Notes: generated by a model from the letters alone, not told the origin. Numbered from the stretch's first letter, positions 1 through 64,000 are shown. The stretch is 64,000 nucleotides of DNA from Bacteroidales bacterium (GCA_017551515.1 JAFZLK010000109.1:13863-77862), one strand, 5' to 3'. Numbers and translations: made by a program.

Positions 1-1701
1 GGTTACAGGTCTGTACTCACCGAGGCTCCGCAAATAACTCGCGTAGTGTTGAGTACCAGAACTGGGTATAATATTATACAATGGCAAAGAATCAATAACG
101 AAAGTATTGTCGGTTATAAAATCTTTAGAGAAAATACAGAAACAAATGTATATGTTTGCATTGATAGCGTAAATCGCAATAAGGCGAGCTGCGAAGACCA
201 TACATCAGAACCATCGGCAAGGGCTTATCGATACAAAATTTGCGCTGTTGACGAATGCGGAGGCTTATCACCTATGAGCGACTTCCACAAGACCATGCAC
301 CTTACAATAAATCGCGGAGTTGGAACAAATTGGAACTTGATTTGGTCCCATTACGAAGGTTTGGAATTCAGCACTTACAAAATATGGAGGGGCACAAATC
401 CGCGCGATATGGTAGTGATTGGAGAAATACCATCCACACTTAATTCGTTCACCGATATATGGAACACATTGGAGGAAGGCATGTATTACCGCGTAGAGAT
501 ACTCCAAAGCAACAGTGCCAAAAATGAAGAATTTTCGATATCATCCAACATTGTAGCCAACGAATTTGTTGAAAGATATTCGGTTTCAGCTTTCAGCAAC
601 AATCTTAACTTTGGCACTGTGTATGGCGGCGGCACCTATCCTGCCGAACTCAATATCTCGCTTGCCGCAATACCAAACGAAGGCTACGAATTTATCTCAT
701 GGAACGATGGCAATACCGAAAATCCGCGTGTGATAACGGTAACCGAAAACGCGACTTACATCGCCTCATTTGCAGAAATACCGCCTGCAGGCAATTATAT
801 ACTAACAACTATTTCTGCAAATCCAGAACATGGTAGGGTAACAGGCGGAGGAACTTATCCTGAAGGTTCGGTTGTTCCCGTCGAAGCTATTGCCAACGAT
901 GGATACCAGTTTGTACAATGGAACGACGACAACACCGACAATCCACGCGAAATCACGGTTACGGAAAATGCGGTATATGTGGCATATTTCTCAGAAGTTC
1001 CAGCAGAACCGACATACACAATTACAGCTGTTCCTACTAATCCTGCATATGGAACCGTAACTGGCAGTGGAACATATCCTGTAGGCACAGTAGTAACAAT
1101 AGAGGCTGTTCCCAACGATGGTTACGAGTTCTTCTCTTGGAACGATGATAATACCGACAATCCACGCGAAATCACGGTTACGGAAAATGCCGTATATATT
1201 GCAAGATTCACAGAAGTTCCACCAGAACCAACCTACACGATAACTGTTATATCAGCAAATCCAAACCATGGAACAGTAACTGGCGGTGGAACATATCCCG
1301 AAGGCACAGTTGTAACCATCGAAGCTATTGCCAACGATGGATACCAGTTCTCGGAATGGGATGATGAAAACGACGACAATCCACGTCAAATAACAGTAAC
1401 TTCTGATGCAATATATGTGGCCTCATTTAATCTGGCTACAGATATTGAAGAAAACATTGTTCCAGAAATATCCCTCTACCCTAACCCGACAAACGACCTA
1501 CTCAACATCTCATCATCTGAAGAAATTTCTGAAATTGAGATTGTGAACGTTATGGGACAGGTTGTTTTGCGCAAAGAAATAAATGCGGATAAGACTGTTT
1601 GCGATGTGGAAGACTTACCGAGTGGCGTTTATTTAGTCCGCATTCACAACATTGACAAGGGAACTGAATCGTTATACCAACATAAATTTGTAAAGAAATA
1701 A
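1..1701 (+). CDS. Secreted surface protein with Listeria-Bacteroides (InlB-B-like) repeats and a T9SS type A C-terminal sorting domain; the 5' end lies outside the window
   Basis: Frame 1 has no stop from base 1 to the listed GTG at 46, so the gene starts upstream of the window. There are four ~73-aa repeats ending '...GY(E/Q)F.SWND.N.(D/E)NPR.ITVTE.A.Y.A.F'. The C-terminus 'SLYPNPTNDLLNISS...GVYLVRIHN...KFVKK' fits the Por_Secre_tail (type A CTD) pattern. Confidence 0.8.
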   Translation, partial: GYRSVLTEAPQITRVVLSTRTGYNIIQWQRINNESIVGYKIFRENTETNVYVCIDSVNRNKASCEDHTSEPSARAYRYKICAVDECGGLSPMSDFHKTMHLTINRGVGTNWNLIWSHYEGLEFSTYKIWRGTNPRDMVVIGEIPSTLNSFTDIWNTLEEGMYYRVEILQSNSAKNEEFSISSNIVANEFVERYSVSAFSNNLNFGTVYGGGTYPAELNISLAAIPNEGYEFISWNDGNTENPRVITVTENATYIASFAEIPPAGNYILTTISANPEHGRVTGGGTYPEGSVVPVEAIANDGYQFVQWNDDNTDNPREITVTENAVYVAYFSEVPAEPTYTITAVPTNPAYGTVTGSGTYPVGTVVTIEAVPNDGYEFFSWNDDNTDNPREITVTENAVYIARFTEVPPEPTYTITVISANPNHGTVTGGGTYPEGTVVTIEAIANDGYQFSEWDDENDDNPRQITVTSDAIYVASFNLATDIEENIVPEISLYPNPTNDLLNISSSEEISEIEIVNVMGQVVLRKEINADKTVCDVEDLPSGVYLVRIHNIDKGTESLYQHKFVKK

Positions 1702-1727
1702 CTATTGCATGTTTCATAACTATTAAT

Positions 1728-1735
1728 TATTTTTG
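1728..1735 (+). promoter_or_regulatory. Candidate Bacteroidota -7 promoter box (TAnnTTTG) for the 1528-aa gene
   Basis: 'TATTTTTG' matches TAnnTTTG and lies 48 nt upstream of the ATG at 1783. There is no exact TTTG at -33 (TTTC is present). Confidence 0.35.
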
Positions 1736-1782
1736 CCATGAAATTTTAACCTAATGTATAACATAAAAAAAATAACATTTAA

Positions 1783-4700
1783 ATGAAAAAGTTTACAATT
1801 TTAATCATTGCAATGCTCATAGCAATTATGGGCTTTACGCAAACAAGGCTGCTTTTCAACCCAGCATCTAATGCAAGCAAAGAAACTGCAGCGCAAACAA
1901 ACACAAGAGCCGTTACTGGCACCTTACAGCTAAGTGACCCATATTATGGCGGCAATATTGGTACTAATGGTGGCACATGTGTTGCTGCTGCAAGATTTGA
2001 ATCCAGCCAACTAACAGGTTATGTAGGACAACACATAACAAAGATTAGCGTTTACATTGCAGATGCATCGGTAATTACTGCAAGTAAGGTGGCTATCCTC
2101 ACCGGATCGACCAGTTATCCTGTTATCGCCATGCAGCAGACGTGTACATTTGTTGACGGCCTTAACATAATTGAACTCGAGACTCCTTACCAGATTCCTG
2201 CGGCAACTCCAATTATGATTGCATATGAAATTACTTCTACAGGAGGTTATCCATTAGGTACTGATGCGGGTCCTGCTGTTACAAATGGAGATCTTGTTTG
2301 TTTGGGTTCCCTTGGAAATTCTTTAGTATCCATGAGTTCCAATTATTCATTAAACTACAATTTCATAATTTCAGCTACAGTTGATATCAGACCGATTATT
2401 AATGTTAATCCAACCACTATGACATTTGTCGGTTTTACTGGCAATGCAAGCACAGAAGCACAGGAAGCTACAATACAAACACAATACATAACGTCTAACA
2501 TCAACATCAGAACAGCTGCACCATTTCAAGTTTCATCTGATAATACAAATTTTGGAGCCAGCGCTACTTTAACAGAAGACGGGTCTTTCTACGTTAGATA
2601 TATTCCTTCAAATACTGAAATTATCAATGATACAGGTTATGTAACAATATCTACACATGGTGCAGAAGACCAAACAATAGAATTGATTGCAAGCACTTAC
2701 GACTGTTCGCAAATAATTACGACTTTCCCATATGAAGAAGGTTTCGAAAACGGCATTACACCATGCTGGACATTAATTGATGCCGATGGAGATGGAAACA
2801 ATTGGGATATAACGTATGATACGACAAACACATATGTTCATGGCGGGACAAATGCTGTACTGTCAACATCATACAACGGTAGTGCTATCAATGCAAACAA
2901 CTGGATTATAACCCCCGCAATAGTAATTCCAACAACTGGATATTACAAGGCAACTTGGTATGCCAAGAACTATAGTAGTACATATCCTGATACCTATAAT
3001 GTTTATATAGGAACAGAACCGACTGTAGTAAATATGCAAGAATCCGGTCCCGTCGTTACGCACATACCAGATACAGAATGGGAAAAGAAGGATGTTTTAT
3101 TGAATGCATACGCTGGACAAACCATATATATTGGATTCAACCACAATGATTACGATGAATATTACATTTTTATTGATGACTTCTCAATAACAGAAGTCCC
3201 TGCAAACGAGATTGCTGTTTCTGACCTATATTTTGGAACAGAATCTGGCTGTGGAATAGAATCATCTACAATATCCGCAGTTGTTACGAACAATGGCGGA
3301 GCACCTCTAACATCTTTCACTGCTACATATAAGGTCAATGGCGGCGAACCTGTTTCAGAAACATTCGACGTGGACTTAACATTCCAAGAATCATACTCGT
3401 TTACTTTTACCACACCGATGACAATGGACGAAATTGGAGAATACAACGTGGTGGTCTATGTAACATTGCAGGGCGACCAAGATCACTCAAATGACACGAT
3501 ATATGGTACTATTGAAAAAATGACGCCAGAAATTGAACTTGCTTCCGTTTCACCTGACGAAGGCTCGGCATTTGCACTTAGAGGACAGTCGATAAACATC
3601 ACTGGCACTATTGTTAACAACGGTTGTTTGCTTTCAAACTATGTAGTCAGCTACAAAGTAAATGATGGAGAATTCGTTGATGACTATACAGTTTACTGCT
3701 ATGCAGAACCATACGAATACACTACTTTCACACACAATATTCCATTCACACCCGAAGCTGCAGGCGAATACACAATCACAGTAAAAGTATCTTTGCCAAA
3801 CGGTGTTGAAGATGATGCTGATGACAACGAAATGACTACAACTATCACCATGATTAGCTGTGATACTGTTACCACCTTCCCATACGTGGTTGATTTTGAA
3901 GAAGGAATACCAACTTGCTGGTACCTTATAGATTATGATGGAGATGGAAACAATTGGACGAACTTATCAACATATAACGAAGATTACTATGGCGAAGACA
4001 CAGACGAATACATATCGGGATATAACAGCGATAATGCTGCTATTTCAGTAGGATATTACTACAACAATGACAACAACTGGATGATCACACCAGCCATTAC
4101 AGTACCCGCAGAGGGAAATTACTGGGCAAGCTGGTACGAAGCTGCAATTAACTTTAGATACGATGGATCTTATTCTGTTTATATTAGTTCGGAACCGACA
4201 GTATCAAGCATGACTTCCCATGGTGCGATAAATACATATAGTAATACTTCATATGTTTGGACAAAGAAAACCATTTCATTATCAGAATACGCAGGACAGA
4301 CTATTTACATAGGATTTAAACATACAAGTAATAGCTACAATGACCCCAGAAACATTTTGATTGACGATTTCATGGTAAGCGACATACCTGATATTGACAT
4401 AGCAATCACAGATTTCGACTATGTTCCTGCGTTGGATTGTGAGTCAAGCACAATTATGGCAATCGTTGAAAACAATGGATATACACCATGGTCAGCCTGG
4501 TCTTCATTCATAGCAACATATAAGGTTAACAATTCAGCACCTGTTTCAGACACAATATATATAGGAAGAACCATATCACCCGGAGAAACATACACATTCG
4601 CATTTTCAACTCCCGTAAGATTCAATTCTGCCAATGAAGTCAACATAAAGGTATATGCAACCATGAATGGCGACAGTAATCATAGCAACGACACGATAAC

Positions 4701-6369
4701 TGGAATAGTAGAAAAGAAACTTCCAGAAATCACTCTTACTTCAATTACTCCAACCGATGATACATACCATTATGCAGAATCCATTAATATCGGAGGAACT
4801 ATTATCAACAACAGCTGCAGTCTTACAAGTTATGTAGTAAGCTACAAGATTGGTGAGGGTAATTATGTTGCCAACTACACTGTAGAATGTGACCTTTCCG
4901 AAGGTGAAACTCACTCATTTACACACAACATTCCATTCCGCCCGACAACTCCTGGCGAATACACCGTAACAGTTAAGGTTTCGCGTCCAAACGGTGTCGA
5001 AGACGATCCTTCGGACAATGAAATGACTGCAACTTTCGTTTTGAGCTGCAAGTTGACAGTACTTTCGTCAAACAACAATCAGGGTTATGTATCCGGAAGT
5101 GGCTACTATGTATTAGGTACTGAAGCTACAATTTCGGCGACAGCATACAATCATTACTATTTTTCACATTGGAACGATGGCGACACCACCAATAATCGTA
5201 CAGTAATTGTAAATGAAGAAAAAACTTACATTGCAATTTTCGCAACCGACATGCACACCATTACCGTTGAATCTGAAGACGAGGAAATGGGTACTGTAAG
5301 CGGTGAAGGAACATACGAATATGGCAGTGAAATCCAAATTTCGGCAGAACCGAATCCTGGCTATCGCTTCGTATCATGGAGTAATGGTTACTACGACAAT
5401 CCTCTCTCAGTTATGGTTTATGGCGATGCAACATATACTGCTTACTTTGAGGCTATAACCGAATATACAATAAATGTATATCCATCCAGTGAAGAATACG
5501 GAACAGCAACCGGAAGCGGCATATACAACGAAGGCGATACTATAACTATCGAAGCAATACCTGGCAATGGATATGTATTTACCACATGGAACGATGGCAA
5601 CAGATACAACCCACGCACGATTATAGTATCAAGAAATGCAAACTACATTGCTAATTTTGCTGAAGTTTCTAATGTAACAACATACACAATAACTGCTAAT
5701 TCTTCTAATAGCACATATGGAACAGTAACTGGAGGCGGAACCTATGCTGCCGGTACAATTATAACCATCACCGCAATAGCAAACGAAGGCTATCAGTTCG
5801 CATTGTGGAGCGATGAAAGCACCGAGAATCCTCGCCAGATAATGGTAACCGAAGATGCTACGTATGAGGCTATGTTTGAGGAGGAATTCACTGCTCCGAT
5901 GTACAACATAACAGTAATCTCATCGAATACTAGCCGCGGAACCGTAACTGGTAGCGGAACTTACCCGGAAGGCGCTGTTATAGAAATCGAAGCAATAGCA
6001 AACGGCGGATTTGCATTCTCATCATGGAACGATGAAAATACCGACAACCCACGCCAGATAACTGTTACCGAAGATGCTATTTATGTAGCTCTGTTTGTTC
6101 CTGCAATGGACATCGAAGAAAATATTGCTGCAGAAATATCCCTCTTCCCGAATCCTGTAACCGATATTCTTAACATCACATCTTCTGAAGAAATATCTTC
6201 AATCGAGATTGTGAATGTCATGGGACAGATTGTTACAAGAATGGATGTTAACAGCAACAATGCAGTTTGCGATGTAAACAATTTGCCAAACGGAGTATAT
6301 GTGGTACGCATCCACAACATGAACGAAGGAATAGAATCGTTCTGCCAGAAGAAATTCGTAAAAGAATAA
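1783..6369 (+). CDS. Large T9SS type A cargo protein: signal peptide, two [choice-of-anchor-J/cleaved-adhesin-like + 2x CARDB-like] modules, six Listeria-Bacteroides repeats and a CTD
   Basis: The N-terminus 'MKKFTILIIAMLIAIMGFTQ' looks like a signal peptide. 'FPYEEGFENGITPCWTLIDADGDGNNW' and 'FPYVVDFEEGIPTCWYLIDYDGDGNNW' are hallmarks of choice-of-anchor J / cleaved-adhesin domains. The 'V.NNG...' beta-sandwich segments are CARDB-like. The B-repeats follow '...GY.F..W.D....NPR.I.V...A.Y.A.F'. The C-terminus 'SLFPNPVTDILNITSS...GVYVVRIHN...KFVKE' is a type A CTD. Confidence 0.85.
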   Translation: MKKFTILIIAMLIAIMGFTQTRLLFNPASNASKETAAQTNTRAVTGTLQLSDPYYGGNIGTNGGTCVAAARFESSQLTGYVGQHITKISVYIADASVITASKVAILTGSTSYPVIAMQQTCTFVDGLNIIELETPYQIPAATPIMIAYEITSTGGYPLGTDAGPAVTNGDLVCLGSLGNSLVSMSSNYSLNYNFIISATVDIRPIINVNPTTMTFVGFTGNASTEAQEATIQTQYITSNINIRTAAPFQVSSDNTNFGASATLTEDGSFYVRYIPSNTEIINDTGYVTISTHGAEDQTIELIASTYDCSQIITTFPYEEGFENGITPCWTLIDADGDGNNWDITYDTTNTYVHGGTNAVLSTSYNGSAINANNWIITPAIVIPTTGYYKATWYAKNYSSTYPDTYNVYIGTEPTVVNMQESGPVVTHIPDTEWEKKDVLLNAYAGQTIYIGFNHNDYDEYYIFIDDFSITEVPANEIAVSDLYFGTESGCGIESSTISAVVTNNGGAPLTSFTATYKVNGGEPVSETFDVDLTFQESYSFTFTTPMTMDEIGEYNVVVYVTLQGDQDHSNDTIYGTIEKMTPEIELASVSPDEGSAFALRGQSINITGTIVNNGCLLSNYVVSYKVNDGEFVDDYTVYCYAEPYEYTTFTHNIPFTPEAAGEYTITVKVSLPNGVEDDADDNEMTTTITMISCDTVTTFPYVVDFEEGIPTCWYLIDYDGDGNNWTNLSTYNEDYYGEDTDEYISGYNSDNAAISVGYYYNNDNNWMITPAITVPAEGNYWASWYEAAINFRYDGSYSVYISSEPTVSSMTSHGAINTYSNTSYVWTKKTISLSEYAGQTIYIGFKHTSNSYNDPRNILIDDFMVSDIPDIDIAITDFDYVPALDCESSTIMAIVENNGYTPWSAWSSFIATYKVNNSAPVSDTIYIGRTISPGETYTFAFSTPVRFNSANEVNIKVYATMNGDSNHSNDTITGIVEKKLPEITLTSITPTDDTYHYAESINIGGTIINNSCSLTSYVVSYKIGEGNYVANYTVECDLSEGETHSFTHNIPFRPTTPGEYTVTVKVSRPNGVEDDPSDNEMTATFVLSCKLTVLSSNNNQGYVSGSGYYVLGTEATISATAYNHYYFSHWNDGDTTNNRTVIVNEEKTYIAIFATDMHTITVESEDEEMGTVSGEGTYEYGSEIQISAEPNPGYRFVSWSNGYYDNPLSVMVYGDATYTAYFEAITEYTINVYPSSEEYGTATGSGIYNEGDTITIEAIPGNGYVFTTWNDGNRYNPRTIIVSRNANYIANFAEVSNVTTYTITANSSNSTYGTVTGGGTYAAGTIITITAIANEGYQFALWSDESTENPRQIMVTEDATYEAMFEEEFTAPMYNITVISSNTSRGTVTGSGTYPEGAVIEIEAIANGGFAFSSWNDENTDNPRQITVTEDAIYVALFVPAMDIEENIAAEISLFPNPVTDILNITSSEEISSIEIVNVMGQIVTRMDVNSNNAVCDVNNLPNGVYVVRIHNMNEGIESFCQKKFVKE

Positions 6370-6392
6370 ACAAATTGTTTGTGGTATATTTT

Positions 6393-6417
6393 AGGGGCAG
6401 GTCTAAAACCTGCCCCT
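6393..6417 (+). terminator. Terminator-like GC-rich hairpin after the 1528-aa gene
   Basis: 'AGGGGCAGGT-ctaaa-ACCTGCCCCT' forms a 10-bp perfect stem 24 nt after the stop codon. The downstream T-tract is weak. Confidence 0.5.
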
Positions 6418-6467
6418 AATTATATCCGCACTCTCAATCTTAATAAGCAACCTTTCCTAAATTTCAT

Positions 6468-6475
6468 TATCTTTG
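6468..6475 (+). promoter_or_regulatory. Candidate -7 box (TATCTTTG) upstream of lon
   Basis: The sequence matches TAnnTTTG exactly and is identical to the boxes in front of tRNA-Asn and rsfS in this window. It lies ~70 nt upstream of the lon ATG. Confidence 0.4.
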
Positions 6476-6545
6476 GCACACGGATTGCGCATATATGGTG
6501 CGCGATTAAAAATTAAAGATTAAGTGCCATTTTGACATATTTTTT

Positions 6546-8993
6546 ATGAACAAATTTGACGACTACAGAATGATGTCCGACATGGAAGAAAACGAAAGCA
6601 TAATTCCTATTTTTACGGATGTGATAAAGAAAACTGATGATTTAAAGGACTTTCCAGAATTTCTACCGATACTTCCACTTAGGAATTCGGTGCTGTTTCC
6701 AGGAGTTGTACTGCCCATAAACATAGGCAGGGAAAAATCCTTCAAACTAATACGCAACATACAGAAAACCACAAGGATTTTCGGGGCTTTGTCGCAAGTT
6801 GACGCCGAAGTGGAAGACCCACAATTCGCAGACATGCACAAAATTGGTACTGTTGCTGAAATTTTGAAGGTGATTGAAATGCCCGACAACACAATTTCGG
6901 TGATAATACAAGGCAAATCAAGGTTTGAAATTTTGGAATACACAGGTGATGACCCTTATTTCACAGCGCGTGTACGTTACTTGCGCGAATCGCCAGAACC
7001 TCGCAACGACAACGACATGGATGCCATAATATCCTCAATAAAAGACATTTCCATAAAGATTGTCCGCATGACACAAAATGCTCCGGGCGAACTGGCATTT
7101 GCATTAAAAAACATCGACAATCCGACTTTCCTTGTAAACTACATTGCAACAAACTGCAACTGCACCAACGATGAAAAGCAGTCGCTCCTCGAAACCAACG
7201 AGCTGAAACAGAGAGCTATAAATCTTCTTCGCCTGCTCAACGAGCAGAAGCAGTTCCTCGACCTTAAGAATGAAATTCAAGGCAAGGTAAAGAAGGATAT
7301 GGACAAGCAACAGCGCGAATACCTTCTGAACCAACAGATTAAGACCATACAGGAAGAACTTGGCGGTTCCCCTTACGAAAAGGAAATTGCCGAACTGCGC
7401 GAAAAAGGCAAGAAGAAAAAATGGAGCAAGGAAATAGCCGAAGTCTTTGAGTCTGAACTGAAAAAACTCGAGCAGTTGAACCCAATGTCGGCGGAATTTT
7501 CGGTGCAGATGAACTATGTTCATGTGTTTGTCGATTTGCCATGGAACGAATACACCAAAGACAATTTCAACCTGAAACACGCACAGAAAGTCCTCGACCG
7601 CGACCATTTCGGACTGGATGAAGTGAAGGACAGAATCCTGGAGCACCTCGCTGTTCTGAAACTTAAAGGCGATTTGAAGTCCCCGATTCTCTGTCTCTAC
7701 GGCCCTCCGGGAGTGGGCAAGACATCACTTGGCAAAAGCATTGCTGATGCACTTGGCAGAAAATATGTCAGAATGTCACTTGGTGGTCTGCATGACGAAG
7801 CAGAAATCCGCGGACATCGTCGTACATATATTGGTGCAATGCCGGGAAGAATTTTGCAAAACATCAACAAAGCCAAATCATCGAACCCAGTATTTATCCT
7901 CGACGAGATTGACAAAGTAGGCAACGACTACAAGGGCGACCCCTCATCTGCATTGCTCGAAGTTCTTGACCCCGAACAGAATACCGAATTCCACGATAAT
8001 TTTATCGACCAAGAGTACGACTTGTCAAAAGTAATGTTCATCGCTACGGCAAACAACATTTCGACCATAAATCCTGCCCTTCGCGACAGAATGGAGATGA
8101 TTGAAATAAGCGGTTACATTACCGAAGAAAAGATGGAAATTGCAAAGCGTCACCTTATTCCGAAGGAGTTTGACAATCACGGAATTAAGAAATACAAAAT
8201 CAAAGTTGACGATTCTGCAATTCAGAAAATTATCGAAGACTACACTCGCGAATCAGGAGTTCGTGCCCTCGACAAGCAGATTGCAAAACTGGCTCGTCGT
8301 CTAGCAAAAGCCATCGGACTTGATGAAGAATATCCCAAGACCATCACAGCCGAGAACCTTGAAACTTTTATCGGCAAACCGCTGTATCACCGCGACATGT
8401 ACGAAGAACAGGAATATGCCGGAGTGGTCACTGGATTGGCATGGACAGCTGTCGGCGGCGAAATCCTCTACATCGAGACAAGTCTTTCGGCAGGTGACGG
8501 CAAGATGACTCTCACGGGCAACCTCGGCGATGTGATGAAAGAATCGGCAAAACTGGCAATGGAATATGTTAAGGCTCACGCTGATGTGCTTGGCATAAAA
8601 CCCGAAGTATTTGACAAGTGGAACATTCACCTGCATGTACCCGAAGGTGCAATTCCTAAGGACGGACCATCGGCTGGTATAACAATGGCAACCGCTATTG
8701 CATCTGCATACACACAGCGCAAAGTGAAGTCACATATTGCAATGACAGGCGAAATCACCCTTCGCGGAAAAGTATTGCCAGTAGGTGGCATCAAGGAAAA
8801 GATACTTGCAGCAAAACGCGCAGGAATCACCGAAATCATACTTTCGCGCGATAATGAAAAGGACATCAACGACATAAAGCCGATTTACCTCGAAGGAGTT
8901 AAGTTCCACTATGTTGACACGGTTTCCGATGTATTCAAACTCGCTATCACAGACAAAAAAGTAAAGAACGCTAAAAAACTCGACACAAAATAA
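6546..8993 (+). CDS. lon: ATP-dependent Lon protease (LonA type)
   Basis: The protein has a Lon N-terminal (LAN) domain, the Walker A motif 'GPPGVGKTS', the proteolytic-domain motif '[11 protein letters not shown]' (catalytic Ser) and 'GGIKEK' (catalytic Lys). At 815 aa its length is typical. Confidence 0.96.
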
Positions 8994-10258
8994 TGCAACG
9001 CAAACGCACCGACATAGACCTGATGGCACCAGTAGGCTCATACGAGTCGCTGATGGCTGCAATTCAGGCAGGTTCAAACTCGATATACTTTGGCATTGAA
9101 CAACTTAATATGCGTGCCCGCTCGTCAAATAACTTTACTTTCGATGACCTGCGCAACATCGTGGAAATCTGCGACAAGCACAATGTCAGAACCTACCTTA
9201 CCGTAAATACAATCATCTACGACGAGGAGATGGAGAAAATGCACAAGGTGATTGATGCAGCAGCTGAAAACCATGTCACAGCCGTGATTGCCTCCGACAT
9301 TGCAGTTATGCAATATGCTCATAGCAAAGGCGTTGAAGTTCATGCATCCACGCAGTTGAACATTTCAAACATTGAGGCGGTTGCATTTTTTGCACAATTC
9401 TGCGATGTTATGGTTACTGCTCGTGAACTCTCGCTCGACCAAGTGAAATACATAACCGAGCAGATTCGCCAGCGCGACATTCGTGGACCAAAGGGCGAAC
9501 TCGTAAAGATTGAAATTTTCTGCCACGGTGCATTGTGCATGGCGGTTTCGGGTAAATGTTATTTAAGTCTGCACGAGTACAATCATTCAGCCAACCGAGG
9601 AGCTTGCTTGCAGGCCTGCCGCAGGGCTTACCGCGTTACCGATGTCGAAAGTGGCGACGAACTCGAAATCGACAACAAGTACATCATGTCGCCAAAGGAC
9701 TTGTGTACAATTGGCTTCATAAACAAAATCATCGATGCTGGTGTAAGCGTACTGAAAATCGAAGGTCGCGCCCGCTCATGCGAATATGTCAAGACTGTTG
9801 TAGAATGCTACAACGAAGCACTGAATTCCTGCTTCGATGGAACTTACGACCGCGAAAAGATTGATAGTTGGAAGAAACGCTTGGAAACGGTGTTCAATCG
9901 TGGATTCTGGGACGGTTACTATATGGGACAACGGCTCGGCGAATGGTCGGAAGTTTACGGTTCAAGAGCAACAAAGACCAAAGTTTATCTTGGCAAGGTG
10001 CTAAATTTCTTCTCGAAGATAAATGTCGCAGAAATAAAACTCGAAACCGCCGAGGAACTGAATGTCGGTGATGAAATCCTGATAACTGGCACTACCACTG
10101 GCGCTTTGCAACAGACTGTAGATGAAATCCGCGAGGACTTGAAACCAGTGCCCAAAGTTGTACAAGGTTCGCTATTTTCGATAAAGACAAACGATGTTGT
10201 CCGCCGTGGCGACAAACTGTATAGGATTGTTGACACTCAATTTGCAAGTTGCGAGTAA
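8993..10258 (+). CDS. Peptidase U32 family protein (collagenase-like PrtC/YhbU type)
   Basis: 'EIFCHGALCMAVSGKCYLS' matches the U32 signature E-x-F-x2-G-[SA]-[LIVM]-C-x4-G-x-C-x-[LIVM]-S. The start overlaps the lon stop (TAATG), implying co-transcription. Confidence 0.9.
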   Translation: MQRKRTDIDLMAPVGSYESLMAAIQAGSNSIYFGIEQLNMRARSSNNFTFDDLRNIVEICDKHNVRTYLTVNTIIYDEEMEKMHKVIDAAAENHVTAVIASDIAVMQYAHSKGVEVHASTQLNISNIEAVAFFAQFCDVMVTARELSLDQVKYITEQIRQRDIRGPKGELVKIEIFCHGALCMAVSGKCYLSLHEYNHSANRGACLQACRRAYRVTDVESGDELEIDNKYIMSPKDLCTIGFINKIIDAGVSVLKIEGRARSCEYVKTVVECYNEALNSCFDGTYDREKIDSWKKRLETVFNRGFWDGYYMGQRLGEWSEVYGSRATKTKVYLGKVLNFFSKINVAEIKLETAEELNVGDEILITGTTTGALQQTVDEIREDLKPVPKVVQGSLFSIKTNDVVRRGDKLYRIVDTQFASCE

Positions 10259-10469
10259 TGGGAACAGCAGTATGTACTTTGAACCTAAAAGGGAGCGTCA
10301 TTCCACAAATCAGAACATACACGCGATACGAAATGGGGAGCGTTGTAATGTTCGATTGTGCGGAATCTCCTAGTGATACCGATATGAGATTCCGTACAGA
10401 CAGGCTCACAAGGCTCGTTCCTGCGCCTGTTCGCTTTGTCTTACGGAATGACAGAAAGGATAAGCAATA

Positions 10470-11351
10470 ATGGAAATCTGCATCCACGACCTCTGGAACG
10501 AATACGAACTAATCGACTGTGGCAACGGTCGCAAACTTGAGCGTTTCGGTGAAATTACCCTCATCCGCCCCGAAATAACAGCCACAGGCAAACCCCACCT
10601 TTCCGAAACACAATGGAAGGAAATGGCAAATGCGGAATTTGTCGAGACATCAAAAAATTCGGGCAAGTGGAATATTTTCAAACAAATACCAGAAACTTGG
10701 AGATTAAGGTTCGAGTCCCGATTGGGCAATAATATTTGTGCAGAACTTTCACTCACAACCTCAAAGCACATCGGCATTTTTCCCGAACAAATCATCAACT
10801 GGCTGTTCATTGAGCGTGAACACGGAAACTTTGGTCACGAAAGTTTTCTCAATTTGTTTGGTTACACAGGATTATCCACAGTCTTTGCTTCAAACTTCTT
10901 CGATAAGGCAACCCACATCGACTCGATAAAAAAGATGGTCGAATGGACTCGCCGCAATGCTGAATGCTCTGGCAGAAGCAACATCCGCCTCATCACCGAA
11001 GATGCACAGAAGTTTGTGGAACGCGAAATTAAGCGTAGCAACCGTTACGACTGTATAATCCTCGACCCTCCAGCAATAGGCAGCGGAGCAAAGAACGAAA
11101 AGTGGATTTTCGATGAAATGATTGAAAATCTGCTCGTCAATGTAAATCAGATTGCAAAACGCAAATCGTTCATAATAATGAACCTATACACACATTCCGT
11201 TTTCGGCATGGACATCCGCGAACTCCTTCACAAATGCTTTCCAAACCACAACATCGAAATGTGCGAGGAAGTGAAAAGCACTTCAAATTACGGCGGAAAA
11301 ATAAGTCACGGAGTGTTTGTTTGGATGAAAAGTGCACAAACATTAGCTTAA
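10470..11351 (+). CDS. Class I SAM-dependent methyltransferase, RlmI/YwbD-like
   Basis: Motif I-like 'LNLFGYTGLSTVFA' and motif IV 'DCIILDPPA' are present. At 293 aa there is no obvious PUA domain. Confidence 0.8.
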   Translation: MEICIHDLWNEYELIDCGNGRKLERFGEITLIRPEITATGKPHLSETQWKEMANAEFVETSKNSGKWNIFKQIPETWRLRFESRLGNNICAELSLTTSKHIGIFPEQIINWLFIEREHGNFGHESFLNLFGYTGLSTVFASNFFDKATHIDSIKKMVEWTRRNAECSGRSNIRLITEDAQKFVEREIKRSNRYDCIILDPPAIGSGAKNEKWIFDEMIENLLVNVNQIAKRKSFIIMNLYTHSVFGMDIRELLHKCFPNHNIEMCEEVKSTSNYGGKISHGVFVWMKSAQTLA

Positions 11352-11361
11352 CCTAAAAAAT

Positions 11362-11389
11362 AAAAGGCGAACCGGATAGTTCGCCCTTT
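11362..11389. terminator. Bidirectional terminator-like hairpin between convergent genes
   Basis: 'GGCGAAC-cggata-GTTCGCC' forms a 7-bp stem flanked by an A-run on the left and a T-run on the right. It sits between the methyltransferase stop (11351) and the giant-gene stop (11411). Confidence 0.55.
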
Positions 11390-11410
11390 ACAGAATGAGA
11401 GTAGAGTATA

Positions 11411-14400
11411 TTAATAAATTATAGTCACAACGCCCTTGTATGGCTCATCGTCATTGAACAGGTCGATTACATACAAATATGTTCCTGCAGGCACGAAATG
11501 GCCTCTGTAACGTCCGTCCCACGGTTCGGTGTAGCCCTTCGAGGTGAATAGCAGTTGTCCCCAGCGGTTGAATACATTAACCTCGGCAGCAGGGAACATT
11601 TCTATGTTCACGATTTCCCAGATGTCGTTAACGCCGTCGTCATTAGGAGTAAATACATTAGGAATACGCAGACATGCGACATCGACATCAGTCAATGTTA
11701 CCAACATTTCGGACGACCTACAATTATTTCCATCAATTACAGTAACCGTATAATCACCCGACGGAATGTTCTGCAGATACGACACGTCAGATGTGCTGTT
11801 ATTCAAACTATACAAGTAAGGTTCTACACCACCGACAACACCAACATTAATCTTTCCTGTACGGCTGTTTCTACAGAACGGATCCTCAACAGACACACTT
11901 ACTTGCAATTCATCGGGTTGTGGAACAAGTACTGGCTCTCTTACATCGCAATTGTTATTATCTATTACATGCAAGACATAATATCCAGCATTCAAATTAT
12001 TGAATACGCTCATCGATGTTTGATCAATAAGACCTTCAATCATGTAACGGTACGGAAGGACACCACCCTCAGCCGAGACCTCAATACGACCAGTCTTTTC
12101 GCCATTACACTTAATTTCACTTACTGTCGTCTCAACATTTATGGCTGGAGGTGCTTCAAGTGTTATTGTCTTTGCGACCGAACAACCTGCAGCATCAATA
12201 ATTGATACAGAATATGTACCTGTGCCTACTCCAGATATTTCGTTTTCGCTAGTGGAATTGTTCCAGAAATAATCGTATGGAGCCATACCACCAAAAGCAG
12301 AAACTATAATACTTCCATCCTTGGAATTATAACATGTCGGTGATTCCGAATAAACTTGTATATCCATTTCCGGTGGCGACACAAGATTTACAGCTGCCTG
12401 ACCTGTACAGCCCCAAGCATCGGTAACCGATACCGTATATACTCCTGCAAATAGGTTGTATAGTTCGGGAGATGAAAGTCCTGTATTCCAAGAATAAACA
12501 GGCGGCTGTGCTGCATTCTGACATACTGCCGAAACAGAACCGTCGTTGTAGCCGAAGCAAGTAATTGACTGAGTAACCGACGCAGACACAGAAAGCAGTC
12601 CCAGCATCGAAACGTGAGCCTCAGCGTCTGCCGTACATCCATTTGCATCAAAAACAGTAAGCCTGTATGTTCCCGCGCTAAGATTTTCGATTGTAGTTCC
12701 AACTTCACCGTTCGACCACACATACGACTGGTATGGTAGAGTTCCACCAGTAACCACTGCCGTCAACGCGCCCTGCGAAATTCCACAATTAATGTCACGG
12801 ACATTGATTATTGGATTAAGTTCTGGACGTTGAACCACAGCGAATGGCAATACAGCCGAACATCCCCCCATATCGCTTACGGAAACCGAATAAGCAACAC
12901 CAGCTACCAAATTGTATGCGGTTATTCCGCTCTGTCCATCACTCCACGCATATTCATATGGCGGAGTTCCTCCTGTTGCCACTACCGATGCCATTGTGCT
13001 ACCACCGTAACATAATATAGTATCGGACATTACTTGCGGTGCAAATTCTGGAACCTGATGTATCTGTATGCTGTTTGAGCCTGTACATCCGTTATCACCA
13101 GTTACAACAACCGAATAAACATCTTCGGTACGCACTGTAGTCGTAGATGTTGTTGCACCATTTGACCACAGGTATGAACCATAACCCTCTGTTGCAAACA
13201 AATTAATTGAACGCACATTACAGTTAAGCTCATTTCCTGGTGTGCTAGTCACATTTACAACAGGTGCTACGAAATCCTGTCGCAGGGTTATATCTGCTGT
13301 TGCCCAACAAGTATTTGCAGCTGTAACTGTAACAATATATTGTCCAGCAGCAGTCAAATCCCCATGGTCACCTGCTTCTCCATCATAGTTGTTGCTCCAC
13401 AAATATTCATACGGGCCATCGCTGCCAGTAACAATTACAGTAATAGGAATAGTGTCATTATTACAATCCAGGGTAGTAATCTCACCCAACCCATTATCAA
13501 TGGTTACCTGCGGACGCGTGTGGTTGTCTTCAATATTTATAGTTTCTGTTGTGATACAACCATTGAATCCGGTTGCAGTAACATAATAATCTCCTGGCAT
13601 AGTAAATACCTGTGTATTGGAATTCAAAGCAATACCACCTGACCATGTGTACGACTGGGCATTGCCGACAGATATTACTGTAACCCTATCCACAGAACAG
13701 TTAAGTTCTGTACCATCAGGAGTTTCAAAAGGATAAAGCGTTGGCGGTTCCCTGTCACTATAAATCGTAATCGAGGTCGTATCACTACATCCATTGGCTC
13801 CTGTAACTGTCACTCTATAAACACCAGGCAGAGTTACATACTGCTCAGGACCGCCGCCAAACACTGCATTGCTCCATGCAAAACTATAACCGCCATGTGC
13901 AATTATATGTATAGAATCCAACCTACAATTAAGCGTTGGTGTACCCGTAATATTGTCGATACTTGGAGTAGGTAGTGTTAGGTCTTCTGGCAAATCAAAT
14001 GGGATTTCATTAGGACATCCGTTTCTTCCCTTAACTGTTACCCAATAAATACCGCCATGCTGTACTGATATTGTCTGAGTATGTTCTCCTGCTTGGCTCC
14101 ATTCATAATATGTAGCGCCACCAACAACGTCAACAGTCAGATCTACTGTTCTGTGATTGCAGTCTATTTGAGGATAAGAACTTCTTACCACAGCTTGTGC
14201 TGGTGTAAGGTCTTCTGTCACATCAATGGATACGGCACTTGTACATCCGTTTGTTCCCGTAGCAATAATAGAATATCTACCTTCCGATGTCAAATTGTTT
14301 TCTGTACCTACATATCCATCCGGCCATAAATAAGATATTCCTACACCACCTTCTGCAATAGCATGTACCGGTCCATTGCAATTAACCTCATAGAATCCAC

Positions 14401-17400
14401 TTTCGGACCTTACGTTAAAAATCGGCACAGCCCGATTCTCTGTAATTGCTTGAGACACAGCTGCCGTACAACCATTAGGTGCAGTTGCGACAACCGTATA
14501 TACAACTGGATCAAACACCTGATTTACAGCATCATCAGGATACATACCACCCGACCAACTGTAAGTATAAACACCTCCGTCAGTAGCTACTGCAGTAAGC
14601 GTCAAACCATCTTCTTCATTATTACAATTAATCACGGTATTCGGTGCATCAATTCTCACTTGTGGTCTGTCCATTGTCGCCATTATTTCTATTTGAGATG
14701 TACCTGTACAACCATTATCGGCAGTTGCGGTAACCACATAAATACCAATTGTGGTAAGAGCGTTGCTTGCCTGATCTGTATATGTACCTCCCGACCAGCT
14801 ATATGAAACAACCTGACTTGAACTACCTACAGGCATTACTCCTACTCCAGTCACAAATATGGTATCAACCTCACAAGTAAGGATTTCAATTTCCGGAATT
14901 GTATTATTAATTATGCTTACACTTGGACTATCTCGATTCTCCAAAATTGTAATATCAGCAATAGAAGTACAACCATTAGGCGCAGTTGCTGTTACATAAT
15001 ATGTATTTGGTACAGTAAATACATTTCCAGTACCAGCCGAGTTTTCTCCTCCTGACCATTGGTAAATATCAGCTTCGGTATCGTCAACTATAGAAACTGA
15101 AATTGAAGGTCCGCTACATGTCAGCACATTAGTATTGGAATTGTTTCTGATTGCTATTTGAGGCGGTGTTACATCCTGGGAAATCTCAAATTGGGCAAAG
15201 GCTTCACACCCGTTAGTTGTAGATGTTGCTGTTACAAAATATATTCCTTGTTCTGTTACCGTATATTGCTGACCAGATCCCGGACTAGTACCTGTCTCAT
15301 TATTCCACTCGTAAGTTACAGCGACATTTGCACTTGCGCTAAGTGTTATCTCATCAAAAGGATCTCCATCCGAATTACACATGAGAACATCCCGCGGTGC
15401 ACTTATTGATACCTGAGGCATATTTTCATCCCTACCGATTACAGATGAAGCAGTACTTGTACAACCATTTGAAGCAGTTGCCTTGACAATATATGTACCA
15501 TCCGTTGTTACCGTTACAATAGATGGACTTGCCTGCGATGCCGGCGGATTATCGCCCCATACTGACGACTGCCACGACAGGATTACATCGGGAGTTGTCG
15601 AAGTGGCTTCTAGTTCGAACGATTGAGAATTTGCATCACATGTAATCGTTCCTACAGTTGGAGTAATATTGACATCAGGAGCATCGTCGTCAAGACCAAC
15701 GGTAATTGTTTCAACTGTAGAACATCCATTATCTATTGCAGTCGCAGTTACTGTGTAGGTAGTCGCATCATGTACAGTATAATTTGCTTCGTGCGGTCCC
15801 TGATACCATGCATATGTCGCTTCCCTGTCGGCTACAGCAGTAAGCTCAATTCTATGGTCGTTTCCACAGGTCAATAATGGATTAACTGGTGTAATATTTA
15901 CATCCAATGGTTCGACATCCTTATTTATATGTATTGACGCTGTTGTTGTACAAGAGCCAATAGTTGCTGTAACTATGTAATTGCCATCAGTAGCACTGGA
16001 GTAATTATCAATTGTTGCCACATTGGCTGGCGACCAAGTCAATGCTCCTGTTCCTGTCGCATTAAGTGTTATAGATGTTGTTGTACAATTCAAGGTCGTT
16101 GTAGATGGAGTTGCAATTGATACAGTTGGTGTATTGTCATCGCTTGTTATTTCAACAGAAGCTGTTCTTGTACAACCGTTTGCTGTAGTCAATGCTGTTA
16201 TTTGATATATGCCAGGAGATGTTACAGTCAATGGATTATCATCAGTTGCTGTCGGTGCCGTCCACGACAAATCGGTACCATCCGTGGTCGTTAAAGCAGT
16301 GAGTTGTATAGCATTGACTTCGCAGCTAAGCTCGGTACCCGGAACTGCATCAATTCTTGCATCTGGAGAAACCTTGTCAATTGTAAGCACGAAGTCATCA
16401 GTTGCAGTACAACCATGTTCATCTGTAACCGTAACAGTATAAGTCTGAGTAGTAACAGCTGTATAAGTACCTGGAGCTGTAAATGTATTCTCAGCTTCAG
16501 TTACCGAATTAGACCAAGAATATGAATATCCAGAAACTTGCGTTGCTGTCACTGTAACTTCTTCATTCGTACAAGTTATCGTATTATCTGTGTATTGAAT
16601 ATCAACCGTAGGCAAAGAATATACAACTACAGAAACATCATCATTATAGTCAGTAAAGCCTCCGCCTTCGTTGCATGAATTTGCGCTCAATGTTGCCGTA
16701 TATGTATAATGATCTCTAGGACTTGTCGGCGTTACTGTTATACGCTCCCCGCTGGTTGTGGATAATCCTGCTCCAGCCGACGGACTTGCCGACCAAGTTA
16801 CTGAATATCCAGTACCCGCATTGGACACACTAGCCTGCAATACCACATCGTCGCCAATGCAAGCATTATTTGCAGTAACCGATATTTCAGGATTATCACC
16901 AATACTAATTGTAACAGAAGTTGTAACAAAGCAACTGTTTGCATCAGTAACTGTCAGCGAATATGATGTTTGTTCAAAAAGGTTAGGTGTTTCAAGAACC
17001 TCATTTGTTGAGTTGTTAGACCAATGATAAGAGTAAGGTTCCAAACCATTTGATGGATGCGCTGTAAGCGTAGTATTGTTTCCACTACATATTGACTGCG
17101 ATCCGGAAATTGAAACGCTGGGGTTTGTCGGTGTATTGGAAATTACGATAGTCTGCTCGGTATAGCAATCTGTCGAGGTTGTTTCGTTTGTTATCCTTAC
17201 AGTATATGAACCTTCTTCAAGATTGCTGAATGTTACGGCACCACCAGTTGTCGTCTGGGTTGCCTGACCAGTTACACTGACCGAATATGTTGAACCAGCG
17301 ACACCACCGGCAAAATTACTTACGGTTATAGTACCATTGTACGGTTCCATACACTTGGTATTATCGGTCTTTACAATATCGGCAGTCGGAATTTCAGAAA

Positions 17401-20400
17401 CGTTGATAATCTGCGAAACTGTAGCTGTACAGTTGTTACCGTTGCTTACCCTCAAGACATACACCACATCAGCACTTCCAGGGGTTACTGTCGGACTAAC
17501 GCTGATTGAAGATGTTGTTGTTGATGCTGGCATACCTGCTGTTATGTTATGTGTTGCATCGCTTTCGGTAGTACATGTCCAACGATATGAATTGAACGTT
17601 GCAGGATTTGATGACAAGTTTACTGATGAACCGTTGCAAATTTCATCATCGGAATAGTTAATCGAAACCTCGGGAGCTTCATATACTGTAATCGAAACTG
17701 CAATATCAGTATTGGAACAAGGAGCTGTTGCGCCAATAGTACTAATGGAGAAATCGAACTGTCCCGGGGCTGTTGGTGTTCCAGTCAATGTCAAAGTATG
17801 ATTTGTGGCATCAGTAATTTGTTCAACACCTGCAGGCAAACTACCCTCTCCGATTGTAACTCCAGTCGCGCCACCACCATAGATGAATACTATGTCGGAC
17901 ATTGCATTGCCAAGGCATAAATTCTGAGTTGTATTTCCTGTAACTTCCAATTCTACACCATCACTGATTTTTATCGTTCCATACTTTTCGTCAGGCTTAC
18001 AAGGAGGTATTATACCTGTCGTAAGCACCGTGTAATGGAAAACACCGGTTTGCATAGGTGCTCCTGTTGCATAAATAGTTACTGTGTGAGCTGTAGTATT
18101 AACAGTAAAACCAAGTCCATCTGGCAATGCATCAGCCAGCATATCCTCATCGATTCCTGTCGCACCTCCGCTGTAGGTATAAACGATATTAGTAAAATGA
18201 TCGTCGGGCAGACAAATACTCTGGTTGTCGGTTCCATTCGCAGAAGAAAGGACAATTACCGCGTTTGTAGAAATGGATATTACACCTGTTAGCGATTTAT
18301 TTTCACAAGGTTCTTCTACGCCAGTTGTCGTCACTGTATATGTATAATCATCAGCCTCGACAGAAATAGATGGCGTACCCGAAATTGTCACTGTATTGCC
18401 CGAAACCGAATATGTAATACCCTCGGGCAAACCTGTTACCGTTGCACCCGTTGCCGCACCGCCAAACTGATACTGAATATTATCCTCCCACGGCACTTCG
18501 ACACACAATGCCACATCTGGCGATTCCGAAATCAGATCCAACTCAGCAGGATCGTTTATGATTATCGTAGCAGTTGTACTTACTTCAGGACAAGGCGATA
18601 TAGCTCCAGTTGTAGTAACCGTAAATGTTCCTGGAGCAGTCGACCTTCCGCTTATTGTCAACGTATTGTCGGTTGTATTTAGAACTGGAGCATTAAGTCC
18701 GGCGGGCAAACCACTTGCCACAGCGCCAGTAGCACCAGTGTATGTAAATACGAAATCTGTTATGTCTGCACCATTGCAAACTCTCTGTGGCGAAGTACCC
18801 GAAGTTAGTTCAATTGATGCCTGTTCTCTAATCGTTATGGTTCTGGATACAGAAATATTTTCGCATGGCGATACAGCACCTGTTGTTGTTACTGTATAAT
18901 TATATGTACGCGCTTCCACATTTGTAGGGCCATGTATCTCTATCATATTTTCACCATAATTGTTGTACTCCCATCCTGCAGGAAGTCCCGAAACGGTAGC
19001 ACCATTTACACTACCTCCGTATGTAAACAATATGCTTCCATCCATTGCAACACCCTGACAGAAGGTTTCGCTACCCGAAGTGTACTCTAGTGTCGGTTGC
19101 GGATTCACAGTGATTAACATCGTGGTTATTGTTGCACACTGACCTGCATCTGGAGTAAATGTATAGGTATTCGTTGAGTTTGTTATGTTAGGTGACCATT
19201 GCCCTGTGATGCCGTTTGTTGATGTTGTCGGCAAATCTGCTACAGTTGTTCCCTCACAGTAAGGACCTGCTTGAGCAAACGTAGGAACAATATTACCTTC
19301 ATTTACAATTATGCGTCCTGTTACAGTTGCTTCGGTACAATGAAGACCAGTTGCACTTATAGTGGTAATTGTATAATTATATGTATTATGTTCACTTGGG
19401 AAACCTGTTACTGTAACAGTATTACCAGAAATGCTCAATGAAACACCTGCGGGCAAACCTGTTGCTGTTGCACTTACAGCAGATCCTCCCAATCTATATA
19501 CAATATCTGTTATAGGCTGATCCTCGCAAACAGTCTGATCTTCGCTACCAGAAATATGTGTTATTGTAGGAGCAACCGCAGTATATGAAAGCGGAATATT
19601 TGTTGTGCATCCGAGGTTATCGGAAAGCACTATGTTACACGACTGCTCGCCATTAGTAGCAGTCTGAGGTGCAATTATAAGGTTGTTGCCAGACACAGTT
19701 GCAATACTTCCGCAGTCATTCGAAACACCATCCAACTCTACCGTATAGTCCCAGTTACTTGGCAAAAGGTCTTCAGAAAGAGCCAATTCCCATTCGAAGA
19801 CATAACCATTATCCTTACCCCAGCTATCGCAGACCGAAATCGACCATGTTCCATTGAGCGGACAGCCAATGAGGCTGGAGAAACTCTGGAACGGCTGATA
19901 CATCTGCGTTCCTGCTTCAACATTTGATGGTAATACATGGTATGTATTTATGGACACAGCCGTACCATTGTTATATGATGCCGATGGTGTTTCCAGGTTC
20001 GCCAAATCATAAACATATCCGACTGTTGTATATTGCGAATTGCTCGTCCATGCATAGTCATATCCTATACCAGGCAGATTATGCTCATCGGTGCCATCAC
20101 ATATCTGCGACGAACTTAAACCTGTTGTGGTCACATCGTACAAATCAGGTTCCCCGAAAAATACACGGCTATAAGAATTATTACTTTCGTATGAGGAAAT
20201 CACACCTTCACCGCCACAAACATTAGTGAGGAAATATTGTGCAGCTTCCTGAGTTGGGAACGAAAAATTATTACCTGCAGTTGTATTGTCTCGCGACATC
20301 CATACTATATAAACATGATCTCCTGTTCCATCACTAACTCGATAGCCGATTACAGAATACAAATATGGTCCACTTGCCCCCTGGGTGATATCATATATAA

Positions 20401-23400
20401 CATAGGTAGTACCAGTATAATAACGTGACAGGTAATTATTAATGAAGTCAGCTGCATCTTCAGGACTTCCGAAAGAAAGCAGATAGTAAGTCTGCCCATT
20501 ATACTCATACGCTTCGTTCTGACTTTCAAATACTTCCTCCCTTCCATGCATAAATGGTCCTGTGTACCAGTTTGTTGTTGTTGTACCTACACGCCAACGT
20601 GTAACGGTTTCGACATCAGGCCAAACATAAGTATATGGATCAATTGCGTAACTATTATAAATGCCACTATTATAATCGCTGCTGAAATAGTCGGGAAGAA
20701 TAATTGCCGAACGACGGACACCATTACGCTCTGGACAGGTGATCTTTATCTGGACATCGCCGAAGAACGAATGTTCGGTGTTAATCTTGATATACTTTAT
20801 TGCATCGGTGTTTGTTACCACGGCGCCATCGTCAAAATCGTAGAATGTGACATCAGAAGTATAGCATTGTGTTGCACAATTAGTTCCATCAGGAATAAAT
20901 GTGGTTGCTGCATGACCAAGAGTTGCCTCAATTGTATGGGATTCTGAATCCACTTGAATGTCGGAACCTGCACCGCCGATTGTTATTTCACGGCTATCGC
21001 CAACACATATTTCGCCAAGTGCATAATTGGCAAGGCTTGTTTCGAGTCCAGCCGACACCCTGATCCTGCCGTACGCAACAGTAGAACATTCGCCCTCTGT
21101 TACCGTAAGCGACACATCGTAGCCCTGCTCAACAAGAGGAATATATGGAGCATAGGTTCCTGATATTACATAAGGAGGCTCGCCTCCATGAGGATTAATG
21201 CTCCAACTCCACGAAGGACTGGTGTAACCTGTCTGTGTACCATACATATTGACACCATCACCGAGACATACGTCAAAGTAGTATCTGTCGCCTATAACTT
21301 CAGAATAACCTGTCATTGCAACTGTTGCATCGGGGCAATTTATCTCGCACATTGGAGCATCGAAATAAGTAAGCTTTTCACAGTTTGTTGTAGAAGACAC
21401 GAACGATGCCATTATTGTATGTTGTCCGCCGTCGCCTTGTACTCCCGTAAGCGAATATGAAATTGGACTAACAAAAGGCGGTGTAAATACCTGAGACACT
21501 GCGCCATCAGAGATTGTAAGCGTTCCATCTGTTGGAGGATCGGTAAAGTTTATGTTGCCGCTTACCGTAAATGTCTGGTCGGCAGCACAATTGCCAACTA
21601 TTGTTGTAATACTTGTGATATTACAGTCATTTACTATTGTACAGTCGGAACGACCCGCATTAGGATCATTAATATTTGTCTGCACTATTGACATATCACC
21701 ACTACAATTTGCAAAGTTTGCAACCAACAAAATATAAAATTTACCCGCCTCCGCATTAGGAATCTGCAAATATTCAACAGCAGAGGTTGAACCGCCGAAA
21801 TCGATCAAGTTGCCAACCGGCTCTGCTAATGCAAATGTACTACAAATTGGCGATGAAGTTGTTGTAGATGGAGTCGGGGTTGTACCATTATAACTCGATC
21901 CCCAATAAGAAGCATTACTAGGTCCTGAATAATAAGCATAAGATAATCCAGCTGGAGTTGACAAATCGTTTGTAATATCGCAAGTTGGATTATCAAAAGG
22001 TCCCCAACAACCGAAATCGACATCTCCGCAACTTGATATTGTCATTTGAATTGGACCGGACTGGGACACACGCAGATACCACCACGTAGGATTATTAAAG
22101 AAAGTACACATTCCATCCAAATGACTTATTGCCGGGCTATTTCGCTCAACATTCATATCATATCCTGTGCTTTCATTAGTTGCGCAGAATGCCTGAGCGG
22201 ATTCGCAGTCGGAACTACCAGTAATATCACTGCCATTCGGACATGACACCGACACCGTATAGCCCGCACTATTAGAACTTGAATAGTTATCAACTATCAA
22301 ATAATAAGTCGTACCTGCAGTTAAGGTAACAGTCTGATTTCCAATACCCCAGCATGTTCCAACAAGATTTGTTCCCGAAGTTCCGCACGATGACATTAAG
22401 AAGAAATCGGGGTCGCCACTTGTTGTACTTGTAATAAATGTATGACTTCCAGTAGTGATAGGAGTAAATGCATACACATGCTCCTCACCTGGTTCCGAAT
22501 AACCGCAACTAGAATAAGAATTCCACACACCAGAAGTGCCTAACGTTCCTGAATATGTCTGACCACAAGCCATTGTCGTTGCACTACCGCAAGGACCGTT
22601 ATTTGAAGGACATGTTACCGATACCGTATATCCGGCACTGCTAGAACTCGAATAGTTGTCAACTATCAGATAATATGTCGTTCCAGCCGTCAATGAAACA
22701 GTCTGGTTACCTGATCCCCAATTACTTCCCACAATATTAGTTCCTGTGTTTCCACACGATGCCATTAAGAAGAAATCGGGGTCGCCACTTGTCGTTGTTG
22801 TAGCAAAAGTATAACTTCCTGTAGTTGATGGAGTAAATCTATATACCCGTTCCTCGCCAGGCTCACTCCAAGTGCTACTAGTATAAGAATCCCATATACC
22901 AGAAGTTCCCAGCGTACCCGAATAGGTCGTTCCGCATGTCATTGTTGTTGCTGTTGCACATGGTCCAGACGGACATGATATGGACACAGTATAACTCGAA
23001 TTGGTAGAAGATTCATTGTTATCAACTATCAAGTAATAGGTTGTTCCTGCTGTCAAGGTAACTGTCTCTTGCCCAGAATCCCAACATCCGCCTAAAATAT
23101 TAGTTCCGGTATTTCCACACGATGACATCAGGAAGAAATCCGGGTCATTGCTTGTCTCTGTGGCAGAGAATGTATAACTACCAGTTTGTGTCGGTGTAAA
23201 ACTATATACTCGCTCTTCGCCAGGCTCTGCCCAACTACAACTCGTATATGAACTCCATGCCCCAGAAGTTCCGAGCGTTCCCGAATAGGTTGCGCCACAT
23301 GTCATGACGGTAATATTATCGCATGGATTAATTTGTGGGCAATCAACCGATAGAGTATATGCACATGAAGAAGAATTCGACCAATTATCAACTATCAAAT

Positions 23401-24349
23401 AATAAGTTGTTCCTGCACTCAATGTTACTGTTTTTGAACCAGAATCCCAACACCCACCTGCTAAATTTGTTCCTGTATTTCCACACGATGACATTATATA
23501 GAAATCGGGGTCGCCACTTGTTGCTGTTCCTGTAAAAGTATAAGCACCACTTGTTGTCGGTGTAAAAGAATACACGCGCTCCGCTCCATCCTCAGAATAC
23601 ACGCAATCGGTATATGAAGTCCAAGCTCCAGAAGTTCCAAGCGTACCAGAATACGTTGTTCCACAAGTCATTCTAGTTACATTGTCACATGGATCAGTTA
23701 TCGAACAAGAACCATTGAAAGTAAGGATAATGTTTGCCCGCTTATCATCCAAAGTACCAGTAGCTGTAGCTCCTGGATCTGAACTATCCTGACGCTTATA
23801 CCAATGTTTGTTCGAAGCCGAAGTATAATAGCATTGCTTGAAACATCCACCTGACGTTCCACAACCTATACTCTTTACTGCAACAAGCAAAGACTTGCTT
23901 GCATCGTGACAAAACTGACTTGAGAGCGTAAGTGTATTCCAACCCGTAGATGGAGTTGAATAGGAGGAAGTCGAATAAACCAATGACGCTCCAGATATAT
24001 AAGTAGCAAATGTAGTACTTGTAGAAAGTGTATACGATGCATCAACATCCTTCATATATATCTGGAACGAAGATGTACTAGTATTTGAATATGCACTATA
24101 TATATTATATGCAATCTTTGTAATATATCCTTCCCTATTGATATCCGATGCATCATACAAATATACTTCGTATTGCCATCCATACCATCCTGGCAATGGA
24201 GCATAATAATAATCAGTTCCTGTTCCTATAGTAATATTCGTCTGTGCACTCACATTGGCTGCACCCAGCACAAGCAACATAAACATCGCGACAAATGCCG
24301 TTCGCATTGGCATTACCTTATTCATAAATATCTGGTAAAATTTTTTCAT
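11411..24349 (-). CDS. Giant (4312 aa) cell-surface protein with a T9SS type B (gliding-motility-associated) C-terminal domain, SprB-type repeats, many Ig-like modules, PPC-like modules and a P-domain-like region
   Basis: This is a single uninterrupted 12.9-kb ORF with a signal peptide ending '...LGAANVSAQ'. It contains four tandem 123-aa modules ('TCG.TYSGTLGTSG.W.SY...GDPDF(F/Y)(L/I)M.SCG...TTYYLIVDN') resembling pre-peptidase C-terminal domains, and dozens of ~75-90-aa beta-sandwich repeats. Six SprB-type repeats are present, for example 'ATGGTPPYEYAWSDG', 'VTGGTLPYQSYVWSNG' and 'VVGGVEPYLYSLNNS'. The C-terminus 'IPNVFTPNDDGVNDIWEI...WGQLLF...GTYLYVI...KGVVTIIY' is the type B CTD pattern. 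Confidence 0.9.
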   Translation of the reverse strand: MKKFYQIFMNKVMPMRTAFVAMFMLLVLGAANVSAQTNITIGTGTDYYYAPLPGWYGWQYEVYLYDASDINREGYITKIAYNIYSAYSNTSTSSFQIYMKDVDASYTLSTSTTFATYISGASLVYSTSSYSTPSTGWNTLTLSSQFCHDASKSLLVAVKSIGCGTSGGCFKQCYYTSASNKHWYKRQDSSDPGATATGTLDDKRANIILTFNGSCSITDPCDNVTRMTCGTTYSGTLGTSGAWTSYTDCVYSEDGAERVYSFTPTTSGAYTFTGTATSGDPDFYIMSSCGNTGTNLAGGCWDSGSKTVTLSAGTTYYLIVDNWSNSSSCAYTLSVDCPQINPCDNITVMTCGATYSGTLGTSGAWSSYTSCSWAEPGEERVYSFTPTQTGSYTFSATETSNDPDFFLMSSCGNTGTNILGGCWDSGQETVTLTAGTTYYLIVDNNESSTNSSYTVSISCPSGPCATATTMTCGTTYSGTLGTSGIWDSYTSSTWSEPGEERVYRFTPSTTGSYTFATTTTSGDPDFFLMASCGNTGTNIVGSNWGSGNQTVSLTAGTTYYLIVDNYSSSSSAGYTVSVTCPSNNGPCGSATTMACGQTYSGTLGTSGVWNSYSSCGYSEPGEEHVYAFTPITTGSHTFITSTTSGDPDFFLMSSCGTSGTNLVGTCWGIGNQTVTLTAGTTYYLIVDNYSSSNSAGYTVSVSCPNGSDITGSSDCESAQAFCATNESTGYDMNVERNSPAISHLDGMCTFFNNPTWWYLRVSQSGPIQMTISSCGDVDFGCWGPFDNPTCDITNDLSTPAGLSYAYYSGPSNASYWGSSYNGTTPTPSTTTSSPICSTFALAEPVGNLIDFGGSTSAVEYLQIPNAEAGKFYILLVANFANCSGDMSIVQTNINDPNAGRSDCTIVNDCNITSITTIVGNCAADQTFTVSGNINFTDPPTDGTLTISDGAVSQVFTPPFVSPISYSLTGVQGDGGQHTIMASFVSSTTNCEKLTYFDAPMCEINCPDATVAMTGYSEVIGDRYYFDVCLGDGVNMYGTQTGYTSPSWSWSINPHGGEPPYVISGTYAPYIPLVEQGYDVSLTVTEGECSTVAYGRIRVSAGLETSLANYALGEICVGDSREITIGGAGSDIQVDSESHTIEATLGHAATTFIPDGTNCATQCYTSDVTFYDFDDGAVVTNTDAIKYIKINTEHSFFGDVQIKITCPERNGVRRSAIILPDYFSSDYNSGIYNSYAIDPYTYVWPDVETVTRWRVGTTTTNWYTGPFMHGREEVFESQNEAYEYNGQTYYLLSFGSPEDAADFINNYLSRYYTGTTYVIYDITQGASGPYLYSVIGYRVSDGTGDHVYIVWMSRDNTTAGNNFSFPTQEAAQYFLTNVCGGEGVISSYESNNSYSRVFFGEPDLYDVTTTGLSSSQICDGTDEHNLPGIGYDYAWTSNSQYTTVGYVYDLANLETPSASYNNGTAVSINTYHVLPSNVEAGTQMYQPFQSFSSLIGCPLNGTWSISVCDSWGKDNGYVFEWELALSEDLLPSNWDYTVELDGVSNDCGSIATVSGNNLIIAPQTATNGEQSCNIVLSDNLGCTTNIPLSYTAVAPTITHISGSEDQTVCEDQPITDIVYRLGGSAVSATATGLPAGVSLSISGNTVTVTGFPSEHNTYNYTITTISATGLHCTEATVTGRIIVNEGNIVPTFAQAGPYCEGTTVADLPTTSTNGITGQWSPNITNSTNTYTFTPDAGQCATITTMLITVNPQPTLEYTSGSETFCQGVAMDGSILFTYGGSVNGATVSGLPAGWEYNNYGENMIEIHGPTNVEARTYNYTVTTTGAVSPCENISVSRTITIREQASIELTSGTSPQRVCNGADITDFVFTYTGATGAVASGLPAGLNAPVLNTTDNTLTISGRSTAPGTFTVTTTGAISPCPEVSTTATIIINDPAELDLISESPDVALCVEVPWEDNIQYQFGGAATGATVTGLPEGITYSVSGNTVTISGTPSISVEADDYTYTVTTTGVEEPCENKSLTGVISISTNAVIVLSSANGTDNQSICLPDDHFTNIVYTYSGGATGIDEDMLADALPDGLGFTVNTTAHTVTIYATGAPMQTGVFHYTVLTTGIIPPCKPDEKYGTIKISDGVELEVTGNTTQNLCLGNAMSDIVFIYGGGATGVTIGEGSLPAGVEQITDATNHTLTLTGTPTAPGQFDFSISTIGATAPCSNTDIAVSITVYEAPEVSINYSDDEICNGSSVNLSSNPATFNSYRWTCTTESDATHNITAGMPASTTTSSISVSPTVTPGSADVVYVLRVSNGNNCTATVSQIINVSEIPTADIVKTDNTKCMEPYNGTITVSNFAGGVAGSTYSVSVTGQATQTTTGGAVTFSNLEEGSYTVRITNETTSTDCYTEQTIVISNTPTNPSVSISGSQSICSGNNTTLTAHPSNGLEPYSYHWSNNSTNEVLETPNLFEQTSYSLTVTDANSCFVTTSVTISIGDNPEISVTANNACIGDDVVLQASVSNAGTGYSVTWSASPSAGAGLSTTSGERITVTPTSPRDHYTYTATLSANSCNEGGGFTDYNDDVSVVVYSLPTVDIQYTDNTITCTNEEVTVTATQVSGYSYSWSNSVTEAENTFTAPGTYTAVTTQTYTVTVTDEHGCTATDDFVLTIDKVSPDARIDAVPGTELSCEVNAIQLTALTTTDGTDLSWTAPTATDDNPLTVTSPGIYQITALTTANGCTRTASVEITSDDNTPTVSIATPSTTTLNCTTTSITLNATGTGALTWSPANVATIDNYSSATDGNYIVTATIGSCTTTASIHINKDVEPLDVNITPVNPLLTCGNDHRIELTAVADREATYAWYQGPHEANYTVHDATTYTVTATAIDNGCSTVETITVGLDDDAPDVNITPTVGTITCDANSQSFELEATSTTPDVILSWQSSVWGDNPPASQASPSIVTVTTDGTYIVKATASNGCTSTASSVIGRDENMPQVSISAPRDVLMCNSDGDPFDEITLSASANVAVTYEWNNETGTSPGSGQQYTVTEQGIYFVTATSTTNGCEAFAQFEISQDVTPPQIAIRNNSNTNVLTCSGPSISVSIVDDTEADIYQWSGGENSAGTGNVFTVPNTYYVTATAPNGCTSIADITILENRDSPSVSIINNTIPEIEILTCEVDTIFVTGVGVMPVGSSSQVVSYSWSGGTYTDQASNALTTIGIYVVTATADNGCTGTSQIEIMATMDRPQVRIDAPNTVINCNNEEDGLTLTAVATDGGVYTYSWSGGMYPDDAVNQVFDPVVYTVVATAPNGCTAAVSQAITENRAVPIFNVRSESGFYEVNCNGPVHAIAEGGVGISYLWPDGYVGTENNLTSEGRYSIIATGTNGCTSAVSIDVTEDLTPAQAVVRSSYPQIDCNHRTVDLTVDVVGGATYYEWSQAGEHTQTISVQHGGIYWVTVKGRNGCPNEIPFDLPEDLTLPTPSIDNITGTPTLNCRLDSIHIIAHGGYSFAWSNAVFGGGPEQYVTLPGVYRVTVTGANGCSDTTSITIYSDREPPTLYPFETPDGTELNCSVDRVTVISVGNAQSYTWSGGIALNSNTQVFTMPGDYYVTATGFNGCITTETINIEDNHTRPQVTIDNGLGEITTLDCNNDTIPITVIVTGSDGPYEYLWSNNYDGEAGDHGDLTAAGQYIVTVTAANTCWATADITLRQDFVAPVVNVTSTPGNELNCNVRSINLFATEGYGSYLWSNGATTSTTTVRTEDVYSVVVTGDNGCTGSNSIQIHQVPEFAPQVMSDTILCYGGSTMASVVATGGTPPYEYAWSDGQSGITAYNLVAGVAYSVSVSDMGGCSAVLPFAVVQRPELNPIINVRDINCGISQGALTAVVTGGTLPYQSYVWSNGEVGTTIENLSAGTYRLTVFDANGCTADAEAHVSMLGLLSVSASVTQSITCFGYNDGSVSAVCQNAAQPPVYSWNTGLSSPELYNLFAGVYTVSVTDAWGCTGQAAVNLVSPPEMDIQVYSESPTCYNSKDGSIIVSAFGGMAPYDYFWNNSTSENEISGVGTGTYSVSIIDAAGCSVAKTITLEAPPAINVETTVSEIKCNGEKTGRIEVSAEGGVLPYRYMIEGLIDQTSMSVFNNLNAGYYVLHVIDNNNCDVREPVLVPQPDELQVSVSVEDPFCRNSRTGKINVGVVGGVEPYLYSLNNSTSDVSYLQNIPSGDYTVTVIDGNNCRSSEMLVTLTDVDVACLRIPNVFTPNDDGVNDIWEIVNIEMFPAAEVNVFNRWGQLLFTSKGYTEPWDGRYRGHFVPAGTYLYVIDLFNDDEPYKGVVTIIY
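22250..23710 (-). repeat. Coding tandem repeat with a 369-bp (123-aa) period, four copies (PPC-like modules of the giant gene)
   Basis: The 30-nt string 'cattaagaagaaatcggggtcgccacttgt' occurs at 22394 and again at 22763, exactly 369 bp apart. Related copies lie near 23131 and 23500. The protein repeats are listed under the CDS. Confidence 0.85.
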
Positions 24350-24360
24350 AGTCGTATGTT

Positions 24361-24966
24361 TTATTTGTTCTTACTGTTTTCATTATACTTTGCCGAAGAT
24401 ACCTGCTCAACTTTCTTGCTGCTGGTATTATCCTCAGATGGTTGTTGATTTACAGATTGAGTATTTGGACGTGCATACAAATTGCTCGATCCATTTTCAG
24501 TTTTTTTCTCTTGCGACATTCTCATTTCCGGCGATGCCGAAATCTTTACTACGGTTTCATTTTCCTGATGCTTTGTTACTCTGATAACAGGACTCTGCTT
24601 TTCGTTGTCCTGTGGCGATGGCAAAGGAAAATCACCGACATTAGCCTTGTACTCATCAAGTGCATCGTTTACTGCATCAACAACCATATCCGGCTCAACG
24701 CTCTGCAAAGATTCGTACATAAAAGTTTCTCCGTTCCTATATATCACAACCCTCATAATATCGGGATTTTCAAGCACTATCTTTGAAACATAATCACGCA
24801 TCTCGGGCGAATTTGGAAAATCTGCCATTTCAAAATAGGTGATGCGCGTACCATTATCATAAAATTTAGTAGCTCCGCTATCAGTAAGTTTTACCTGCGC
24901 AACAGACGACATGGCTACCGCCAATAACATGATTATTAAGAATAATCCTAATAAATATTTCTTCAT
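24361..24966 (-). CDS. Small secreted hypothetical protein (201 aa): signal peptide, a ~100-aa folded N-domain and a polar low-complexity tail
   Basis: The N-terminus 'MKKYLLGLFLIIMLLAVAMSSVAQ' looks like a signal peptide, and the C-terminal ~90 aa are rich in S/N/Q/E/K. The stop lies 11 nt upstream of the giant gene's ATG on the same strand. No family was recognised. Confidence 0.65.
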   Translation of the reverse strand: MKKYLLGLFLIIMLLAVAMSSVAQVKLTDSGATKFYDNGTRITYFEMADFPNSPEMRDYVSKIVLENPDIMRVVIYRNGETFMYESLQSVEPDMVVDAVNDALDEYKANVGDFPLPSPQDNEKQSPVIRVTKHQENETVVKISASPEMRMSQEKKTENGSSNLYARPNTQSVNQQPSEDNTSSKKVEQVSSAKYNENSKNK

Positions 24967-25058
24967 ACTCTACTTCTTTTTCTTCAACAATAATATAACT
25001 AAACTACTCTATTCTTCTCCATCATTTTGAATATATACAATCAACCCAAAATGACCAA

Positions 25059-25089
25059 CAAATTTAAACATTAAAATTAAAACTGCAAA
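25059..25089 (-). promoter_or_regulatory. Candidate Bacteroidota sigma-A promoter (TTTG-N19-TAAATTTG) for the 201-aa gene and giant-gene operon
   Basis: On the minus strand, TTTG (25089-25086) is followed by a 19-nt spacer and then TAAATTTG (25066-25059). This is an exact match to TTTG-N19-TAnnTTTG and lies ~90 nt upstream of the ATG at 24966. Confidence 0.5.
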
Positions 25090-25147
25090 CAAAATATTAA
25101 AAAAAATTTAAAGGAATTTGAAAAAGCAATAACACAAAAGGTGCAGT

Positions 25148-25184
25148 AAAAAAAATCTGCCGAAAATTTTTCGACAGATTTTTT
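25148..25184 (-). terminator. Intrinsic terminator downstream of the 4281-aa gene
   Basis: 'AAAAAAAATCTGcCGAA-aattt-TTCGaCAGATTTTTT' forms a hairpin. On the minus strand the hairpin is followed by a run of 8 U. It lies ~50 nt after the stop at 25233. Confidence 0.7.
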
Positions 25185-25232
25185 ATTTGTACATTATCAA
25201 CCTCTAGCTCGACGCAGTCAATTGTTAATTTT

Positions 25233-28200
25233 TCATTTAACAACAAACCTTTCGACCTGTACCTTGTCACCAGAAACAAACCTTGCAAAATAAACTCCCG
25301 GTCTCAAATCGTGATGGAATTCCATTGACATGCCTTCGTCAACATAAATGTCGCGAACATCGACTATTGCACCTGCTGCATCGACGAGCTGATAAACGAC
25401 ATTTCCTCTTATTCCAGCAAAATCGACCATGAAGCGACCATCGTTAGGATTTGGATAAAGCGATGCCGTCATGCTGATTTCATCGACATCCGTAATCTGC
25501 AAATGTACAAATGTAACATGGAAAGTGTGGTTTGTATTAACATCCACAAATTCGTATGTATTTCCGTCAGTCTCAACATACTCTCCGTCAACAAAAACGC
25601 TGTCGATTTCATAGCCGATATACGGGTCGAAGGTAAATACCTGTGTTGCCCCTGGTGCCACCTCGACAATACCCGACGGCGAAAGTTCGCCATGAGGTCC
25701 TGCCGTCGCCGTAATGAAATATACCAACGGTCGGAACGAAATATAAATGTAATGATTTTCAGTAACATTCTCGAACCTATAGGTACTGCTTTCGGGTGCA
25801 AACTCATAGCCATCAACCACTACTACATCAAGCATATATCCGTCGTTTGGAATGAATGTAAATTCTATGTCGTCGCCGTCGAGAACATACTGCGTACCAC
25901 TAGGACTAATCGTTCCGTTTGCTCCCGAGACTGCCGTTACCGTCCACATCGGCAACAGGTCGAAATTAACCATTACCACATGGTCTTCAAGCACATTCTG
26001 CAAAGTGTAAGAATCGCCAGAGAACTCAACACTTACATCATCAACAAGCACTTCCGAAACCATATATCCGGCACTAGGATCAAAGGTTAATGTTATGTCT
26101 GAACCTTCGTCAACTTCCTGCTCTCCCGACGGAGTAACGCTTCCGTGTTCACCAGCAACTATGGTTACAATACGCTTGTTAACCTCAAAGCCGGCCGAAA
26201 TAGTATGATCGGCTGTAACATCTTGGAACAGATACGAATCGGCAACATCCACTGCTTCACCATCAACAAAGAGCGATGAAATGTGGTAATGTTCGTCCGG
26301 AATAATCTGGAATTCCTGACTTTCGCCATCAATAACACGGACTCTACCACTAGGCATTATGCTTCCGTGTTCGCCAGCGTTTGCTATAATTTCGTGTCGG
26401 GTAATGTCCATCGGCGTAAATATCACAACTATTGTATGATCGGCTGATATACTATCCAAAGTATAAGTATTGCCTTCCACTTCCTGCGACTCATTATCAA
26501 CCATGAAATTAAGCAGTTCATATTCCTCATTTGGCTCTAACGTAAATGTAAGTGTGTCGCCATGATTTACCGTAATTGAACCGCTTGGCGTAATAGTTCC
26601 ACCTTGTGCGTATGTCACTATGGTATATGTATTTACTGCGAACTCGGCATGTATAGTATGTTCCGAGGTAACATTTTCAAAAGTATATACACCCTCCGCA
26701 ACTGCCGACGGAACTTCTTCACCGTCAACGGTTACCGATTCTATATGACAGCCTGCATCGGCAACTATATGGAATGTCTGGTTGTATCCGTTTGCCACCG
26801 AAACATCACCGTTTGGCGTTATAATTCCGTGCTCGCCATATGAAACTACGATCGTATAATATACATTTTCGACAAACGAAACATAAACCGTATGATCATC
26901 GATAATATTCTCAAAAGTATAATTGTATCCGTTTGCAATCAGTTCCTCTACAATATTCTCCCCATCCACAACGAACTCATGCACAATGTATCCTTCTTCG
27001 GGCATTACCGAAATTGTCAAGTTTTCGCCCTCCTCGATGACGACACTGCCATTCGGGGAAACAACGCCATTTTCGCCTACCTCGACAAAAACTGTATGGT
27101 AAATTATACTGTCGAAAGTTGCATGAATCGTATGGTTGGCATCAACATTTTCAAAGGTATAAATGTAACTTCCTTGTTCAAGCTGCACGGCGACACCGTC
27201 AACAATCACATCGCCCGGACGATAACCCACATTGGGAATTACAACAAACGACACAGTATCGCCCCGCTCTGCAACAGTGACGCCATCGGTTACAATATGT
27301 CCACCTTCACCAGCCGAGGCTGTAAAGGTGTAGCGTTCGGTAAATGTTGCTATCAGTGTATGTTCAGCATTCACATCAGCAAGCGTATAGATTCCGTCAA
27401 CTATTTCGTCAGAAACATCCTCGCCGTCAAGTGTCAATGAGAGCAAATCGTTGTATTCATCGGGCACGATTGCAAATTCAGCACTTTCGCCAGGAGCAAC
27501 CTCTACAATGCCATCAGGAGAAATAGAGCCATTTCCGACCGACGAAACATTTATCACATAGTCGGATACCACAACCTTGAAATCATCAATATACAAGCGA
27601 TACCTATTTGCTTCCGACCGACATACAATTGCAATTTCTACATTCTGTCCTGCAAAATCGGAAAGGTCAACTGGTCCGTATGTCTGATATGTTTCGTTAT
27701 TTACTGTCAACGAATCCAATTGCACTATGTCGCTTCCATTTGAGACAAGCACCAAGAAAGTTTCCGGATAAGAGAAATTGCCAGCCTTGTACTTGAACTC
27801 CAGCTTGGTGTTTTGAAGAATCCGCAACCAAGGAGAAGAAAGATAGTCGTATGCCTGATTTGTGCGTGAGAATGTGTACATGGCTTCGCCATTTGCAACA
27901 GACCAAGTCCTGTCATCATAGTTGTAATCATATATTTCCCAGCAACCAAGGTCAGAGAAATCCTGTTCGTAAGGAAGCGTAAACACACCACATACTGTTT
28001 TTTCCGTCCAACCGTTTGCTCCGCAATTCGACTGAACATATATATAATAATAGGTATATGCATCCAATCCTTCTATTAACGACCTACGCCAACCATAACC
28101 TATCGAATCCGATTCAATAATGCCTTCGAATAAGTCTGCCGTTTCTATTTCAGGGTCAATAGGCTGAGACGAAATCTTAAAGTTGTATGAAGTTTCGTTT

Positions 28201-31200
28201 TGTACCTGGCGTATATACATAACTATAGAATCGTTATATGCATAAATATACATGTCATCGGCAGACGGATTCGGGCAGTAGTTTTCGTCAATGCCAACAG
28301 TTACAGTCCAAGTCTTTGATGTTACACCATCCTCGGCTGTTACTATGTATTCTACAGGTTCTGAGAAATCACGCCATTCACCAGACTCCACATCAATAGT
28401 AGCATTCTCCGAAATTGTAAAAGTCGGAGTAAGATACATATAGTTAGACATGCTAGCGACATAAACCGATATAGTAGCATTTTCCGAATCTATAACCGAT
28501 TCTGTAGTCTGTTCCGGAACTTCGAAAGTAAGAATTTCGGCTTCGGCACTTTTTTGCCTAAACAATAGATTGTCGATTGAACATTCGCGGTAACCGCTCA
28601 ATACAAAGTCGAAGCGAGCCTCGCCTTCATACTGCGGAACATTTATCGACATCCTGATCATTCCGCTGCTTGATGCATTTTGTATTACAATGGACCTCAA
28701 TGTATCAATTCCATCATTTACAAACAGAACATATAATGTATCGGGACGATTTATATTTTGTGACGATTGTAAGACATCGAACTCGAGTAGATAGCGAGCA
28801 TCGGAGGTTAAATTGAACCGCGGTGACAGCAAATGAGCTTCGACCTGCGAATTTCCAGAAACCAAATGAGCCTCACCGTTACTTACCGACCAATCGTCAC
28901 GTCCGTCGCCCTCTGTTCTCCAACAATCAGGAAGCTCGCCGCTGGCGACATCAAAGTCCTGCGTGTATGGCATGTCAAGTGGCTGGCACTCAGTTGTGGT
29001 CTCCACCGTCGCAATGTACCAATCGCTTTCCATTCCTACAGCACATACGCCTTGAATTTCTGCAGAAATACTATAGCTTGTACTCGATTGAAGTCCGCCT
29101 ATTGTCAAACGCGGCTCATCAATAGTAGCTTCAACAACTTCTCCACCATTGAGCGAATATCTTACCGTCCAAGTACCGGTTATCGCATTAATATCAGTCC
29201 AAGTCAAAACAATATTGTCTTCGCCCACCGACTCAACAACCAAATTCCTTGGAGCAATACAGTCAACAGCCTTGTCAATTGTAAGATTATCAACATATAC
29301 TCCACCCGCATTGTTTGACTTTCCAACAAGTATCACATAATTGAAACCTACACTGCCTCTCGTATTAAATGTATAAGTGTACCATCCGGGAGACGATTCC
29401 CCGCTCACATTGTCGGAATCCGAAACAAGGTAGTTCTTCGACACATAACCAAGTTTTTGCGGATTGCCATTTTCTATGTCGGGATATGTATTAACCCAAA
29501 CTTCCACACCTTCGTCTGTTGCCGATGAAGAAAATGTTGAACGGTAAACATCAAGACTTATCGTGTATCCGTTGATGTTTTCAACAAACTTTATTCCTGT
29601 TGACGACAAGTTGTGAACCGATTCTGCCTTTGTATCGGCGAGCATAGCTTTTGGTGTAGAGTTGTCATCAACTGTAGCCGTAGCTCTCATCCAAGCTCCG
29701 TTTACATAGTTAATACCAATTCCAGAACCGACTGCCGTTCTTTCCTGCGACCAGCATACAGGCGGGAAAGTTTCCGAATTGAAATCTTCTGTATATGGGA
29801 AGTTCCTTATAATTACACACGGCGTGGTAAAATCAATCTCTGCATAAGCGGAATTTTCGTCGTCGCACAAAGTGCGTACCCTTACATTGTAGGTTGTGGA
29901 CAGCTGAAGTCCTGTCAAGGTAACAGTACTTTCATCAACAGTAAATGTAGTGTAATTAGCATCCGACTCCTTCTTGTACCCGACTTCCCATTGCGACATG
30001 TTGAAACCCTGCCACGACAAGGTTGCCTCATCTTCATATACATCCGAAGCAGTCAAGTCTTCAGGATACTGGCATCCTGCAATCGTAGATGTCGAGAGCA
30101 AAGTCCATTCACTGTTGCCATTTGAACCGACACAATTTGCACGAACATAAATATCGTATGGCGTTGATTCCGTCAATCCAGTAATTTCATAGTGAGTATC
30201 AGCAAGATTAATTTCAACACCTTCGGTTTCTACATCAAACCCCGGGGTTCCGTACTTTAATGTACAACTATCACCAACATTGTCCGACGACCATGCCACA
30301 TCGAGTTCGGTTTGCAAACGGATTACATCCAAATCGTTAACAACAAAACAATGCGGCAATGCATCAATCTGGATTTCATACGACACATCCACGCCATCGG
30401 TATCAACGATTATATAAGACGAACCTGCTGCACAATCGACCGTAAACGAGATATTGCTTTCATTGGTTTTTGAATCAATCCTATACGAGTACAATGCTCC
30501 GCAGCTATTCATTACTAACACGCTGAAATCGCCACTATACGAATGTGCGGTTAAAACAAGTAACTTCCTTGCTTGCAAATCAACCCTATATACTGCATCA
30601 TTGCCCGATAGCTCAAATTCAAACTCTGGTCTATCGGAGTAATAAGTATTTATCATATTGTACAATCCCTCGGTAGTGGCTGAATTGAAATACGGCAAAT
30701 CGTTTTCGGCATCAACAACATACGGATTCGAGCAGTCGGCACCAAGAGGCGAATCCATGTACGAAACATTTATAGTCCAGCTCTTTGTATCCACTCCGTT
30801 TTCGGCAGTAACGACAAACACTCGCGGTCGAGAAAAGTCATATGCCCTACCCTCAACCTGATCGATGCTTGCCAAAGGTGAAATTTCTATTGTCGGAACA
30901 ATAGATGTAATGTCGTACATGCGGCTAAGTATAGCATTGACAGTTGCATTTTCAGAATCTATTGTCACATCGAACAGACCTTCTGTCCAGAAAGATATTA
31001 TTTCGTCATCGGCAACAGCCTCTCGCCTTGAAACCATTATCGTCCATTCCTGAACGAGTCCAGATTCAGCCGTGACTGTATATACAAATGGATACGAAAG
31101 GTTTACCGCCGCTCCGCTTTCGGGACTTATTGTCGCCAAATCGGAAACCACTATTTGCGGAGTTACCCCCCTCAAGTTCCACGAATACGGAACATCGCAG

Positions 31201-34200
31201 GTAACTATATGATTCTCGGTGTCAATCTGCACATTGTCGGCACCATCGAATGCAAACGATACAATATCGTTTGCATCGGATAGGCGTACAACCGAAATAT
31301 TATCGACAGCAGCAGGTAATGTGGCATCATAATAGTAATTATACCATTCAAATACAACATAATAGTTACCGCTTTCCAACGAATTTACATTACCAGAGAA
31401 TCTTTCCCATGTGGACGATTCTGAATTAACGAAGCTTCCTAAATACCTCCATTCATCCGTGTAATGAAAGTCATCCCCCGTATTAAACGAAGAATTCTCG
31501 CCGAATGGAACAATATACACAAACATTCCAACTTCTATATAAGTTGAACCATGATAATTTTCTTGGAAACCATTGCAATGCCAGTCGAAAGAAAGATTAA
31601 TACCCCACGGAGAATCCATATTGAAAGCAAAATAAGCGAGTGAATAAGAATTACTACTTATATTGAAACCGTATGTACCCCCACCGTCGTTTGAAACATA
31701 CAACGACCTGTCTCCTTCATAGGAAACAGCAGAGCCATAGCTCCAGCCATTTGTTTCATTGCGTCTGTACCATCCTTGAATATAATCGGACTCAAAATCC
31801 TGATAGTAAGGCAAGGACTGAATGTCATTATCTGGTGTTTCAAAATAGAAATGTGTCCACGAACTATGTTCTGTATCGCTACAACCGGAAGAAATATAAA
31901 AGTGACACCCACCCAGCCCAGGTTCAAGTCCACTGAAACTAATATCAGTCGAAGTGTTAGTTATAAAATAAGACTCAGCATCAATTTCTGCATCTGTCAT
32001 TTCGGTCGGTGATGCATACAAATAGAAACTATCATAATTATATGGACTAAGCCACGACAAATATACTTCTGTTGACAAAACATCAGCAGATATTCCATAT
32101 ACAGGCTCGCAAGGCGGCAAAGTAGAAAAACTTGTTGCACTCGACCACGGACTTTGTTCCGATTCGGAGCAATAGGTGCGAACAAATACATTGTAGTTGC
32201 TATTTGGATAATTGGGATTTGCCTCTAGGTTTTCGGCTATATACGACATCGTAGAAACCAGTACTGGACTTTCGGTAGCCTCGTCGGGATTGTCAGCCGT
32301 AGTTACCAGCACCTGCCACTGCGAACCAGTAGCCGATGTCCACGAAATGTCAGCCGAATTACGAGTTATATTGTCCACACTAATATCGCCCTCGAATAGG
32401 CAGTACGAAATATATTCTACGCTTATATTATCAATTGCACCCGGAGGATCGTCACGCTCTCTGTTATTATCAGACCAGTAGAATACCAAATAATAGTCAC
32501 CAGGGGTCAATATATTATGATCCTTAGAGTTAGTATGCCAGTTCCATCCATCACTAACTGAATATTCAGACAAGAACTTAATATCCAATGCATTTATCCA
32601 TCCATTAGGTGATGCAGACGTATTATCCATTCCGTTTGAATTTCCTGCGTTTAACGATGGATTCAAGCCGACAGGAATAAGGAACGGCCTTACGCTATGA
32701 TGATAGTGCCATCCCACACATTTCCAGTCCAACTTAACCCTAACAACTCCTTGCTGATCGAACCTCAGACGACAATATGCATACGAATAATCGGTTGTAC
32801 TCGTCCAACAATATGAATTACGAACACCTCCGTCCATTGATACATACATCGACCAATCACTATTGTTTCCTGTTCCTGTACCCAAATACCATCCGACTGT
32901 ATTGTTACTTGTAACCCAGTTCTCAACCACTGCATCCTCGAAATCCTCGAAGTATGGCAAAGGCAAGGCTTCTGTTGCCGGCGTTGTAAATGTTGTGTGC
33001 ACCCAATCGCTTATTTCATTGTCGCCACAATCTACTGTAACATAAATGTGATATGTCTGTCCCGGTGTTAACGAAGTGGCCGTATATGTTGTTCCGCTTT
33101 TCTCCACATACTCGGCAGAAGCAAGATCTACATCTGTAAGCTCTGTTTCTGATTTTACTATACGGTAATTGGTAACATCATACGGGTGCCTCCAAGAAAG
33201 ATCTGCGGAATTGGGCTTTACAAAAGCCTTTAGCTCGTATATTGGCTCGCATGGCGGCAATGTACTGAAATATAATACATCATCAGACCACATGCTTTGC
33301 TCCGATTCTGAACAATATGTACGAACATACACCTGGTAGGAAGTCTGCATATCTAGGCCACCAATTGTAGGAGTCTTGCTATTTACCAACACGGGAGCTT
33401 CTGTTGCTTCTTCGAGGCTTTCCGCCGTTGTTACCAAAACCTCCCACTGCGTTGCATCGCCTTCATAGTCAAACGATAGGGTTACCGAATTTTTCCCGAC
33501 TACCGCTACTTCCAAATTATCAGGATATACGCAAGTAGAAACAATATCAACGCTTATATTGTCGATTGCTGCTGGCGGATTATGCCCCCAACTAGACGTA
33601 TTCTTCCAAACTAGCACCAAATAATATTCGCCTGATTCCCGAAGTGCAAAATCGTATGAAGACTCCTGCCACGATTCAGAAAAATATAAGCCTTCCGGGG
33701 CGACATTAAGCCATCCTTCTGGAAAATCATAATATGAAAAATTAACTACTCCAGCCGACAGGTTCGGATTTAATGCAACAGGAATCATAAATACATAAGG
33801 TCTATCGCTACTGGTTCCACCGTTATTTCTCCAATCGAACGACACATTAGCCACAATAGGCTGGTCAACACGCAAACGACAATATGCATAAGAATACGAT
33901 GTAGTCCCAACTGTATATGTATTTGTCTCACCATAATCAGACGAAATATACAATGATTTTTCCCCCGTACTTGCGATTGCATTACCATCATACCAGCCGT
34001 TTAAATCATTGTTAAGATGCCAGTTTTGCAATAAATCCGCCTCGAAATCCTGATAATATGGCAAAGGCATGGACTCATCGGCCACCGTTGTAAATTGGAA
34101 GTGCTCCCAATCGCCATACACATCGTTGCAATCGGCACTTACATAAAAGTGATAGGTCTGGTTGGGCGTAAGACTATCTGCATAATACGACTTTATTGCA

Positions 34201-37200
34201 TTACCGATGACTGTATTATATTCTTCTGAACTCAAAGCATCAAGTTGACTTTCTGTCATTGTCGTAGGAGAAACATACACATGGAAGATATTTGCATATG
34301 GATGGTCCCAAATAATTCTAGCCGAAGTTGCAGAAAGAACACTCAAATGAATATTGGTTGAGCTTACGCATAGCGGCCAAGTCGTGAAAAGCTCTCCATC
34401 CGTCCACGGACTTTGATGTTCTGCCGAGCAAACGGCGCTCACATACACATAATATTGTGTGTTCTCTTCAAGTCCGCTCACCATTGCCGAAGGCGTATTC
34501 ACCCTGATTGGTGATTCGGTAGCCAAATCCGGATCGCTCGATGTGCTTACTAGCACATCCCACTGCGAAGCCCCATCGACATCTTCCCACGAAAATTCAA
34601 CCGAGTTTCTGTCATAACTATCCACAACAACATTCTCCACCGGCAAGCAATACGGCAAGGTCTCAAACTCCGCTTCATTCCATAACCCCACATTCGTTGC
34701 AGAATAGTATCCGCGAAGATATACATGATAATCCGTTTCAGGAATAAGATTAGTAACCGTATATGATGTATTATCGGCAACCACTATCGGAGTTTCGGTC
34801 GCTTCATCGGGGTCGCTGGCTGTAGTTACCAACAACTGCCACTGCGAAACATACTCGCCATCCGGCCACGAAAATGTAGCAGATGTCTTGCTAATATCCG
34901 AAACGCTTATATCTCCGCTATACAAGCATGACAATGGTGAAACAACATGCAGATTGTCGATTGCAGCAGGCGGTTGCGAACCATATCCGCCATCATTTTT
35001 CCAATAGAATGCCAGGTAATATTTTTCTTCTGTCAGTATAAACTGCTCAGACACAGTTGACCAGCTATTATTATTACACAAAGTACCATTAACATTTATC
35101 CAACCGCTTGGAGTATAGCTATTGTACATAACCTCGTTAGTGAATGAGGGTTTTAACGAAACCGGAACAAGGAAAACACGGAGATAATCATAATAACTAC
35201 CCCAACTTGAGAAATCACCAACACATTTCCAGTCGAAAGTAATATTTACTATGCTTGGAGTTCCGATATTCAGGCTACAAAATGCAAAAGATTCGGATAC
35301 AGAATCAGTATTGTAATGATTGTCACCTCCATTATTATCGGAAATATACAACGAATAAGAACCTCCGCTTGAAGTTCCTTGTCCGACATACCACTTGTTG
35401 ACACCGCCCTTCACAATCCAATTTTCTATAGTTCCGGACTCAAAGTTCTCATTATATGGCAAGCCCTTCGGCTCCAACGGAAGATAGAATGCCTCGCTTG
35501 CCCAATCGCTATATCCGATTTGCCCACAATTTGAACGGACATACACATAGTAGTCGGTCAGAATCGGGAGATTGGAAACTGTATAACTGGTATTGTTTAG
35601 AGTCACAACATTGGCTGTTTCCAAATCGCTATCGCTCATTTCAACATCCGAAATATACAACTGGTATGATGTCGATAATGTACCACCCGTCCAAGTTATT
35701 GTTGCTTGTGTCGAAGTTGTAGTAACGGTCAAATCCACAACCTTGCAATCTGGAGTGGTAAATTCTACTGCGCTACTCCATTCGCCCATATTGTATTCTG
35801 AACAAATTGCACGTATGTAAGCATAATAGTGAGTATTAGGAATAAGGCCAGTTACAGTTTGCGTTTCGGAAGTCATCACCACTGGCGACTCTGTTGCTGT
35901 TTCGGGATCGGAGGATGTAGAGATAAGTATTCCGTAACTACCCTCATTACCCGAAGTGCGTGTAATTTCTACCGAAGAACTACCCAGCACATTTGCATTA
36001 AACGAAGCTGTAACCGAACAAGGTTCTTCAACTACTATGTCATCAACAGCAGCTGGTGGCGCATATCCACCGGAACTATCATTACGCCAATAGAATACGA
36101 GCTTGTATTCTCCAGCATCCAACGCGACAGTCCTTGAAACAACCTGCCAATCTGATTTATTGTTAAGTTGGACACCACCATCAAGGGCTATCCAACCACT
36201 TGGAGTATTAGAGACTGTAATACCATTTGTATATCCAGCATTAAATGTAACTGATGCTGGCACCAAAAATGCACGCAAATAATCATAACCTATTTCGCCA
36301 CGTCCTTTCCACTTGAACGAAACAATATAATTACCTGCACTTGAAATTTCTAAAGATCGCCAAACATATACAGAAGATGCCGAAGATGACATCGTATAGC
36401 TATTTGAAGAATTATTATTAGTAATATACAGTGAATTTGACGGACTGCTACTGGTTGAATTGCCAATCATCCACTGGTTTGTCTGTGTTCCATTCACCAT
36501 AGTCCACTTTGCATTTTCCGTATCCGTTTCAAAATCACAAGCATAAGGAATAGTGGCAGGTGGTTCTCTAGGAATAAACTCAACAGCACTGCTCCACTCC
36601 CCTACAATATCCTCCGAACAAAAAGCTCTTATATATGCATAATATTGCGTGTTAGGCGTCAAATTTGTTATGGTTTGCGTCGCAGATGTCATAGTCACAG
36701 GTGATTCGGTTGCCGCTTCGGGACTTTCGGATCTAGAAACCAGAATCTCGTACTTAACACCAGATCCAGACAAACGTGTAATTCTCACGGATGACATTCC
36801 TAACACATTAACACTTAACGAAGCCGTGGCCTCGCAAGGTTCCGACACGCGTACATCATCTACTGCTGCTGGTGGCGGTGTTCCATACGAATTATCATTT
36901 CGCCAGTAAAATACAAGATTGTATTCTCCTGCTTCCGATACAGTTACCATATTAGAAATTTCCGACCAGTTTGAGTTTTGGTTTAATTGATTACTGCCAT
37001 CCACTGCTATCCATCCTGCTGGTACATTGTTTACATCTATGTCGTAAGCATTGCCAGACGTTAGAGTCATAGATGCAGGCACAAGAAAAGCACGCATATA
37101 GTCGTAGCCACTCTCGCCAAGTCCCTTCCACTTGAACGAAACTACATAGTCGCCAGCAAGTGGAAAATAAATATGCCTATATGCATAAACATCGGACCAA

Positions 37201-38078
37201 TTATCATCAATAGTGTAAGCATTCGATAAATCATCGTTAGTTATATACAACGAATTTGACCCGCTACTGCTAGTAGCATTTCCAATCATCCAATAATTTG
37301 TTTGAGAGTCATTTACAAGTATCCAGTTACTATTTTCGTCACTATTTTCAAAATCGCAGACATATGAAACCAATGGTCCTCTAAACGAATAATATCTACC
37401 TGCACCAGGATGAACATAATATGTTTCGTTGTTATAAGTTGTTGAATATAATGCCGTATGTTCACTCGGATTTACATACCAGAATTTATCGGCAGACGCA
37501 TTTCCTATACCAATTTGGTAGTCAACTGGGGCCGACGTATTACCACTTCCATACACAATTGTTACCTCGTTGGATCCTTGACACAACTGAAACTGGAACT
37601 TTATGTAGTCCGTTCCTGAAGTATTTGAACTGGTATTCAAAAGGCACTCTATTACTCTAATAGTTTGAGAACCATCATTATACAAACCAGTCTTCACATA
37701 ACCCGCAGCGCCAGTGCTACAATCACGACCCACAGCAACAATTACTGGCGCATTATCTGTATAATACGACGAAATAAATGGTTTATGATAATCTGTTGAA
37801 ATAATATTACCGCCCAATCTCATTCGACCGTTTGAGCTTACTGAGAACTGAGTATATTCAACTCCGTCATACACAAAAGTAAAACCGATATCTGTAACTG
37901 CCGAAGACCTATCATCATTCCCCGATGAAATCAGTTCTGCAAATGATGATGGAGAAAGAAGAGAACCGTCATCTCCCGTTGCAAACCAATAATCTTCAAG
38001 TCCCTGCGCATGAATATTTGTAGCACAAACCAAGAATGTCATCAACATAGGAACAGCAAATCGTATTATATTTCTCAT
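25233..38078 (-). CDS. Giant (~4281 aa) T9SS type A cargo protein: alternating choice-of-anchor-J/MAM-like and FN3-like modules, then a ~10-copy InlB-B/Listeria-Bacteroides-type repeat array and a CTD
   Basis: I place the start at the ATG at 38078 ('MRNIIRFAVPMLMTFLVCATNIHAQ', a good signal peptide) rather than the ORF-track start at 38198. At least six modules run from 'CDFE...W...N.....W..G.......SLYI.N' to '...PPAA(V/I)D(D/N)..V', and three more divergent ones are present. FN3-like modules include 'S...ITR.SG....YEILVS.S..PE.ATESPV.MTS..QT.T.L.PNT.YYAYIRA.CS'. The B-repeat array follows 'Y.I......G.I.P.G...V..G......I.P..GY.....VDG...'. The C-terminus 'SLYPNPNDGRFMVDF...GVYFARFVSGDKVQVERFVVK' is a type A CTD. 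Confidence 0.9.
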   Translation of the reverse strand: MRNIIRFAVPMLMTFLVCATNIHAQGLEDYWFATGDDGSLLSPSSFAELISSGNDDRSSAVTDIGFTFVYDGVEYTQFSVSSNGRMRLGGNIISTDYHKPFISSYYTDNAPVIVAVGRDCSTGAAGYVKTGLYNDGSQTIRVIECLLNTSSNTSGTDYIKFQFQLCQGSNEVTIVYGSGNTSAPVDYQIGIGNASADKFWYVNPSEHTALYSTTYNNETYYVHPGAGRYYSFRGPLVSYVCDFENSDENSNWILVNDSQTNYWMIGNATSSSGSNSLYITNDDLSNAYTIDDNWSDVYAYRHIYFPLAGDYVVSFKWKGLGESGYDYMRAFLVPASMTLTSGNAYDIDVNNVPAGWIAVDGSNQLNQNSNWSEISNMVTVSEAGEYNLVFYWRNDNSYGTPPPAAVDDVRVSEPCEATASLSVNVLGMSSVRITRLSGSGVKYEILVSRSESPEAATESPVTMTSATQTITNLTPNTQYYAYIRAFCSEDIVGEWSSAVEFIPREPPATIPYACDFETDTENAKWTMVNGTQTNQWMIGNSTSSSPSNSLYITNNNSSNSYTMSSSASSVYVWRSLEISSAGNYIVSFKWKGRGEIGYDYLRAFLVPASVTFNAGYTNGITVSNTPSGWIALDGGVQLNNKSDWQVVSRTVALDAGEYKLVFYWRNDSSGGYAPPAAVDDIVVEEPCSVTASFNANVLGSSSVEITRTSGNEGSYGILISTSSDPETATESPVVMTSETQTVTGLIPNTHYYAYIRAICSEYNMGEWSSAVEFTTPDCKVVDLTVTTTSTQATITWTGGTLSTSYQLYISDVEMSDSDLETANVVTLNNTSYTVSNLPILTDYYVYVRSNCGQIGYSDWASEAFYLPLEPKGLPYNENFESGTIENWIVKGGVNKWYVGQGTSSGGSYSLYISDNNGGDNHYNTDSVSESFAFCSLNIGTPSIVNITFDWKCVGDFSSWGSYYDYLRVFLVPVSLKPSFTNEVMYNSYTPSGWINVNGTLCNNNSWSTVSEQFILTEEKYYLAFYWKNDGGYGSQPPAAIDNLHVVSPLSCLYSGDISVSDISKTSATFSWPDGEYVSQWQLLVTTASDPDEATETPIVVADNTSYTVTNLIPETDYHVYLRGYYSATNVGLWNEAEFETLPYCLPVENVVVDSYDRNSVEFSWEDVDGASQWDVLVSTSSDPDLATESPIRVNTPSAMVSGLEENTQYYVYVSAVCSAEHQSPWTDGELFTTWPLCVSSTNIHLSVLSATSARIIWDHPYANIFHVYVSPTTMTESQLDALSSEEYNTVIGNAIKSYYADSLTPNQTYHFYVSADCNDVYGDWEHFQFTTVADESMPLPYYQDFEADLLQNWHLNNDLNGWYDGNAIASTGEKSLYISSDYGETNTYTVGTTSYSYAYCRLRVDQPIVANVSFDWRNNGGTSSDRPYVFMIPVALNPNLSAGVVNFSYYDFPEGWLNVAPEGLYFSESWQESSYDFALRESGEYYLVLVWKNTSSWGHNPPAAIDNISVDIVSTCVYPDNLEVAVVGKNSVTLSFDYEGDATQWEVLVTTAESLEEATEAPVLVNSKTPTIGGLDMQTSYQVYVRTYCSESEQSMWSDDVLYFSTLPPCEPIYELKAFVKPNSADLSWRHPYDVTNYRIVKSETELTDVDLASAEYVEKSGTTYTATSLTPGQTYHIYVTVDCGDNEISDWVHTTFTTPATEALPLPYFEDFEDAVVENWVTSNNTVGWYLGTGTGNNSDWSMYVSMDGGVRNSYCWTSTTDYSYAYCRLRFDQQGVVRVKLDWKCVGWHYHHSVRPFLIPVGLNPSLNAGNSNGMDNTSASPNGWINALDIKFLSEYSVSDGWNWHTNSKDHNILTPGDYYLVFYWSDNNRERDDPPGAIDNISVEYISYCLFEGDISVDNITRNSADISWTSATGSQWQVLVTTADNPDEATESPVLVSTMSYIAENLEANPNYPNSNYNVFVRTYCSESEQSPWSSATSFSTLPPCEPVYGISADVLSTEVYLSWLSPYNYDSFYLYASPTEMTDAEIDAESYFITNTSTDISFSGLEPGLGGCHFYISSGCSDTEHSSWTHFYFETPDNDIQSLPYYQDFESDYIQGWYRRNETNGWSYGSAVSYEGDRSLYVSNDGGGTYGFNISSNSYSLAYFAFNMDSPWGINLSFDWHCNGFQENYHGSTYIEVGMFVYIVPFGENSSFNTGDDFHYTDEWRYLGSFVNSESSTWERFSGNVNSLESGNYYVVFEWYNYYYDATLPAAVDNISVVRLSDANDIVSFAFDGADNVQIDTENHIVTCDVPYSWNLRGVTPQIVVSDLATISPESGAAVNLSYPFVYTVTAESGLVQEWTIMVSRREAVADDEIISFWTEGLFDVTIDSENATVNAILSRMYDITSIVPTIEISPLASIDQVEGRAYDFSRPRVFVVTAENGVDTKSWTINVSYMDSPLGADCSNPYVVDAENDLPYFNSATTEGLYNMINTYYSDRPEFEFELSGNDAVYRVDLQARKLLVLTAHSYSGDFSVLVMNSCGALYSYRIDSKTNESNISFTVDCAAGSSYIIVDTDGVDVSYEIQIDALPHCFVVNDLDVIRLQTELDVAWSSDNVGDSCTLKYGTPGFDVETEGVEINLADTHYEITGLTESTPYDIYVRANCVGSNGNSEWTLLSTSTIAGCQYPEDLTASDVYEDEATLSWQGFNMSQWEVGYKKESDANYTTFTVDESTVTLTGLQLSTTYNVRVRTLCDDENSAYAEIDFTTPCVIIRNFPYTEDFNSETFPPVCWSQERTAVGSGIGINYVNGAWMRATATVDDNSTPKAMLADTKAESVHNLSSTGIKFVENINGYTISLDVYRSTFSSSATDEGVEVWVNTYPDIENGNPQKLGYVSKNYLVSDSDNVSGESSPGWYTYTFNTRGSVGFNYVILVGKSNNAGGVYVDNLTIDKAVDCIAPRNLVVESVGEDNIVLTWTDINAITGTWTVRYSLNGGEVVEATIDEPRLTIGGLQSSTSYSISAEIQGVCAVGMESDWYIATVETTTECQPLDMPYTQDFDVASGELPDCWRTEGDGRDDWSVSNGEAHLVSGNSQVEAHLLSPRFNLTSDARYLLEFDVLQSSQNINRPDTLYVLFVNDGIDTLRSIVIQNASSSGMIRMSINVPQYEGEARFDFVLSGYRECSIDNLLFRQKSAEAEILTFEVPEQTTESVIDSENATISVYVASMSNYMYLTPTFTISENATIDVESGEWRDFSEPVEYIVTAEDGVTSKTWTVTVGIDENYCPNPSADDMYIYAYNDSIVMYIRQVQNETSYNFKISSQPIDPEIETADLFEGIIESDSIGYGWRRSLIEGLDAYTYYYIYVQSNCGANGWTEKTVCGVFTLPYEQDFSDLGCWEIYDYNYDDRTWSVANGEAMYTFSRTNQAYDYLSSPWLRILQNTKLEFKYKAGNFSYPETFLVLVSNGSDIVQLDSLTVNNETYQTYGPVDLSDFAGQNVEIAIVCRSEANRYRLYIDDFKVVVSDYVINVSSVGNGSISPDGIVEVAPGESAEFAIVPDEYNDLLSLTLDGEDVSDEIVDGIYTLADVNAEHTLIATFTERYTFTASAGEGGHIVTDGVTVAERGDTVSFVVIPNVGYRPGDVIVDGVAVQLEQGSYIYTFENVDANHTIHATFDSIIYHTVFVEVGENGVVSPNGSVVIEEGENLTISVMPEEGYIVHEFVVDGENIVEELIANGYNYTFENIIDDHTVYVSFVENVYYTIVVSYGEHGIITPNGDVSVANGYNQTFHIVADAGCHIESVTVDGEEVPSAVAEGVYTFENVTSEHTIHAEFAVNTYTIVTYAQGGTITPSGSITVNHGDTLTFTLEPNEEYELLNFMVDNESQEVEGNTYTLDSISADHTIVVIFTPMDITRHEIIANAGEHGSIMPSGRVRVIDGESQEFQIIPDEHYHISSLFVDGEAVDVADSYLFQDVTADHTISAGFEVNKRIVTIVAGEHGSVTPSGEQEVDEGSDITLTFDPSAGYMVSEVLVDDVSVEFSGDSYTLQNVLEDHVVMVNFDLLPMWTVTAVSGANGTISPSGTQYVLDGDDIEFTFIPNDGYMLDVVVVDGYEFAPESSTYRFENVTENHYIYISFRPLVYFITATAGPHGELSPSGIVEVAPGATQVFTFDPYIGYEIDSVFVDGEYVETDGNTYEFVDVNTNHTFHVTFVHLQITDVDEISMTASLYPNPNDGRFMVDFAGIRGNVVYQLVDAAGAIVDVRDIYVDEGMSMEFHHDLRPGVYFARFVSGDKVQVERFVVK

Positions 38079-38403
38079 ATTAAATAATTTATTCGTTTCA
38101 AACATTAAATTTCTCGTGAGGCAAGCATCTAAAAAGAAAACAATACCTCTAATAAATATAAAACGCGCAAACATACAAATTAGAATTCGATTTGACAAGA
38201 AAAAATAAAGAAATATACCTTATAAAAAACAAAAGAAATTCGAATGGATAATGAATAATTGACAATTTTTATGCGAACCAAAGGCAAAGCGAAACAAACT
38301 GAGGACTTTAGCTTTGCTGAGGTGATGCCCAAAATCATGTACAGAAAGGACATAATTAACAATTTTTAGCCTTGCAATGCATTGTGAGAACATATATTAT
38401 TTC

Positions 38404-38451
38404 AAACGGCGAAGCCATTGAAAAAGCGTCAGCGAGAAACGGGCGTAGCCC
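38404..38451 (-). repeat. Three units of the mini-palindrome+GTTTCT intergenic repeat family in reverse orientation
   Basis: The reverse complement reads 'GGGCTACGCCCGTTTCT CGCTGACGCTTTTTCA ATGGCTTCGCCGTTT'. The same words occur in the arrays at 47790-47960 and 54439-54539. Confidence 0.8.
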
Positions 38452-38510
38452 TTCAAACGACATCAACATCCTCATACCCTCCAAATCCGAAATTTCGTCC
38501 CAAATGCACA

Positions 38511-38567
38511 AAAACTTTTCGCCCCTCACAGAAAACTTCGCCCCTCATTTTAAAATTTCACCCCTAA
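38511..38567 (+). repeat. Three direct repeats (~16-17 nt, period 19-21 bp) upstream of the acyl-CoA ligase gene
   Basis: The three units are 'AAAACTTTTCGCCCCTCA', 'AAAACTTCGCCCCTCA' and 'AAAATTTCACCCCTAA'. Core copies lie at 38518-38528, 38537-38547 and 38557-38567. Confidence 0.8.
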
Positions 38568-38679
38568 AAATCGACTTTTACAACTGAAACACAACGCAAT
38601 GCCACATTTATTTTAACGGCACTTTTAAAGTGTATTCCTTTGCAGCGCAAAATTCAAAAACAATTTAAACAAAGAAAAA

Positions 38680-40299
38680 ATGATAAAGGAATTATTTGTT
38701 GATTATTACAAGAACGCAATTGTAAACAACTGGAATCTCCCTGCATTGCAGGACTACGACAACAAAGAATCAGTAATCACTTTCGGAAAATTAGGCAACA
38801 ATATATTAAGGTTGCACAAATTGTTCAAGGACTGTGGCATTAAGGAAAACGACAAAATTGTTCTCGTCGGCAAAAACTCAGTAAACTGGGGATGCGTTTA
38901 CCTCGCAGCAACAACCTACGGTGCAGTTATCGTCCCATTGCTTCAGGACTTTACACCTAAAGATATATACGCACTGACCAACCACTCGGATGCACGCTTG
39001 GCATTCGTTTCGGAATACATCTTAAACAAGATGGATGTCAGCAACTTCACAATCGTTGAAGAAATCTTCAAGCTAGACAACTTCGATTCTTACTACACTC
39101 GTAACGGCGAACAACACACCTACGATCGTAATATGCAAGAAGTTACCGCCAAGGATTTCACATTGCCAAACCTTCCAAACGACAAGTTAGGCGTAATCCT
39201 CTATACATCAGGAACATCGGGCAGTCCTAAGGGCGTAATGCTAACACTCAACGCACTTGCTGCTAACATAAAGTTCGCACGCGAGAACATGTTCCTCGTA
39301 AGTGGAGACAAGCTGGTTTCATTCCTACCGCTCGCACACTGCTACGGCTGTGCATTCGACTTCCTCTACCCGCTCACCGAAGGATGCCACATCATCTTCC
39401 TAGGTAAATTGCCGTCACCGCAGGTAATCCTCAAAGCATTCGGAGAATACAAGCCAAGACTTATCCTTTCGGTTCCGCTGATTCTCGAAAAAATCTACAA
39501 GGGTAAGATTAAGCCGACACTCGAAAAACCGGCAGTAAAGTTCATGACAAAAGTTCCTGGACTTCGCAGCCTCATCTACAGCAAGATACGTAAGACTTTG
39601 GAAGATGCATTCGGAGGCAACTTCATAGAGCTCATCCTTGGTGGTGCAAAGGTAAACCGCGAGGTAGAGACTTTCCTCAAGAAGATAGGCTTCCGCTTCA
39701 CTGTTGGTTACGGCATGACCGAATGCGGACCGCTTGTAGCTTACAGCGGTTGGAAGACCAATCCGATATTCGCCGCCGGCAAGCTGGTTGATTGTCTCGA
39801 AGCAAAGGTTGAATCAAGCGCTCCTGGCAAGATTGGCGAAATCCTTCTACGTGGCGAAAACATAATGTCGGGCTACTATAAGAATCCTGAAGAAACAGCA
39901 AGAGCACTCGACAGCGATGGCTGGCTCCACACAGGTGACCTTGGTCTTATCGACAAGGACGGCTTCATTTCGCTCAAGGGCCGCAGTAAGACCATGATTC
40001 TCACCAGCTCAGGACAAAATGTATATCCAGAAGAAATTGAATCAAGATTATGCAACTTCCCGTTAGTATCGGAATGCGTAGTTGTAAGCCGTGCTGCTAA
40101 GATAGTTTCGATAATCTACCCGAACCCCGACCTCACAAAGGGAATGTCGCCAGAGCAAATCGAAACCGAACTTGCTGAATACCAAAAACAAATAAATTCC
40201 GAAATGCCTGCCTATATGCAAATCAACAGAATACAGGTTCGCGACCAGGAATTTGAAAAAACGCCTAAAAAGAGTATCAAGAGATACCTATACGAATAA
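38680..40299 (+). CDS. AMP-dependent synthetase/ligase (long-chain fatty acid-CoA ligase-like)
   Basis: The AMP-binding motif 'YTSGTSGSPKGVML' is present, along with 'GYGMTE' and 'GWLHTGDLG'. The protein is 539 aa. Confidence 0.9.
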   Translation: MIKELFVDYYKNAIVNNWNLPALQDYDNKESVITFGKLGNNILRLHKLFKDCGIKENDKIVLVGKNSVNWGCVYLAATTYGAVIVPLLQDFTPKDIYALTNHSDARLAFVSEYILNKMDVSNFTIVEEIFKLDNFDSYYTRNGEQHTYDRNMQEVTAKDFTLPNLPNDKLGVILYTSGTSGSPKGVMLTLNALAANIKFARENMFLVSGDKLVSFLPLAHCYGCAFDFLYPLTEGCHIIFLGKLPSPQVILKAFGEYKPRLILSVPLILEKIYKGKIKPTLEKPAVKFMTKVPGLRSLIYSKIRKTLEDAFGGNFIELILGGAKVNREVETFLKKIGFRFTVGYGMTECGPLVAYSGWKTNPIFAAGKLVDCLEAKVESSAPGKIGEILLRGENIMSGYYKNPEETARALDSDGWLHTGDLGLIDKDGFISLKGRSKTMILTSSGQNVYPEEIESRLCNFPLVSECVVVSRAAKIVSIIYPNPDLTKGMSPEQIETELAEYQKQINSEMPAYMQINRIQVRDQEFEKTPKKSIKRYLYE

Positions 40300-40325
40300 T
40301 AACACACAACAAAAACTCCTAATGT

Positions 40326-40358
40326 AAAGCGCAGGCCTCCCAAGTCTGCGCTTTTTTT
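40326..40358 (+). terminator. Intrinsic terminator after the acyl-CoA ligase gene
   Basis: 'AAAGCGCAG-gcctcccaagt-CTGCGCTTT' forms a 9-bp stem followed by TTTTTTT. Confidence 0.75.
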
Positions 40359-40413
40359 GTGCAGATGTTGAAAACTAAAAATCAAACTAATCGTGACAAA
40401 CAAAAGAAGTTTA

Positions 40414-40421
40414 TAATTTTG
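40414..40421 (+). promoter_or_regulatory. Candidate -7 box (TAATTTTG) for the four-helix-bundle/dipeptidase/LysM operon
   Basis: The sequence matches TAnnTTTG and lies 20 nt upstream of the ATG at 40442. No clean -33 TTTG is present. Confidence 0.35.
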
Positions 40422-40441
40422 CAAAGCAAAAATTTCTTGTA

Positions 40442-41092
40442 ATGGACAATAACAATCAAAATAACCAAAATTGTTCAGAAGTTCGGAATATTCAGAATAA
40501 TCAGAATACTCCGAATACCTCTGAATCCAATACATTTCTCCCTCAGCATGGGCACTATCGCCACTTGCGAGTATATCAAGTTACAGAAATAATCTATGAT
40601 ATCACCTACTATTTCACACAAAAATACCTACGATTAGGCGACCGCACGATTGATCAAATGGTACAAGCTGCTCGCAGTGGCAAACAAAACATTGCAGAAG
40701 GCAACCAAGCAGCAGCCACATCAAGCGAAACTGAAATCAAATTAACCAATGTAGCAAAAGCAAGTTTGGAAGAACTATTAACCGACTACGAAGATTATTT
40801 GCGCGTACGCAATCTACAGCAATGGGGGCAATTACATCCACGATATGAAGCACTTCGCCAATATGCTCGTAGCGAAAAGATTATGCAAGACTATACACAA
40901 CAAATAAAACGCTTGAACGATGAAGAAATAGCCAATCTTTGCATTACTCTCATACATCAAGCTACATATCTATTACACAAGCTTTTAATCACAATGCAAA
41001 ACCGCTTTGTAACTGAAGGTGGCATAAAAGAACAAATGTATAACGCAAGAGCTAATTACCGTAACTCCATAAACAATAACAAAAAAGAATAA
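40442..41092 (+). CDS. Four-helix-bundle protein with a suffix domain (23S rRNA intervening-sequence protein family)
   Basis: 'YRHLRVYQ...IYDITYYF...DQMVQAARSGKQNIAEG' is the characteristic helix1-helix2/'NIAEG' core. The C-terminal extension 'ETEIKLTNVAKASLEELLTDYEDYLRVR...' is typical of the suffix-domain subfamily. The N-terminal ~30 aa are N/Q-rich low complexity. Confidence 0.8.
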   Translation: MDNNNQNNQNCSEVRNIQNNQNTPNTSESNTFLPQHGHYRHLRVYQVTEIIYDITYYFTQKYLRLGDRTIDQMVQAARSGKQNIAEGNQAAATSSETEIKLTNVAKASLEELLTDYEDYLRVRNLQQWGQLHPRYEALRQYARSEKIMQDYTQQIKRLNDEEIANLCITLIHQATYLLHKLLITMQNRFVTEGGIKEQMYNARANYRNSINNNKKE

Positions 41093-41096
41093 TAAT

Positions 41097-42728
41097 ATGA
41101 TAAAAAATTTTCTCACAGCAATAAGCCTTTGTGCAATGGCAACATTCGCCACCGCTCAAATCGACTATACCGACTGGGTTGGCAACTACCCAGACGGTTG
41201 CACAAGCATAACTGTTGGCAAAAAAGCCAGTGCCGACGGCTCGGTATTCACCTCGCACACCGACGACAGCCACCGCTCTAAGTCGGAATTCAACATAGAG
41301 CCTGCTCGCGACTACCCCAAAGGAACTACCAAGAAAATATACAAGCGCGTGTCGAAAAACATCTACGCAATGCCAACATACGAATTTGAGGAAATCGGTG
41401 AAATTCCGCAAGTTGCACATACATACCGCTATATAAACACAGCCTACCCCTGCATGAACGAAAAGCAACTCGGCATTGGCGAATCGACTTTCGGCGGACG
41501 CAAGTCACTGGTTTCAGAAAACGGACTAATCGACTGCACTCAACTTTGCCAACTTATGCTCGAGCGTTGCGCAACCGCACGCGAGGCCATAACATTAGCA
41601 GGTGAACTAATAAAGGAATACGGCTGGATTGATGTCGGCGAGTGCCTCACGATAGCCGATAAAAACGAAGTATGGCACCTTGAAATAATAGGTCCGGGCA
41701 AAGGCAAGAAAGGTGGAATCTGGGTTGCACAGCGCGTCCCCGACGACCACGTTGCCGTCAACGCCAACGCCAGCACCATCAAGCATATAGACTTGAAAAA
41801 CAGCGACATGTTCATGGCAAGCGAAAACATCTTCAAGATGGCTTTGGATTCGGGATGGTGCAAGTCGGAAGCCGATTTTCAATTCTGCCATGCCTACGCA
41901 CCCGAAAGTCGCAACAGCATAGCCGCCCGCCGCCGCGAATGGCGCGTGTTCGACCTTGTTGCACCGTCGCTAAAACTCGACTCCAACGACAAGGACTATC
42001 CATTTTCGGTAAAACCCGACAAACCAGTGACTTTGGAGCAACTTTCGATGATTTTCCGTGACTACTACGAAGGCACGCCCTACGACATAACCCACGCGCT
42101 AACCGTAACCGACAAAAACGGCAACGAAGTGATTTCGCCGATGGCAAACCCACAAATGCCATACGACCAAATGAAAATCGAGAATGTTCGCGGAAGCTGG
42201 TACGATGTCGATTCAAAAACTGGCAAAATTGAAATGCTCGGAGAACGCACAATAGCCCGCTGGTACACAATGTACGCCACAATTTTGCAATGTCGCTCGT
42301 GGTTGCCAGATGAAATAGGCGGTGTGGCTTGGATTGCCCTCGACAATGTTGCGACATCGATTTATGTGCCGTTTTACCCTCAAATCACGCAACTACCCAA
42401 ATGCTACGAAACACCCGGTCGTCCAAATGGTTACACACAGGAATCAGCTTGGTGGGCGTTCAACAGGTTGGGAACACTCACGCACCAGCGCTGGGGCGAC
42501 ATGCGCAAGGATGTAGTTGACGCAGTGTGGATTCCTTGGCAGAAAGAACTTTTCGACAACCAGCAGAACATTGAGGATGAAGCAAAAGCCTTGATGGACA
42601 AGAAGAACGGTCGCAAGGAAGCAATAGCCAAGTTGACCGAATATTCAAATATGTGGGGACAAAAAGTTGTTGACAAGGCATGGAAACTGGGCGATTTCCT
42701 TTGGACAAAATATGATGAAAAATTCTAA
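41097..42728 (+). CDS. C69-family dipeptidase, secreted
   Basis: The signal peptide 'MIKNFLTAISLCAMATFATAQ' is followed by 'DGCTSITVGKKASADGSVFTSHTDD', the N-terminal nucleophile Cys context of peptidase C69. The protein is 543 aa and starts 4 nt after the preceding stop. Confidence 0.88.
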   Translation: MIKNFLTAISLCAMATFATAQIDYTDWVGNYPDGCTSITVGKKASADGSVFTSHTDDSHRSKSEFNIEPARDYPKGTTKKIYKRVSKNIYAMPTYEFEEIGEIPQVAHTYRYINTAYPCMNEKQLGIGESTFGGRKSLVSENGLIDCTQLCQLMLERCATAREAITLAGELIKEYGWIDVGECLTIADKNEVWHLEIIGPGKGKKGGIWVAQRVPDDHVAVNANASTIKHIDLKNSDMFMASENIFKMALDSGWCKSEADFQFCHAYAPESRNSIAARRREWRVFDLVAPSLKLDSNDKDYPFSVKPDKPVTLEQLSMIFRDYYEGTPYDITHALTVTDKNGNEVISPMANPQMPYDQMKIENVRGSWYDVDSKTGKIEMLGERTIARWYTMYATILQCRSWLPDEIGGVAWIALDNVATSIYVPFYPQITQLPKCYETPGRPNGYTQESAWWAFNRLGTLTHQRWGDMRKDVVDAVWIPWQKELFDNQQNIEDEAKALMDKKNGRKEAIAKLTEYSNMWGQKVVDKAWKLGDFLWTKYDEKF

Positions 42729-42731
42729 GCA

Positions 42732-44174
42732 ATGTCGTTAAAACTCAGATACATAGTTACCATTTTGATAACCGCAATGCCCTTTTGCACGACATTCGCG
42801 CAAAAGGATTATGTATCATCGTTGAAAAAGAATCTCGGAGACTATAGTTCGCAATACATTGAAGCAAAAGTTGAATCCGCACCTGTAAGCGAGCATCTTT
42901 ATCCCAAAGTGCTTATCGAGGAAGAATCTTACACATTGACACAGAATGCAATATCATACTACGATGCAATATCGTCTCTACCAACCGAAACAAAAAACGC
43001 CATGCTGAAAGCGCATTCGGAAATTGCATTCTCTGCAGAAAAATCAGCCCTTTCCTCCTACCCAGATGAACTTTTGTGGCTTCCGTTTGCAATATCGGCA
43101 TTCAACAAAGACTACGAACAGGATGGTAATTGCGGATTCTGGGGCTTGCAATACCTATATGCAATAAAATACGGAGTAGAAATCAGCGAATGCACAGATG
43201 GTAGGCACGACATTTTGCTATCGACAAAGGCTGCAATCCGCCAGTTGCAATATTTCCACGAAAAATTTGAAAAATGGGACATAGCCTTGGCTGCCTACCT
43301 TTTCGGGCCATCGAACCTAAAGCTGATGCAAGTTCAAGGCAAGCAAACCTCCGAAATTTACACCTCGCTCGACCCTTACGGCAAGAATATTTTCGACATC
43401 TGGTGCGCAGTGATTTCGTGGGCGGAGAACTACAGGAACAGCAAAATCGAGATCAAGGAAATCGAACAGCAATACGACACCATCCGCATCTGCGACCGCA
43501 TTCATATTGAGCAGATTTCTAAAGTTATGGGCATAAGTATCAACGAACTAAAATCGCTCAACGCCACTTTCAGTTGTGAAGTAATTGACGGGCGAAGAAC
43601 ACCCGTAACATACAGACTGCCAGCAGGTCGCAAGGACGATTTTGCAACGCTTCACGACAGCATTGTGAAGTATAACGACACAATATACTTTCCGCCACCA
43701 AAAGCACCTGCCGAACCGAAAAACTATGTCGTAGAAGGCAACGGCGACAAGATTATATACACCATACAAAGTGGCGACTATTTGGGAAAAATTGCACAGA
43801 AGTTCGGTGTGAAAGTCAGCGACATACAAGCTTGGAACGGACTTAGCGGGACAAACATAACCGCAGGAAAAACTCTTATAATCTGGACTGGCAAAAAGTC
43901 GACACAAAGCAATCAAACTACGCAAACAAAGACAACTACAACAGCGCAAAAGCCTGCTACGCAATCAAACACAAGCACTTCCGGCTCTGCTACATTCAAC
44001 GCGAAGGACTATACCTTGGTTGAAACCTACACTGTAAAATCGGGTGACAATCCGTACAACATAGCCAAACGCTATAGTTGGGCAACAGCAGATGAAATTC
44101 TGAAATGGAACAACATCTCAGACCCATCAAAGTTACAGATTGGACAGAAACTAAAAATATACAAGAAGAAGTAA
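42732..44174 (+). CDS. LysM-domain peptidoglycan-binding protein with an MltD/SLT-like N-terminal domain
   Basis: Two C-terminal LysM motifs are present ('YTIQSGDYLGKIAQKFGVKVSDIQAWNGL' and 'YTVKSGDNPYNIAKRYSWATADEILKWNNI'). The N-terminal 'LPFAISAFN...GFWGLQY' resembles the SLT 'ES.FN...GLWQ' region. It starts 3 nt after the dipeptidase stop. Confidence 0.8.
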   Translation: MSLKLRYIVTILITAMPFCTTFAQKDYVSSLKKNLGDYSSQYIEAKVESAPVSEHLYPKVLIEEESYTLTQNAISYYDAISSLPTETKNAMLKAHSEIAFSAEKSALSSYPDELLWLPFAISAFNKDYEQDGNCGFWGLQYLYAIKYGVEISECTDGRHDILLSTKAAIRQLQYFHEKFEKWDIALAAYLFGPSNLKLMQVQGKQTSEIYTSLDPYGKNIFDIWCAVISWAENYRNSKIEIKEIEQQYDTIRICDRIHIEQISKVMGISINELKSLNATFSCEVIDGRRTPVTYRLPAGRKDDFATLHDSIVKYNDTIYFPPPKAPAEPKNYVVEGNGDKIIYTIQSGDYLGKIAQKFGVKVSDIQAWNGLSGTNITAGKTLIIWTGKKSTQSNQTTQTKTTTTAQKPATQSNTSTSGSATFNAKDYTLVETYTVKSGDNPYNIAKRYSWATADEILKWNNISDPSKLQIGQKLKIYKKK

Positions 44175-44302
44175 AAACGCGAAGATTCGCGAGCAAAAAA
44201 GAGACTTTATTTTACAAAAACTGCAGGAAACAATCGCATCTAACAAAGTTAACATTCTACAATTCAACAAATTGATTTTTTTGAAAAAAAGTAAAAAAAA
44301 TG

Positions 44303-44333
44303 TTTGTCAGTTAAAAATGATGTACTATCTTTG
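44303..44333 (+). promoter_or_regulatory. Bacteroidota sigma-A promoter for tRNA-Asn (TTTG-N19-TATCTTTG)
   Basis: TTTG lies at 44303-44306, followed by a 19-nt spacer and TATCTTTG at 44326-44333. The mature tRNA 5' end is 10 nt downstream. Confidence 0.65.
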
Positions 44334-44342
44334 CACCGCTTT

Positions 44343-44416
44343 TCCTCAGTAGCTCAGTTGGTTAGAGCACCTGACTGTTAATCAGGGGGTCGTAGGTTCA
44401 AGTCCTACCTGGGGAG
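44343..44416 (+). tRNA. tRNA-Asn (anticodon GTT)
   Basis: The cloverleaf was read by eye. The acceptor stem is TCCTCAG/CTGGGGA with one G-U pair. The D arm is GCTC-AGTTGGTTA-GAGC. The anticodon stem is CCTGA/TCAGG with loop CTGTTAA (anticodon GTT). The T arm is GTAGG-TTCAAGT-CCTAC. CCA is not encoded. Confidence 0.93.
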
Positions 44417-44420
44417 CAGA

Positions 44421-44449
44421 AAAAGACGGACTGAAATTCCGTCTTTTTT
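44421..44449 (+). terminator. Intrinsic terminator after tRNA-Asn
   Basis: 'AGACGGA-ctgaaat-TCCGTCT' forms a hairpin followed by TTTTT. Confidence 0.8.
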
Positions 44450-44567
44450 CGTTTATAATCAACACATTACAGAACCAATCTCTCAGAATTACATCAAATG
44501 TTCAGATTAGGAACTAACCTTAATTCTTTTTTAACAACCTTAACACTCAAAACTAACTAAAAATTAG

Positions 44568-44575
44568 TATCTTTG
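44568..44575 (+). promoter_or_regulatory. Candidate -7 box (TATCTTTG) for rsfS-ftsH-cdsA
   Basis: The sequence matches TAnnTTTG exactly and lies 20 nt upstream of the rsfS ATG. Confidence 0.45.
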
Positions 44576-44595
44576 TCCCCAAATTTTTAAATAGA

Positions 44596-44970
44596 ATGAG
44601 TAGATTTTCAGTAATAGAAGACACACAAAAACTGCTTGAAGTTATCAATCAAGCAATTCTTGACAAGAAAGGCGAAAATGTTGTCAATATGGACTTGCAA
44701 GCCATTGAAAACCACATTACAAAATATTTCGTAATATGCACAGCCAACTCGGTAATCCACGCCAATACGCTTGCCGACTACATCCGCTACCAGACACGTG
44801 GCACACTGAAGGAAAGACCATGGAAGGAAGAAGGATTCGAGAACAGCGAGTGGATTTTGATGGACTATGTTGACATTGTGGTACACATTTTCCTCCCCGA
44901 AGCACGCGAGTTCTACAAGCTCGAACAACTTTGGGCTGATGCAGAAACCAAATCTATAGAAAACAAATAA
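44596..44970 (+). CDS. rsfS: Ribosomal silencing factor RsfS (iojap family)
   Basis: The protein is 124 aa and carries 'NMDL...YFVICT..S..H...LAD' and 'W.LMDY.DIVVHIF', which are typical of RsfS. It sits immediately upstream of ftsH. Confidence 0.88.
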   Translation: MSRFSVIEDTQKLLEVINQAILDKKGENVVNMDLQAIENHITKYFVICTANSVIHANTLADYIRYQTRGTLKERPWKEEGFENSEWILMDYVDIVVHIFLPEAREFYKLEQLWADAETKSIENK

Positions 44971-44974
44971 GAAA

Positions 44975-46999
44975 ATGGAAGAAAACAAAGGATTCAAGCC
45001 GAACAACAACAATCAAGGCTTGCCAAACAATAACGGAAGTGGCAAGGTTCGATTAATTATTTACATTGTAATTCTCGCTGTGCTAATCGGCATAACATTC
45101 ATCGATTTTGGCGGTGGGGCAAACGAGATAAACTGGAACAAGTTCGAGAACGAAATGCTTCTGACCAATGACGTAGAAAAAGTCGTTGTCGTAAACCGCG
45201 AACGTGCCGACATTTACATCAAACCCGAAAGCCTCGACAAGTTTGGTCAAGCAGGACGCGGAAGTTCCATATTTTCAGGTTCGGTGCCGACTTTCTATTT
45301 CAACATCGGCGATGTAGAAAGTTTTGAGAACAAACTTGCTGAAGCTCAGAAGGATTTGCCTAAAGAACAGCGTGTAAGCGTAGAATACAAGACCGAACAT
45401 GATTATCTTGGCTCAATACTCAGCTGGATTCTTCCTATTGTACTAATACTTGTACTTTGGTGGTTCGTCTTCAACCGCATGAGCGGCGGAAGCGGTGGCG
45501 GACAGATTTTCAACATCGGCAAGTCGAAGGCTCAGGTATTCGACAAGGAACGCAAGGTTAAAGTAAACTTTAAAGATGTTGCCGGGCTTGAGGAAGCCAA
45601 GGTTGAAGTGATGGAAATTGTGGATTTCTTAAAGAATCCCGAAAAATACACAAAATTAGGTGGCAAAATTCCGAAAGGTGCATTGCTTGTAGGCCCTCCA
45701 GGAACAGGTAAGACCTTGTTGGCAAAGGCAGTAGCTGGCGAAGCCGATGTTCCCTTCTTCTCGCTCAGCGGTAGCGATTTCGTTGAAATGTTCGTAGGTG
45801 TTGGTGCATCGCGTGTGCGTGACCTTTTCCGTCAGGCAAAGAGCAAAGCACCATGTATTATATTCATTGACGAAATCGACGCCATCGGTCGCGCACGTGG
45901 AAAGTCAAATAGTTTCAGCGGCAACGATGAAAGAGAAAACACTCTGAACCAACTTCTTACCGAAATGGACGGTTTCGACACCAACAGCGGTGTTATTATC
46001 CTTGCAGCGACCAACCGTGCAGAAATATTAGATTCTGCACTTATGCGTGCAGGACGTTTCGACAGGCAGATTCATCTTGAACTTCCCGACGTGAAGGAAC
46101 GCGAGGAGATTTTCCAAGTACACACCAAGAACCTGAAGATGGCTTCAAGCGTAAAGATTGACTTCCTTGCCAAGCAGACACCAGGTTTCAGCGGTGCCGA
46201 CATTGCCAATGTCTGCAACGAGGCAGCCCTCATCGCCGCACGAAACGACAAGAAAGAAATCGACAAGCAGGACTTCCTCGATGCTGTTGACCGCATAATC
46301 GGCGGATTGGAAAAGAAGAACAAGATTATTTCGGAAACAGAAAAACGCACCATCGCATACCACGAAGCAGGACACGCAACCGTTAGCTGGCTTTTGGAAT
46401 ACGCCAATCCGTTGCTGAAAGTCACGATAATCCCACGCGGAAAGGCTCTCGGTGCAGCATGGTACTTGCCAGAAGAACGTTCGATAACCACCAAAGAGCA
46501 ACTTCTTGATGAAATGTGCGCAACCTTGGGCGGACGTGCTAGCGAAGAAATCAATTTCGGCAAAGTGTCAACAGGCGCACTCAACGACCTTGAACGCGTT
46601 ACCAAACAGGCGATTGCAATGGTTTCGTTCTACGGCATGAGCAACGACATTGGCAACCTCTCCTACTACAATTCGACCGATGACTACGGATTTACAAAGC
46701 CATACAGTGACAAGACTGCCGAAAAGATTGACGCAGATGTAAAATCCATGGTCGAAGAACAATACGAGCGCGCAAAGGAAGTGCTTCGCAACAACATGGA
46801 AGGCCTTACTCAACTTGCCGAAACACTGTTGGAAAAGGAAGTTATCTTCAGCGACGACCTTGAAAGGATTTTCGGCAAACGCAAAGGCGAAAACAAGGCT
46901 CTCGATGCAATAAACGAGGCCAAGGAACAGGAAAAAGCCGAAGCAGAAAACACCTCTAACGAAGAAAACAACGAAAACCAACCAGAACAAGATGCCTAA
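44975..46999 (+). CDS. ftsH: ATP-dependent zinc metalloprotease FtsH
   Basis: There is an N-terminal TM pair, the Walker A motif '[13 protein letters not shown]', the SRH region and the zinc motif 'HEAGHA'. The protein is 674 aa. Confidence 0.97.
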
Positions 47000-47789
47000 T
47001 ATTCTGAAACGGACCATATTTGGAGCACTTTTCGTAGCAATAACTTGCTTTGCAATCCTATTTTGGGACGGAGCATTATGTGGACTTTATATGCTTCTAT
47101 GTGGATTTATTATGATTTATGAATTCACGAAAATGTTCAAGATGTCAGCAATAGATCTGCTAATGGTCACCGTGATAGGCGGAGAAATTATATCAGCGAC
47201 AGACCTATATTACGGATATTCTTGGGCATTCATTCCTGCACTTGCGTTAATTTTCATTTATTTCATAATTTATCTGTTTAAGAAAGACACAAAACAGGAA
47301 GAACATCTTGGGAAAGCATTCCTAACACTTATATACATTGCCCTCCCATTGGGTATAGCCTCTTACATTAGCCGTAATGACCACCTATTGATAATGGCGA
47401 CATTTCTGCTGATTTGGATTTCAGACACCATGGCTTATCTAGTTGGATGCAAGTTTGGCAAGCACAAGATTTTTGTGCGCATTTCGCCCAAGAAATCGTG
47501 GGAAGGTGCAATTGGCGGATTTGTTTTCACGGTAACAGCATCGGCCTTTGGTGGTTACCTTTTCCCAAAATTGGGATTCGCAGTATGGCAGTGGTGTGTA
47601 ATCGGTGCTACGGTTGGCATTTTCGCAATTCTTGGCGACTTCATCGAATCGATGTTCAAGCGTAGTGCAGATGTAAAAGACTCCGGCAACCTAATCCCCG
47701 GACATGGCGGTCTGCTCGACAGACTTGATAGCTTTATCTTCACAATTCCGTGGATTGCGATAGCAGTGTGGATAATGAGAATGTTTTAG
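46992..47789 (+). CDS. cdsA: Phosphatidate cytidylyltransferase (CDP-diglyceride synthase)
   Basis: The protein is polytopic and carries the signature 'SMFKRSADVKDSGNLIPGHGGLLDRLDS'. There is an 8-nt overlap with the ftsH stop. Confidence 0.9.
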   Translation: MPNILKRTIFGALFVAITCFAILFWDGALCGLYMLLCGFIMIYEFTKMFKMSAIDLLMVTVIGGEIISATDLYYGYSWAFIPALALIFIYFIIYLFKKDTKQEEHLGKAFLTLIYIALPLGIASYISRNDHLLIMATFLLIWISDTMAYLVGCKFGKHKIFVRISPKKSWEGAIGGFVFTVTASAFGGYLFPKLGFAVWQWCVIGATVGIFAILGDFIESMFKRSADVKDSGNLIPGHGGLLDRLDSFIFTIPWIAIAVWIMRMF

Positions 47790-48045
47790 GGCTACGCCCC
47801 TATGCCTACGGCGTTTCAATGGCTAAAGCCGTTTCTAAGTTTCTAGTTTCTATGGCTTCGCCGTTTCTACGCTGCGCTGTTTCTGGGTTTAAGGTTGTTT
47901 GAATGGCTACACCGTTTATACGCTAACGCTGTTTCTATGGGCTTACGCCCGTTTCTATGGTTCTATTGTCTAACAGTCTTGCTGTCTAATAGTCTCTTGG
48001 ACTTGTAGCATACTGCAGACCGCAAGACTGGTCTTCTGTTAGTCA
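47790..48045 (+). repeat. Mosaic intergenic repeat (mini-palindrome+GTTTCT units followed by GTCT-word octamers), filling the whole cdsA/lplA convergent spacer
   Basis: The units include 'GGGCTACGCCCC', 'GCCTACGGCGTTTCA', 'ATGGCTAAAGCCGTTTCT', 'ATGGCTTCGCCGTTTCT', 'ACGCTGCGCTGTTTCT' and 'GGGCTTACGCCCGTTTCT'. They are followed by 'TGTCTAAC AGTCTTGC TGTCTAAT AGTCTCTT ... CCGCAAGACTGGTCTTC'. Confidence 0.85.
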
Positions 48046-49023
48046 CTAAAACATTAACTTTAAAATATCCTCGCCAGTAATTCCCATGAAGTAATCTTCG
48101 GGATTCACCTTCGTAAGCAAATCGGCTACGGCATCTTTTTCATGACGAACACCTATTAACAATTTCTCGAAATCGCTGACATCACGCTTCGCAAAGAAAT
48201 CACCGTAAATCTTTACAGCCGAGATAATTCCTTTTTCAGTTTGCAAGTGCATCTCAATATTTCCGCCAGTAGCTCTTATCATCTTCGAGAACGAATACTT
48301 TGGCGAATGTCCGAAATTCCACTCCCATGTAGAGTATTTTTCATCACGCAACTTGTTTATTGCAACAAGGTCTTCGTCTGTAAACTCATATAGCTGACAA
48401 TTTTCACGGGTTTCCATGATGTGCTTCATAATAAGGTCGGCAAACTGGAGAACAGTCATCGGTGATTTCAGATGCTCGCTGATGTTTGTCACGCGCTTAC
48501 GCACCGATTTAACTGCCTTGTCCTCAAATTTCAACGGATTTACTTTCAATGCATTCGACATGTCGGTCATAGCAGTATCGAAAAGCAAAGTTCCGTGATG
48601 TAGCATTCGTCCGTTGCTTACGCACTGTGCATTGCCCGAAAACTTGCGACCATCAATCATCAGGTCGTTGCGACCTTCGAAGCGGGCATCAACACCAATT
48701 CCATTCAACACCTCAATAATCGGCTGAGTGAAAGTACGGAAATTGCCCTTGCTATTGCTTTCGACAAAGGTAAAATTCAAGTTCTGCAAATCATGGAAAA
48801 CAGCCCCACCGCCAGTCAGACGGCGCACAACCTTAATGTTCTTTTCCTTCACATAGTCGAGATTTATCTCGGCAAGCGAATTCTGGAACAACCCGACAAT
48901 TATTGCCGGTTCGTTGCGCCAAAGCATAAATATATCATCTGAGAAATGCGTGAACACATATTCTTCTACTGCCATGTTGAAATAGGCATCGTTGGAATTG
49001 TTGAAAATACAAAGCATAAACAA
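48046..49023 (-). CDS. lplA: Lipoate-protein ligase A
   Basis: 'RRLTGGGAVFHDLQNLNFTF' and 'GRKFSGNAQ' (lipoyl-AMP binding Lys) are present. The protein is 325 aa with an LplA C-terminal domain. Confidence 0.9.
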   Translation of the reverse strand: MFMLCIFNNSNDAYFNMAVEEYVFTHFSDDIFMLWRNEPAIIVGLFQNSLAEINLDYVKEKNIKVVRRLTGGGAVFHDLQNLNFTFVESNSKGNFRTFTQPIIEVLNGIGVDARFEGRNDLMIDGRKFSGNAQCVSNGRMLHHGTLLFDTAMTDMSNALKVNPLKFEDKAVKSVRKRVTNISEHLKSPMTVLQFADLIMKHIMETRENCQLYEFTDEDLVAINKLRDEKYSTWEWNFGHSPKYSFSKMIRATGGNIEMHLQTEKGIISAVKIYGDFFAKRDVSDFEKLLIGVRHEKDAVADLLTKVNPEDYFMGITGEDILKLMF

Positions 49024-49195
49024 AATTTTTGGTTTCTAGTTTCTAAGTTTCTATGGCTAAAGCCGTTTCTAAGTTTCTGGGTTTCTAAGTTTATGGTTTC
49101 TATGGCTAAAGCCGTTTCTGAGTTTCTGGGTTTCTAAGTTTCTTGGTTTAAGGTTGTTTGAGATGGTTTCAAATGGTTTGAGATGGTTTTAAAGA
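49024..49195 (+). repeat. Mosaic intergenic repeat of the same family, including a 49-bp tandem duplication
   Basis: The two 49-bp copies at 49047-49095 and 49096-49144 ('GTTTCTATGGCTAAAGCCGTTTCT(A/G)AGTTTCTGGGTTTCTAAGTTT...') differ at 3 positions. The tail reads 'GGTTTAAGGTTGTTTGAGATGGTTTCAAATGGTTTGAGATGG'. Confidence 0.9.
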
Positions 49196-50164
49196 TTAGA
49201 ACTCACCTATCGAGACAACCGAATCCTTGCTATACAAATATAACGAACGGTAATTGCATCCGTATCCAGCCCAAAAGCCTCGCACCTTGATTCCATCTGG
49301 CGCATCGATATTGGTTTTGACTGTTGCCGGATTTGTAAACGGATTGCCATCGGTAATCCAGTTTCGGTACCACGATTCCCACACATTGTACGATATATTG
49401 TCCATAGTGGAAAGTTTCAGCGAAACCGAATCGCCAACGCGGAAGCAGAAAATGTCGCCCAACTTGTAGGCAAATGAATCTCGCTCCTCCTGAGTGAAGA
49501 AATTATCGTAATACGCATTTCGTTCCATACCTTTTACAACCATTGCAAAGGACATTTCCTGTCCATCGGTCAACTTGTCACTGATGATATGATTAAGCGC
49601 GTATGGTCTATAATACATCGGTTGAGTTTGGTTCTTGACATGAATGGAATAGTAGTTGCTCTCGTTCTTGGGGTCTTTCCAGTTGATTCTCATCACGGCA
49701 AAGGTATCACTCATAAATGTCGGGAATACAGTATCAATCGATATGGAATCGGGAATATATGTTGAGGATGTATAGGTATTGCCACCGTAAAGCACCTTCA
49801 GGTCGTAACGATGTCTTTGCTGACCGACAAACTTAGTTCCTTGGAAGCACTTGTACGGCCAATGCTGTATGGGAAGATACTGCAAGGTATCGGAAATAGT
49901 GCCATCGGAAACAATAACCACTGCCTTCTGGTCGGTTATCTGCATGTCATTCACAGCATTGGTATCAAGTTCCTGAAAATATGCCATGCTTGTTGACAGA
50001 TACACCACTGGGTAATCATCCAAGTCAATATAACCATCTACAACAAGGCAAGGGTCAGCCTGCGGAATATCAACGGTTATGTCCTTGATGCACGATGAAA
50101 TAACGGTCAGTAATACCAGCACGAAAATTATCAATATCTTATACAAATTCTCTCTCATCGGCAT
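49196..50164 (-). CDS. DUF4249-like lipoprotein (usual partner of CarboxypepD_reg-type TonB-dependent receptors)
   Basis: A lipoprotein signal is present ('...LLTVISSC'). The protein is 322 aa, and its ATG overlaps the TBDR stop (ATGA). The gene-pair context is typical of Bacteroidota. The family assignment comes from context and general resemblance, not from a search. Confidence 0.65.
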   Translation of the reverse strand: MPMRENLYKILIIFVLVLLTVISSCIKDITVDIPQADPCLVVDGYIDLDDYPVVYLSTSMAYFQELDTNAVNDMQITDQKAVVIVSDGTISDTLQYLPIQHWPYKCFQGTKFVGQQRHRYDLKVLYGGNTYTSSTYIPDSISIDTVFPTFMSDTFAVMRINWKDPKNESNYYSIHVKNQTQPMYYRPYALNHIISDKLTDGQEMSFAMVVKGMERNAYYDNFFTQEERDSFAYKLGDIFCFRVGDSVSLKLSTMDNISYNVWESWYRNWITDGNPFTNPATVKTNIDAPDGIKVRGFWAGYGCNYRSLYLYSKDSVVSIGEF

Positions 50165-52575
50165 CAGAATTTAAAGTTCCATGTTATTGCTGGCAAGATT
50201 GGAATTAACGATAACTGCTTTGCTACAGTTCTATATGTTCCTTCCTTCACATTTCCAGTGTGGTACACATATATGAAATACGGATTCTTGTGGTTATAAA
50301 CATTGTAGATTGAGAAATTAAACGACGATTTCCAGTTCTTTTTCGTCTTTATATCGTAAGTAACCGACAAGTCGAGGCGATGGTATGATGGCATACGGTA
50401 GGAATTCCTTTTGCCATACTCGTTAACAATATCACCATCTATTACATACGATGAAATTGGCAGAGTGGTCGTGTTGCCTGTTGCATAGACGAATACCGCC
50501 GATGCTGTCAGGCGTTCGGTAATCTGGTAGGTAGCCGTAAGAGAAAGGTCGTGACGGCGGTCGTACTTGGCTGGAAAAGGTTCTCCGTTGTCGATTTCGT
50601 CAAAAATCTTGTTTGTTTTCGACCAAGTATAGCCAATCCACCCCGTAAAAAGCCCTACTCGTTTCTTGAAGAAAAATTCAACTCCATACGAATAGCCCTT
50701 GCCGAAAATGAAATAGTTGTCTGCGTTGTCGGAAATGTCGTCTCCTGGCAAAGCACCGTCCATGTATTCAATCTGGTTTTGCAATGTCTTGTAGTAAACC
50801 TCAACCGAACCTTCGTACTTGTCGTTAAACAGGTTTTGGAAATATCCGAGTGCATACTGGCTTCCCTTTTGTGGTTTAACGACATCGCTACAAGCAACCC
50901 AAAGGTCAATCGGCAAGGTGGTGGATGAAATTGATGCAAGATGTATGTATTGCGAATTGCGCATGTACGATGCCTTGATTGATGAATTTTCGTTAATCGA
51001 AACCTTGAACGATGCTCGCGGTTCAATGTCCCAGTAGAATGCCACCGGCTGATTTGCCTTGTAGCGAATTTCATCGATGGTATTCTGATGCAGGTCATCC
51101 TTCACATAGCGAGTAAACGGACCGACATGAAGGAAATACGAATTGCGCACACCCAAATACAATGTAAATCTGTCGTTTATCTTGAAGTCATCGCCAATAT
51201 AAATGCCAACTTCGTGTGCGAACTGGTTGTTATCGTTGGCGAAGTTTTCGCCAAGCGTAGTATCCGAAATTTCGGTAGTCATTGTATTAGGCGTAAACTC
51301 GTGGTGGGTGTAATTTATACCGAACTTCACAGTATTTTTAGGACCAGCAAGCCAAGTGAAATCCTGCTTCACATTCCAATCGTTTATGCCCGACTTCTGC
51401 TTCAAGGCGAAACCGGATGCATTTTCGTTGTTTTCGGCATCCTCATCAACCATTGTGAGCATCTCGATTGAAGTATTGAACTTGTAATTTGACCAAATTA
51501 TGCTCGTATTTGAGAAGAATTTGTTGTTGAACAAATGGTTGTATCGAAGAGCTACGAAACCGTTTCCCCACGGCATATTCATCTTAAGCCCCATTTCCTT
51601 GCTACCGAACACAAATTTGTCGTAACCATAATATCCACTGAGATACAAGCGGTTATTCTCGTTGATAATCCAGTTCGCCTTTGCGTTGAAGTCAAAGAAA
51701 TAGTAGCCCGATGTCCTCAAAAGCGAAGTTTTCTTGGTAAATGGTCTTATCACAGCATCGGCATAAGTACGCCGTGCCGAAACAATGAACGATGCCTTGT
51801 CCTTCACGATTGGTCCCTGCACCGTAAAACGCGATGAAACCGAACCTATTCCACCCTCGACATGATATTCCTTCATGTTTCCGTTTTTCATGGAAATATT
51901 TAGTACAGAGCTAATTCGTCCGCCATATTCGGCAGGCATACCACCTTTGAACATCTCCATATCCTTGACGGCATCGGCATTGAAAACGGAGAAAAATCCG
52001 AAAAGATGCGATGCATTGTAAACAGTTGCCTCATCAAGCAAAATCAGGTTCTGGTCGGGACCACCTCCACGCACATAAAAGCCGGCATTACCATCGCCAG
52101 CCGACTGTACACCAGGCATCAACTGTATGGTTTTCAGCACATCGACCTCGCCCATAAAGGCAGGCAGAGTTTTCACCGTCTCCACAGGCAAACGCACAAC
52201 GCTCATCTGACTGCTTTGCACATTGGCCTTGCGTTCGGCACTTACCACTACTTCCTGCGTCATTATTGCCGATGATGCAAGATGAACGGTTAGTGTCTTG
52301 TCGGCAGTCAGGTTAACATGAATAGTATCATCGCTATAACCTATGAATGAATAGATTAAGTCGTAGGAACCGCTTGGAAGTGTCAACGAATAGAAACCGT
52401 AACCGTTTGCGCTTGTCCCAATAGTTTTTCCAACCACCATGACATTCGCGCCAATTAGGTCTTCGCCTGTCGCCTTATCCTTCACATAACCGCTAATCGT
52501 GTATTTCTGTGCATAAATGAATTGTGGCAACATCATTATTGCCAACAAGATACAATATACCCGAACACGCTTCAT
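50164..52575 (-). CDS. TonB-dependent receptor with an N-terminal carboxypeptidase-regulatory-like domain
   Basis: The signal peptide is followed by 'YTISGYVKDKATGEDLIGANVMV' (CarboxypepD_reg). The plug region reads '...LPAFMGEVDVLKTIQLMPGVQS...FYVRGGGPDQNLILLDEATVYN'. A beta-barrel follows, ending in an aromatic residue ('WNFKF'). Confidence 0.9.
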   Translation of the reverse strand: MKRVRVYCILLAIMMLPQFIYAQKYTISGYVKDKATGEDLIGANVMVVGKTIGTSANGYGFYSLTLPSGSYDLIYSFIGYSDDTIHVNLTADKTLTVHLASSAIMTQEVVVSAERKANVQSSQMSVVRLPVETVKTLPAFMGEVDVLKTIQLMPGVQSAGDGNAGFYVRGGGPDQNLILLDEATVYNASHLFGFFSVFNADAVKDMEMFKGGMPAEYGGRISSVLNISMKNGNMKEYHVEGGIGSVSSRFTVQGPIVKDKASFIVSARRTYADAVIRPFTKKTSLLRTSGYYFFDFNAKANWIINENNRLYLSGYYGYDKFVFGSKEMGLKMNMPWGNGFVALRYNHLFNNKFFSNTSIIWSNYKFNTSIEMLTMVDEDAENNENASGFALKQKSGINDWNVKQDFTWLAGPKNTVKFGINYTHHEFTPNTMTTEISDTTLGENFANDNNQFAHEVGIYIGDDFKINDRFTLYLGVRNSYFLHVGPFTRYVKDDLHQNTIDEIRYKANQPVAFYWDIEPRASFKVSINENSSIKASYMRNSQYIHLASISSTTLPIDLWVACSDVVKPQKGSQYALGYFQNLFNDKYEGSVEVYYKTLQNQIEYMDGALPGDDISDNADNYFIFGKGYSYGVEFFFKKRVGLFTGWIGYTWSKTNKIFDEIDNGEPFPAKYDRRHDLSLTATYQITERLTASAVFVYATGNTTTLPISSYVIDGDIVNEYGKRNSYRMPSYHRLDLSVTYDIKTKKNWKSSFNFSIYNVYNHKNPYFIYVYHTGNVKEGTYRTVAKQLSLIPILPAITWNFKF

Positions 52576-52674
52576 CTCCTAATCGAATTGGATTGCAAAA
52601 CTAAAAAAATATATTGTACCGCACAGAAATTTGTACGAATTTTATATGAAATCTTCCCGTATCGGAAAAATCGG

Positions 52675-53955
52675 CTACTTACGCCTTCTTTTCAGTACAT
52701 GCTTGAGAATAGTAAGTGTATGTATCTCATTGATAATGAGAATACCAAATGCAATAGCAACTGTCGCCTTCAACGCCCAGAAACCACTTGCAAGAGCGGC
52801 GGAATACTGGTCGGCAACTATGTTGTAGGCCGTCCAGAAAATGCCTGCACCAGGGACAAGCGGGAAAATGCCACATATAAGGAAAACTGCTAACGGGCAC
52901 TTCCTGATTATCGAAAACATTGTCGAGACAAATGCCACGAGAGCCGTTGAAAAGAAAACCGTCACAGCCATCGACATTGCCGTATATCTTGAAAGTACAA
53001 GATAAAGTAGCCAACCGAACATTCCTGCGAGTCCGCAGAAAATGTAATTTTTCCTCGGCACACCGAAAAGCACTGAAAACGCCAAAGTTCCTGCAAATGC
53101 CGATATTAATTGCACCGCAAATCCAGATGTCCCGCTATCAGCAGTAAGGTCCTGAAGTTCCTTCATTTGCCCCGAAATGCCTGCGTCAATCATAAACGAC
53201 ACCGCCACACCGATTGCAATACATAGGAAAGTAAGCATAGCATCGAGAAGTCGCGTAACACCGGCAATGTAGTCGGCATTTGCTATGTCGCGGATTCCGT
53301 TTGTGAACGGCACACCGGGAATCAAAGGGATTACCGCACCGATTATCATGTTGCTCAAGTGCGTGCCAAGTCCCATTGCGTACATTGCCATACAAAGTAG
53401 CGAAGCGAACAATCCGCCGACAAAATTGCCCATAATCCTCGACATGTACTTGAATCCAACGAAGAGCATGAAAGCCCACAGCAACATACCAGCAATAAAA
53501 GCTGCAATACAGTCGTAGAATCCACCACCAAACACAATACAAAAAGCAGCACTACCAACCGCAGAAGCTGCAATCTGCTCGACTATAGGTTTGGCTTTCA
53601 TACTGTGTATTTGCTTAAGCCTGCGTTCCGCTTCATCAAGGTCGCACTTGCCACCCTCTACATCGCGCGATAGTTGTTTCACCTCAACAACCTTATCAAG
53701 ACAGGTTCCCCGTATGGGAATGTATTTGGTACGCGCATAGGTTCTTTCGGTGGCCATGATGCCGTTACTGAGCACGAAGAAATTTTCATCATCGATGCCG
53801 AAATGCCTTGCAATGCGCGACATGGTCTCCTCAACATTCGAAATTTCGTCGCCATTTTCGAGCAGGATTGAACCGGCATCGTATGCCAAATCCATTATGC
53901 GCCTTCTTTCCGAAGTCGTCAACTCATCACTTTTGCAAGGTTTTGCTTCTTCCAT
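52675..53955 (-). CDS. Threonine/serine exporter family protein (fused ThrE + ThrE_2 halves)
   Basis: This is a 426-aa polytopic protein. After an N-terminal cytoplasmic segment it has ~10 hydrophobic helices. 'LL..GDEISNVEETM.RIA..FG' is typical of the ThrE/DUF1212 family. Confidence 0.8.
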   Translation of the reverse strand: MEEAKPCKSDELTTSERRRIMDLAYDAGSILLENGDEISNVEETMSRIARHFGIDDENFFVLSNGIMATERTYARTKYIPIRGTCLDKVVEVKQLSRDVEGGKCDLDEAERRLKQIHSMKAKPIVEQIAASAVGSAAFCIVFGGGFYDCIAAFIAGMLLWAFMLFVGFKYMSRIMGNFVGGLFASLLCMAMYAMGLGTHLSNMIIGAVIPLIPGVPFTNGIRDIANADYIAGVTRLLDAMLTFLCIAIGVAVSFMIDAGISGQMKELQDLTADSGTSGFAVQLISAFAGTLAFSVLFGVPRKNYIFCGLAGMFGWLLYLVLSRYTAMSMAVTVFFSTALVAFVSTMFSIIRKCPLAVFLICGIFPLVPGAGIFWTAYNIVADQYSAALASGFWALKATVAIAFGILIINEIHTLTILKHVLKRRRK

Positions 53956-53960
53956 AACTA

Positions 53961-54371
53961 CTATTTCTCAACACTTTCGCTTAGAACCTTGTATAATTCA
54001 GGCAGTCGCTTCGATATAGCCACTGGGCGATTGTTTTCAATGAAACAATGCGTACTTTGGGCTGTGCATACAATCCTGCCATTGACACGCATTATGTACG
54101 AAATTTCAAACTTTATCTCGCTGAACTTTCCCAACGACACCTCGATTTCAATAACATCCTTGAAAGTTGACGGACTTTTGTAGTTGCATGTCACCGAAAC
54201 TACGGGAGAAAATACGCCTTCCGCCTCAACCTTGTCGAAACCATAACCTAGCTGATCGAGCCAGTCGATTCGCGCCTCCTCCATGAAGCGAACATAGTTG
54301 GAATGATGCGTAACTCCCATCTTGTCACACTCGTAATACTTGACTTCGTGCCTGTATGTATGCATAAACAA
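53961..54371 (-). CDS. Acyl-CoA thioesterase, 4HBT/YbgC-FadM-like hotdog fold
   Basis: The 136-aa protein carries 'HEVKYYECDKMGVTHHSNYVRFMEEAR', the hotdog-fold active-site region with Asp. Confidence 0.85.
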   Translation of the reverse strand: MFMHTYRHEVKYYECDKMGVTHHSNYVRFMEEARIDWLDQLGYGFDKVEAEGVFSPVVSVTCNYKSPSTFKDVIEIEVSLGKFSEIKFEISYIMRVNGRIVCTAQSTHCFIENNRPVAISKRLPELYKVLSESVEK

Positions 54372-54416
54372 TGACTTAAAAATCGGTGCAAAGATAAGAT
54401 TTGTTTTTGTGATTAT

Positions 54417-54607
54417 GGTTTCTAATTTCTAGGTTTGAATGGCTTCGCCGTTTCTATGCCTACGGCGTTTCTCGCTGACGCGGTTTCTGTGCCTTCGGCG
54501 TTTCTATGGCTACGCCGTTTCTATGCCTTCGGCGTTTCTGGGTTTCTGAGTTTATAAGTTTCTGGTTGTTTGAAATGGTTTGAAAATTTGATGATTCAAT
54601 GATTCAA
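54417..54607 (+). repeat. Array of six contiguous 16-17-nt mini-palindrome+GTTTCT units plus flanking GTTTCT/GGTTTG/TGATTCAA octamer words
   Basis: The six units span 54439-54539: ATGGCTTCGCCGTTTCT, ATGCCTACGGCGTTTCT, CGCTGACGCGGTTTCT, GTGCCTTCGGCGTTTCT, ATGGCTACGCCGTTTCT and ATGCCTTCGGCGTTTCT. They are followed by GGGTTTCT GAGTTTAT AAGTTTCT GGTTGTTTGAAATGGTTTGAAAATTTGA TGATTCAA TGATTCAA. Confidence 0.9.
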
Positions 54608-54660
54608 AAAAAACGGAATGTCATGCTGGACTTGTTTCAGCATCTGATTCCGTTTTTTTT
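54606..54660. terminator. Strong bidirectional intrinsic-terminator-shaped hairpin located inside a divergent promoter region
   Basis: The sequence is A8-CGGAAT-gtc-ATGCTG-gacttgttt-CAGCAT-ctg-ATTCCG-T8. It forms two 6-bp helices plus a pairable A8/T8 extension. Confidence 0.6.
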
Positions 54661-54668
54661 GGTTATTC

Positions 54669-54705
54669 ATTTGTAGGGTCGTTGCGCGCAACGACTTCCA
54701 CAAAT
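54669..54705. repeat. Palindromic hairpin element (18-bp perfect palindrome with 6-bp outer arms)
   Basis: 'GTCGTTGCGCGCAACGAC' (54678-54695) is a perfect palindrome. The outer arms 'ATTTGT' (54669-74) and 'ACAAAT' (54700-05) also pair. Confidence 0.8.
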
Positions 54706-54740
54706 TGAATGATGGCAGTGTTTGAAAGGATTTAATGTTG

Positions 54741-54815
54741 TTTGATGATTCGATAATTTGATGATTCAAAGATTTGATATTCGATGATTTGATGGTTCAA
54801 AAATTTAATGATTTG
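54741..54815 (+). repeat. About 4.5 tandem copies of a 16-bp AT-rich unit (TTTGATGATTCRAWRA) directly upstream of the COG0523 gene
   Basis: The copies read TTTGATGATTCGATAA, TTTGATGATTCAAAGA, TTTGATATTCGATGA, TTTGATGGTTCAAAAA and TTTAATGATTTG. Confidence 0.85.
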
Positions 54816-54830
54816 TTTCTGGTTAATTTT

Positions 54831-54838
54831 TAATTTTG
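54831..54838 (+). promoter_or_regulatory. Candidate -7 box (TAATTTTG) for the COG0523 GTPase gene
   Basis: The sequence matches TAnnTTTG and lies 18 nt upstream of the ATG at 54857. The nearest TTTG (54812-15) gives only a 15-nt spacer. Confidence 0.4.
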
Positions 54839-54856
54839 CACAAAAATTCAAAGACA

Positions 54857-56083
54857 ATGAAAAACGACATACCTGTACTATTACTCACTGGCTACTTGGG
54901 TAGCGGAAAAACCACTTTGGTAAACAACATACTTTCGAACAAAAAAGGCATTAAGTTCGCAGTGATAGTGAACGACATAGGCGAAGTAAACATCGATGCC
55001 GACCTCATCGAAAAAGGCGGAATTGTAGGGCAGAAAGACGACAGTCTTGTGGCATTGCAAAATGGTTGTATCTGCTGTACACTGAAAATGGACTTGGTGG
55101 AGCAACTCACCGAAATTGTCAGCCAGCATAAGTTCGACTATATAGTTATTGAAGCAAGCGGAATATGCGAACCTCAGCCAATTGCTCAGACAATATGCTC
55201 AATACCAAGTCTCGAAGAAAAATACACGCGACATGGAGTGCCTTACCTCGACTGCATTGTCACAGTTGTGGATGCCCTGCGCATGAAAGACGAATTCGGT
55301 TGTGGCGAAAGTCTTACAAAAAAGCATATTGCCGAAGATGATTTGGAAAACCTTGTTATTCAACAAATTGAATTCTGCAACATCATATTGCTGAACAAAT
55401 CATCGGAAATAAACGAGGAAGAACGCAACCGCCTGAAAGAAATAATACGGGCAATACAATCCAAGGCACAAATCATTGAATGCGATTATGGGAATATTGA
55501 CCTCGAAGAAATTCTCTACACTGGAAGTTTCGATTATGAAAATACAGCAACTTCGGCAACTTGGGTACGAGAAATAGAGGACATTCACGATGACGATGAT
55601 GACGAAGATGAACACGAACACGAGCATCACGATCATCACGAAGAACATGAGCATGAACACCATCATCACGACCATGAGCACCACCATCACGACCACGAAG
55701 GCGGAGAAACAGAAGAATACAACATTAGCACATTCGTCTATAAGGCACGCCGACCGTTCAACCTTGGTCGTTTCGATGACTTTGTAGCACGCAAGATGCC
55801 AAAGAACATAATCAGATGCAAAGGAATGTGCTATTTCAAGGATGAATTCGATGTATGCTATTTGTTTGAACAGGCAGGAAAACAAATCAGTCTGCGCAAT
55901 GTAGGTCAGTGGTTCGCCACCATGCCCGACGATGAACTCGAAGATTTCATCCTGCGCAATCCTGCAATACTTCGCGACTGGGACGACACCTACGGCGACC
56001 GTATGCAGAAACTGGTGTTCATCGGTCAGAATATGGACAAGGAAAAGATTCGCGAAGATTTGGATTTATGTTTGACGGAATAA
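54857..56083 (+). CDS. COG0523/CobW-family GTPase (putative zinc metallochaperone) with a His/Asp/Glu-rich insert
   Basis: The P-loop 'GYLGSGKTTL' and the metal-binding motif 'GCICCTL' are present. A His-rich tract, 'DDDDDEDEHEHEHHDHHEEHEHEHHHHDHEHHHHDHEGGE', precedes the CobW C-terminal domain. I prefer the ATG at 54857 to the TTTG-rich TTG at 54836. Confidence 0.9.
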   Translation: MKNDIPVLLLTGYLGSGKTTLVNNILSNKKGIKFAVIVNDIGEVNIDADLIEKGGIVGQKDDSLVALQNGCICCTLKMDLVEQLTEIVSQHKFDYIVIEASGICEPQPIAQTICSIPSLEEKYTRHGVPYLDCIVTVVDALRMKDEFGCGESLTKKHIAEDDLENLVIQQIEFCNIILLNKSSEINEEERNRLKEIIRAIQSKAQIIECDYGNIDLEEILYTGSFDYENTATSATWVREIEDIHDDDDDEDEHEHEHHDHHEEHEHEHHHHDHEHHHHDHEGGETEEYNISTFVYKARRPFNLGRFDDFVARKMPKNIIRCKGMCYFKDEFDVCYLFEQAGKQISLRNVGQWFATMPDDELEDFILRNPAILRDWDDTYGDRMQKLVFIGQNMDKEKIREDLDLCLTE

Positions 56084-56145
56084 TTTTTTCTTCCGTATCA
56101 TAAATTTTATTATCTTGCGTTTTTATTTTGCACATACGATATAAT

Positions 56146-57642
56146 ATGAAGAAAACAATATTATTCACCATTGCGTTATGCATGATTTTTGTGGCAAAAT
56201 CCTTTGCTGGACTTGAAGTTTACTTTATGTACACAAAGTTCAATTCGCCACAAGGTCAATACATTGAAACATACATGAGCACTATAGGCAGTTCTACTGT
56301 CCTAAAGGAAATCGGCAACGGAAAATTCCAATCGGAAATTGAAATTGTAATGATTTTCAAGATTGGCGATTCAATTGCGAACTTTGAAAAGTATGTGCTT
56401 CGCAGTCCTGAAATTGCAGATACAACCGGAGTAATCCCCAATTTCATTGATGTACAGCGCATAAACCTGCCAAACGGCAAATACACCTTCGACATCAGCA
56501 TACGCGACATCAACAGCGACAAACCACCATACTGCTTCTCCGACAACATTGTCATGGATTTCAATGACGAAGTGAAATTCAGCGACATAGAACTTGTCGA
56601 AAGCTACTCGAAAGCATCTGGCGAATCATCAATAACAAAGAGCGGATACGAACTTGTGCCGTATGTAGCAAATTTCTTTCCCGAAAACATGAACTCGCTG
56701 AAATTCTACATCGAGGCATACAACACCAACAAGGCACTCAACGATGACTTCATGCTGAAATACCACATTGACGACTATCAGTCGGGCAAAGAAATGCCAC
56801 AATGCAGTCGATTCAAAAAAATGAAGCCCGCCGAAGTCGTTCCATTTATCGGAGAACTGAACATTGAGAAACTTCCTAGCGGCAACTACAACCTTGTGGT
56901 AGAAATTGTCAACAGGAACAACGAAACTGTAACCAAGAGCGTTTACTTCTTCCAAAGGCAGAACCAAAGTACATTCAGCAACGAGGAATACGAAGCACGG
57001 GCGCGACAGTTCGACCTCAACAACACATTTGCCGGCGACTTAAACTCACGCGACTCGCTTGTATATTACCTCAAGTCGATGCGTCCAATTGCGACAATAT
57101 ACGAACGTCCTTTCATTGACAATCAGTTACGCAAAGCTGATTTGGCAACATTGCAGAAATATTTTGTTGAATTTTGGGTTAAACGCAACTATGTGAATCC
57201 CGAAAACGAATGGTATCAATACAAACTGCAAGTTGAGAAAGTTGAGAAAAACTACGCAACCACTATCCGCCACGGCTTCGAAACCGACAGAGGCGTGATA
57301 TATCTGCAATACGGTGTTCCGAACCATATTTACCAATCGCCAATAGAACCTGGTGCCTACCCATACGAAATATGGCAGTACTACCGACTTGGCGAGGACA
57401 ACAACTGCAAGTTCGTCTTCTACAACCCAAGCATGGAAGGACATGAATACGAACTGCTTCACTCGAACAAGCAAGGCGAAATACATACCTTCAACTGGAC
57501 ACGCTACCTATCGCGTAGCAAAACAACATCATACGGAATTTCTGATACATACAATTCGGTTGACAACGCCTCATCGGGATACGGACAAAACACTTTCAAT
57601 AACGATTGGGAACGCCGTGCTATAGAAGAATTTAACAAATAA
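56146..57642 (+). CDS. GWxTD-domain protein (function unknown), secreted
   Basis: I take the ATG at 56146, which gives 'MKKTILFTIALCMIFVAKSFA' as the signal peptide. The C-terminal region 'FW..R......NEWYQY...V....Y......GFETDRGVIYLQYGVPN......E.......YEIWQY......KFVFYN.....EYELLHSN' fits the GWxTD domain pattern, with a GFETD variant of the motif. Confidence 0.75.
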   Translation: MKKTILFTIALCMIFVAKSFAGLEVYFMYTKFNSPQGQYIETYMSTIGSSTVLKEIGNGKFQSEIEIVMIFKIGDSIANFEKYVLRSPEIADTTGVIPNFIDVQRINLPNGKYTFDISIRDINSDKPPYCFSDNIVMDFNDEVKFSDIELVESYSKASGESSITKSGYELVPYVANFFPENMNSLKFYIEAYNTNKALNDDFMLKYHIDDYQSGKEMPQCSRFKKMKPAEVVPFIGELNIEKLPSGNYNLVVEIVNRNNETVTKSVYFFQRQNQSTFSNEEYEARARQFDLNNTFAGDLNSRDSLVYYLKSMRPIATIYERPFIDNQLRKADLATLQKYFVEFWVKRNYVNPENEWYQYKLQVEKVEKNYATTIRHGFETDRGVIYLQYGVPNHIYQSPIEPGAYPYEIWQYYRLGEDNNCKFVFYNPSMEGHEYELLHSNKQGEIHTFNWTRYLSRSKTTSYGISDTYNSVDNASSGYGQNTFNNDWERRAIEEFNK

Positions 57643-57646
57643 CAAC

Positions 57647-58567
57647 ATGACACCTAACATTTTAGAAGGCAGTAAAGCCAAATACATATACTTCCCCGAA
57701 GAACAGGACACCATAATAAGCCGTTCGAACTATGCAACTTTGTATGTTGGCGCAAATGCCGATACAAAGGAGAAAGTAGTCCTGAAAAAAATCTCCACGA
57801 CACTGTTCGGAAACGATGCACAACGGTTCAAGTTCTTCGCTACAGTATGCAACGAAGTTAAAAATGACGGACTTGTAAGCATTGAGGACATGATTTTTGA
57901 TGGAAGCGACATCTACCTTGTATGCAAATTTGTATCGGGACGCACTTTGAAGGAACTGATTTACGACCCAAAATTCATGGATTATCGCAACGATATTTTC
58001 TTCCTGCGCATAATTGCAAACTGCCTCGAAACTTTGTCGTACCTACACAAGCTAAAACTTTGCCACGGAAACTTAACTCCTGAAAACATCATAGTGCAAT
58101 GGGACGAATGCGAAGAATTTGACTTCATGTACCCGACAACAAAGATTTTAAGCATCGAAAGCATCAAGCTGGGATTCAAGAACATGCCACTCTTACGCAA
58201 AGTTTCCGACACACGATACCAAAGTCCAGAACAAGTAATTGGGTTCGAGGATTTAGTTGGCGACTACAGCGATACATACAGCATGGGACTTATAATGTAC
58301 GAAGCATTGGCAAGGGAACCTGTTTTTCCAACCGACAAGCCAATCGTAAAACGGCAACAGGTGTTCGGCAAGATCGAACAGCACTACCGCATTAGCGACG
58401 AAGCACACGCAATCATATCGAAAGCGACAGTGCGTCCACTGCCATTCGTTCCAGGAGCAATTAGCGACAATGCACAAAAAATTATGGTACTCAAGGCATT
58501 GAACGACAGGTATCAGTCAGTGGAAGTTTTCAAAAAGGAATTGGACGAACTAATAGAAAACATATAA
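57647..58567 (+). CDS. Protein-kinase-fold protein, probably a pseudokinase
   Basis: The VAIK-like 'KVVLKKI' is present. The catalytic-loop position reads 'LCHGNLTPENIIV' (HGN in place of HRD). 'YQSPEQ' is APE-like, and 'DTYSMGLIMYEAL' is subdomain IX-like. No GxGxxG or DFG motif is recognisable. The gene starts 4 nt after the GWxTD gene stop. Confidence 0.65.
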   Translation: MTPNILEGSKAKYIYFPEEQDTIISRSNYATLYVGANADTKEKVVLKKISTTLFGNDAQRFKFFATVCNEVKNDGLVSIEDMIFDGSDIYLVCKFVSGRTLKELIYDPKFMDYRNDIFFLRIIANCLETLSYLHKLKLCHGNLTPENIIVQWDECEEFDFMYPTTKILSIESIKLGFKNMPLLRKVSDTRYQSPEQVIGFEDLVGDYSDTYSMGLIMYEALAREPVFPTDKPIVKRQQVFGKIEQHYRISDEAHAIISKATVRPLPFVPGAISDNAQKIMVLKALNDRYQSVEVFKKELDELIENI

Positions 58568-58590
58568 ATGGATAATGGACAATTAATGAT

Positions 58591-58753
58591 GGGCTAAAAG
58601 GCTAGCAGGCTGAAAGGCTAACAGGCTGAAAGGCTAACAGTCTTGCGGAAGACCAGACGAACAGCTTACCAGACCGTTAGACAGTGAGCCTGCAAGACAA
58701 AATCAGCTTTATGGTTTTAAGCCTTCAAGCCCCAAAAACAAAAACATAGAAAC
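58591..58753 (-). repeat. Octamer-phased intergenic repeat related (in reverse orientation) to the tail of the 47790-48045 element
   Basis: Six in-phase octamers, GGCTAAAA GGCTAGCA GGCTGAAA GGCTAACA GGCTGAAA GGCTAACA, span 58592-58639, and the 16-mer GGCTGAAAGGCTAACA occurs twice. G......A octamers then continue: GTCTTGCG GAAGACCA GACGAACA GCTTACCA GACCGTTA GACAGTGA GCCTGCAA. The reverse complement shares 'CCGCAAGACTG', 'GGTCTTC', 'TGTCTAAC' and 'GTTTCTATG' with 47940-48040. Confidence 0.85.
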
Positions 58754-58779
58754 TTAATATAAATTAAAAAATAACGATT

Positions 58780-59481
58780 ATGACAGCAGACGAAAAAAAC
58801 AGAATGCAGAAGAAATGGGACACTGAAATAAAGTCCCTCGACTCATGGAGCATGTTCAAGGTAATGGGCGAACTCGTAAACGGTTTCGACCACTATGCAA
58901 AGTTAGGTCCATGCGTTGCAATATTCGGTTCGGCAAGAACAAAGGAAAACAATCCCTACTACATTAGCGCAGAAGAAACTGCTTGCCAGCTGGTTAAGAA
59001 AGGTTACGGTATCATAACAGGTGGCGGTCCTGGCATCATGGAAGCAGGTAACCGCGGAGCACAGCGCGGTGGTGGAACATCGGCAGGTTGCAACATCGTA
59101 CTCGAATTCGAACAGGCAGCAAACAAGTACATCGACAGTGATAAGCTCGTTACTTTCAACTACTTCTTCACCCGTAAAACCATGTTCATGCGTTATGCTC
59201 AGGGATTCATCATCTTCCCGGGTGGATTCGGAACATTTGACGAACTTTTTGAAGCTATCACACTGATACAGACCAAGAAAATCGCCAAGTTCCCGATTAT
59301 CCTCTATGGTTCGAAATACTGGACTGGACTTTTCGAATGGGTAAAGACATGTGTACTCGAACAGGAACACAACATTTCGGAAAAAGACCTCGAAATCTAC
59401 AACATCGTTGACACTCCTGAAGAAGCCGTAAAGATTATCGAAGACTTCTACCGCGACTACGAACACAAACCGAATTTCTAA
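58780..59481 (+). CDS. LOG-family protein (TIGR00730-type; cytokinin riboside 5'-monophosphate phosphoribohydrolase-like)
   Basis: 'GGGPGIMEAGNRGA' and 'PGGFGTFDELFE' (the PGGxGTxxE motif) are present. The protein is 233 aa. Confidence 0.9.
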   Translation: MTADEKNRMQKKWDTEIKSLDSWSMFKVMGELVNGFDHYAKLGPCVAIFGSARTKENNPYYISAEETACQLVKKGYGIITGGGPGIMEAGNRGAQRGGGTSAGCNIVLEFEQAANKYIDSDKLVTFNYFFTRKTMFMRYAQGFIIFPGGFGTFDELFEAITLIQTKKIAKFPIILYGSKYWTGLFEWVKTCVLEQEHNISEKDLEIYNIVDTPEEAVKIIEDFYRDYEHKPNF

Positions 59482-59496
59482 TATTGATAAGGTTAC

Positions 59497-59532
59497 AAAA
59501 AATAAGCAAGCCGATTGGCTTGCTTATTTTTT
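59497..59532. terminator. Bidirectional intrinsic terminator between the LOG gene and purH
   Basis: 'AAAAAATAAGCAAGCC-gatt-GGCTTGCTTATTTTTT' forms a 16-bp perfect stem including the A/T runs. Confidence 0.85.
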
Positions 59533-59550
59533 GCTATTGTCCCAAACATT

Positions 59551-61068
59551 CTAGTGCCTGAAATGCCTTATTCCAGTAAATACCATCGGAATCTTGTTTT
59601 CATTGCAGAAGTTTATTGTGTCTTCGTCGCGGATTGAACCACCGGGCTGAATTACTGCAGAAATACCTTCCTTGTATGCTATTTCGATTGAATCGGCAAA
59701 CGGGAAGAATGCATCAGAAGCCATAACTGCACCATTAAGGTCAAAACCGAATCCTTTTGCCTTTTCGATAGCCTGCTTCAAAGCATCCACACGCGAAGTC
59801 TGACCTGTACCGCTTGCCAAAAGCTGGGCATTCTTCACAAGCACTATTGCATTAGACTTAGTACTCTTCACCAACTTGTTGGCAAAGAACAAATCCTGAA
59901 TCTGCGCAGATGTCGGCTTTTCATTGGTAACATACTTCAAGTCGTCCATTCCTTCGATACGCGTATCGCGTTCCTGAACCAAAACGCCGTTTATTGCACT
60001 ACGCAATACATATTTCGACACATTGTTATGCTTCTGAACAAGTATTATGCGGTTTTTCTTCTGTTCAAGCACCTCGAGCGCCTCTTTTGTAAAATCAGGA
60101 GCAATTATAACCTCGAAGAAAATCTTGTTTATCTCCATTGCTACCTCGCGGTCAATAGGACGATTTGTAACAATGATTCCGCCGTATGCAGAAACAGGGT
60201 CACAAGCAAGAGCATCCTTCCATGCATTGAGCAATGTGCTACGGGTTGCTACGCCACAAGCATTATTATGCTTAAGAATTGCAACAGTTGTATCCTCGAA
60301 CTCGCGAATCAGGTTAATGCCAGCATCAATGTCAAGAATATTGTTGTAACTAACTTCCTTACCGTGCAACTTGGTAAACATCTCATCGAAATTGCCGAAA
60401 AATTTTGCTTCCTGATGCGGATTCTCACCATAACGCAGTGGCATATATTCGCGCTTCGACAACTTAAGCTGGGACATCGAATCATTGTCGAACCAATTGA
60501 AGATTGCCGAATCATAGTTTGAACTGATACCAAAAGCCTCACGTGCAAATCTACGACGTGTTTCCAAGTCAGTTGAACAACCATTTTCCTCAATAATGTT
60601 GCAAAGTTCCTGATACTGACCTTTATGCGAAATTATCAGCACATCCTTGTAGTTCTTTGCAGCTGCTCTAATCAACGAAATGCCACCAATATCAATCTTT
60701 TCAATTATGTCGCTCTCAGAAGCATTCGACATTACTGTTTGCTCGAAAGGATACAAGTCAACAATAACCAAATCTATCTCAGGTATTTCATACTTCTGCA
60801 TCTGCTCCAAATGGCTTTCTTCTTCACGAATGGCAAGAATTCCACCAAAAATCTTGGGATGCAAAGTCTTTACCCTACCATCGAGAATTGAGGGATAACC
60901 TGTAACATCCTCTACCTTAGTCACATCAACATCCAATGATGAAATGAAATCGTAGGTGCCACCTGTAGAATAAATCTTAACACCATGGTTGCTCAAATTC
61001 TTGACAACCAAATCCAAATCGTGCTTGTCGAACACTGAAATCAACGCAGACTTAATAACTTTTTGCAT
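59551..61068 (-). CDS. purH: Bifunctional AICAR transformylase / IMP cyclohydrolase
   Basis: The N-terminal MGS-like domain reads 'ALISVFDKHDL...GGTY' and the C-terminal end of the AICARFT domain reads 'FTGIRHFRH'. The protein is 505 aa. Confidence 0.96.
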   Translation of the reverse strand: MQKVIKSALISVFDKHDLDLVVKNLSNHGVKIYSTGGTYDFISSLDVDVTKVEDVTGYPSILDGRVKTLHPKIFGGILAIREEESHLEQMQKYEIPEIDLVIVDLYPFEQTVMSNASESDIIEKIDIGGISLIRAAAKNYKDVLIISHKGQYQELCNIIEENGCSTDLETRRRFAREAFGISSNYDSAIFNWFDNDSMSQLKLSKREYMPLRYGENPHQEAKFFGNFDEMFTKLHGKEVSYNNILDIDAGINLIREFEDTTVAILKHNNACGVATRSTLLNAWKDALACDPVSAYGGIIVTNRPIDREVAMEINKIFFEVIIAPDFTKEALEVLEQKKNRIILVQKHNNVSKYVLRSAINGVLVQERDTRIEGMDDLKYVTNEKPTSAQIQDLFFANKLVKSTKSNAIVLVKNAQLLASGTGQTSRVDALKQAIEKAKGFGFDLNGAVMASDAFFPFADSIEIAYKEGISAVIQPGGSIRDEDTINFCNENKIPMVFTGIRHFRH

Positions 61069-61098
61069 ATATTTCTTTTTTTAGTTCTATAATTAAAC

Positions 61099-61839
61099 TT
61101 ACTTTTTATTCATAAATCGTTGGCGTACAACTTCGTACACAACTACTGCGGTAGAAACCGACACATTGAGCGATTCGGTCTTGCCTTGCATCGGAATCTT
61201 AACCAGCTTGTCAGCCCTCTTCATCAAGGTCTTTGATACGCCAACATCCTCCGAACCCATTATTATTGCCGTAGGTCCCGAAAAATCCTCATCGTAGACA
61301 ATATTTTCGGTCTTTTCGGTTGATGCATATACACGGAATCCGCTTTGTTGCAAAAACAGCACTGTATCGACCAAATTTTTCTCGCGACAAACTGGAATAT
61401 TGTACAAAGCACCTGCAGATGTCTTTATTGCATCCTCAGTAATTCTTGCCGAATTGGTCTCAGGAATAACGATAGCAGTAACGCCTGCGCACTCGCAAGT
61501 ACGCGCTATAGCACCAAAATTGCGCACATCGGTAATGCCATCAAGCAAAATTACTAAAGGCGTAACGCCCTCATCAAACGACTTCAATACCACCTGCTCT
61601 AAACTTTGGTATGTGACTGGCGATATATATGCAACCACTCCCTGATGATTCTTGTTAGTAATTTTGTCAAGCTTTTCGGCTGGAACATACTGGATGTTCA
61701 ACTTGTTACGACGCAATTCCGCCATCAGTTCCACAGCTAAGTCACCAGTCATATTCTGCCTGACCAGCACCTTGTCAATCTCCTGCCCTGCCCTAATCGC
61801 TTCGAGCACAGGTCTTATTCCAAAAATTAATTCACTCAT
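61099..61839 (-). CDS. rlmB: TrmH/SpoU-family 23S rRNA (guanosine-2'-O)-methyltransferase, RlmB-like
   Basis: The N-terminal substrate-binding domain reads 'IFGIRPVLEAIRAG'. SpoU motifs are present: 'LDGITDVRNFGAIART', 'IIMGSEDVGVS' and 'LNVSVSTAVVVYE'. The protein is 246 aa. Confidence 0.85.
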   Translation of the reverse strand: MSELIFGIRPVLEAIRAGQEIDKVLVRQNMTGDLAVELMAELRRNKLNIQYVPAEKLDKITNKNHQGVVAYISPVTYQSLEQVVLKSFDEGVTPLVILLDGITDVRNFGAIARTCECAGVTAIVIPETNSARITEDAIKTSAGALYNIPVCREKNLVDTVLFLQQSGFRVYASTEKTENIVYDEDFSGPTAIIMGSEDVGVSKTLMKRADKLVKIPMQGKTESLNVSVSTAVVVYEVVRQRFMNKK

Positions 61840-63094
61840 TGTTCAATTTTGAAACTGTAAATATTTTCCCTGACCGCCAAGTCGTCAAGACCTGCGACCA
61901 TACCGACTGATATGTATTGGACCTCAACAGCGAATAATCGTTGCGAAGTCCCGATGTATTCTCAAATGTAAATAGCAATCCGTTTGTGTCGCCATATATC
62001 CACTCCTCGCTTGTATGCGTTATGTTGACAATGGACGGCGGTCCAAGCATTATGTACAGCATACCACGATCGGTTTGCCAACCTTCCACCCGACTTGGGA
62101 AAAGCATATTCGCCAATGCCACACGACTATAGAACACCCGAATCTGCTCTTTAGCATTTTTTTCGTTCTTCGACAAGCCTAGCCAAAATGCATCAACAGA
62201 TTTCTTAAGGTACTCTGATGAATCAAGCCTAGCGAACTCCTTGTCGGTACAAATAAGTTTCAATGGTTCCAACATATCCGCGACCTTTGTTACCGATGGA
62301 TACGACTGGTTGTTTGTTGCAACAATGCCAAACTTTTCATTTTTGGATACCGTTCCCAATGCATACAAGCCAGCCTTGTCGATGTGCAAAGTATCGCCGA
62401 AAGTGTATCGGAAAATCGAATCTGGTAAATTCGGAGCTTTAACTGGAGAACTCAAGTATGGTGGAAGCGAAACATAACTTTTTTCGCTGTAAAATTCAAT
62501 ATCCACAGACTTGTTGCAGTCGGCACCTCCCGACAGAACCAACGACCTACCTGCAGAAACAACATTGGAAAACAAAACCTCATCGGAACTTGTTTTTGCA
62601 ATGAATTTGTCATCGTTGAAAACAGGAGTATTCTTCAAATCGCAAATCAAACGCTTGCGAATATCGTATCGGACATTCACAAAATCGATGACGACCTTGT
62701 ACGCCACCTTCTCTGCCAAAGCAAGCTTAAAACGTCCATACACATAATCGCCAGAAGAAACATCAAAGGTATAACGCATTGATGCAGTATCGGCAAGCTG
62801 GAAATCGCCAGCCGTGCGCAGATAGTATTTGACATAAACGTTTATCTCCTTTTCAAGCGGATTTGCAAGAGCGTTTTTCAGTTCCTGCGTACGAATGCGA
62901 AAAAACACATCGGCTTCGGAATCAGACGATACATAGGCAGTAATCTGCGGATTAACAACCGACGAACTAGGTTTGTACATTGACGAAAAGTCGGAAGCCG
63001 ATGACCTCTGCGCATTTGACGATGAAAGCACGTCCCTCTGAAACGCCCAGCATCCGCCCAACAACAGAAGCGACAACAACAGCAATATGTACAC
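61832..63094 (-). CDS. GWxTD-domain lipoprotein (function unknown)
   Basis: A lipoprotein-like signal 'LLLSLLLLGGC' is present. The C-terminal 'FW........N......FY.R...AN..F.....GWQTDRGMLYIMLGPPS........EEWIY......LFTFE........DYSLLRSN' carries the canonical GWxTD motif. The stop overlaps the rlmB start by 8 nt. Confidence 0.78.
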   Translation of the reverse strand: MYILLLLSLLLLGGCWAFQRDVLSSSNAQRSSASDFSSMYKPSSSVVNPQITAYVSSDSEADVFFRIRTQELKNALANPLEKEINVYVKYYLRTAGDFQLADTASMRYTFDVSSGDYVYGRFKLALAEKVAYKVVIDFVNVRYDIRKRLICDLKNTPVFNDDKFIAKTSSDEVLFSNVVSAGRSLVLSGGADCNKSVDIEFYSEKSYVSLPPYLSSPVKAPNLPDSIFRYTFGDTLHIDKAGLYALGTVSKNEKFGIVATNNQSYPSVTKVADMLEPLKLICTDKEFARLDSSEYLKKSVDAFWLGLSKNEKNAKEQIRVFYSRVALANMLFPSRVEGWQTDRGMLYIMLGPPSIVNITHTSEEWIYGDTNGLLFTFENTSGLRNDYSLLRSNTYQSVWSQVLTTWRSGKIFTVSKLNNE

Positions 63095-63101
63095 TACATT
63101 C

Positions 63102-64000
63102 CTAATATTCAGTCTCCTTATTTTGGAATTTTCTATCCATGTCCTTCAAGAAAGCATTCTTATCTGTATTGCCCTCGAGTACCACATTATAATTATCGGT
63201 ATATTTTTCTTTCGATTCGGCAATTATCGACCTATACTTATTTGTACCGTCACCTTCTTCGGAATAGGTCTTAACATATTTTCCGTCCGTATTGAAATAG
63301 AAAAACTTGTCATTGTCAACCATAATAAGCATCTCGAAAACTTCTGATGCTGCGCTTCTCGACTTTATAATCCTGATGTATCCATAAACATTACGCAATA
63401 CACGATGCTTGCCGAAACTTACAATACCAATTGGTCCACCATACACCATTCCCCTCTTCTGTGACTTTCTGTCGTAAACAAACTTAACACCAGTTATGAC
63501 AACTTTGTCTTCTGTAAGCATTTTGGGAATCTTGTTGTAATTGCCGAAACTTACACTTGTCATATACTTGTTGTACTCGGCTGTATCGAGGAACTGCTTC
63601 AACGCCACATGGTAATCCTCGTCATTTTCGTCAACCACATCCGAACTTGCAGCCGTCAGCACCTTAGCCAAGTGTTCGTATGCAGCATTGGGCATTGGCA
63701 TATTAATAAACATCGTGGTATTGAACACTGTTGTATCTGTTTCCACATTATAGCTGAATGTCCCATATGAATTAAGGTTGAACACCTTGGCATCGAAATT
63801 CTTGCTGAAAGCAAAATGTCCCTCACCATTTATATTGCAAGTGCTGACATCAATTGCCATATAGTTGCCAGGAAGATTAGGCTCATACAACTTTTCCATC
63901 GAAGCAATTTCGTACTTTCCAGAATCCACATCATAGTGAATGTAACCGTTTGCATCGAAAATTGTCTCGTCTGCTGAAGCACTACGCTTTAGGATAAATG
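63102..64000 (-). CDS. Hypothetical protein whose 5' end lies outside the window
   Basis: The reading frame stays open from the listed GTG (63929) to the window edge at 64000, so the gene is truncated by the window. It ends 7 nt upstream of the GWxTD gene on the same strand. No family was recognised. Confidence 0.55.
   Translation of the reverse strand, partial: FILKRSASADETIFDANGYIHYDVDSGKYEIASMEKLYEPNLPGNYMAIDVSTCNINGEGHFAFSKNFDAKVFNLNSYGTFSYNVETDTTVFNTTMFINMPMPNAAYEHLAKVLTAASSDVVDENDEDYHVALKQFLDTAEYNKYMTSVSFGNYNKIPKMLTEDKVVITGVKFVYDRKSQKRGMVYGGPIGIVSFGKHRVLRNVYGYIRIIKSRSAASEVFEMLIMVDNDKFFYFNTDGKYVKTYSEEGDGTNKYRSIIAESKEKYTDNYNVVLEGNTDKNAFLKDMDRKFQNKETEY

Follow-up and report, generated by a model that had tools for sequence, protein, structure and literature searches.

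Neisserial NIMEs, with units of 50-150 bp bordered by 20-bp dRS3 inverted repeats, and cyanobacterial STRR, which are plain heptamer arrays without hairpins, occupy many intergenic loci with a limited vocabulary of units; both are lineage-specific and have no coding role. CRISPR loci are recognized by direct repeats (24-48 bp), unique spacers about as long as the repeats, and a leader or cas genes. In an intrinsic terminator, a G+C-rich stem that is 5 bp or longer precedes a T-run, in the direction of the upstream gene; the known uptake sequences occur for the most part singly or as inverted pairs, and genes contain them, too. In REP families, the unit measures 20-40 bp, its stem 5-13 bp, and the tag is GTAG or CGTC; alternative complementary stems occur inside one family of the GTAG/CGTC repeats (PMC3733652). 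The BrickBuilt MITE of Porphyromonas gingivalis is exclusively intergenic, present in about 20 copies, and transcribed; it carries a tandem array of 23-nt direct repeats between a "leader" and a "tail" segment (PMC4596501). According to the Hirao review, extraordinarily stable DNA mini-hairpins (GCGNAGC, GCGNNAGC, CCGAAGG) require a C:G closing pair, a G-N-A or G-N-N-A loop and at least two G-C pairs, GGA loops being the second most stable (PMC13037366). The natural examples given in the passages used are single hairpins in priming sites of ssDNA phages and plasmids, such as CCGAAGG in ssiA of RSF1010, and in phage N4 promoters; these examples do not include tandem arrays dispersed over a chromosome (PMC13037366).

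Intergenic arrays in the window

Five spacers and one relic site in the window (the whole 64-kb stretch of DNA that was analyzed) carry arrays of hairpin units, here called bricks, and hairpin-less words. In the window, the arrays are confined to the spaces between called genes, and the neighbors are ordinary housekeeping genes. The original prediction had described related repeats, dispersed and mosaic, at five intergenic loci; the contents were found as described at all five, with bricks and words mixed across the spacers, and the relic at 44533..44554 was added as a sixth site. A repeat search joined 47790-48045, 49024-49195, and 54417-54607 into direct-repeat families and matched 38404-38441 to them in reverse complement.

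Array A (38402..38458, minus strand) is located in the divergent spacer between a giant ORF and a gene encoding an AMP-binding enzyme. Its three bricks (GGGCTACGCCC-GTTTCT, CGCTGACGCT-TTTTCA, and ATGGCTTCGCC-GTTTGA) were seen as inverted-repeat matches. The relic, a reversed tail module on the minus strand (AACAACCTTAA...), lies in the tRNA/rsfS spacer and is 77% complementary to 49137-49158. The body of array B (47790..47956, plus strand) has the last base of the cdsA stop codon, G, as its first base (TAG/GGCTACGCCC) and comprises approximately eight hairpin bricks as well as GTTTCTNN words. Its tail (47957..48045, plus strand) contains four 8-nt GTCTNNNN words, followed by a long imperfect inverted repeat (CTAACAGTCTTGC ... 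GCAAGACTGG..CTGTTAG); this tail ends at the lplA stop codon and is partially conserved 3' of lplA in L068 and L072. The body of array C (49024..49143, plus strand) consists of GTTTCTNN octamers and two ATGGCTAAAGCC bricks and displays a higher-order duplication of 49 nt with 90% identity. Array C is located 15 nt 5' of the start codon of lplA, a gene on the opposite strand, and must therefore be within the lplA transcript. The TGGTTTGAGA words of its tail (49144..49195, plus strand), in 10-nt phase, reach the stop codon of a DUF4249 gene.

The body of array D (54417..54563, plus strand), located between the divergent thioesterase and CobW genes, comprises six successive hairpin bricks (stem order GGC/GCC, GCC/GGC, CGC/GCG, GCC/GGC, GGC/GCC, GCC/GGC) and then octamers. 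Its tail (54564..54607, plus strand) is formed by 10-nt GTTTGAAATG words, which precede 8-nt ATGATTCA words. Two modules co-occur with this array. The first (54605..54661) is composed of an A-tract, a long interrupted hairpin, and a T-tract, resembles a bidirectional terminator, and has homologous copies adjoining arrays in L069 and L029. The second (54673..54695, plus strand) is REP-like, with GTAG followed by the perfect 18-nt palindrome GTCGTTGCGCGCAACGAC; in related MAGs, elements with a hairpin and GTAC(A) directly adjoin arrays. Tandem TTTGATGATTCAAAAA words with periods of 16 and 31 nt, akin to the tail of array D, are located just 5' of the CobW gene (54741..54813, plus strand). Locus E (58591..58753) contains 8-nt GGCTNNNA words on the plus strand, a CAGTCTTGCGG segment, and AAAC-type words, which correspond to the reversed GTTTCT tag. 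Its relation to the family is limited to the word modules, which also trail an array in L055, and to the 11-mer CAGTCTTGCGG, common to locus E and the tail of array B; locus E has no hairpin bricks.

Architecture of bricks and words

The brick is polar, with the consensus 5'-[A/G]T-(stem of 3-5 bp G+C, loop of 3-4 nt)-GTTT[C/G][T/A]-3', and the order of bricks within arrays is strictly head-to-tail. The tag GTTT[C/G][T/A] is the least variable portion of all bricks and words. Stem and loop length together set the brick length, which ranges from 16 to 20 nt; the 16-17 nt given before apply to part of the bricks. Across the family, stems have 2-5 bp and hairpins 7-13 nt in total. The stem types GGC/GCC, GCC/GGC, GGGC/GCCC, GTGC/GCAC, and CGC/GCG were identified, including every variant listed earlier. 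Hairpin-less GTTTCTNN words are interspersed among the hairpin bricks, and the arrays end in "tails" of degenerate words of 8-10 nt. An 8-nt phase, predicted for the words in general, is found for GTTTCTNN, ATGATTCA, and GGCTAACA, whereas the GGTTTG words recur every 10 nt (TRF, 49144-49189, period 10). A T precedes the hairpin in about 80% of the bricks; the corresponding base is T in only about 20% of the hairpin-less octamers. The smallest hairpins, with 2-bp stems, form the class CGCTNCGCT, the complement of which (AGCGNAGCG) includes GCGNAGC; only a mini-hairpin of DNA makes this class understandable.

The arrays are non-coding, because every 17-nt brick shifts the reading frame and there is no conservation at the protein level. 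This had been predicted partly on the grounds of stop codons, an argument that does not hold: the GTTTCT strand of the hairpin bricks has no stop codon, and array D is open for 36 codons from an ATG.

In the window, GCCGTTTCT was observed seven times (0.4 expected), ATGGCTWCGCCGTTTCT with up to three mismatches 10 times (0.21 expected), and GTTTCTNNGTTTCT with up to one mismatch 14 times (0.48 expected), counts that no shuffle reached. With the exception of one chance GCCGTTTCT, the family was not found in the coding sequence of the window. Among GTTT...GTTT intervals of 9-14 nt, 53% contained a hairpin with 3 bp or more that abutted the tag, compared to 8.7% in shuffles (maximum 13.6%); with the hairpin end displaced by 1, 2, or 3 nt, the fraction was 18%, 2.5%, and 0.7%, respectively.

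Hairpin covariation and loop sequence

The proposed compensatory, palindrome-keeping changes were borne out by strong covariation of the arms, with 80% of the cells paired compared to 58% in shuffles, none of the 500 shuffles reaching the observed value. Among distinct rows, the middle stem pair was GC in 20 and CG in 17; counting all copies, G-C occurred 80 times, C-G 38 times, and a non-complementary combination eight times (GG 1, CC 0). Stem mismatches did not show a wobble preference (G/T 2 vs. A/C 4). On the GTTTCT strand, the 3-nt loops were TTC (44), TGC (31), TAC (11), and one other, i.e., T-N-C in 86 of 87, and the 4-nt loops TAAA (18), TGAC (11), TGGC (6), TAAC (4), and TTAC (2). The closing pair is invariably 5'-C:G-3'. 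Read from the AGAAAC strand, a T-N(N)-C loop becomes G-N(N)-A, so that together with the closing pair the sequence there is C(GNA)G or C(GNNA)G. On the AGAAAC strand, the mini-hairpin rule holds for 86 of the 87 triloops and for 23 of the 43 tetraloops, most exceptions being TAAA (18). Hairpins with reversed polarity relative to the tag were absent among the tallied copies. Both this fixed polarity and the C(GNA)G/C(GNNA)G rule go beyond the original prediction.

The AGAAAC strand of the bricks mostly carries mini-hairpin motifs (e.g., GCGAAGC, GCGCAGC, GCGTAGC, CCGAAGG, and GCGTCAGC). Unlike the mini-hairpins described in the literature, the tallied hairpins had no GGA loops, and TTTA loops (TAAA on the GTTTCT strand), which violate the G...A rule, are common. 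As judged from the aligned copies, the covarying arms, the fixed closing pair, and the fixed loop ends show that the hairpin is constrained as an intrastrand structure. The loop rule points toward single-stranded DNA at least as much as RNA, and the form under constraint is probably single-stranded DNA.

Nearest-neighbor DNA folding yielded -1.4 to -2.4 kcal/mol per hairpin, alike for both strands, with parameters that do not encode the extra stability of mini-hairpins; this extra stability is taken from the literature and is outside the computed energies. In RNA folding, the GUUUCU strand reached -4.1 to -5.3 kcal/mol and the other strand -2.8 to -4.9 kcal/mol. The conserved [A/G]U prefix wobble-pairs with the GU of the tag in RNA, which is impossible on the opposite strand.

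Distribution and inheritance

In an unbiased genome scan, the identical brick type was found solely in about ten uncultured Bacteroidales MAGs from the ruminant gut; 23 of 61 scan matches, all Bacteroidales MAGs from ruminants, were assigned to the family. The Lon protease encoded in the window is 96% identical to Lon of MAG RGIG9953. Hairpin-plus-tag units numbered 156 across the family loci (165 kb) and 14 across the window (64 kb), compared to 1 in lplA loci from distant Bacteroidetes (327 kb) and 3 in other genomes (283 kb). In four metagenomes, the contig depth over the arrays was raised 6-10x, with 27-45 contigs per run that overlapped only partially, which was counted as high copy number. 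Searches of plasmids, phages, and viral contigs returned no family match. With bricks in related MAGs and metagenome contigs, the family extends past the window, as anticipated, and is confirmed as a real, lineage-specific family of an uncultured herbivore-gut Bacteroidales clade.

L043 and L056 have two bricks in common and differ by whole-brick indels. In L069 (lplA 88% identical), both lplA spacers carry arrays with different bricks, and in L068 (lplA 93% identical), the lplA spacers contain different words. These sequence comparisons show vertical inheritance of arrays at orthologous spacers, with a turnover in which whole bricks are gained or lost and multi-brick blocks are duplicated. 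Identical adjacent bricks were not in excess (11 of 87, about 10.5 expected); therefore, one-brick slippage is not the chief mode of growth. Identical 17-mers are shared by unrelated loci and different species, which requires a mechanism of dispersal or homogenization. The brick vocabulary is kept across about ten species, although the arrays turn over.

Placement, orientation, and transcription

The spacers containing arrays were convergent (10), co-directional with the array antisense (8) or sense (6), and divergent (5). Orientation relative to the 5'-side gene (16 vs. 15) and to the sign of the local GC skew (15 vs. 17, a weak test on 8-kb pieces) was balanced and is thus independent of both. 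In loci pre-selected for having an array, arrays occupied 11 of the 22 convergent spacers, 14 of the 57 co-directional ones, and 6 of the 20 divergent ones. The arrays reach up to the coding sequence and often start exactly at a stop codon: 12 of the 16 arrays with an upstream gene on the same strand start no more than 25 nt from the stop codon of that gene, and several of them directly at TAG. Scanning for intrinsic terminators revealed a single weak site across all arrays taken together. The suggested role in mRNA-end protection or termination is not supported by this terminator result and by the lack of preference for sense, antisense, convergent, or divergent placement, and no sRNA-like family or structure was found in the arrays that would agree with the suggested multi-hairpin sRNAs. 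The arrays are probably transcribed, because bovine gut metatranscriptome contigs contain array sequence at gene-like depth, in unstranded data with possible DNA carry-over.

Relation to described repeat families

With the covariance models of Rfam 15, only a tRNA scored above the threshold, and the arrays had no match at E<=1. The original prediction, which recognized no described REP/BIME, MITE, or CRISPR type in the family, agrees with this result and with the features compared here. Short palindromes, a conserved one-sided tag, sub-families with alternative complementary stems, mosaics with small motifs, a strictly extragenic location, high copy number, both orientations, and lineage specificity are shared with REP/BIME. 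However, the stems have only 2-5 bp, GTTT[C/G][T/A] at the 3' side and [A/G]T at the 5' side take the place of GTAG/CGTC, and the arrays are head-to-tail, whereas REP/BIME are typically inverted pairs linked to a RAYT. Like BrickBuilt, the arrays are intergenic, contain short internal tandem repeats, and reside in Bacteroidales; unlike BrickBuilt, they have no TIRs, their tails are word repeats, and their units are hairpins. A MITE, BrickBuilt-type included, was rejected, as no inverted-repeat pair flanks any array and no target-site duplication was seen in reading the array ends. As a CRISPR, the "repeat" would be a 6-nt tag, with intervals of 9-14 nt from a small hairpin vocabulary, and the scanned ORFs nearby encode no cas domains. 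Intrinsic terminators were rejected for the single weak site and the random orientation, and a plain micro- or minisatellite because neighbors are not most alike and the arrays mix brick types; the octamer stretches by themselves do qualify as such. The many-locus intergenic arrangement, limited unit vocabulary, lineage specificity, and lack of a coding role are as in NIMEs and STRR. In the best reading, this is a new BIME/NIME-like family of intergenic mosaic repeats.

Possible origin and function

We assign a probability of about one half to a lineage-specific, non-coding mosaic family acting at the DNA level, BIME/NIME-like and hairpin-constrained, which is neutral or self-propagating and not a dedicated regulator of its neighbors. 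The folded species would be single-stranded DNA of the AGAAAC strand, and hairpin-assisted recombination or slippage between tags may account for spread and maintenance. UTRs and spacers would then tolerate the family as neutral or self-propagating filler, and effects on transcripts, e.g., weak 3' or 5' UTR structure, would be secondary. An RNA-level cis element that pauses RNA polymerase, attenuates read-through, or blocks 3'-5' exonucleases, as reported for REP, appears unlikely. A GUUUCU-sense brick would form a 5-bp hairpin (three G-C, U.G, and A-U or G.U) followed by UUCU, and antisense arrays would be A-rich, lightly structured leaders. The more stable, wobble-extended stem of the GUUUCU strand, the T before the hairpin, the array starts near stop codons, the highest occupancy in convergent spacers (of pre-selected loci), the transcription of array C, and the metatranscriptome contigs (unstranded, possibly DNA) fit such an element. 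They are opposed by the random orientation, stems below those of intrinsic terminators, mismatches without wobble preference, loops that are neither UNCG nor GNRA, and the 2-bp CGCTNCGCT class, which would not fold as RNA. That the arrays are not dedicated cis-regulatory RNAs of neighboring genes is the best reading of these data. Improbable, too, is a more specific variant at the DNA level, strings of ssDNA mini-hairpins written or read by dedicated ssDNA-acting machinery, with SSB-excluding priming or restart signals, or an HUH- or primase-like enzyme copying bricks between spacers, as candidates. If true, it would be the first chromosomal, dispersed GCGNAGC mini-hairpin serving as a biological signal.

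Protein-binding arrays in double-stranded DNA, in which GTTTCT tags with or without CGSCG flanks recur at 8 or 17 bp, possibly under a DUS/USS-like drive, would explain the nearly invariant tag, the intergenic and orientation-neutral placement, the vocabulary conserved across species despite turnover, and the absence of transposases from the scanned ORFs. We regard them as very improbable: the covarying arms and polar loop are left unexplained, spacings of 8 and 17 bp are out of helical phase, the family is confined to non-coding sequence save for the chance GCCGTTTCT, no candidate protein (a nucleoid-associated protein, gyrase, or the DNA-uptake or recombination machinery) was found here, and this clade is not known to be competent. 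The hairpin with a one-sided tag, the alternative stems, the co-occurring REP-like elements (54673-54695 and those of related MAGs), identical bricks at unrelated loci, and the cassette between two arrays in L053 could also be reconciled with degenerate or miniature REP-type elements, whose mobility would depend on a RAYT/HUH tyrosine transposase, or else on a parent IS of MITE type, encoded elsewhere in the genome. Given stems shorter than the 5-13 bp of described REP families, the differing tag, head-to-tail bricks without inverted doublets, array ends without terminal inverted repeats or visible target-site duplications, and no Y1 or other transposase domain in 25 window ORFs and 8 MAG ORFs, this origin is very unlikely. 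Unconstrained cryptic simplicity, i.e., a slippage-made micro- or minisatellite with palindromes as an accident of shared ancestry, is disfavored and scarcely credible. The gradation into pure octamer and decamer words, the block duplications, and the fast turnover among close relatives are in accordance with it, but not the arms that covary (118 complementary vs. 8 not) in several independent stem types, the fixed loop ends around a loop of variable middle and length, the vocabulary shared by about ten species, and the lack of excess identical neighbors.

The cassette in L053 is small, encodes PIN-like and antitoxin-like proteins, and is flanked by arrays on both sides.

Repeat arrays in the window

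The intergenic repeat sequence put forward in the original prediction is present at 38404-38451 (array A), 47790-48045 (array B), 49024-49195 (array C), 54417-54607 (array D) and 58591-58753 (locus E), and the sequence matches the description. The family is genuine and exceeds chance expectation: GCCGTTTCT occurs seven times in the window (0.4 expected), the 17-mer ATGGCTWCGCCGTTTCT ten times with up to three mismatches (0.21 expected), and GTTTCTNNGTTTCT 14 times with up to one mismatch (0.48 expected), counts that no shuffle reached. A repeat search of the window linked arrays B, C, and D as direct repeats with a common tail block, identified array A as the reverse complement of these repeats, and revealed a small relic at 44533-44554. 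Array periods of 8, 16-17, and 49 nt were obtained with Tandem Repeats Finder. The octamer phasing proposed for the words was recovered as the 8-nt period, whereas the TGGTTTGAGA words measure 10 nt.

A single grammar fits the window and 24 related loci, parsed together. The repeat unit, here termed brick, consists of [A/G]T, a mini-hairpin, and the tag GTTT[C/G][T/A]; AGAAAC-GGCGAAGCC-AT is an example read on the opposite (AGAAAC) strand. The stems are GGC/GCC (commonest), GCC/GGC, GGGC/GCCC, GTGC/GCAC, and CGC/GCG, with an additional class of 2-bp stems (CGCTNCGCT), and the closing pair is 5'-C:G-3' without exception. On the GTTTCT strand, the 3-nt loops are TTC (44), TGC (31), TAC (11), and other (1), and the 4-nt loops TAAA (18), TGAC (11), TGGC (6), TAAC (4), and TTAC (2). 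None of the parsed bricks carried a hairpin of reversed polarity relative to the tag. Gaps among bricks are filled by hairpin-less GTTTCTNN octamers, and the arrays run out in degenerate tails of GTTTAAGGTT, GTTTGARATG, and then ATGATTCA or GTCTNNNN/GGCTNNNA words.

Genes called on the parent contig of the metagenome leave every array intergenic. The surrounding genes have unrelated housekeeping functions (AMP-binding enzyme, FtsH, CdsA, LplA, TonB-dependent receptor with its DUF4249 partner, ThrE, thioesterase, CobW, Ser/Thr kinase, LOG-family protein). The array heads lie flush with the adjoining gene and several begin at the stop codon itself, as TAG followed directly by GGC in the window and in three loci of other genomes (L038, L046, L056). 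Only 15 nt separate the end of array C from the start of lplA, and this array must therefore be transcribed inside an mRNA. Coding potential was rejected: a 36-codon ORF crosses array D, but its reading frame shifts from brick to brick and lacks conservation.

Stem covariation and orientation

For the analysis of covariation, 185,579 species-representative genomes were scanned with GTTTCTATG-N8-12-GTTTCTATG-N8-12-GTTTCT, leaving the stems unspecified. In the 9-14-nt gaps separating GTTT tags, a hairpin with 3 bp or more abutted the tag in 53% of cases, compared with 8.7% after shuffling (maximum 13.6%), and this share dropped to 18%, 2.5%, and 0.7% when the hairpin end was displaced by 1, 2, and 3 nt. 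Among 59 distinct 23-mers, 80% of the cells were paired versus 58% in shuffled sequences, with none of 500 shuffles as high. The middle pair of these 23-mers was GC in 20 and CG in 17; over all copies, G-C was found 80 times, C-G 38 times, and a non-complementary combination 8 times (GG once, CC never). The compensatory double change that had been noted between individual stems is real and general.

The placement of the arrays follows no gene-orientation rule, which was rejected on the spacer contexts counted for the GTTTCT strand (10 convergent, 8 co-directional antisense, 6 co-directional sense, 5 divergent). Opposite array orientations occur inside single spacers of three related loci (L005, L008, L043). 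Convergent spacers were occupied most (11/22, versus 14/57 co-directional and 6/20 divergent), a comparison biased by the choice of loci for their arrays. Sigma-70 promoters and terminators were not enriched at arrays in a scan that is blind to Bacteroidetes-type promoters. The GC skew is negative throughout the window, and in arrays B, C, and D the GNA hairpin falls on what would presumably be the lagging-strand template. A replication-strand polarity was unsupported by the local GC-skew sign (15:17 over 32 arrays), which is a weak test.

Nature of the brick hairpin

Read on the AGAAAC strand, the hairpins are C(GAA)G, C(GCA)G, C(GTA)G, C(GTCA)G, C(GCCA)G, C(GTTA)G, and C(GTAA)G, and many contain GCGAAGC, GCGCAGC, or CCGAAGG outright. 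One article describes GCGNAGC and GCGNNAGC as "extraordinarily stable" DNA mini-hairpins with two G-C pairs, a sheared G.A pair, and a Tm of 70-76 °C, and gives CCGAAGG of the RSF1010 ssiA priming signal as an example (PMC13037366). Most brick hairpins of the AGAAAC strand obey this sequence rule. DNA is favored because the rule-abiding tetraloops are mostly not GNRA and the 2-bp CGCTNCGCT class would make no sense as RNA. We infer that constraint as a single-stranded DNA mini-hairpin is the better-fitting reading of the brick.

Counting against the DNA reading, each stem grows to 5 bp when the GUUUCU strand is folded as RNA, via a U.G pair and an A-U or G.U pair, with fold energies of -4.1 to -5.3 kcal/mol. 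The extra pairs join the conserved prefix to the first two bases of the tag and are impossible on the opposite strand. With standard DNA parameters, the two strands show no difference. The absence of GGA loops and the frequency of TAAA loops also count against DNA. Neighboring GGC/GCC and GCC/GGC bricks can also pair as an inter-brick stem of 5-6 bp, which the standard fold prefers. An RNA hairpin-plus-UUCU element, for which the extended stem speaks, is nevertheless rather doubtful: in addition to the 2-bp class, a placement neutral in orientation speaks against a dedicated RNA cis-element of the adjoining genes. Arrays of words bound by a protein as duplex or serving uptake appear unlikely, since the hairpin is polar and covaries, and the same property makes plain cryptic simplicity or unconstrained slippage highly improbable. 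The interpretation given in the original prediction is supported in part.

Larger hairpins do occur close to the bricks. In the window, GTAG is followed by a perfect 18-nt palindrome, GTCGTTGCGCGCAACGAC (54673-54695), and REP-like hairpins of 8-10 bp followed by GTAC(A) were found in L003 (approximately 5100-5160 and 2560-2660), in L053, the lon locus of the metagenome-assembled genome (MAG) RGIG9953 (4366-4420 and 5317-5430), in L010, and in L030; in the related MAGs they usually follow directly after the last brick of an array. These sequences may point to a RAYT-type system in the clade. Mobilization of the bricks themselves as mini-REPs by a RAYT/HUH enzyme is improbable, and short stems, a different tag, head-to-tail order, and the lack of terminal inverted repeats and of a transposase in the scanned ORFs speak against classing the family with REP/BIME or MITE elements. 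It nonetheless works like these families. The best account, with a probability of about 0.5, is a BIME/NIME-like mosaic family whose brick would be maintained as a single-strand hairpin, most likely a DNA mini-hairpin of the AGAAAC strand; the family would be propagated and homogenized via recombination or slippage among tags and tolerated in UTRs and spacers.

REP, BIME, NIME, and STRR are familiar examples of short intergenic repeats from Proteobacteria and cyanobacteria. To our knowledge, little comparable has been described in gut Bacteroidales save the MITE-like elements of Porphyromonas, and we know of no hairpin smaller than that of the brick that is stable as DNA. The link between an intergenic repeat of an uncultured clade and the DNA mini-hairpin motif is unexpected. 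If the hairpins fold in vivo, the arrays would offer a natural system for roles of mini-hairpins on the chromosome, in replication, recombination, nuclease resistance, or at transcript ends.

Distribution across genomes

The genome scan yielded 61 matches. The same bricks were found in 23, all from gut MAGs of Bacteroidales/Bacteroidia in yak, buffalo, cattle, and deer (RGIG9953, RGIG8173, RGIG8023, RGIG9689, RUG14538, RUG13567, RUG13712, UBA1184, Red_deer_4_mag_224, and ruminal_MAG_341); the remaining 38 were unrelated simple repeats. The Lon protease of the window is 96% identical to that of RGIG9953, which places the window in the brick-bearing clade. The family loci (165 kb) contain 156 hairpin-plus-tag units and the 64-kb window 14, compared with 1 in lplA loci of distant Bacteroidetes (327 kb) and 3 in the non-family matches (283 kb). 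A structured vocabulary of repeats hence fills the spacers of an abundant uncultured Bacteroidales clade of the ruminant gut.

Four gut metagenomes hold the same or near-identical strains, with arrays unchanged where covered. Contig depth in these is 6-10-fold higher over the arrays, and 27-45 contigs per run match only partly, the listed junction contigs having approximately the depth of the window genome. Depth and partial contigs indicate dozens more arrays in this genome. The arrays break short-read assemblies and could be used to tell apart strains and species of these organisms. Rfam gave no match to the arrays, and the motifs were undescribed in any paper found by literature search. A phage or plasmid origin was unsupported: no family member was among eight matches to viral contigs (IMG/VR), and blastn against phage and plasmid records gave no match. 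No RNA runs containing the window were found; at L053, the arrays are covered by metatranscriptome contigs, which are unstranded and possibly include DNA.

Turnover and co-occurring modules

L043 (2266-2376) and L056 (4187-4323) have GTTTCT-ATGCCTGCGGC-GTTTCT-ATGGCTG(G/A)CGCC-GTTTCT in common; whole bricks have been inserted or replaced between the two, and homology ends downstream of the array. At the lplA spacers, L069 (LplA 88% identical) contains arrays of different bricks and L068 (93%) other words, GAACGTTAAAC. Identical neighboring bricks are not enriched (11/87 versus approximately 10.5 expected), and one-brick slippage was rejected for want of such an excess. GGC/GCC and GCC/GGC bricks alternate slightly above expectation (39 versus 33, P approximately 0.016), and a multi-brick block is duplicated in array C (49-nt period, 90% identity). 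It follows that the arrays persist by vertical descent, with fast turnover at the brick level and a vocabulary constant across species. Homology and gene order break off at the array between L043 and L056 and downstream of lplA between the window and L068; these two cases, in which downstream gene order differs among relatives, hint that arrays mark or mediate rearrangement breakpoints.

Upstream of lon, L053 carries a 1.5-kb insert (3949-5518) in which two arrays bracket a PIN-like fragment and an antitoxin-like ORF of 76 aa, accompanied by REP-like hairpins and CAAATCMT octamer words; the corresponding spacer of the window (6370-6545) is a plain one of 176 bp and has none of these components. 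At L053 position 4738, one base is missing in RNA and DNA contigs of other runs, and the PIN ORF may therefore owe its split to an assembly frameshift.

The recurrence of varied modules beside arrays marks the spacers as true mosaics. In related genomes, GGTTTAACTTCGTTGAG-GGCTTCGCC-GTTCT lies beside arrays. A terminator-like element, AAAACGGAAT...ATTCCGTTTT, adjoins arrays in the window (54605-54661), downstream of lplA in L069, and in L029 (approximately 6880-6960). It consists of a long A-tract, an interrupted hairpin with variable inner loop, and a T-tract, the L029 loop carrying "ccctgagc...gtcgaaggg" words, and looks like a dispersed family of bidirectional terminators. Tandem TTTGATGATTCAAAAA words with 16- and 31-nt periods (54741-54813) lie directly upstream of the CobW/COG0523 gene (54857-56083), which encodes a low-complexity segment rich in His (CAT/CAC repeats, 55589-55699); they might be an operator-like array or a further member of the word-repeat mosaic. 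A second dispersed vocabulary in the same genomes, CTGAGCCTGTCGAAGGG / CCCTTCGACAAGCTCAG words, is nested in or adjoins arrays and hairpins in spacers of L071, L116, L011, and L029 and forms inverted repeats (GTCGAAGGG ... CCCTTCGAC).

The divergent spacer of array A also contains direct repeats AAAACTT(T)TCGCCCCTCA (38520-38570; two copies and a degenerate third). A 216-aa ORF (40442-41092), flanked by the genes for the AMP-binding enzyme and peptidase C69, matches the 23S rRNA-intervening-sequence protein family (four-helix-bundle type) below threshold. Elsewhere in the window, two tandem giant ORFs on the minus strand (11411-24349 and 25233-38174; approximately 4,312 and 4,313 aa) and a protein of 1,528 aa (1783-6369), in which cleaved-adhesin, B-repeat, and Por_Secre_tail (T9SS) domains occur, form a cluster of very large surface proteins; the second giant ORF has a clear DUF5018 match and faint or weak Pfam matches, including a weak one to Por_Secre_tail (T9SS sorting domain).
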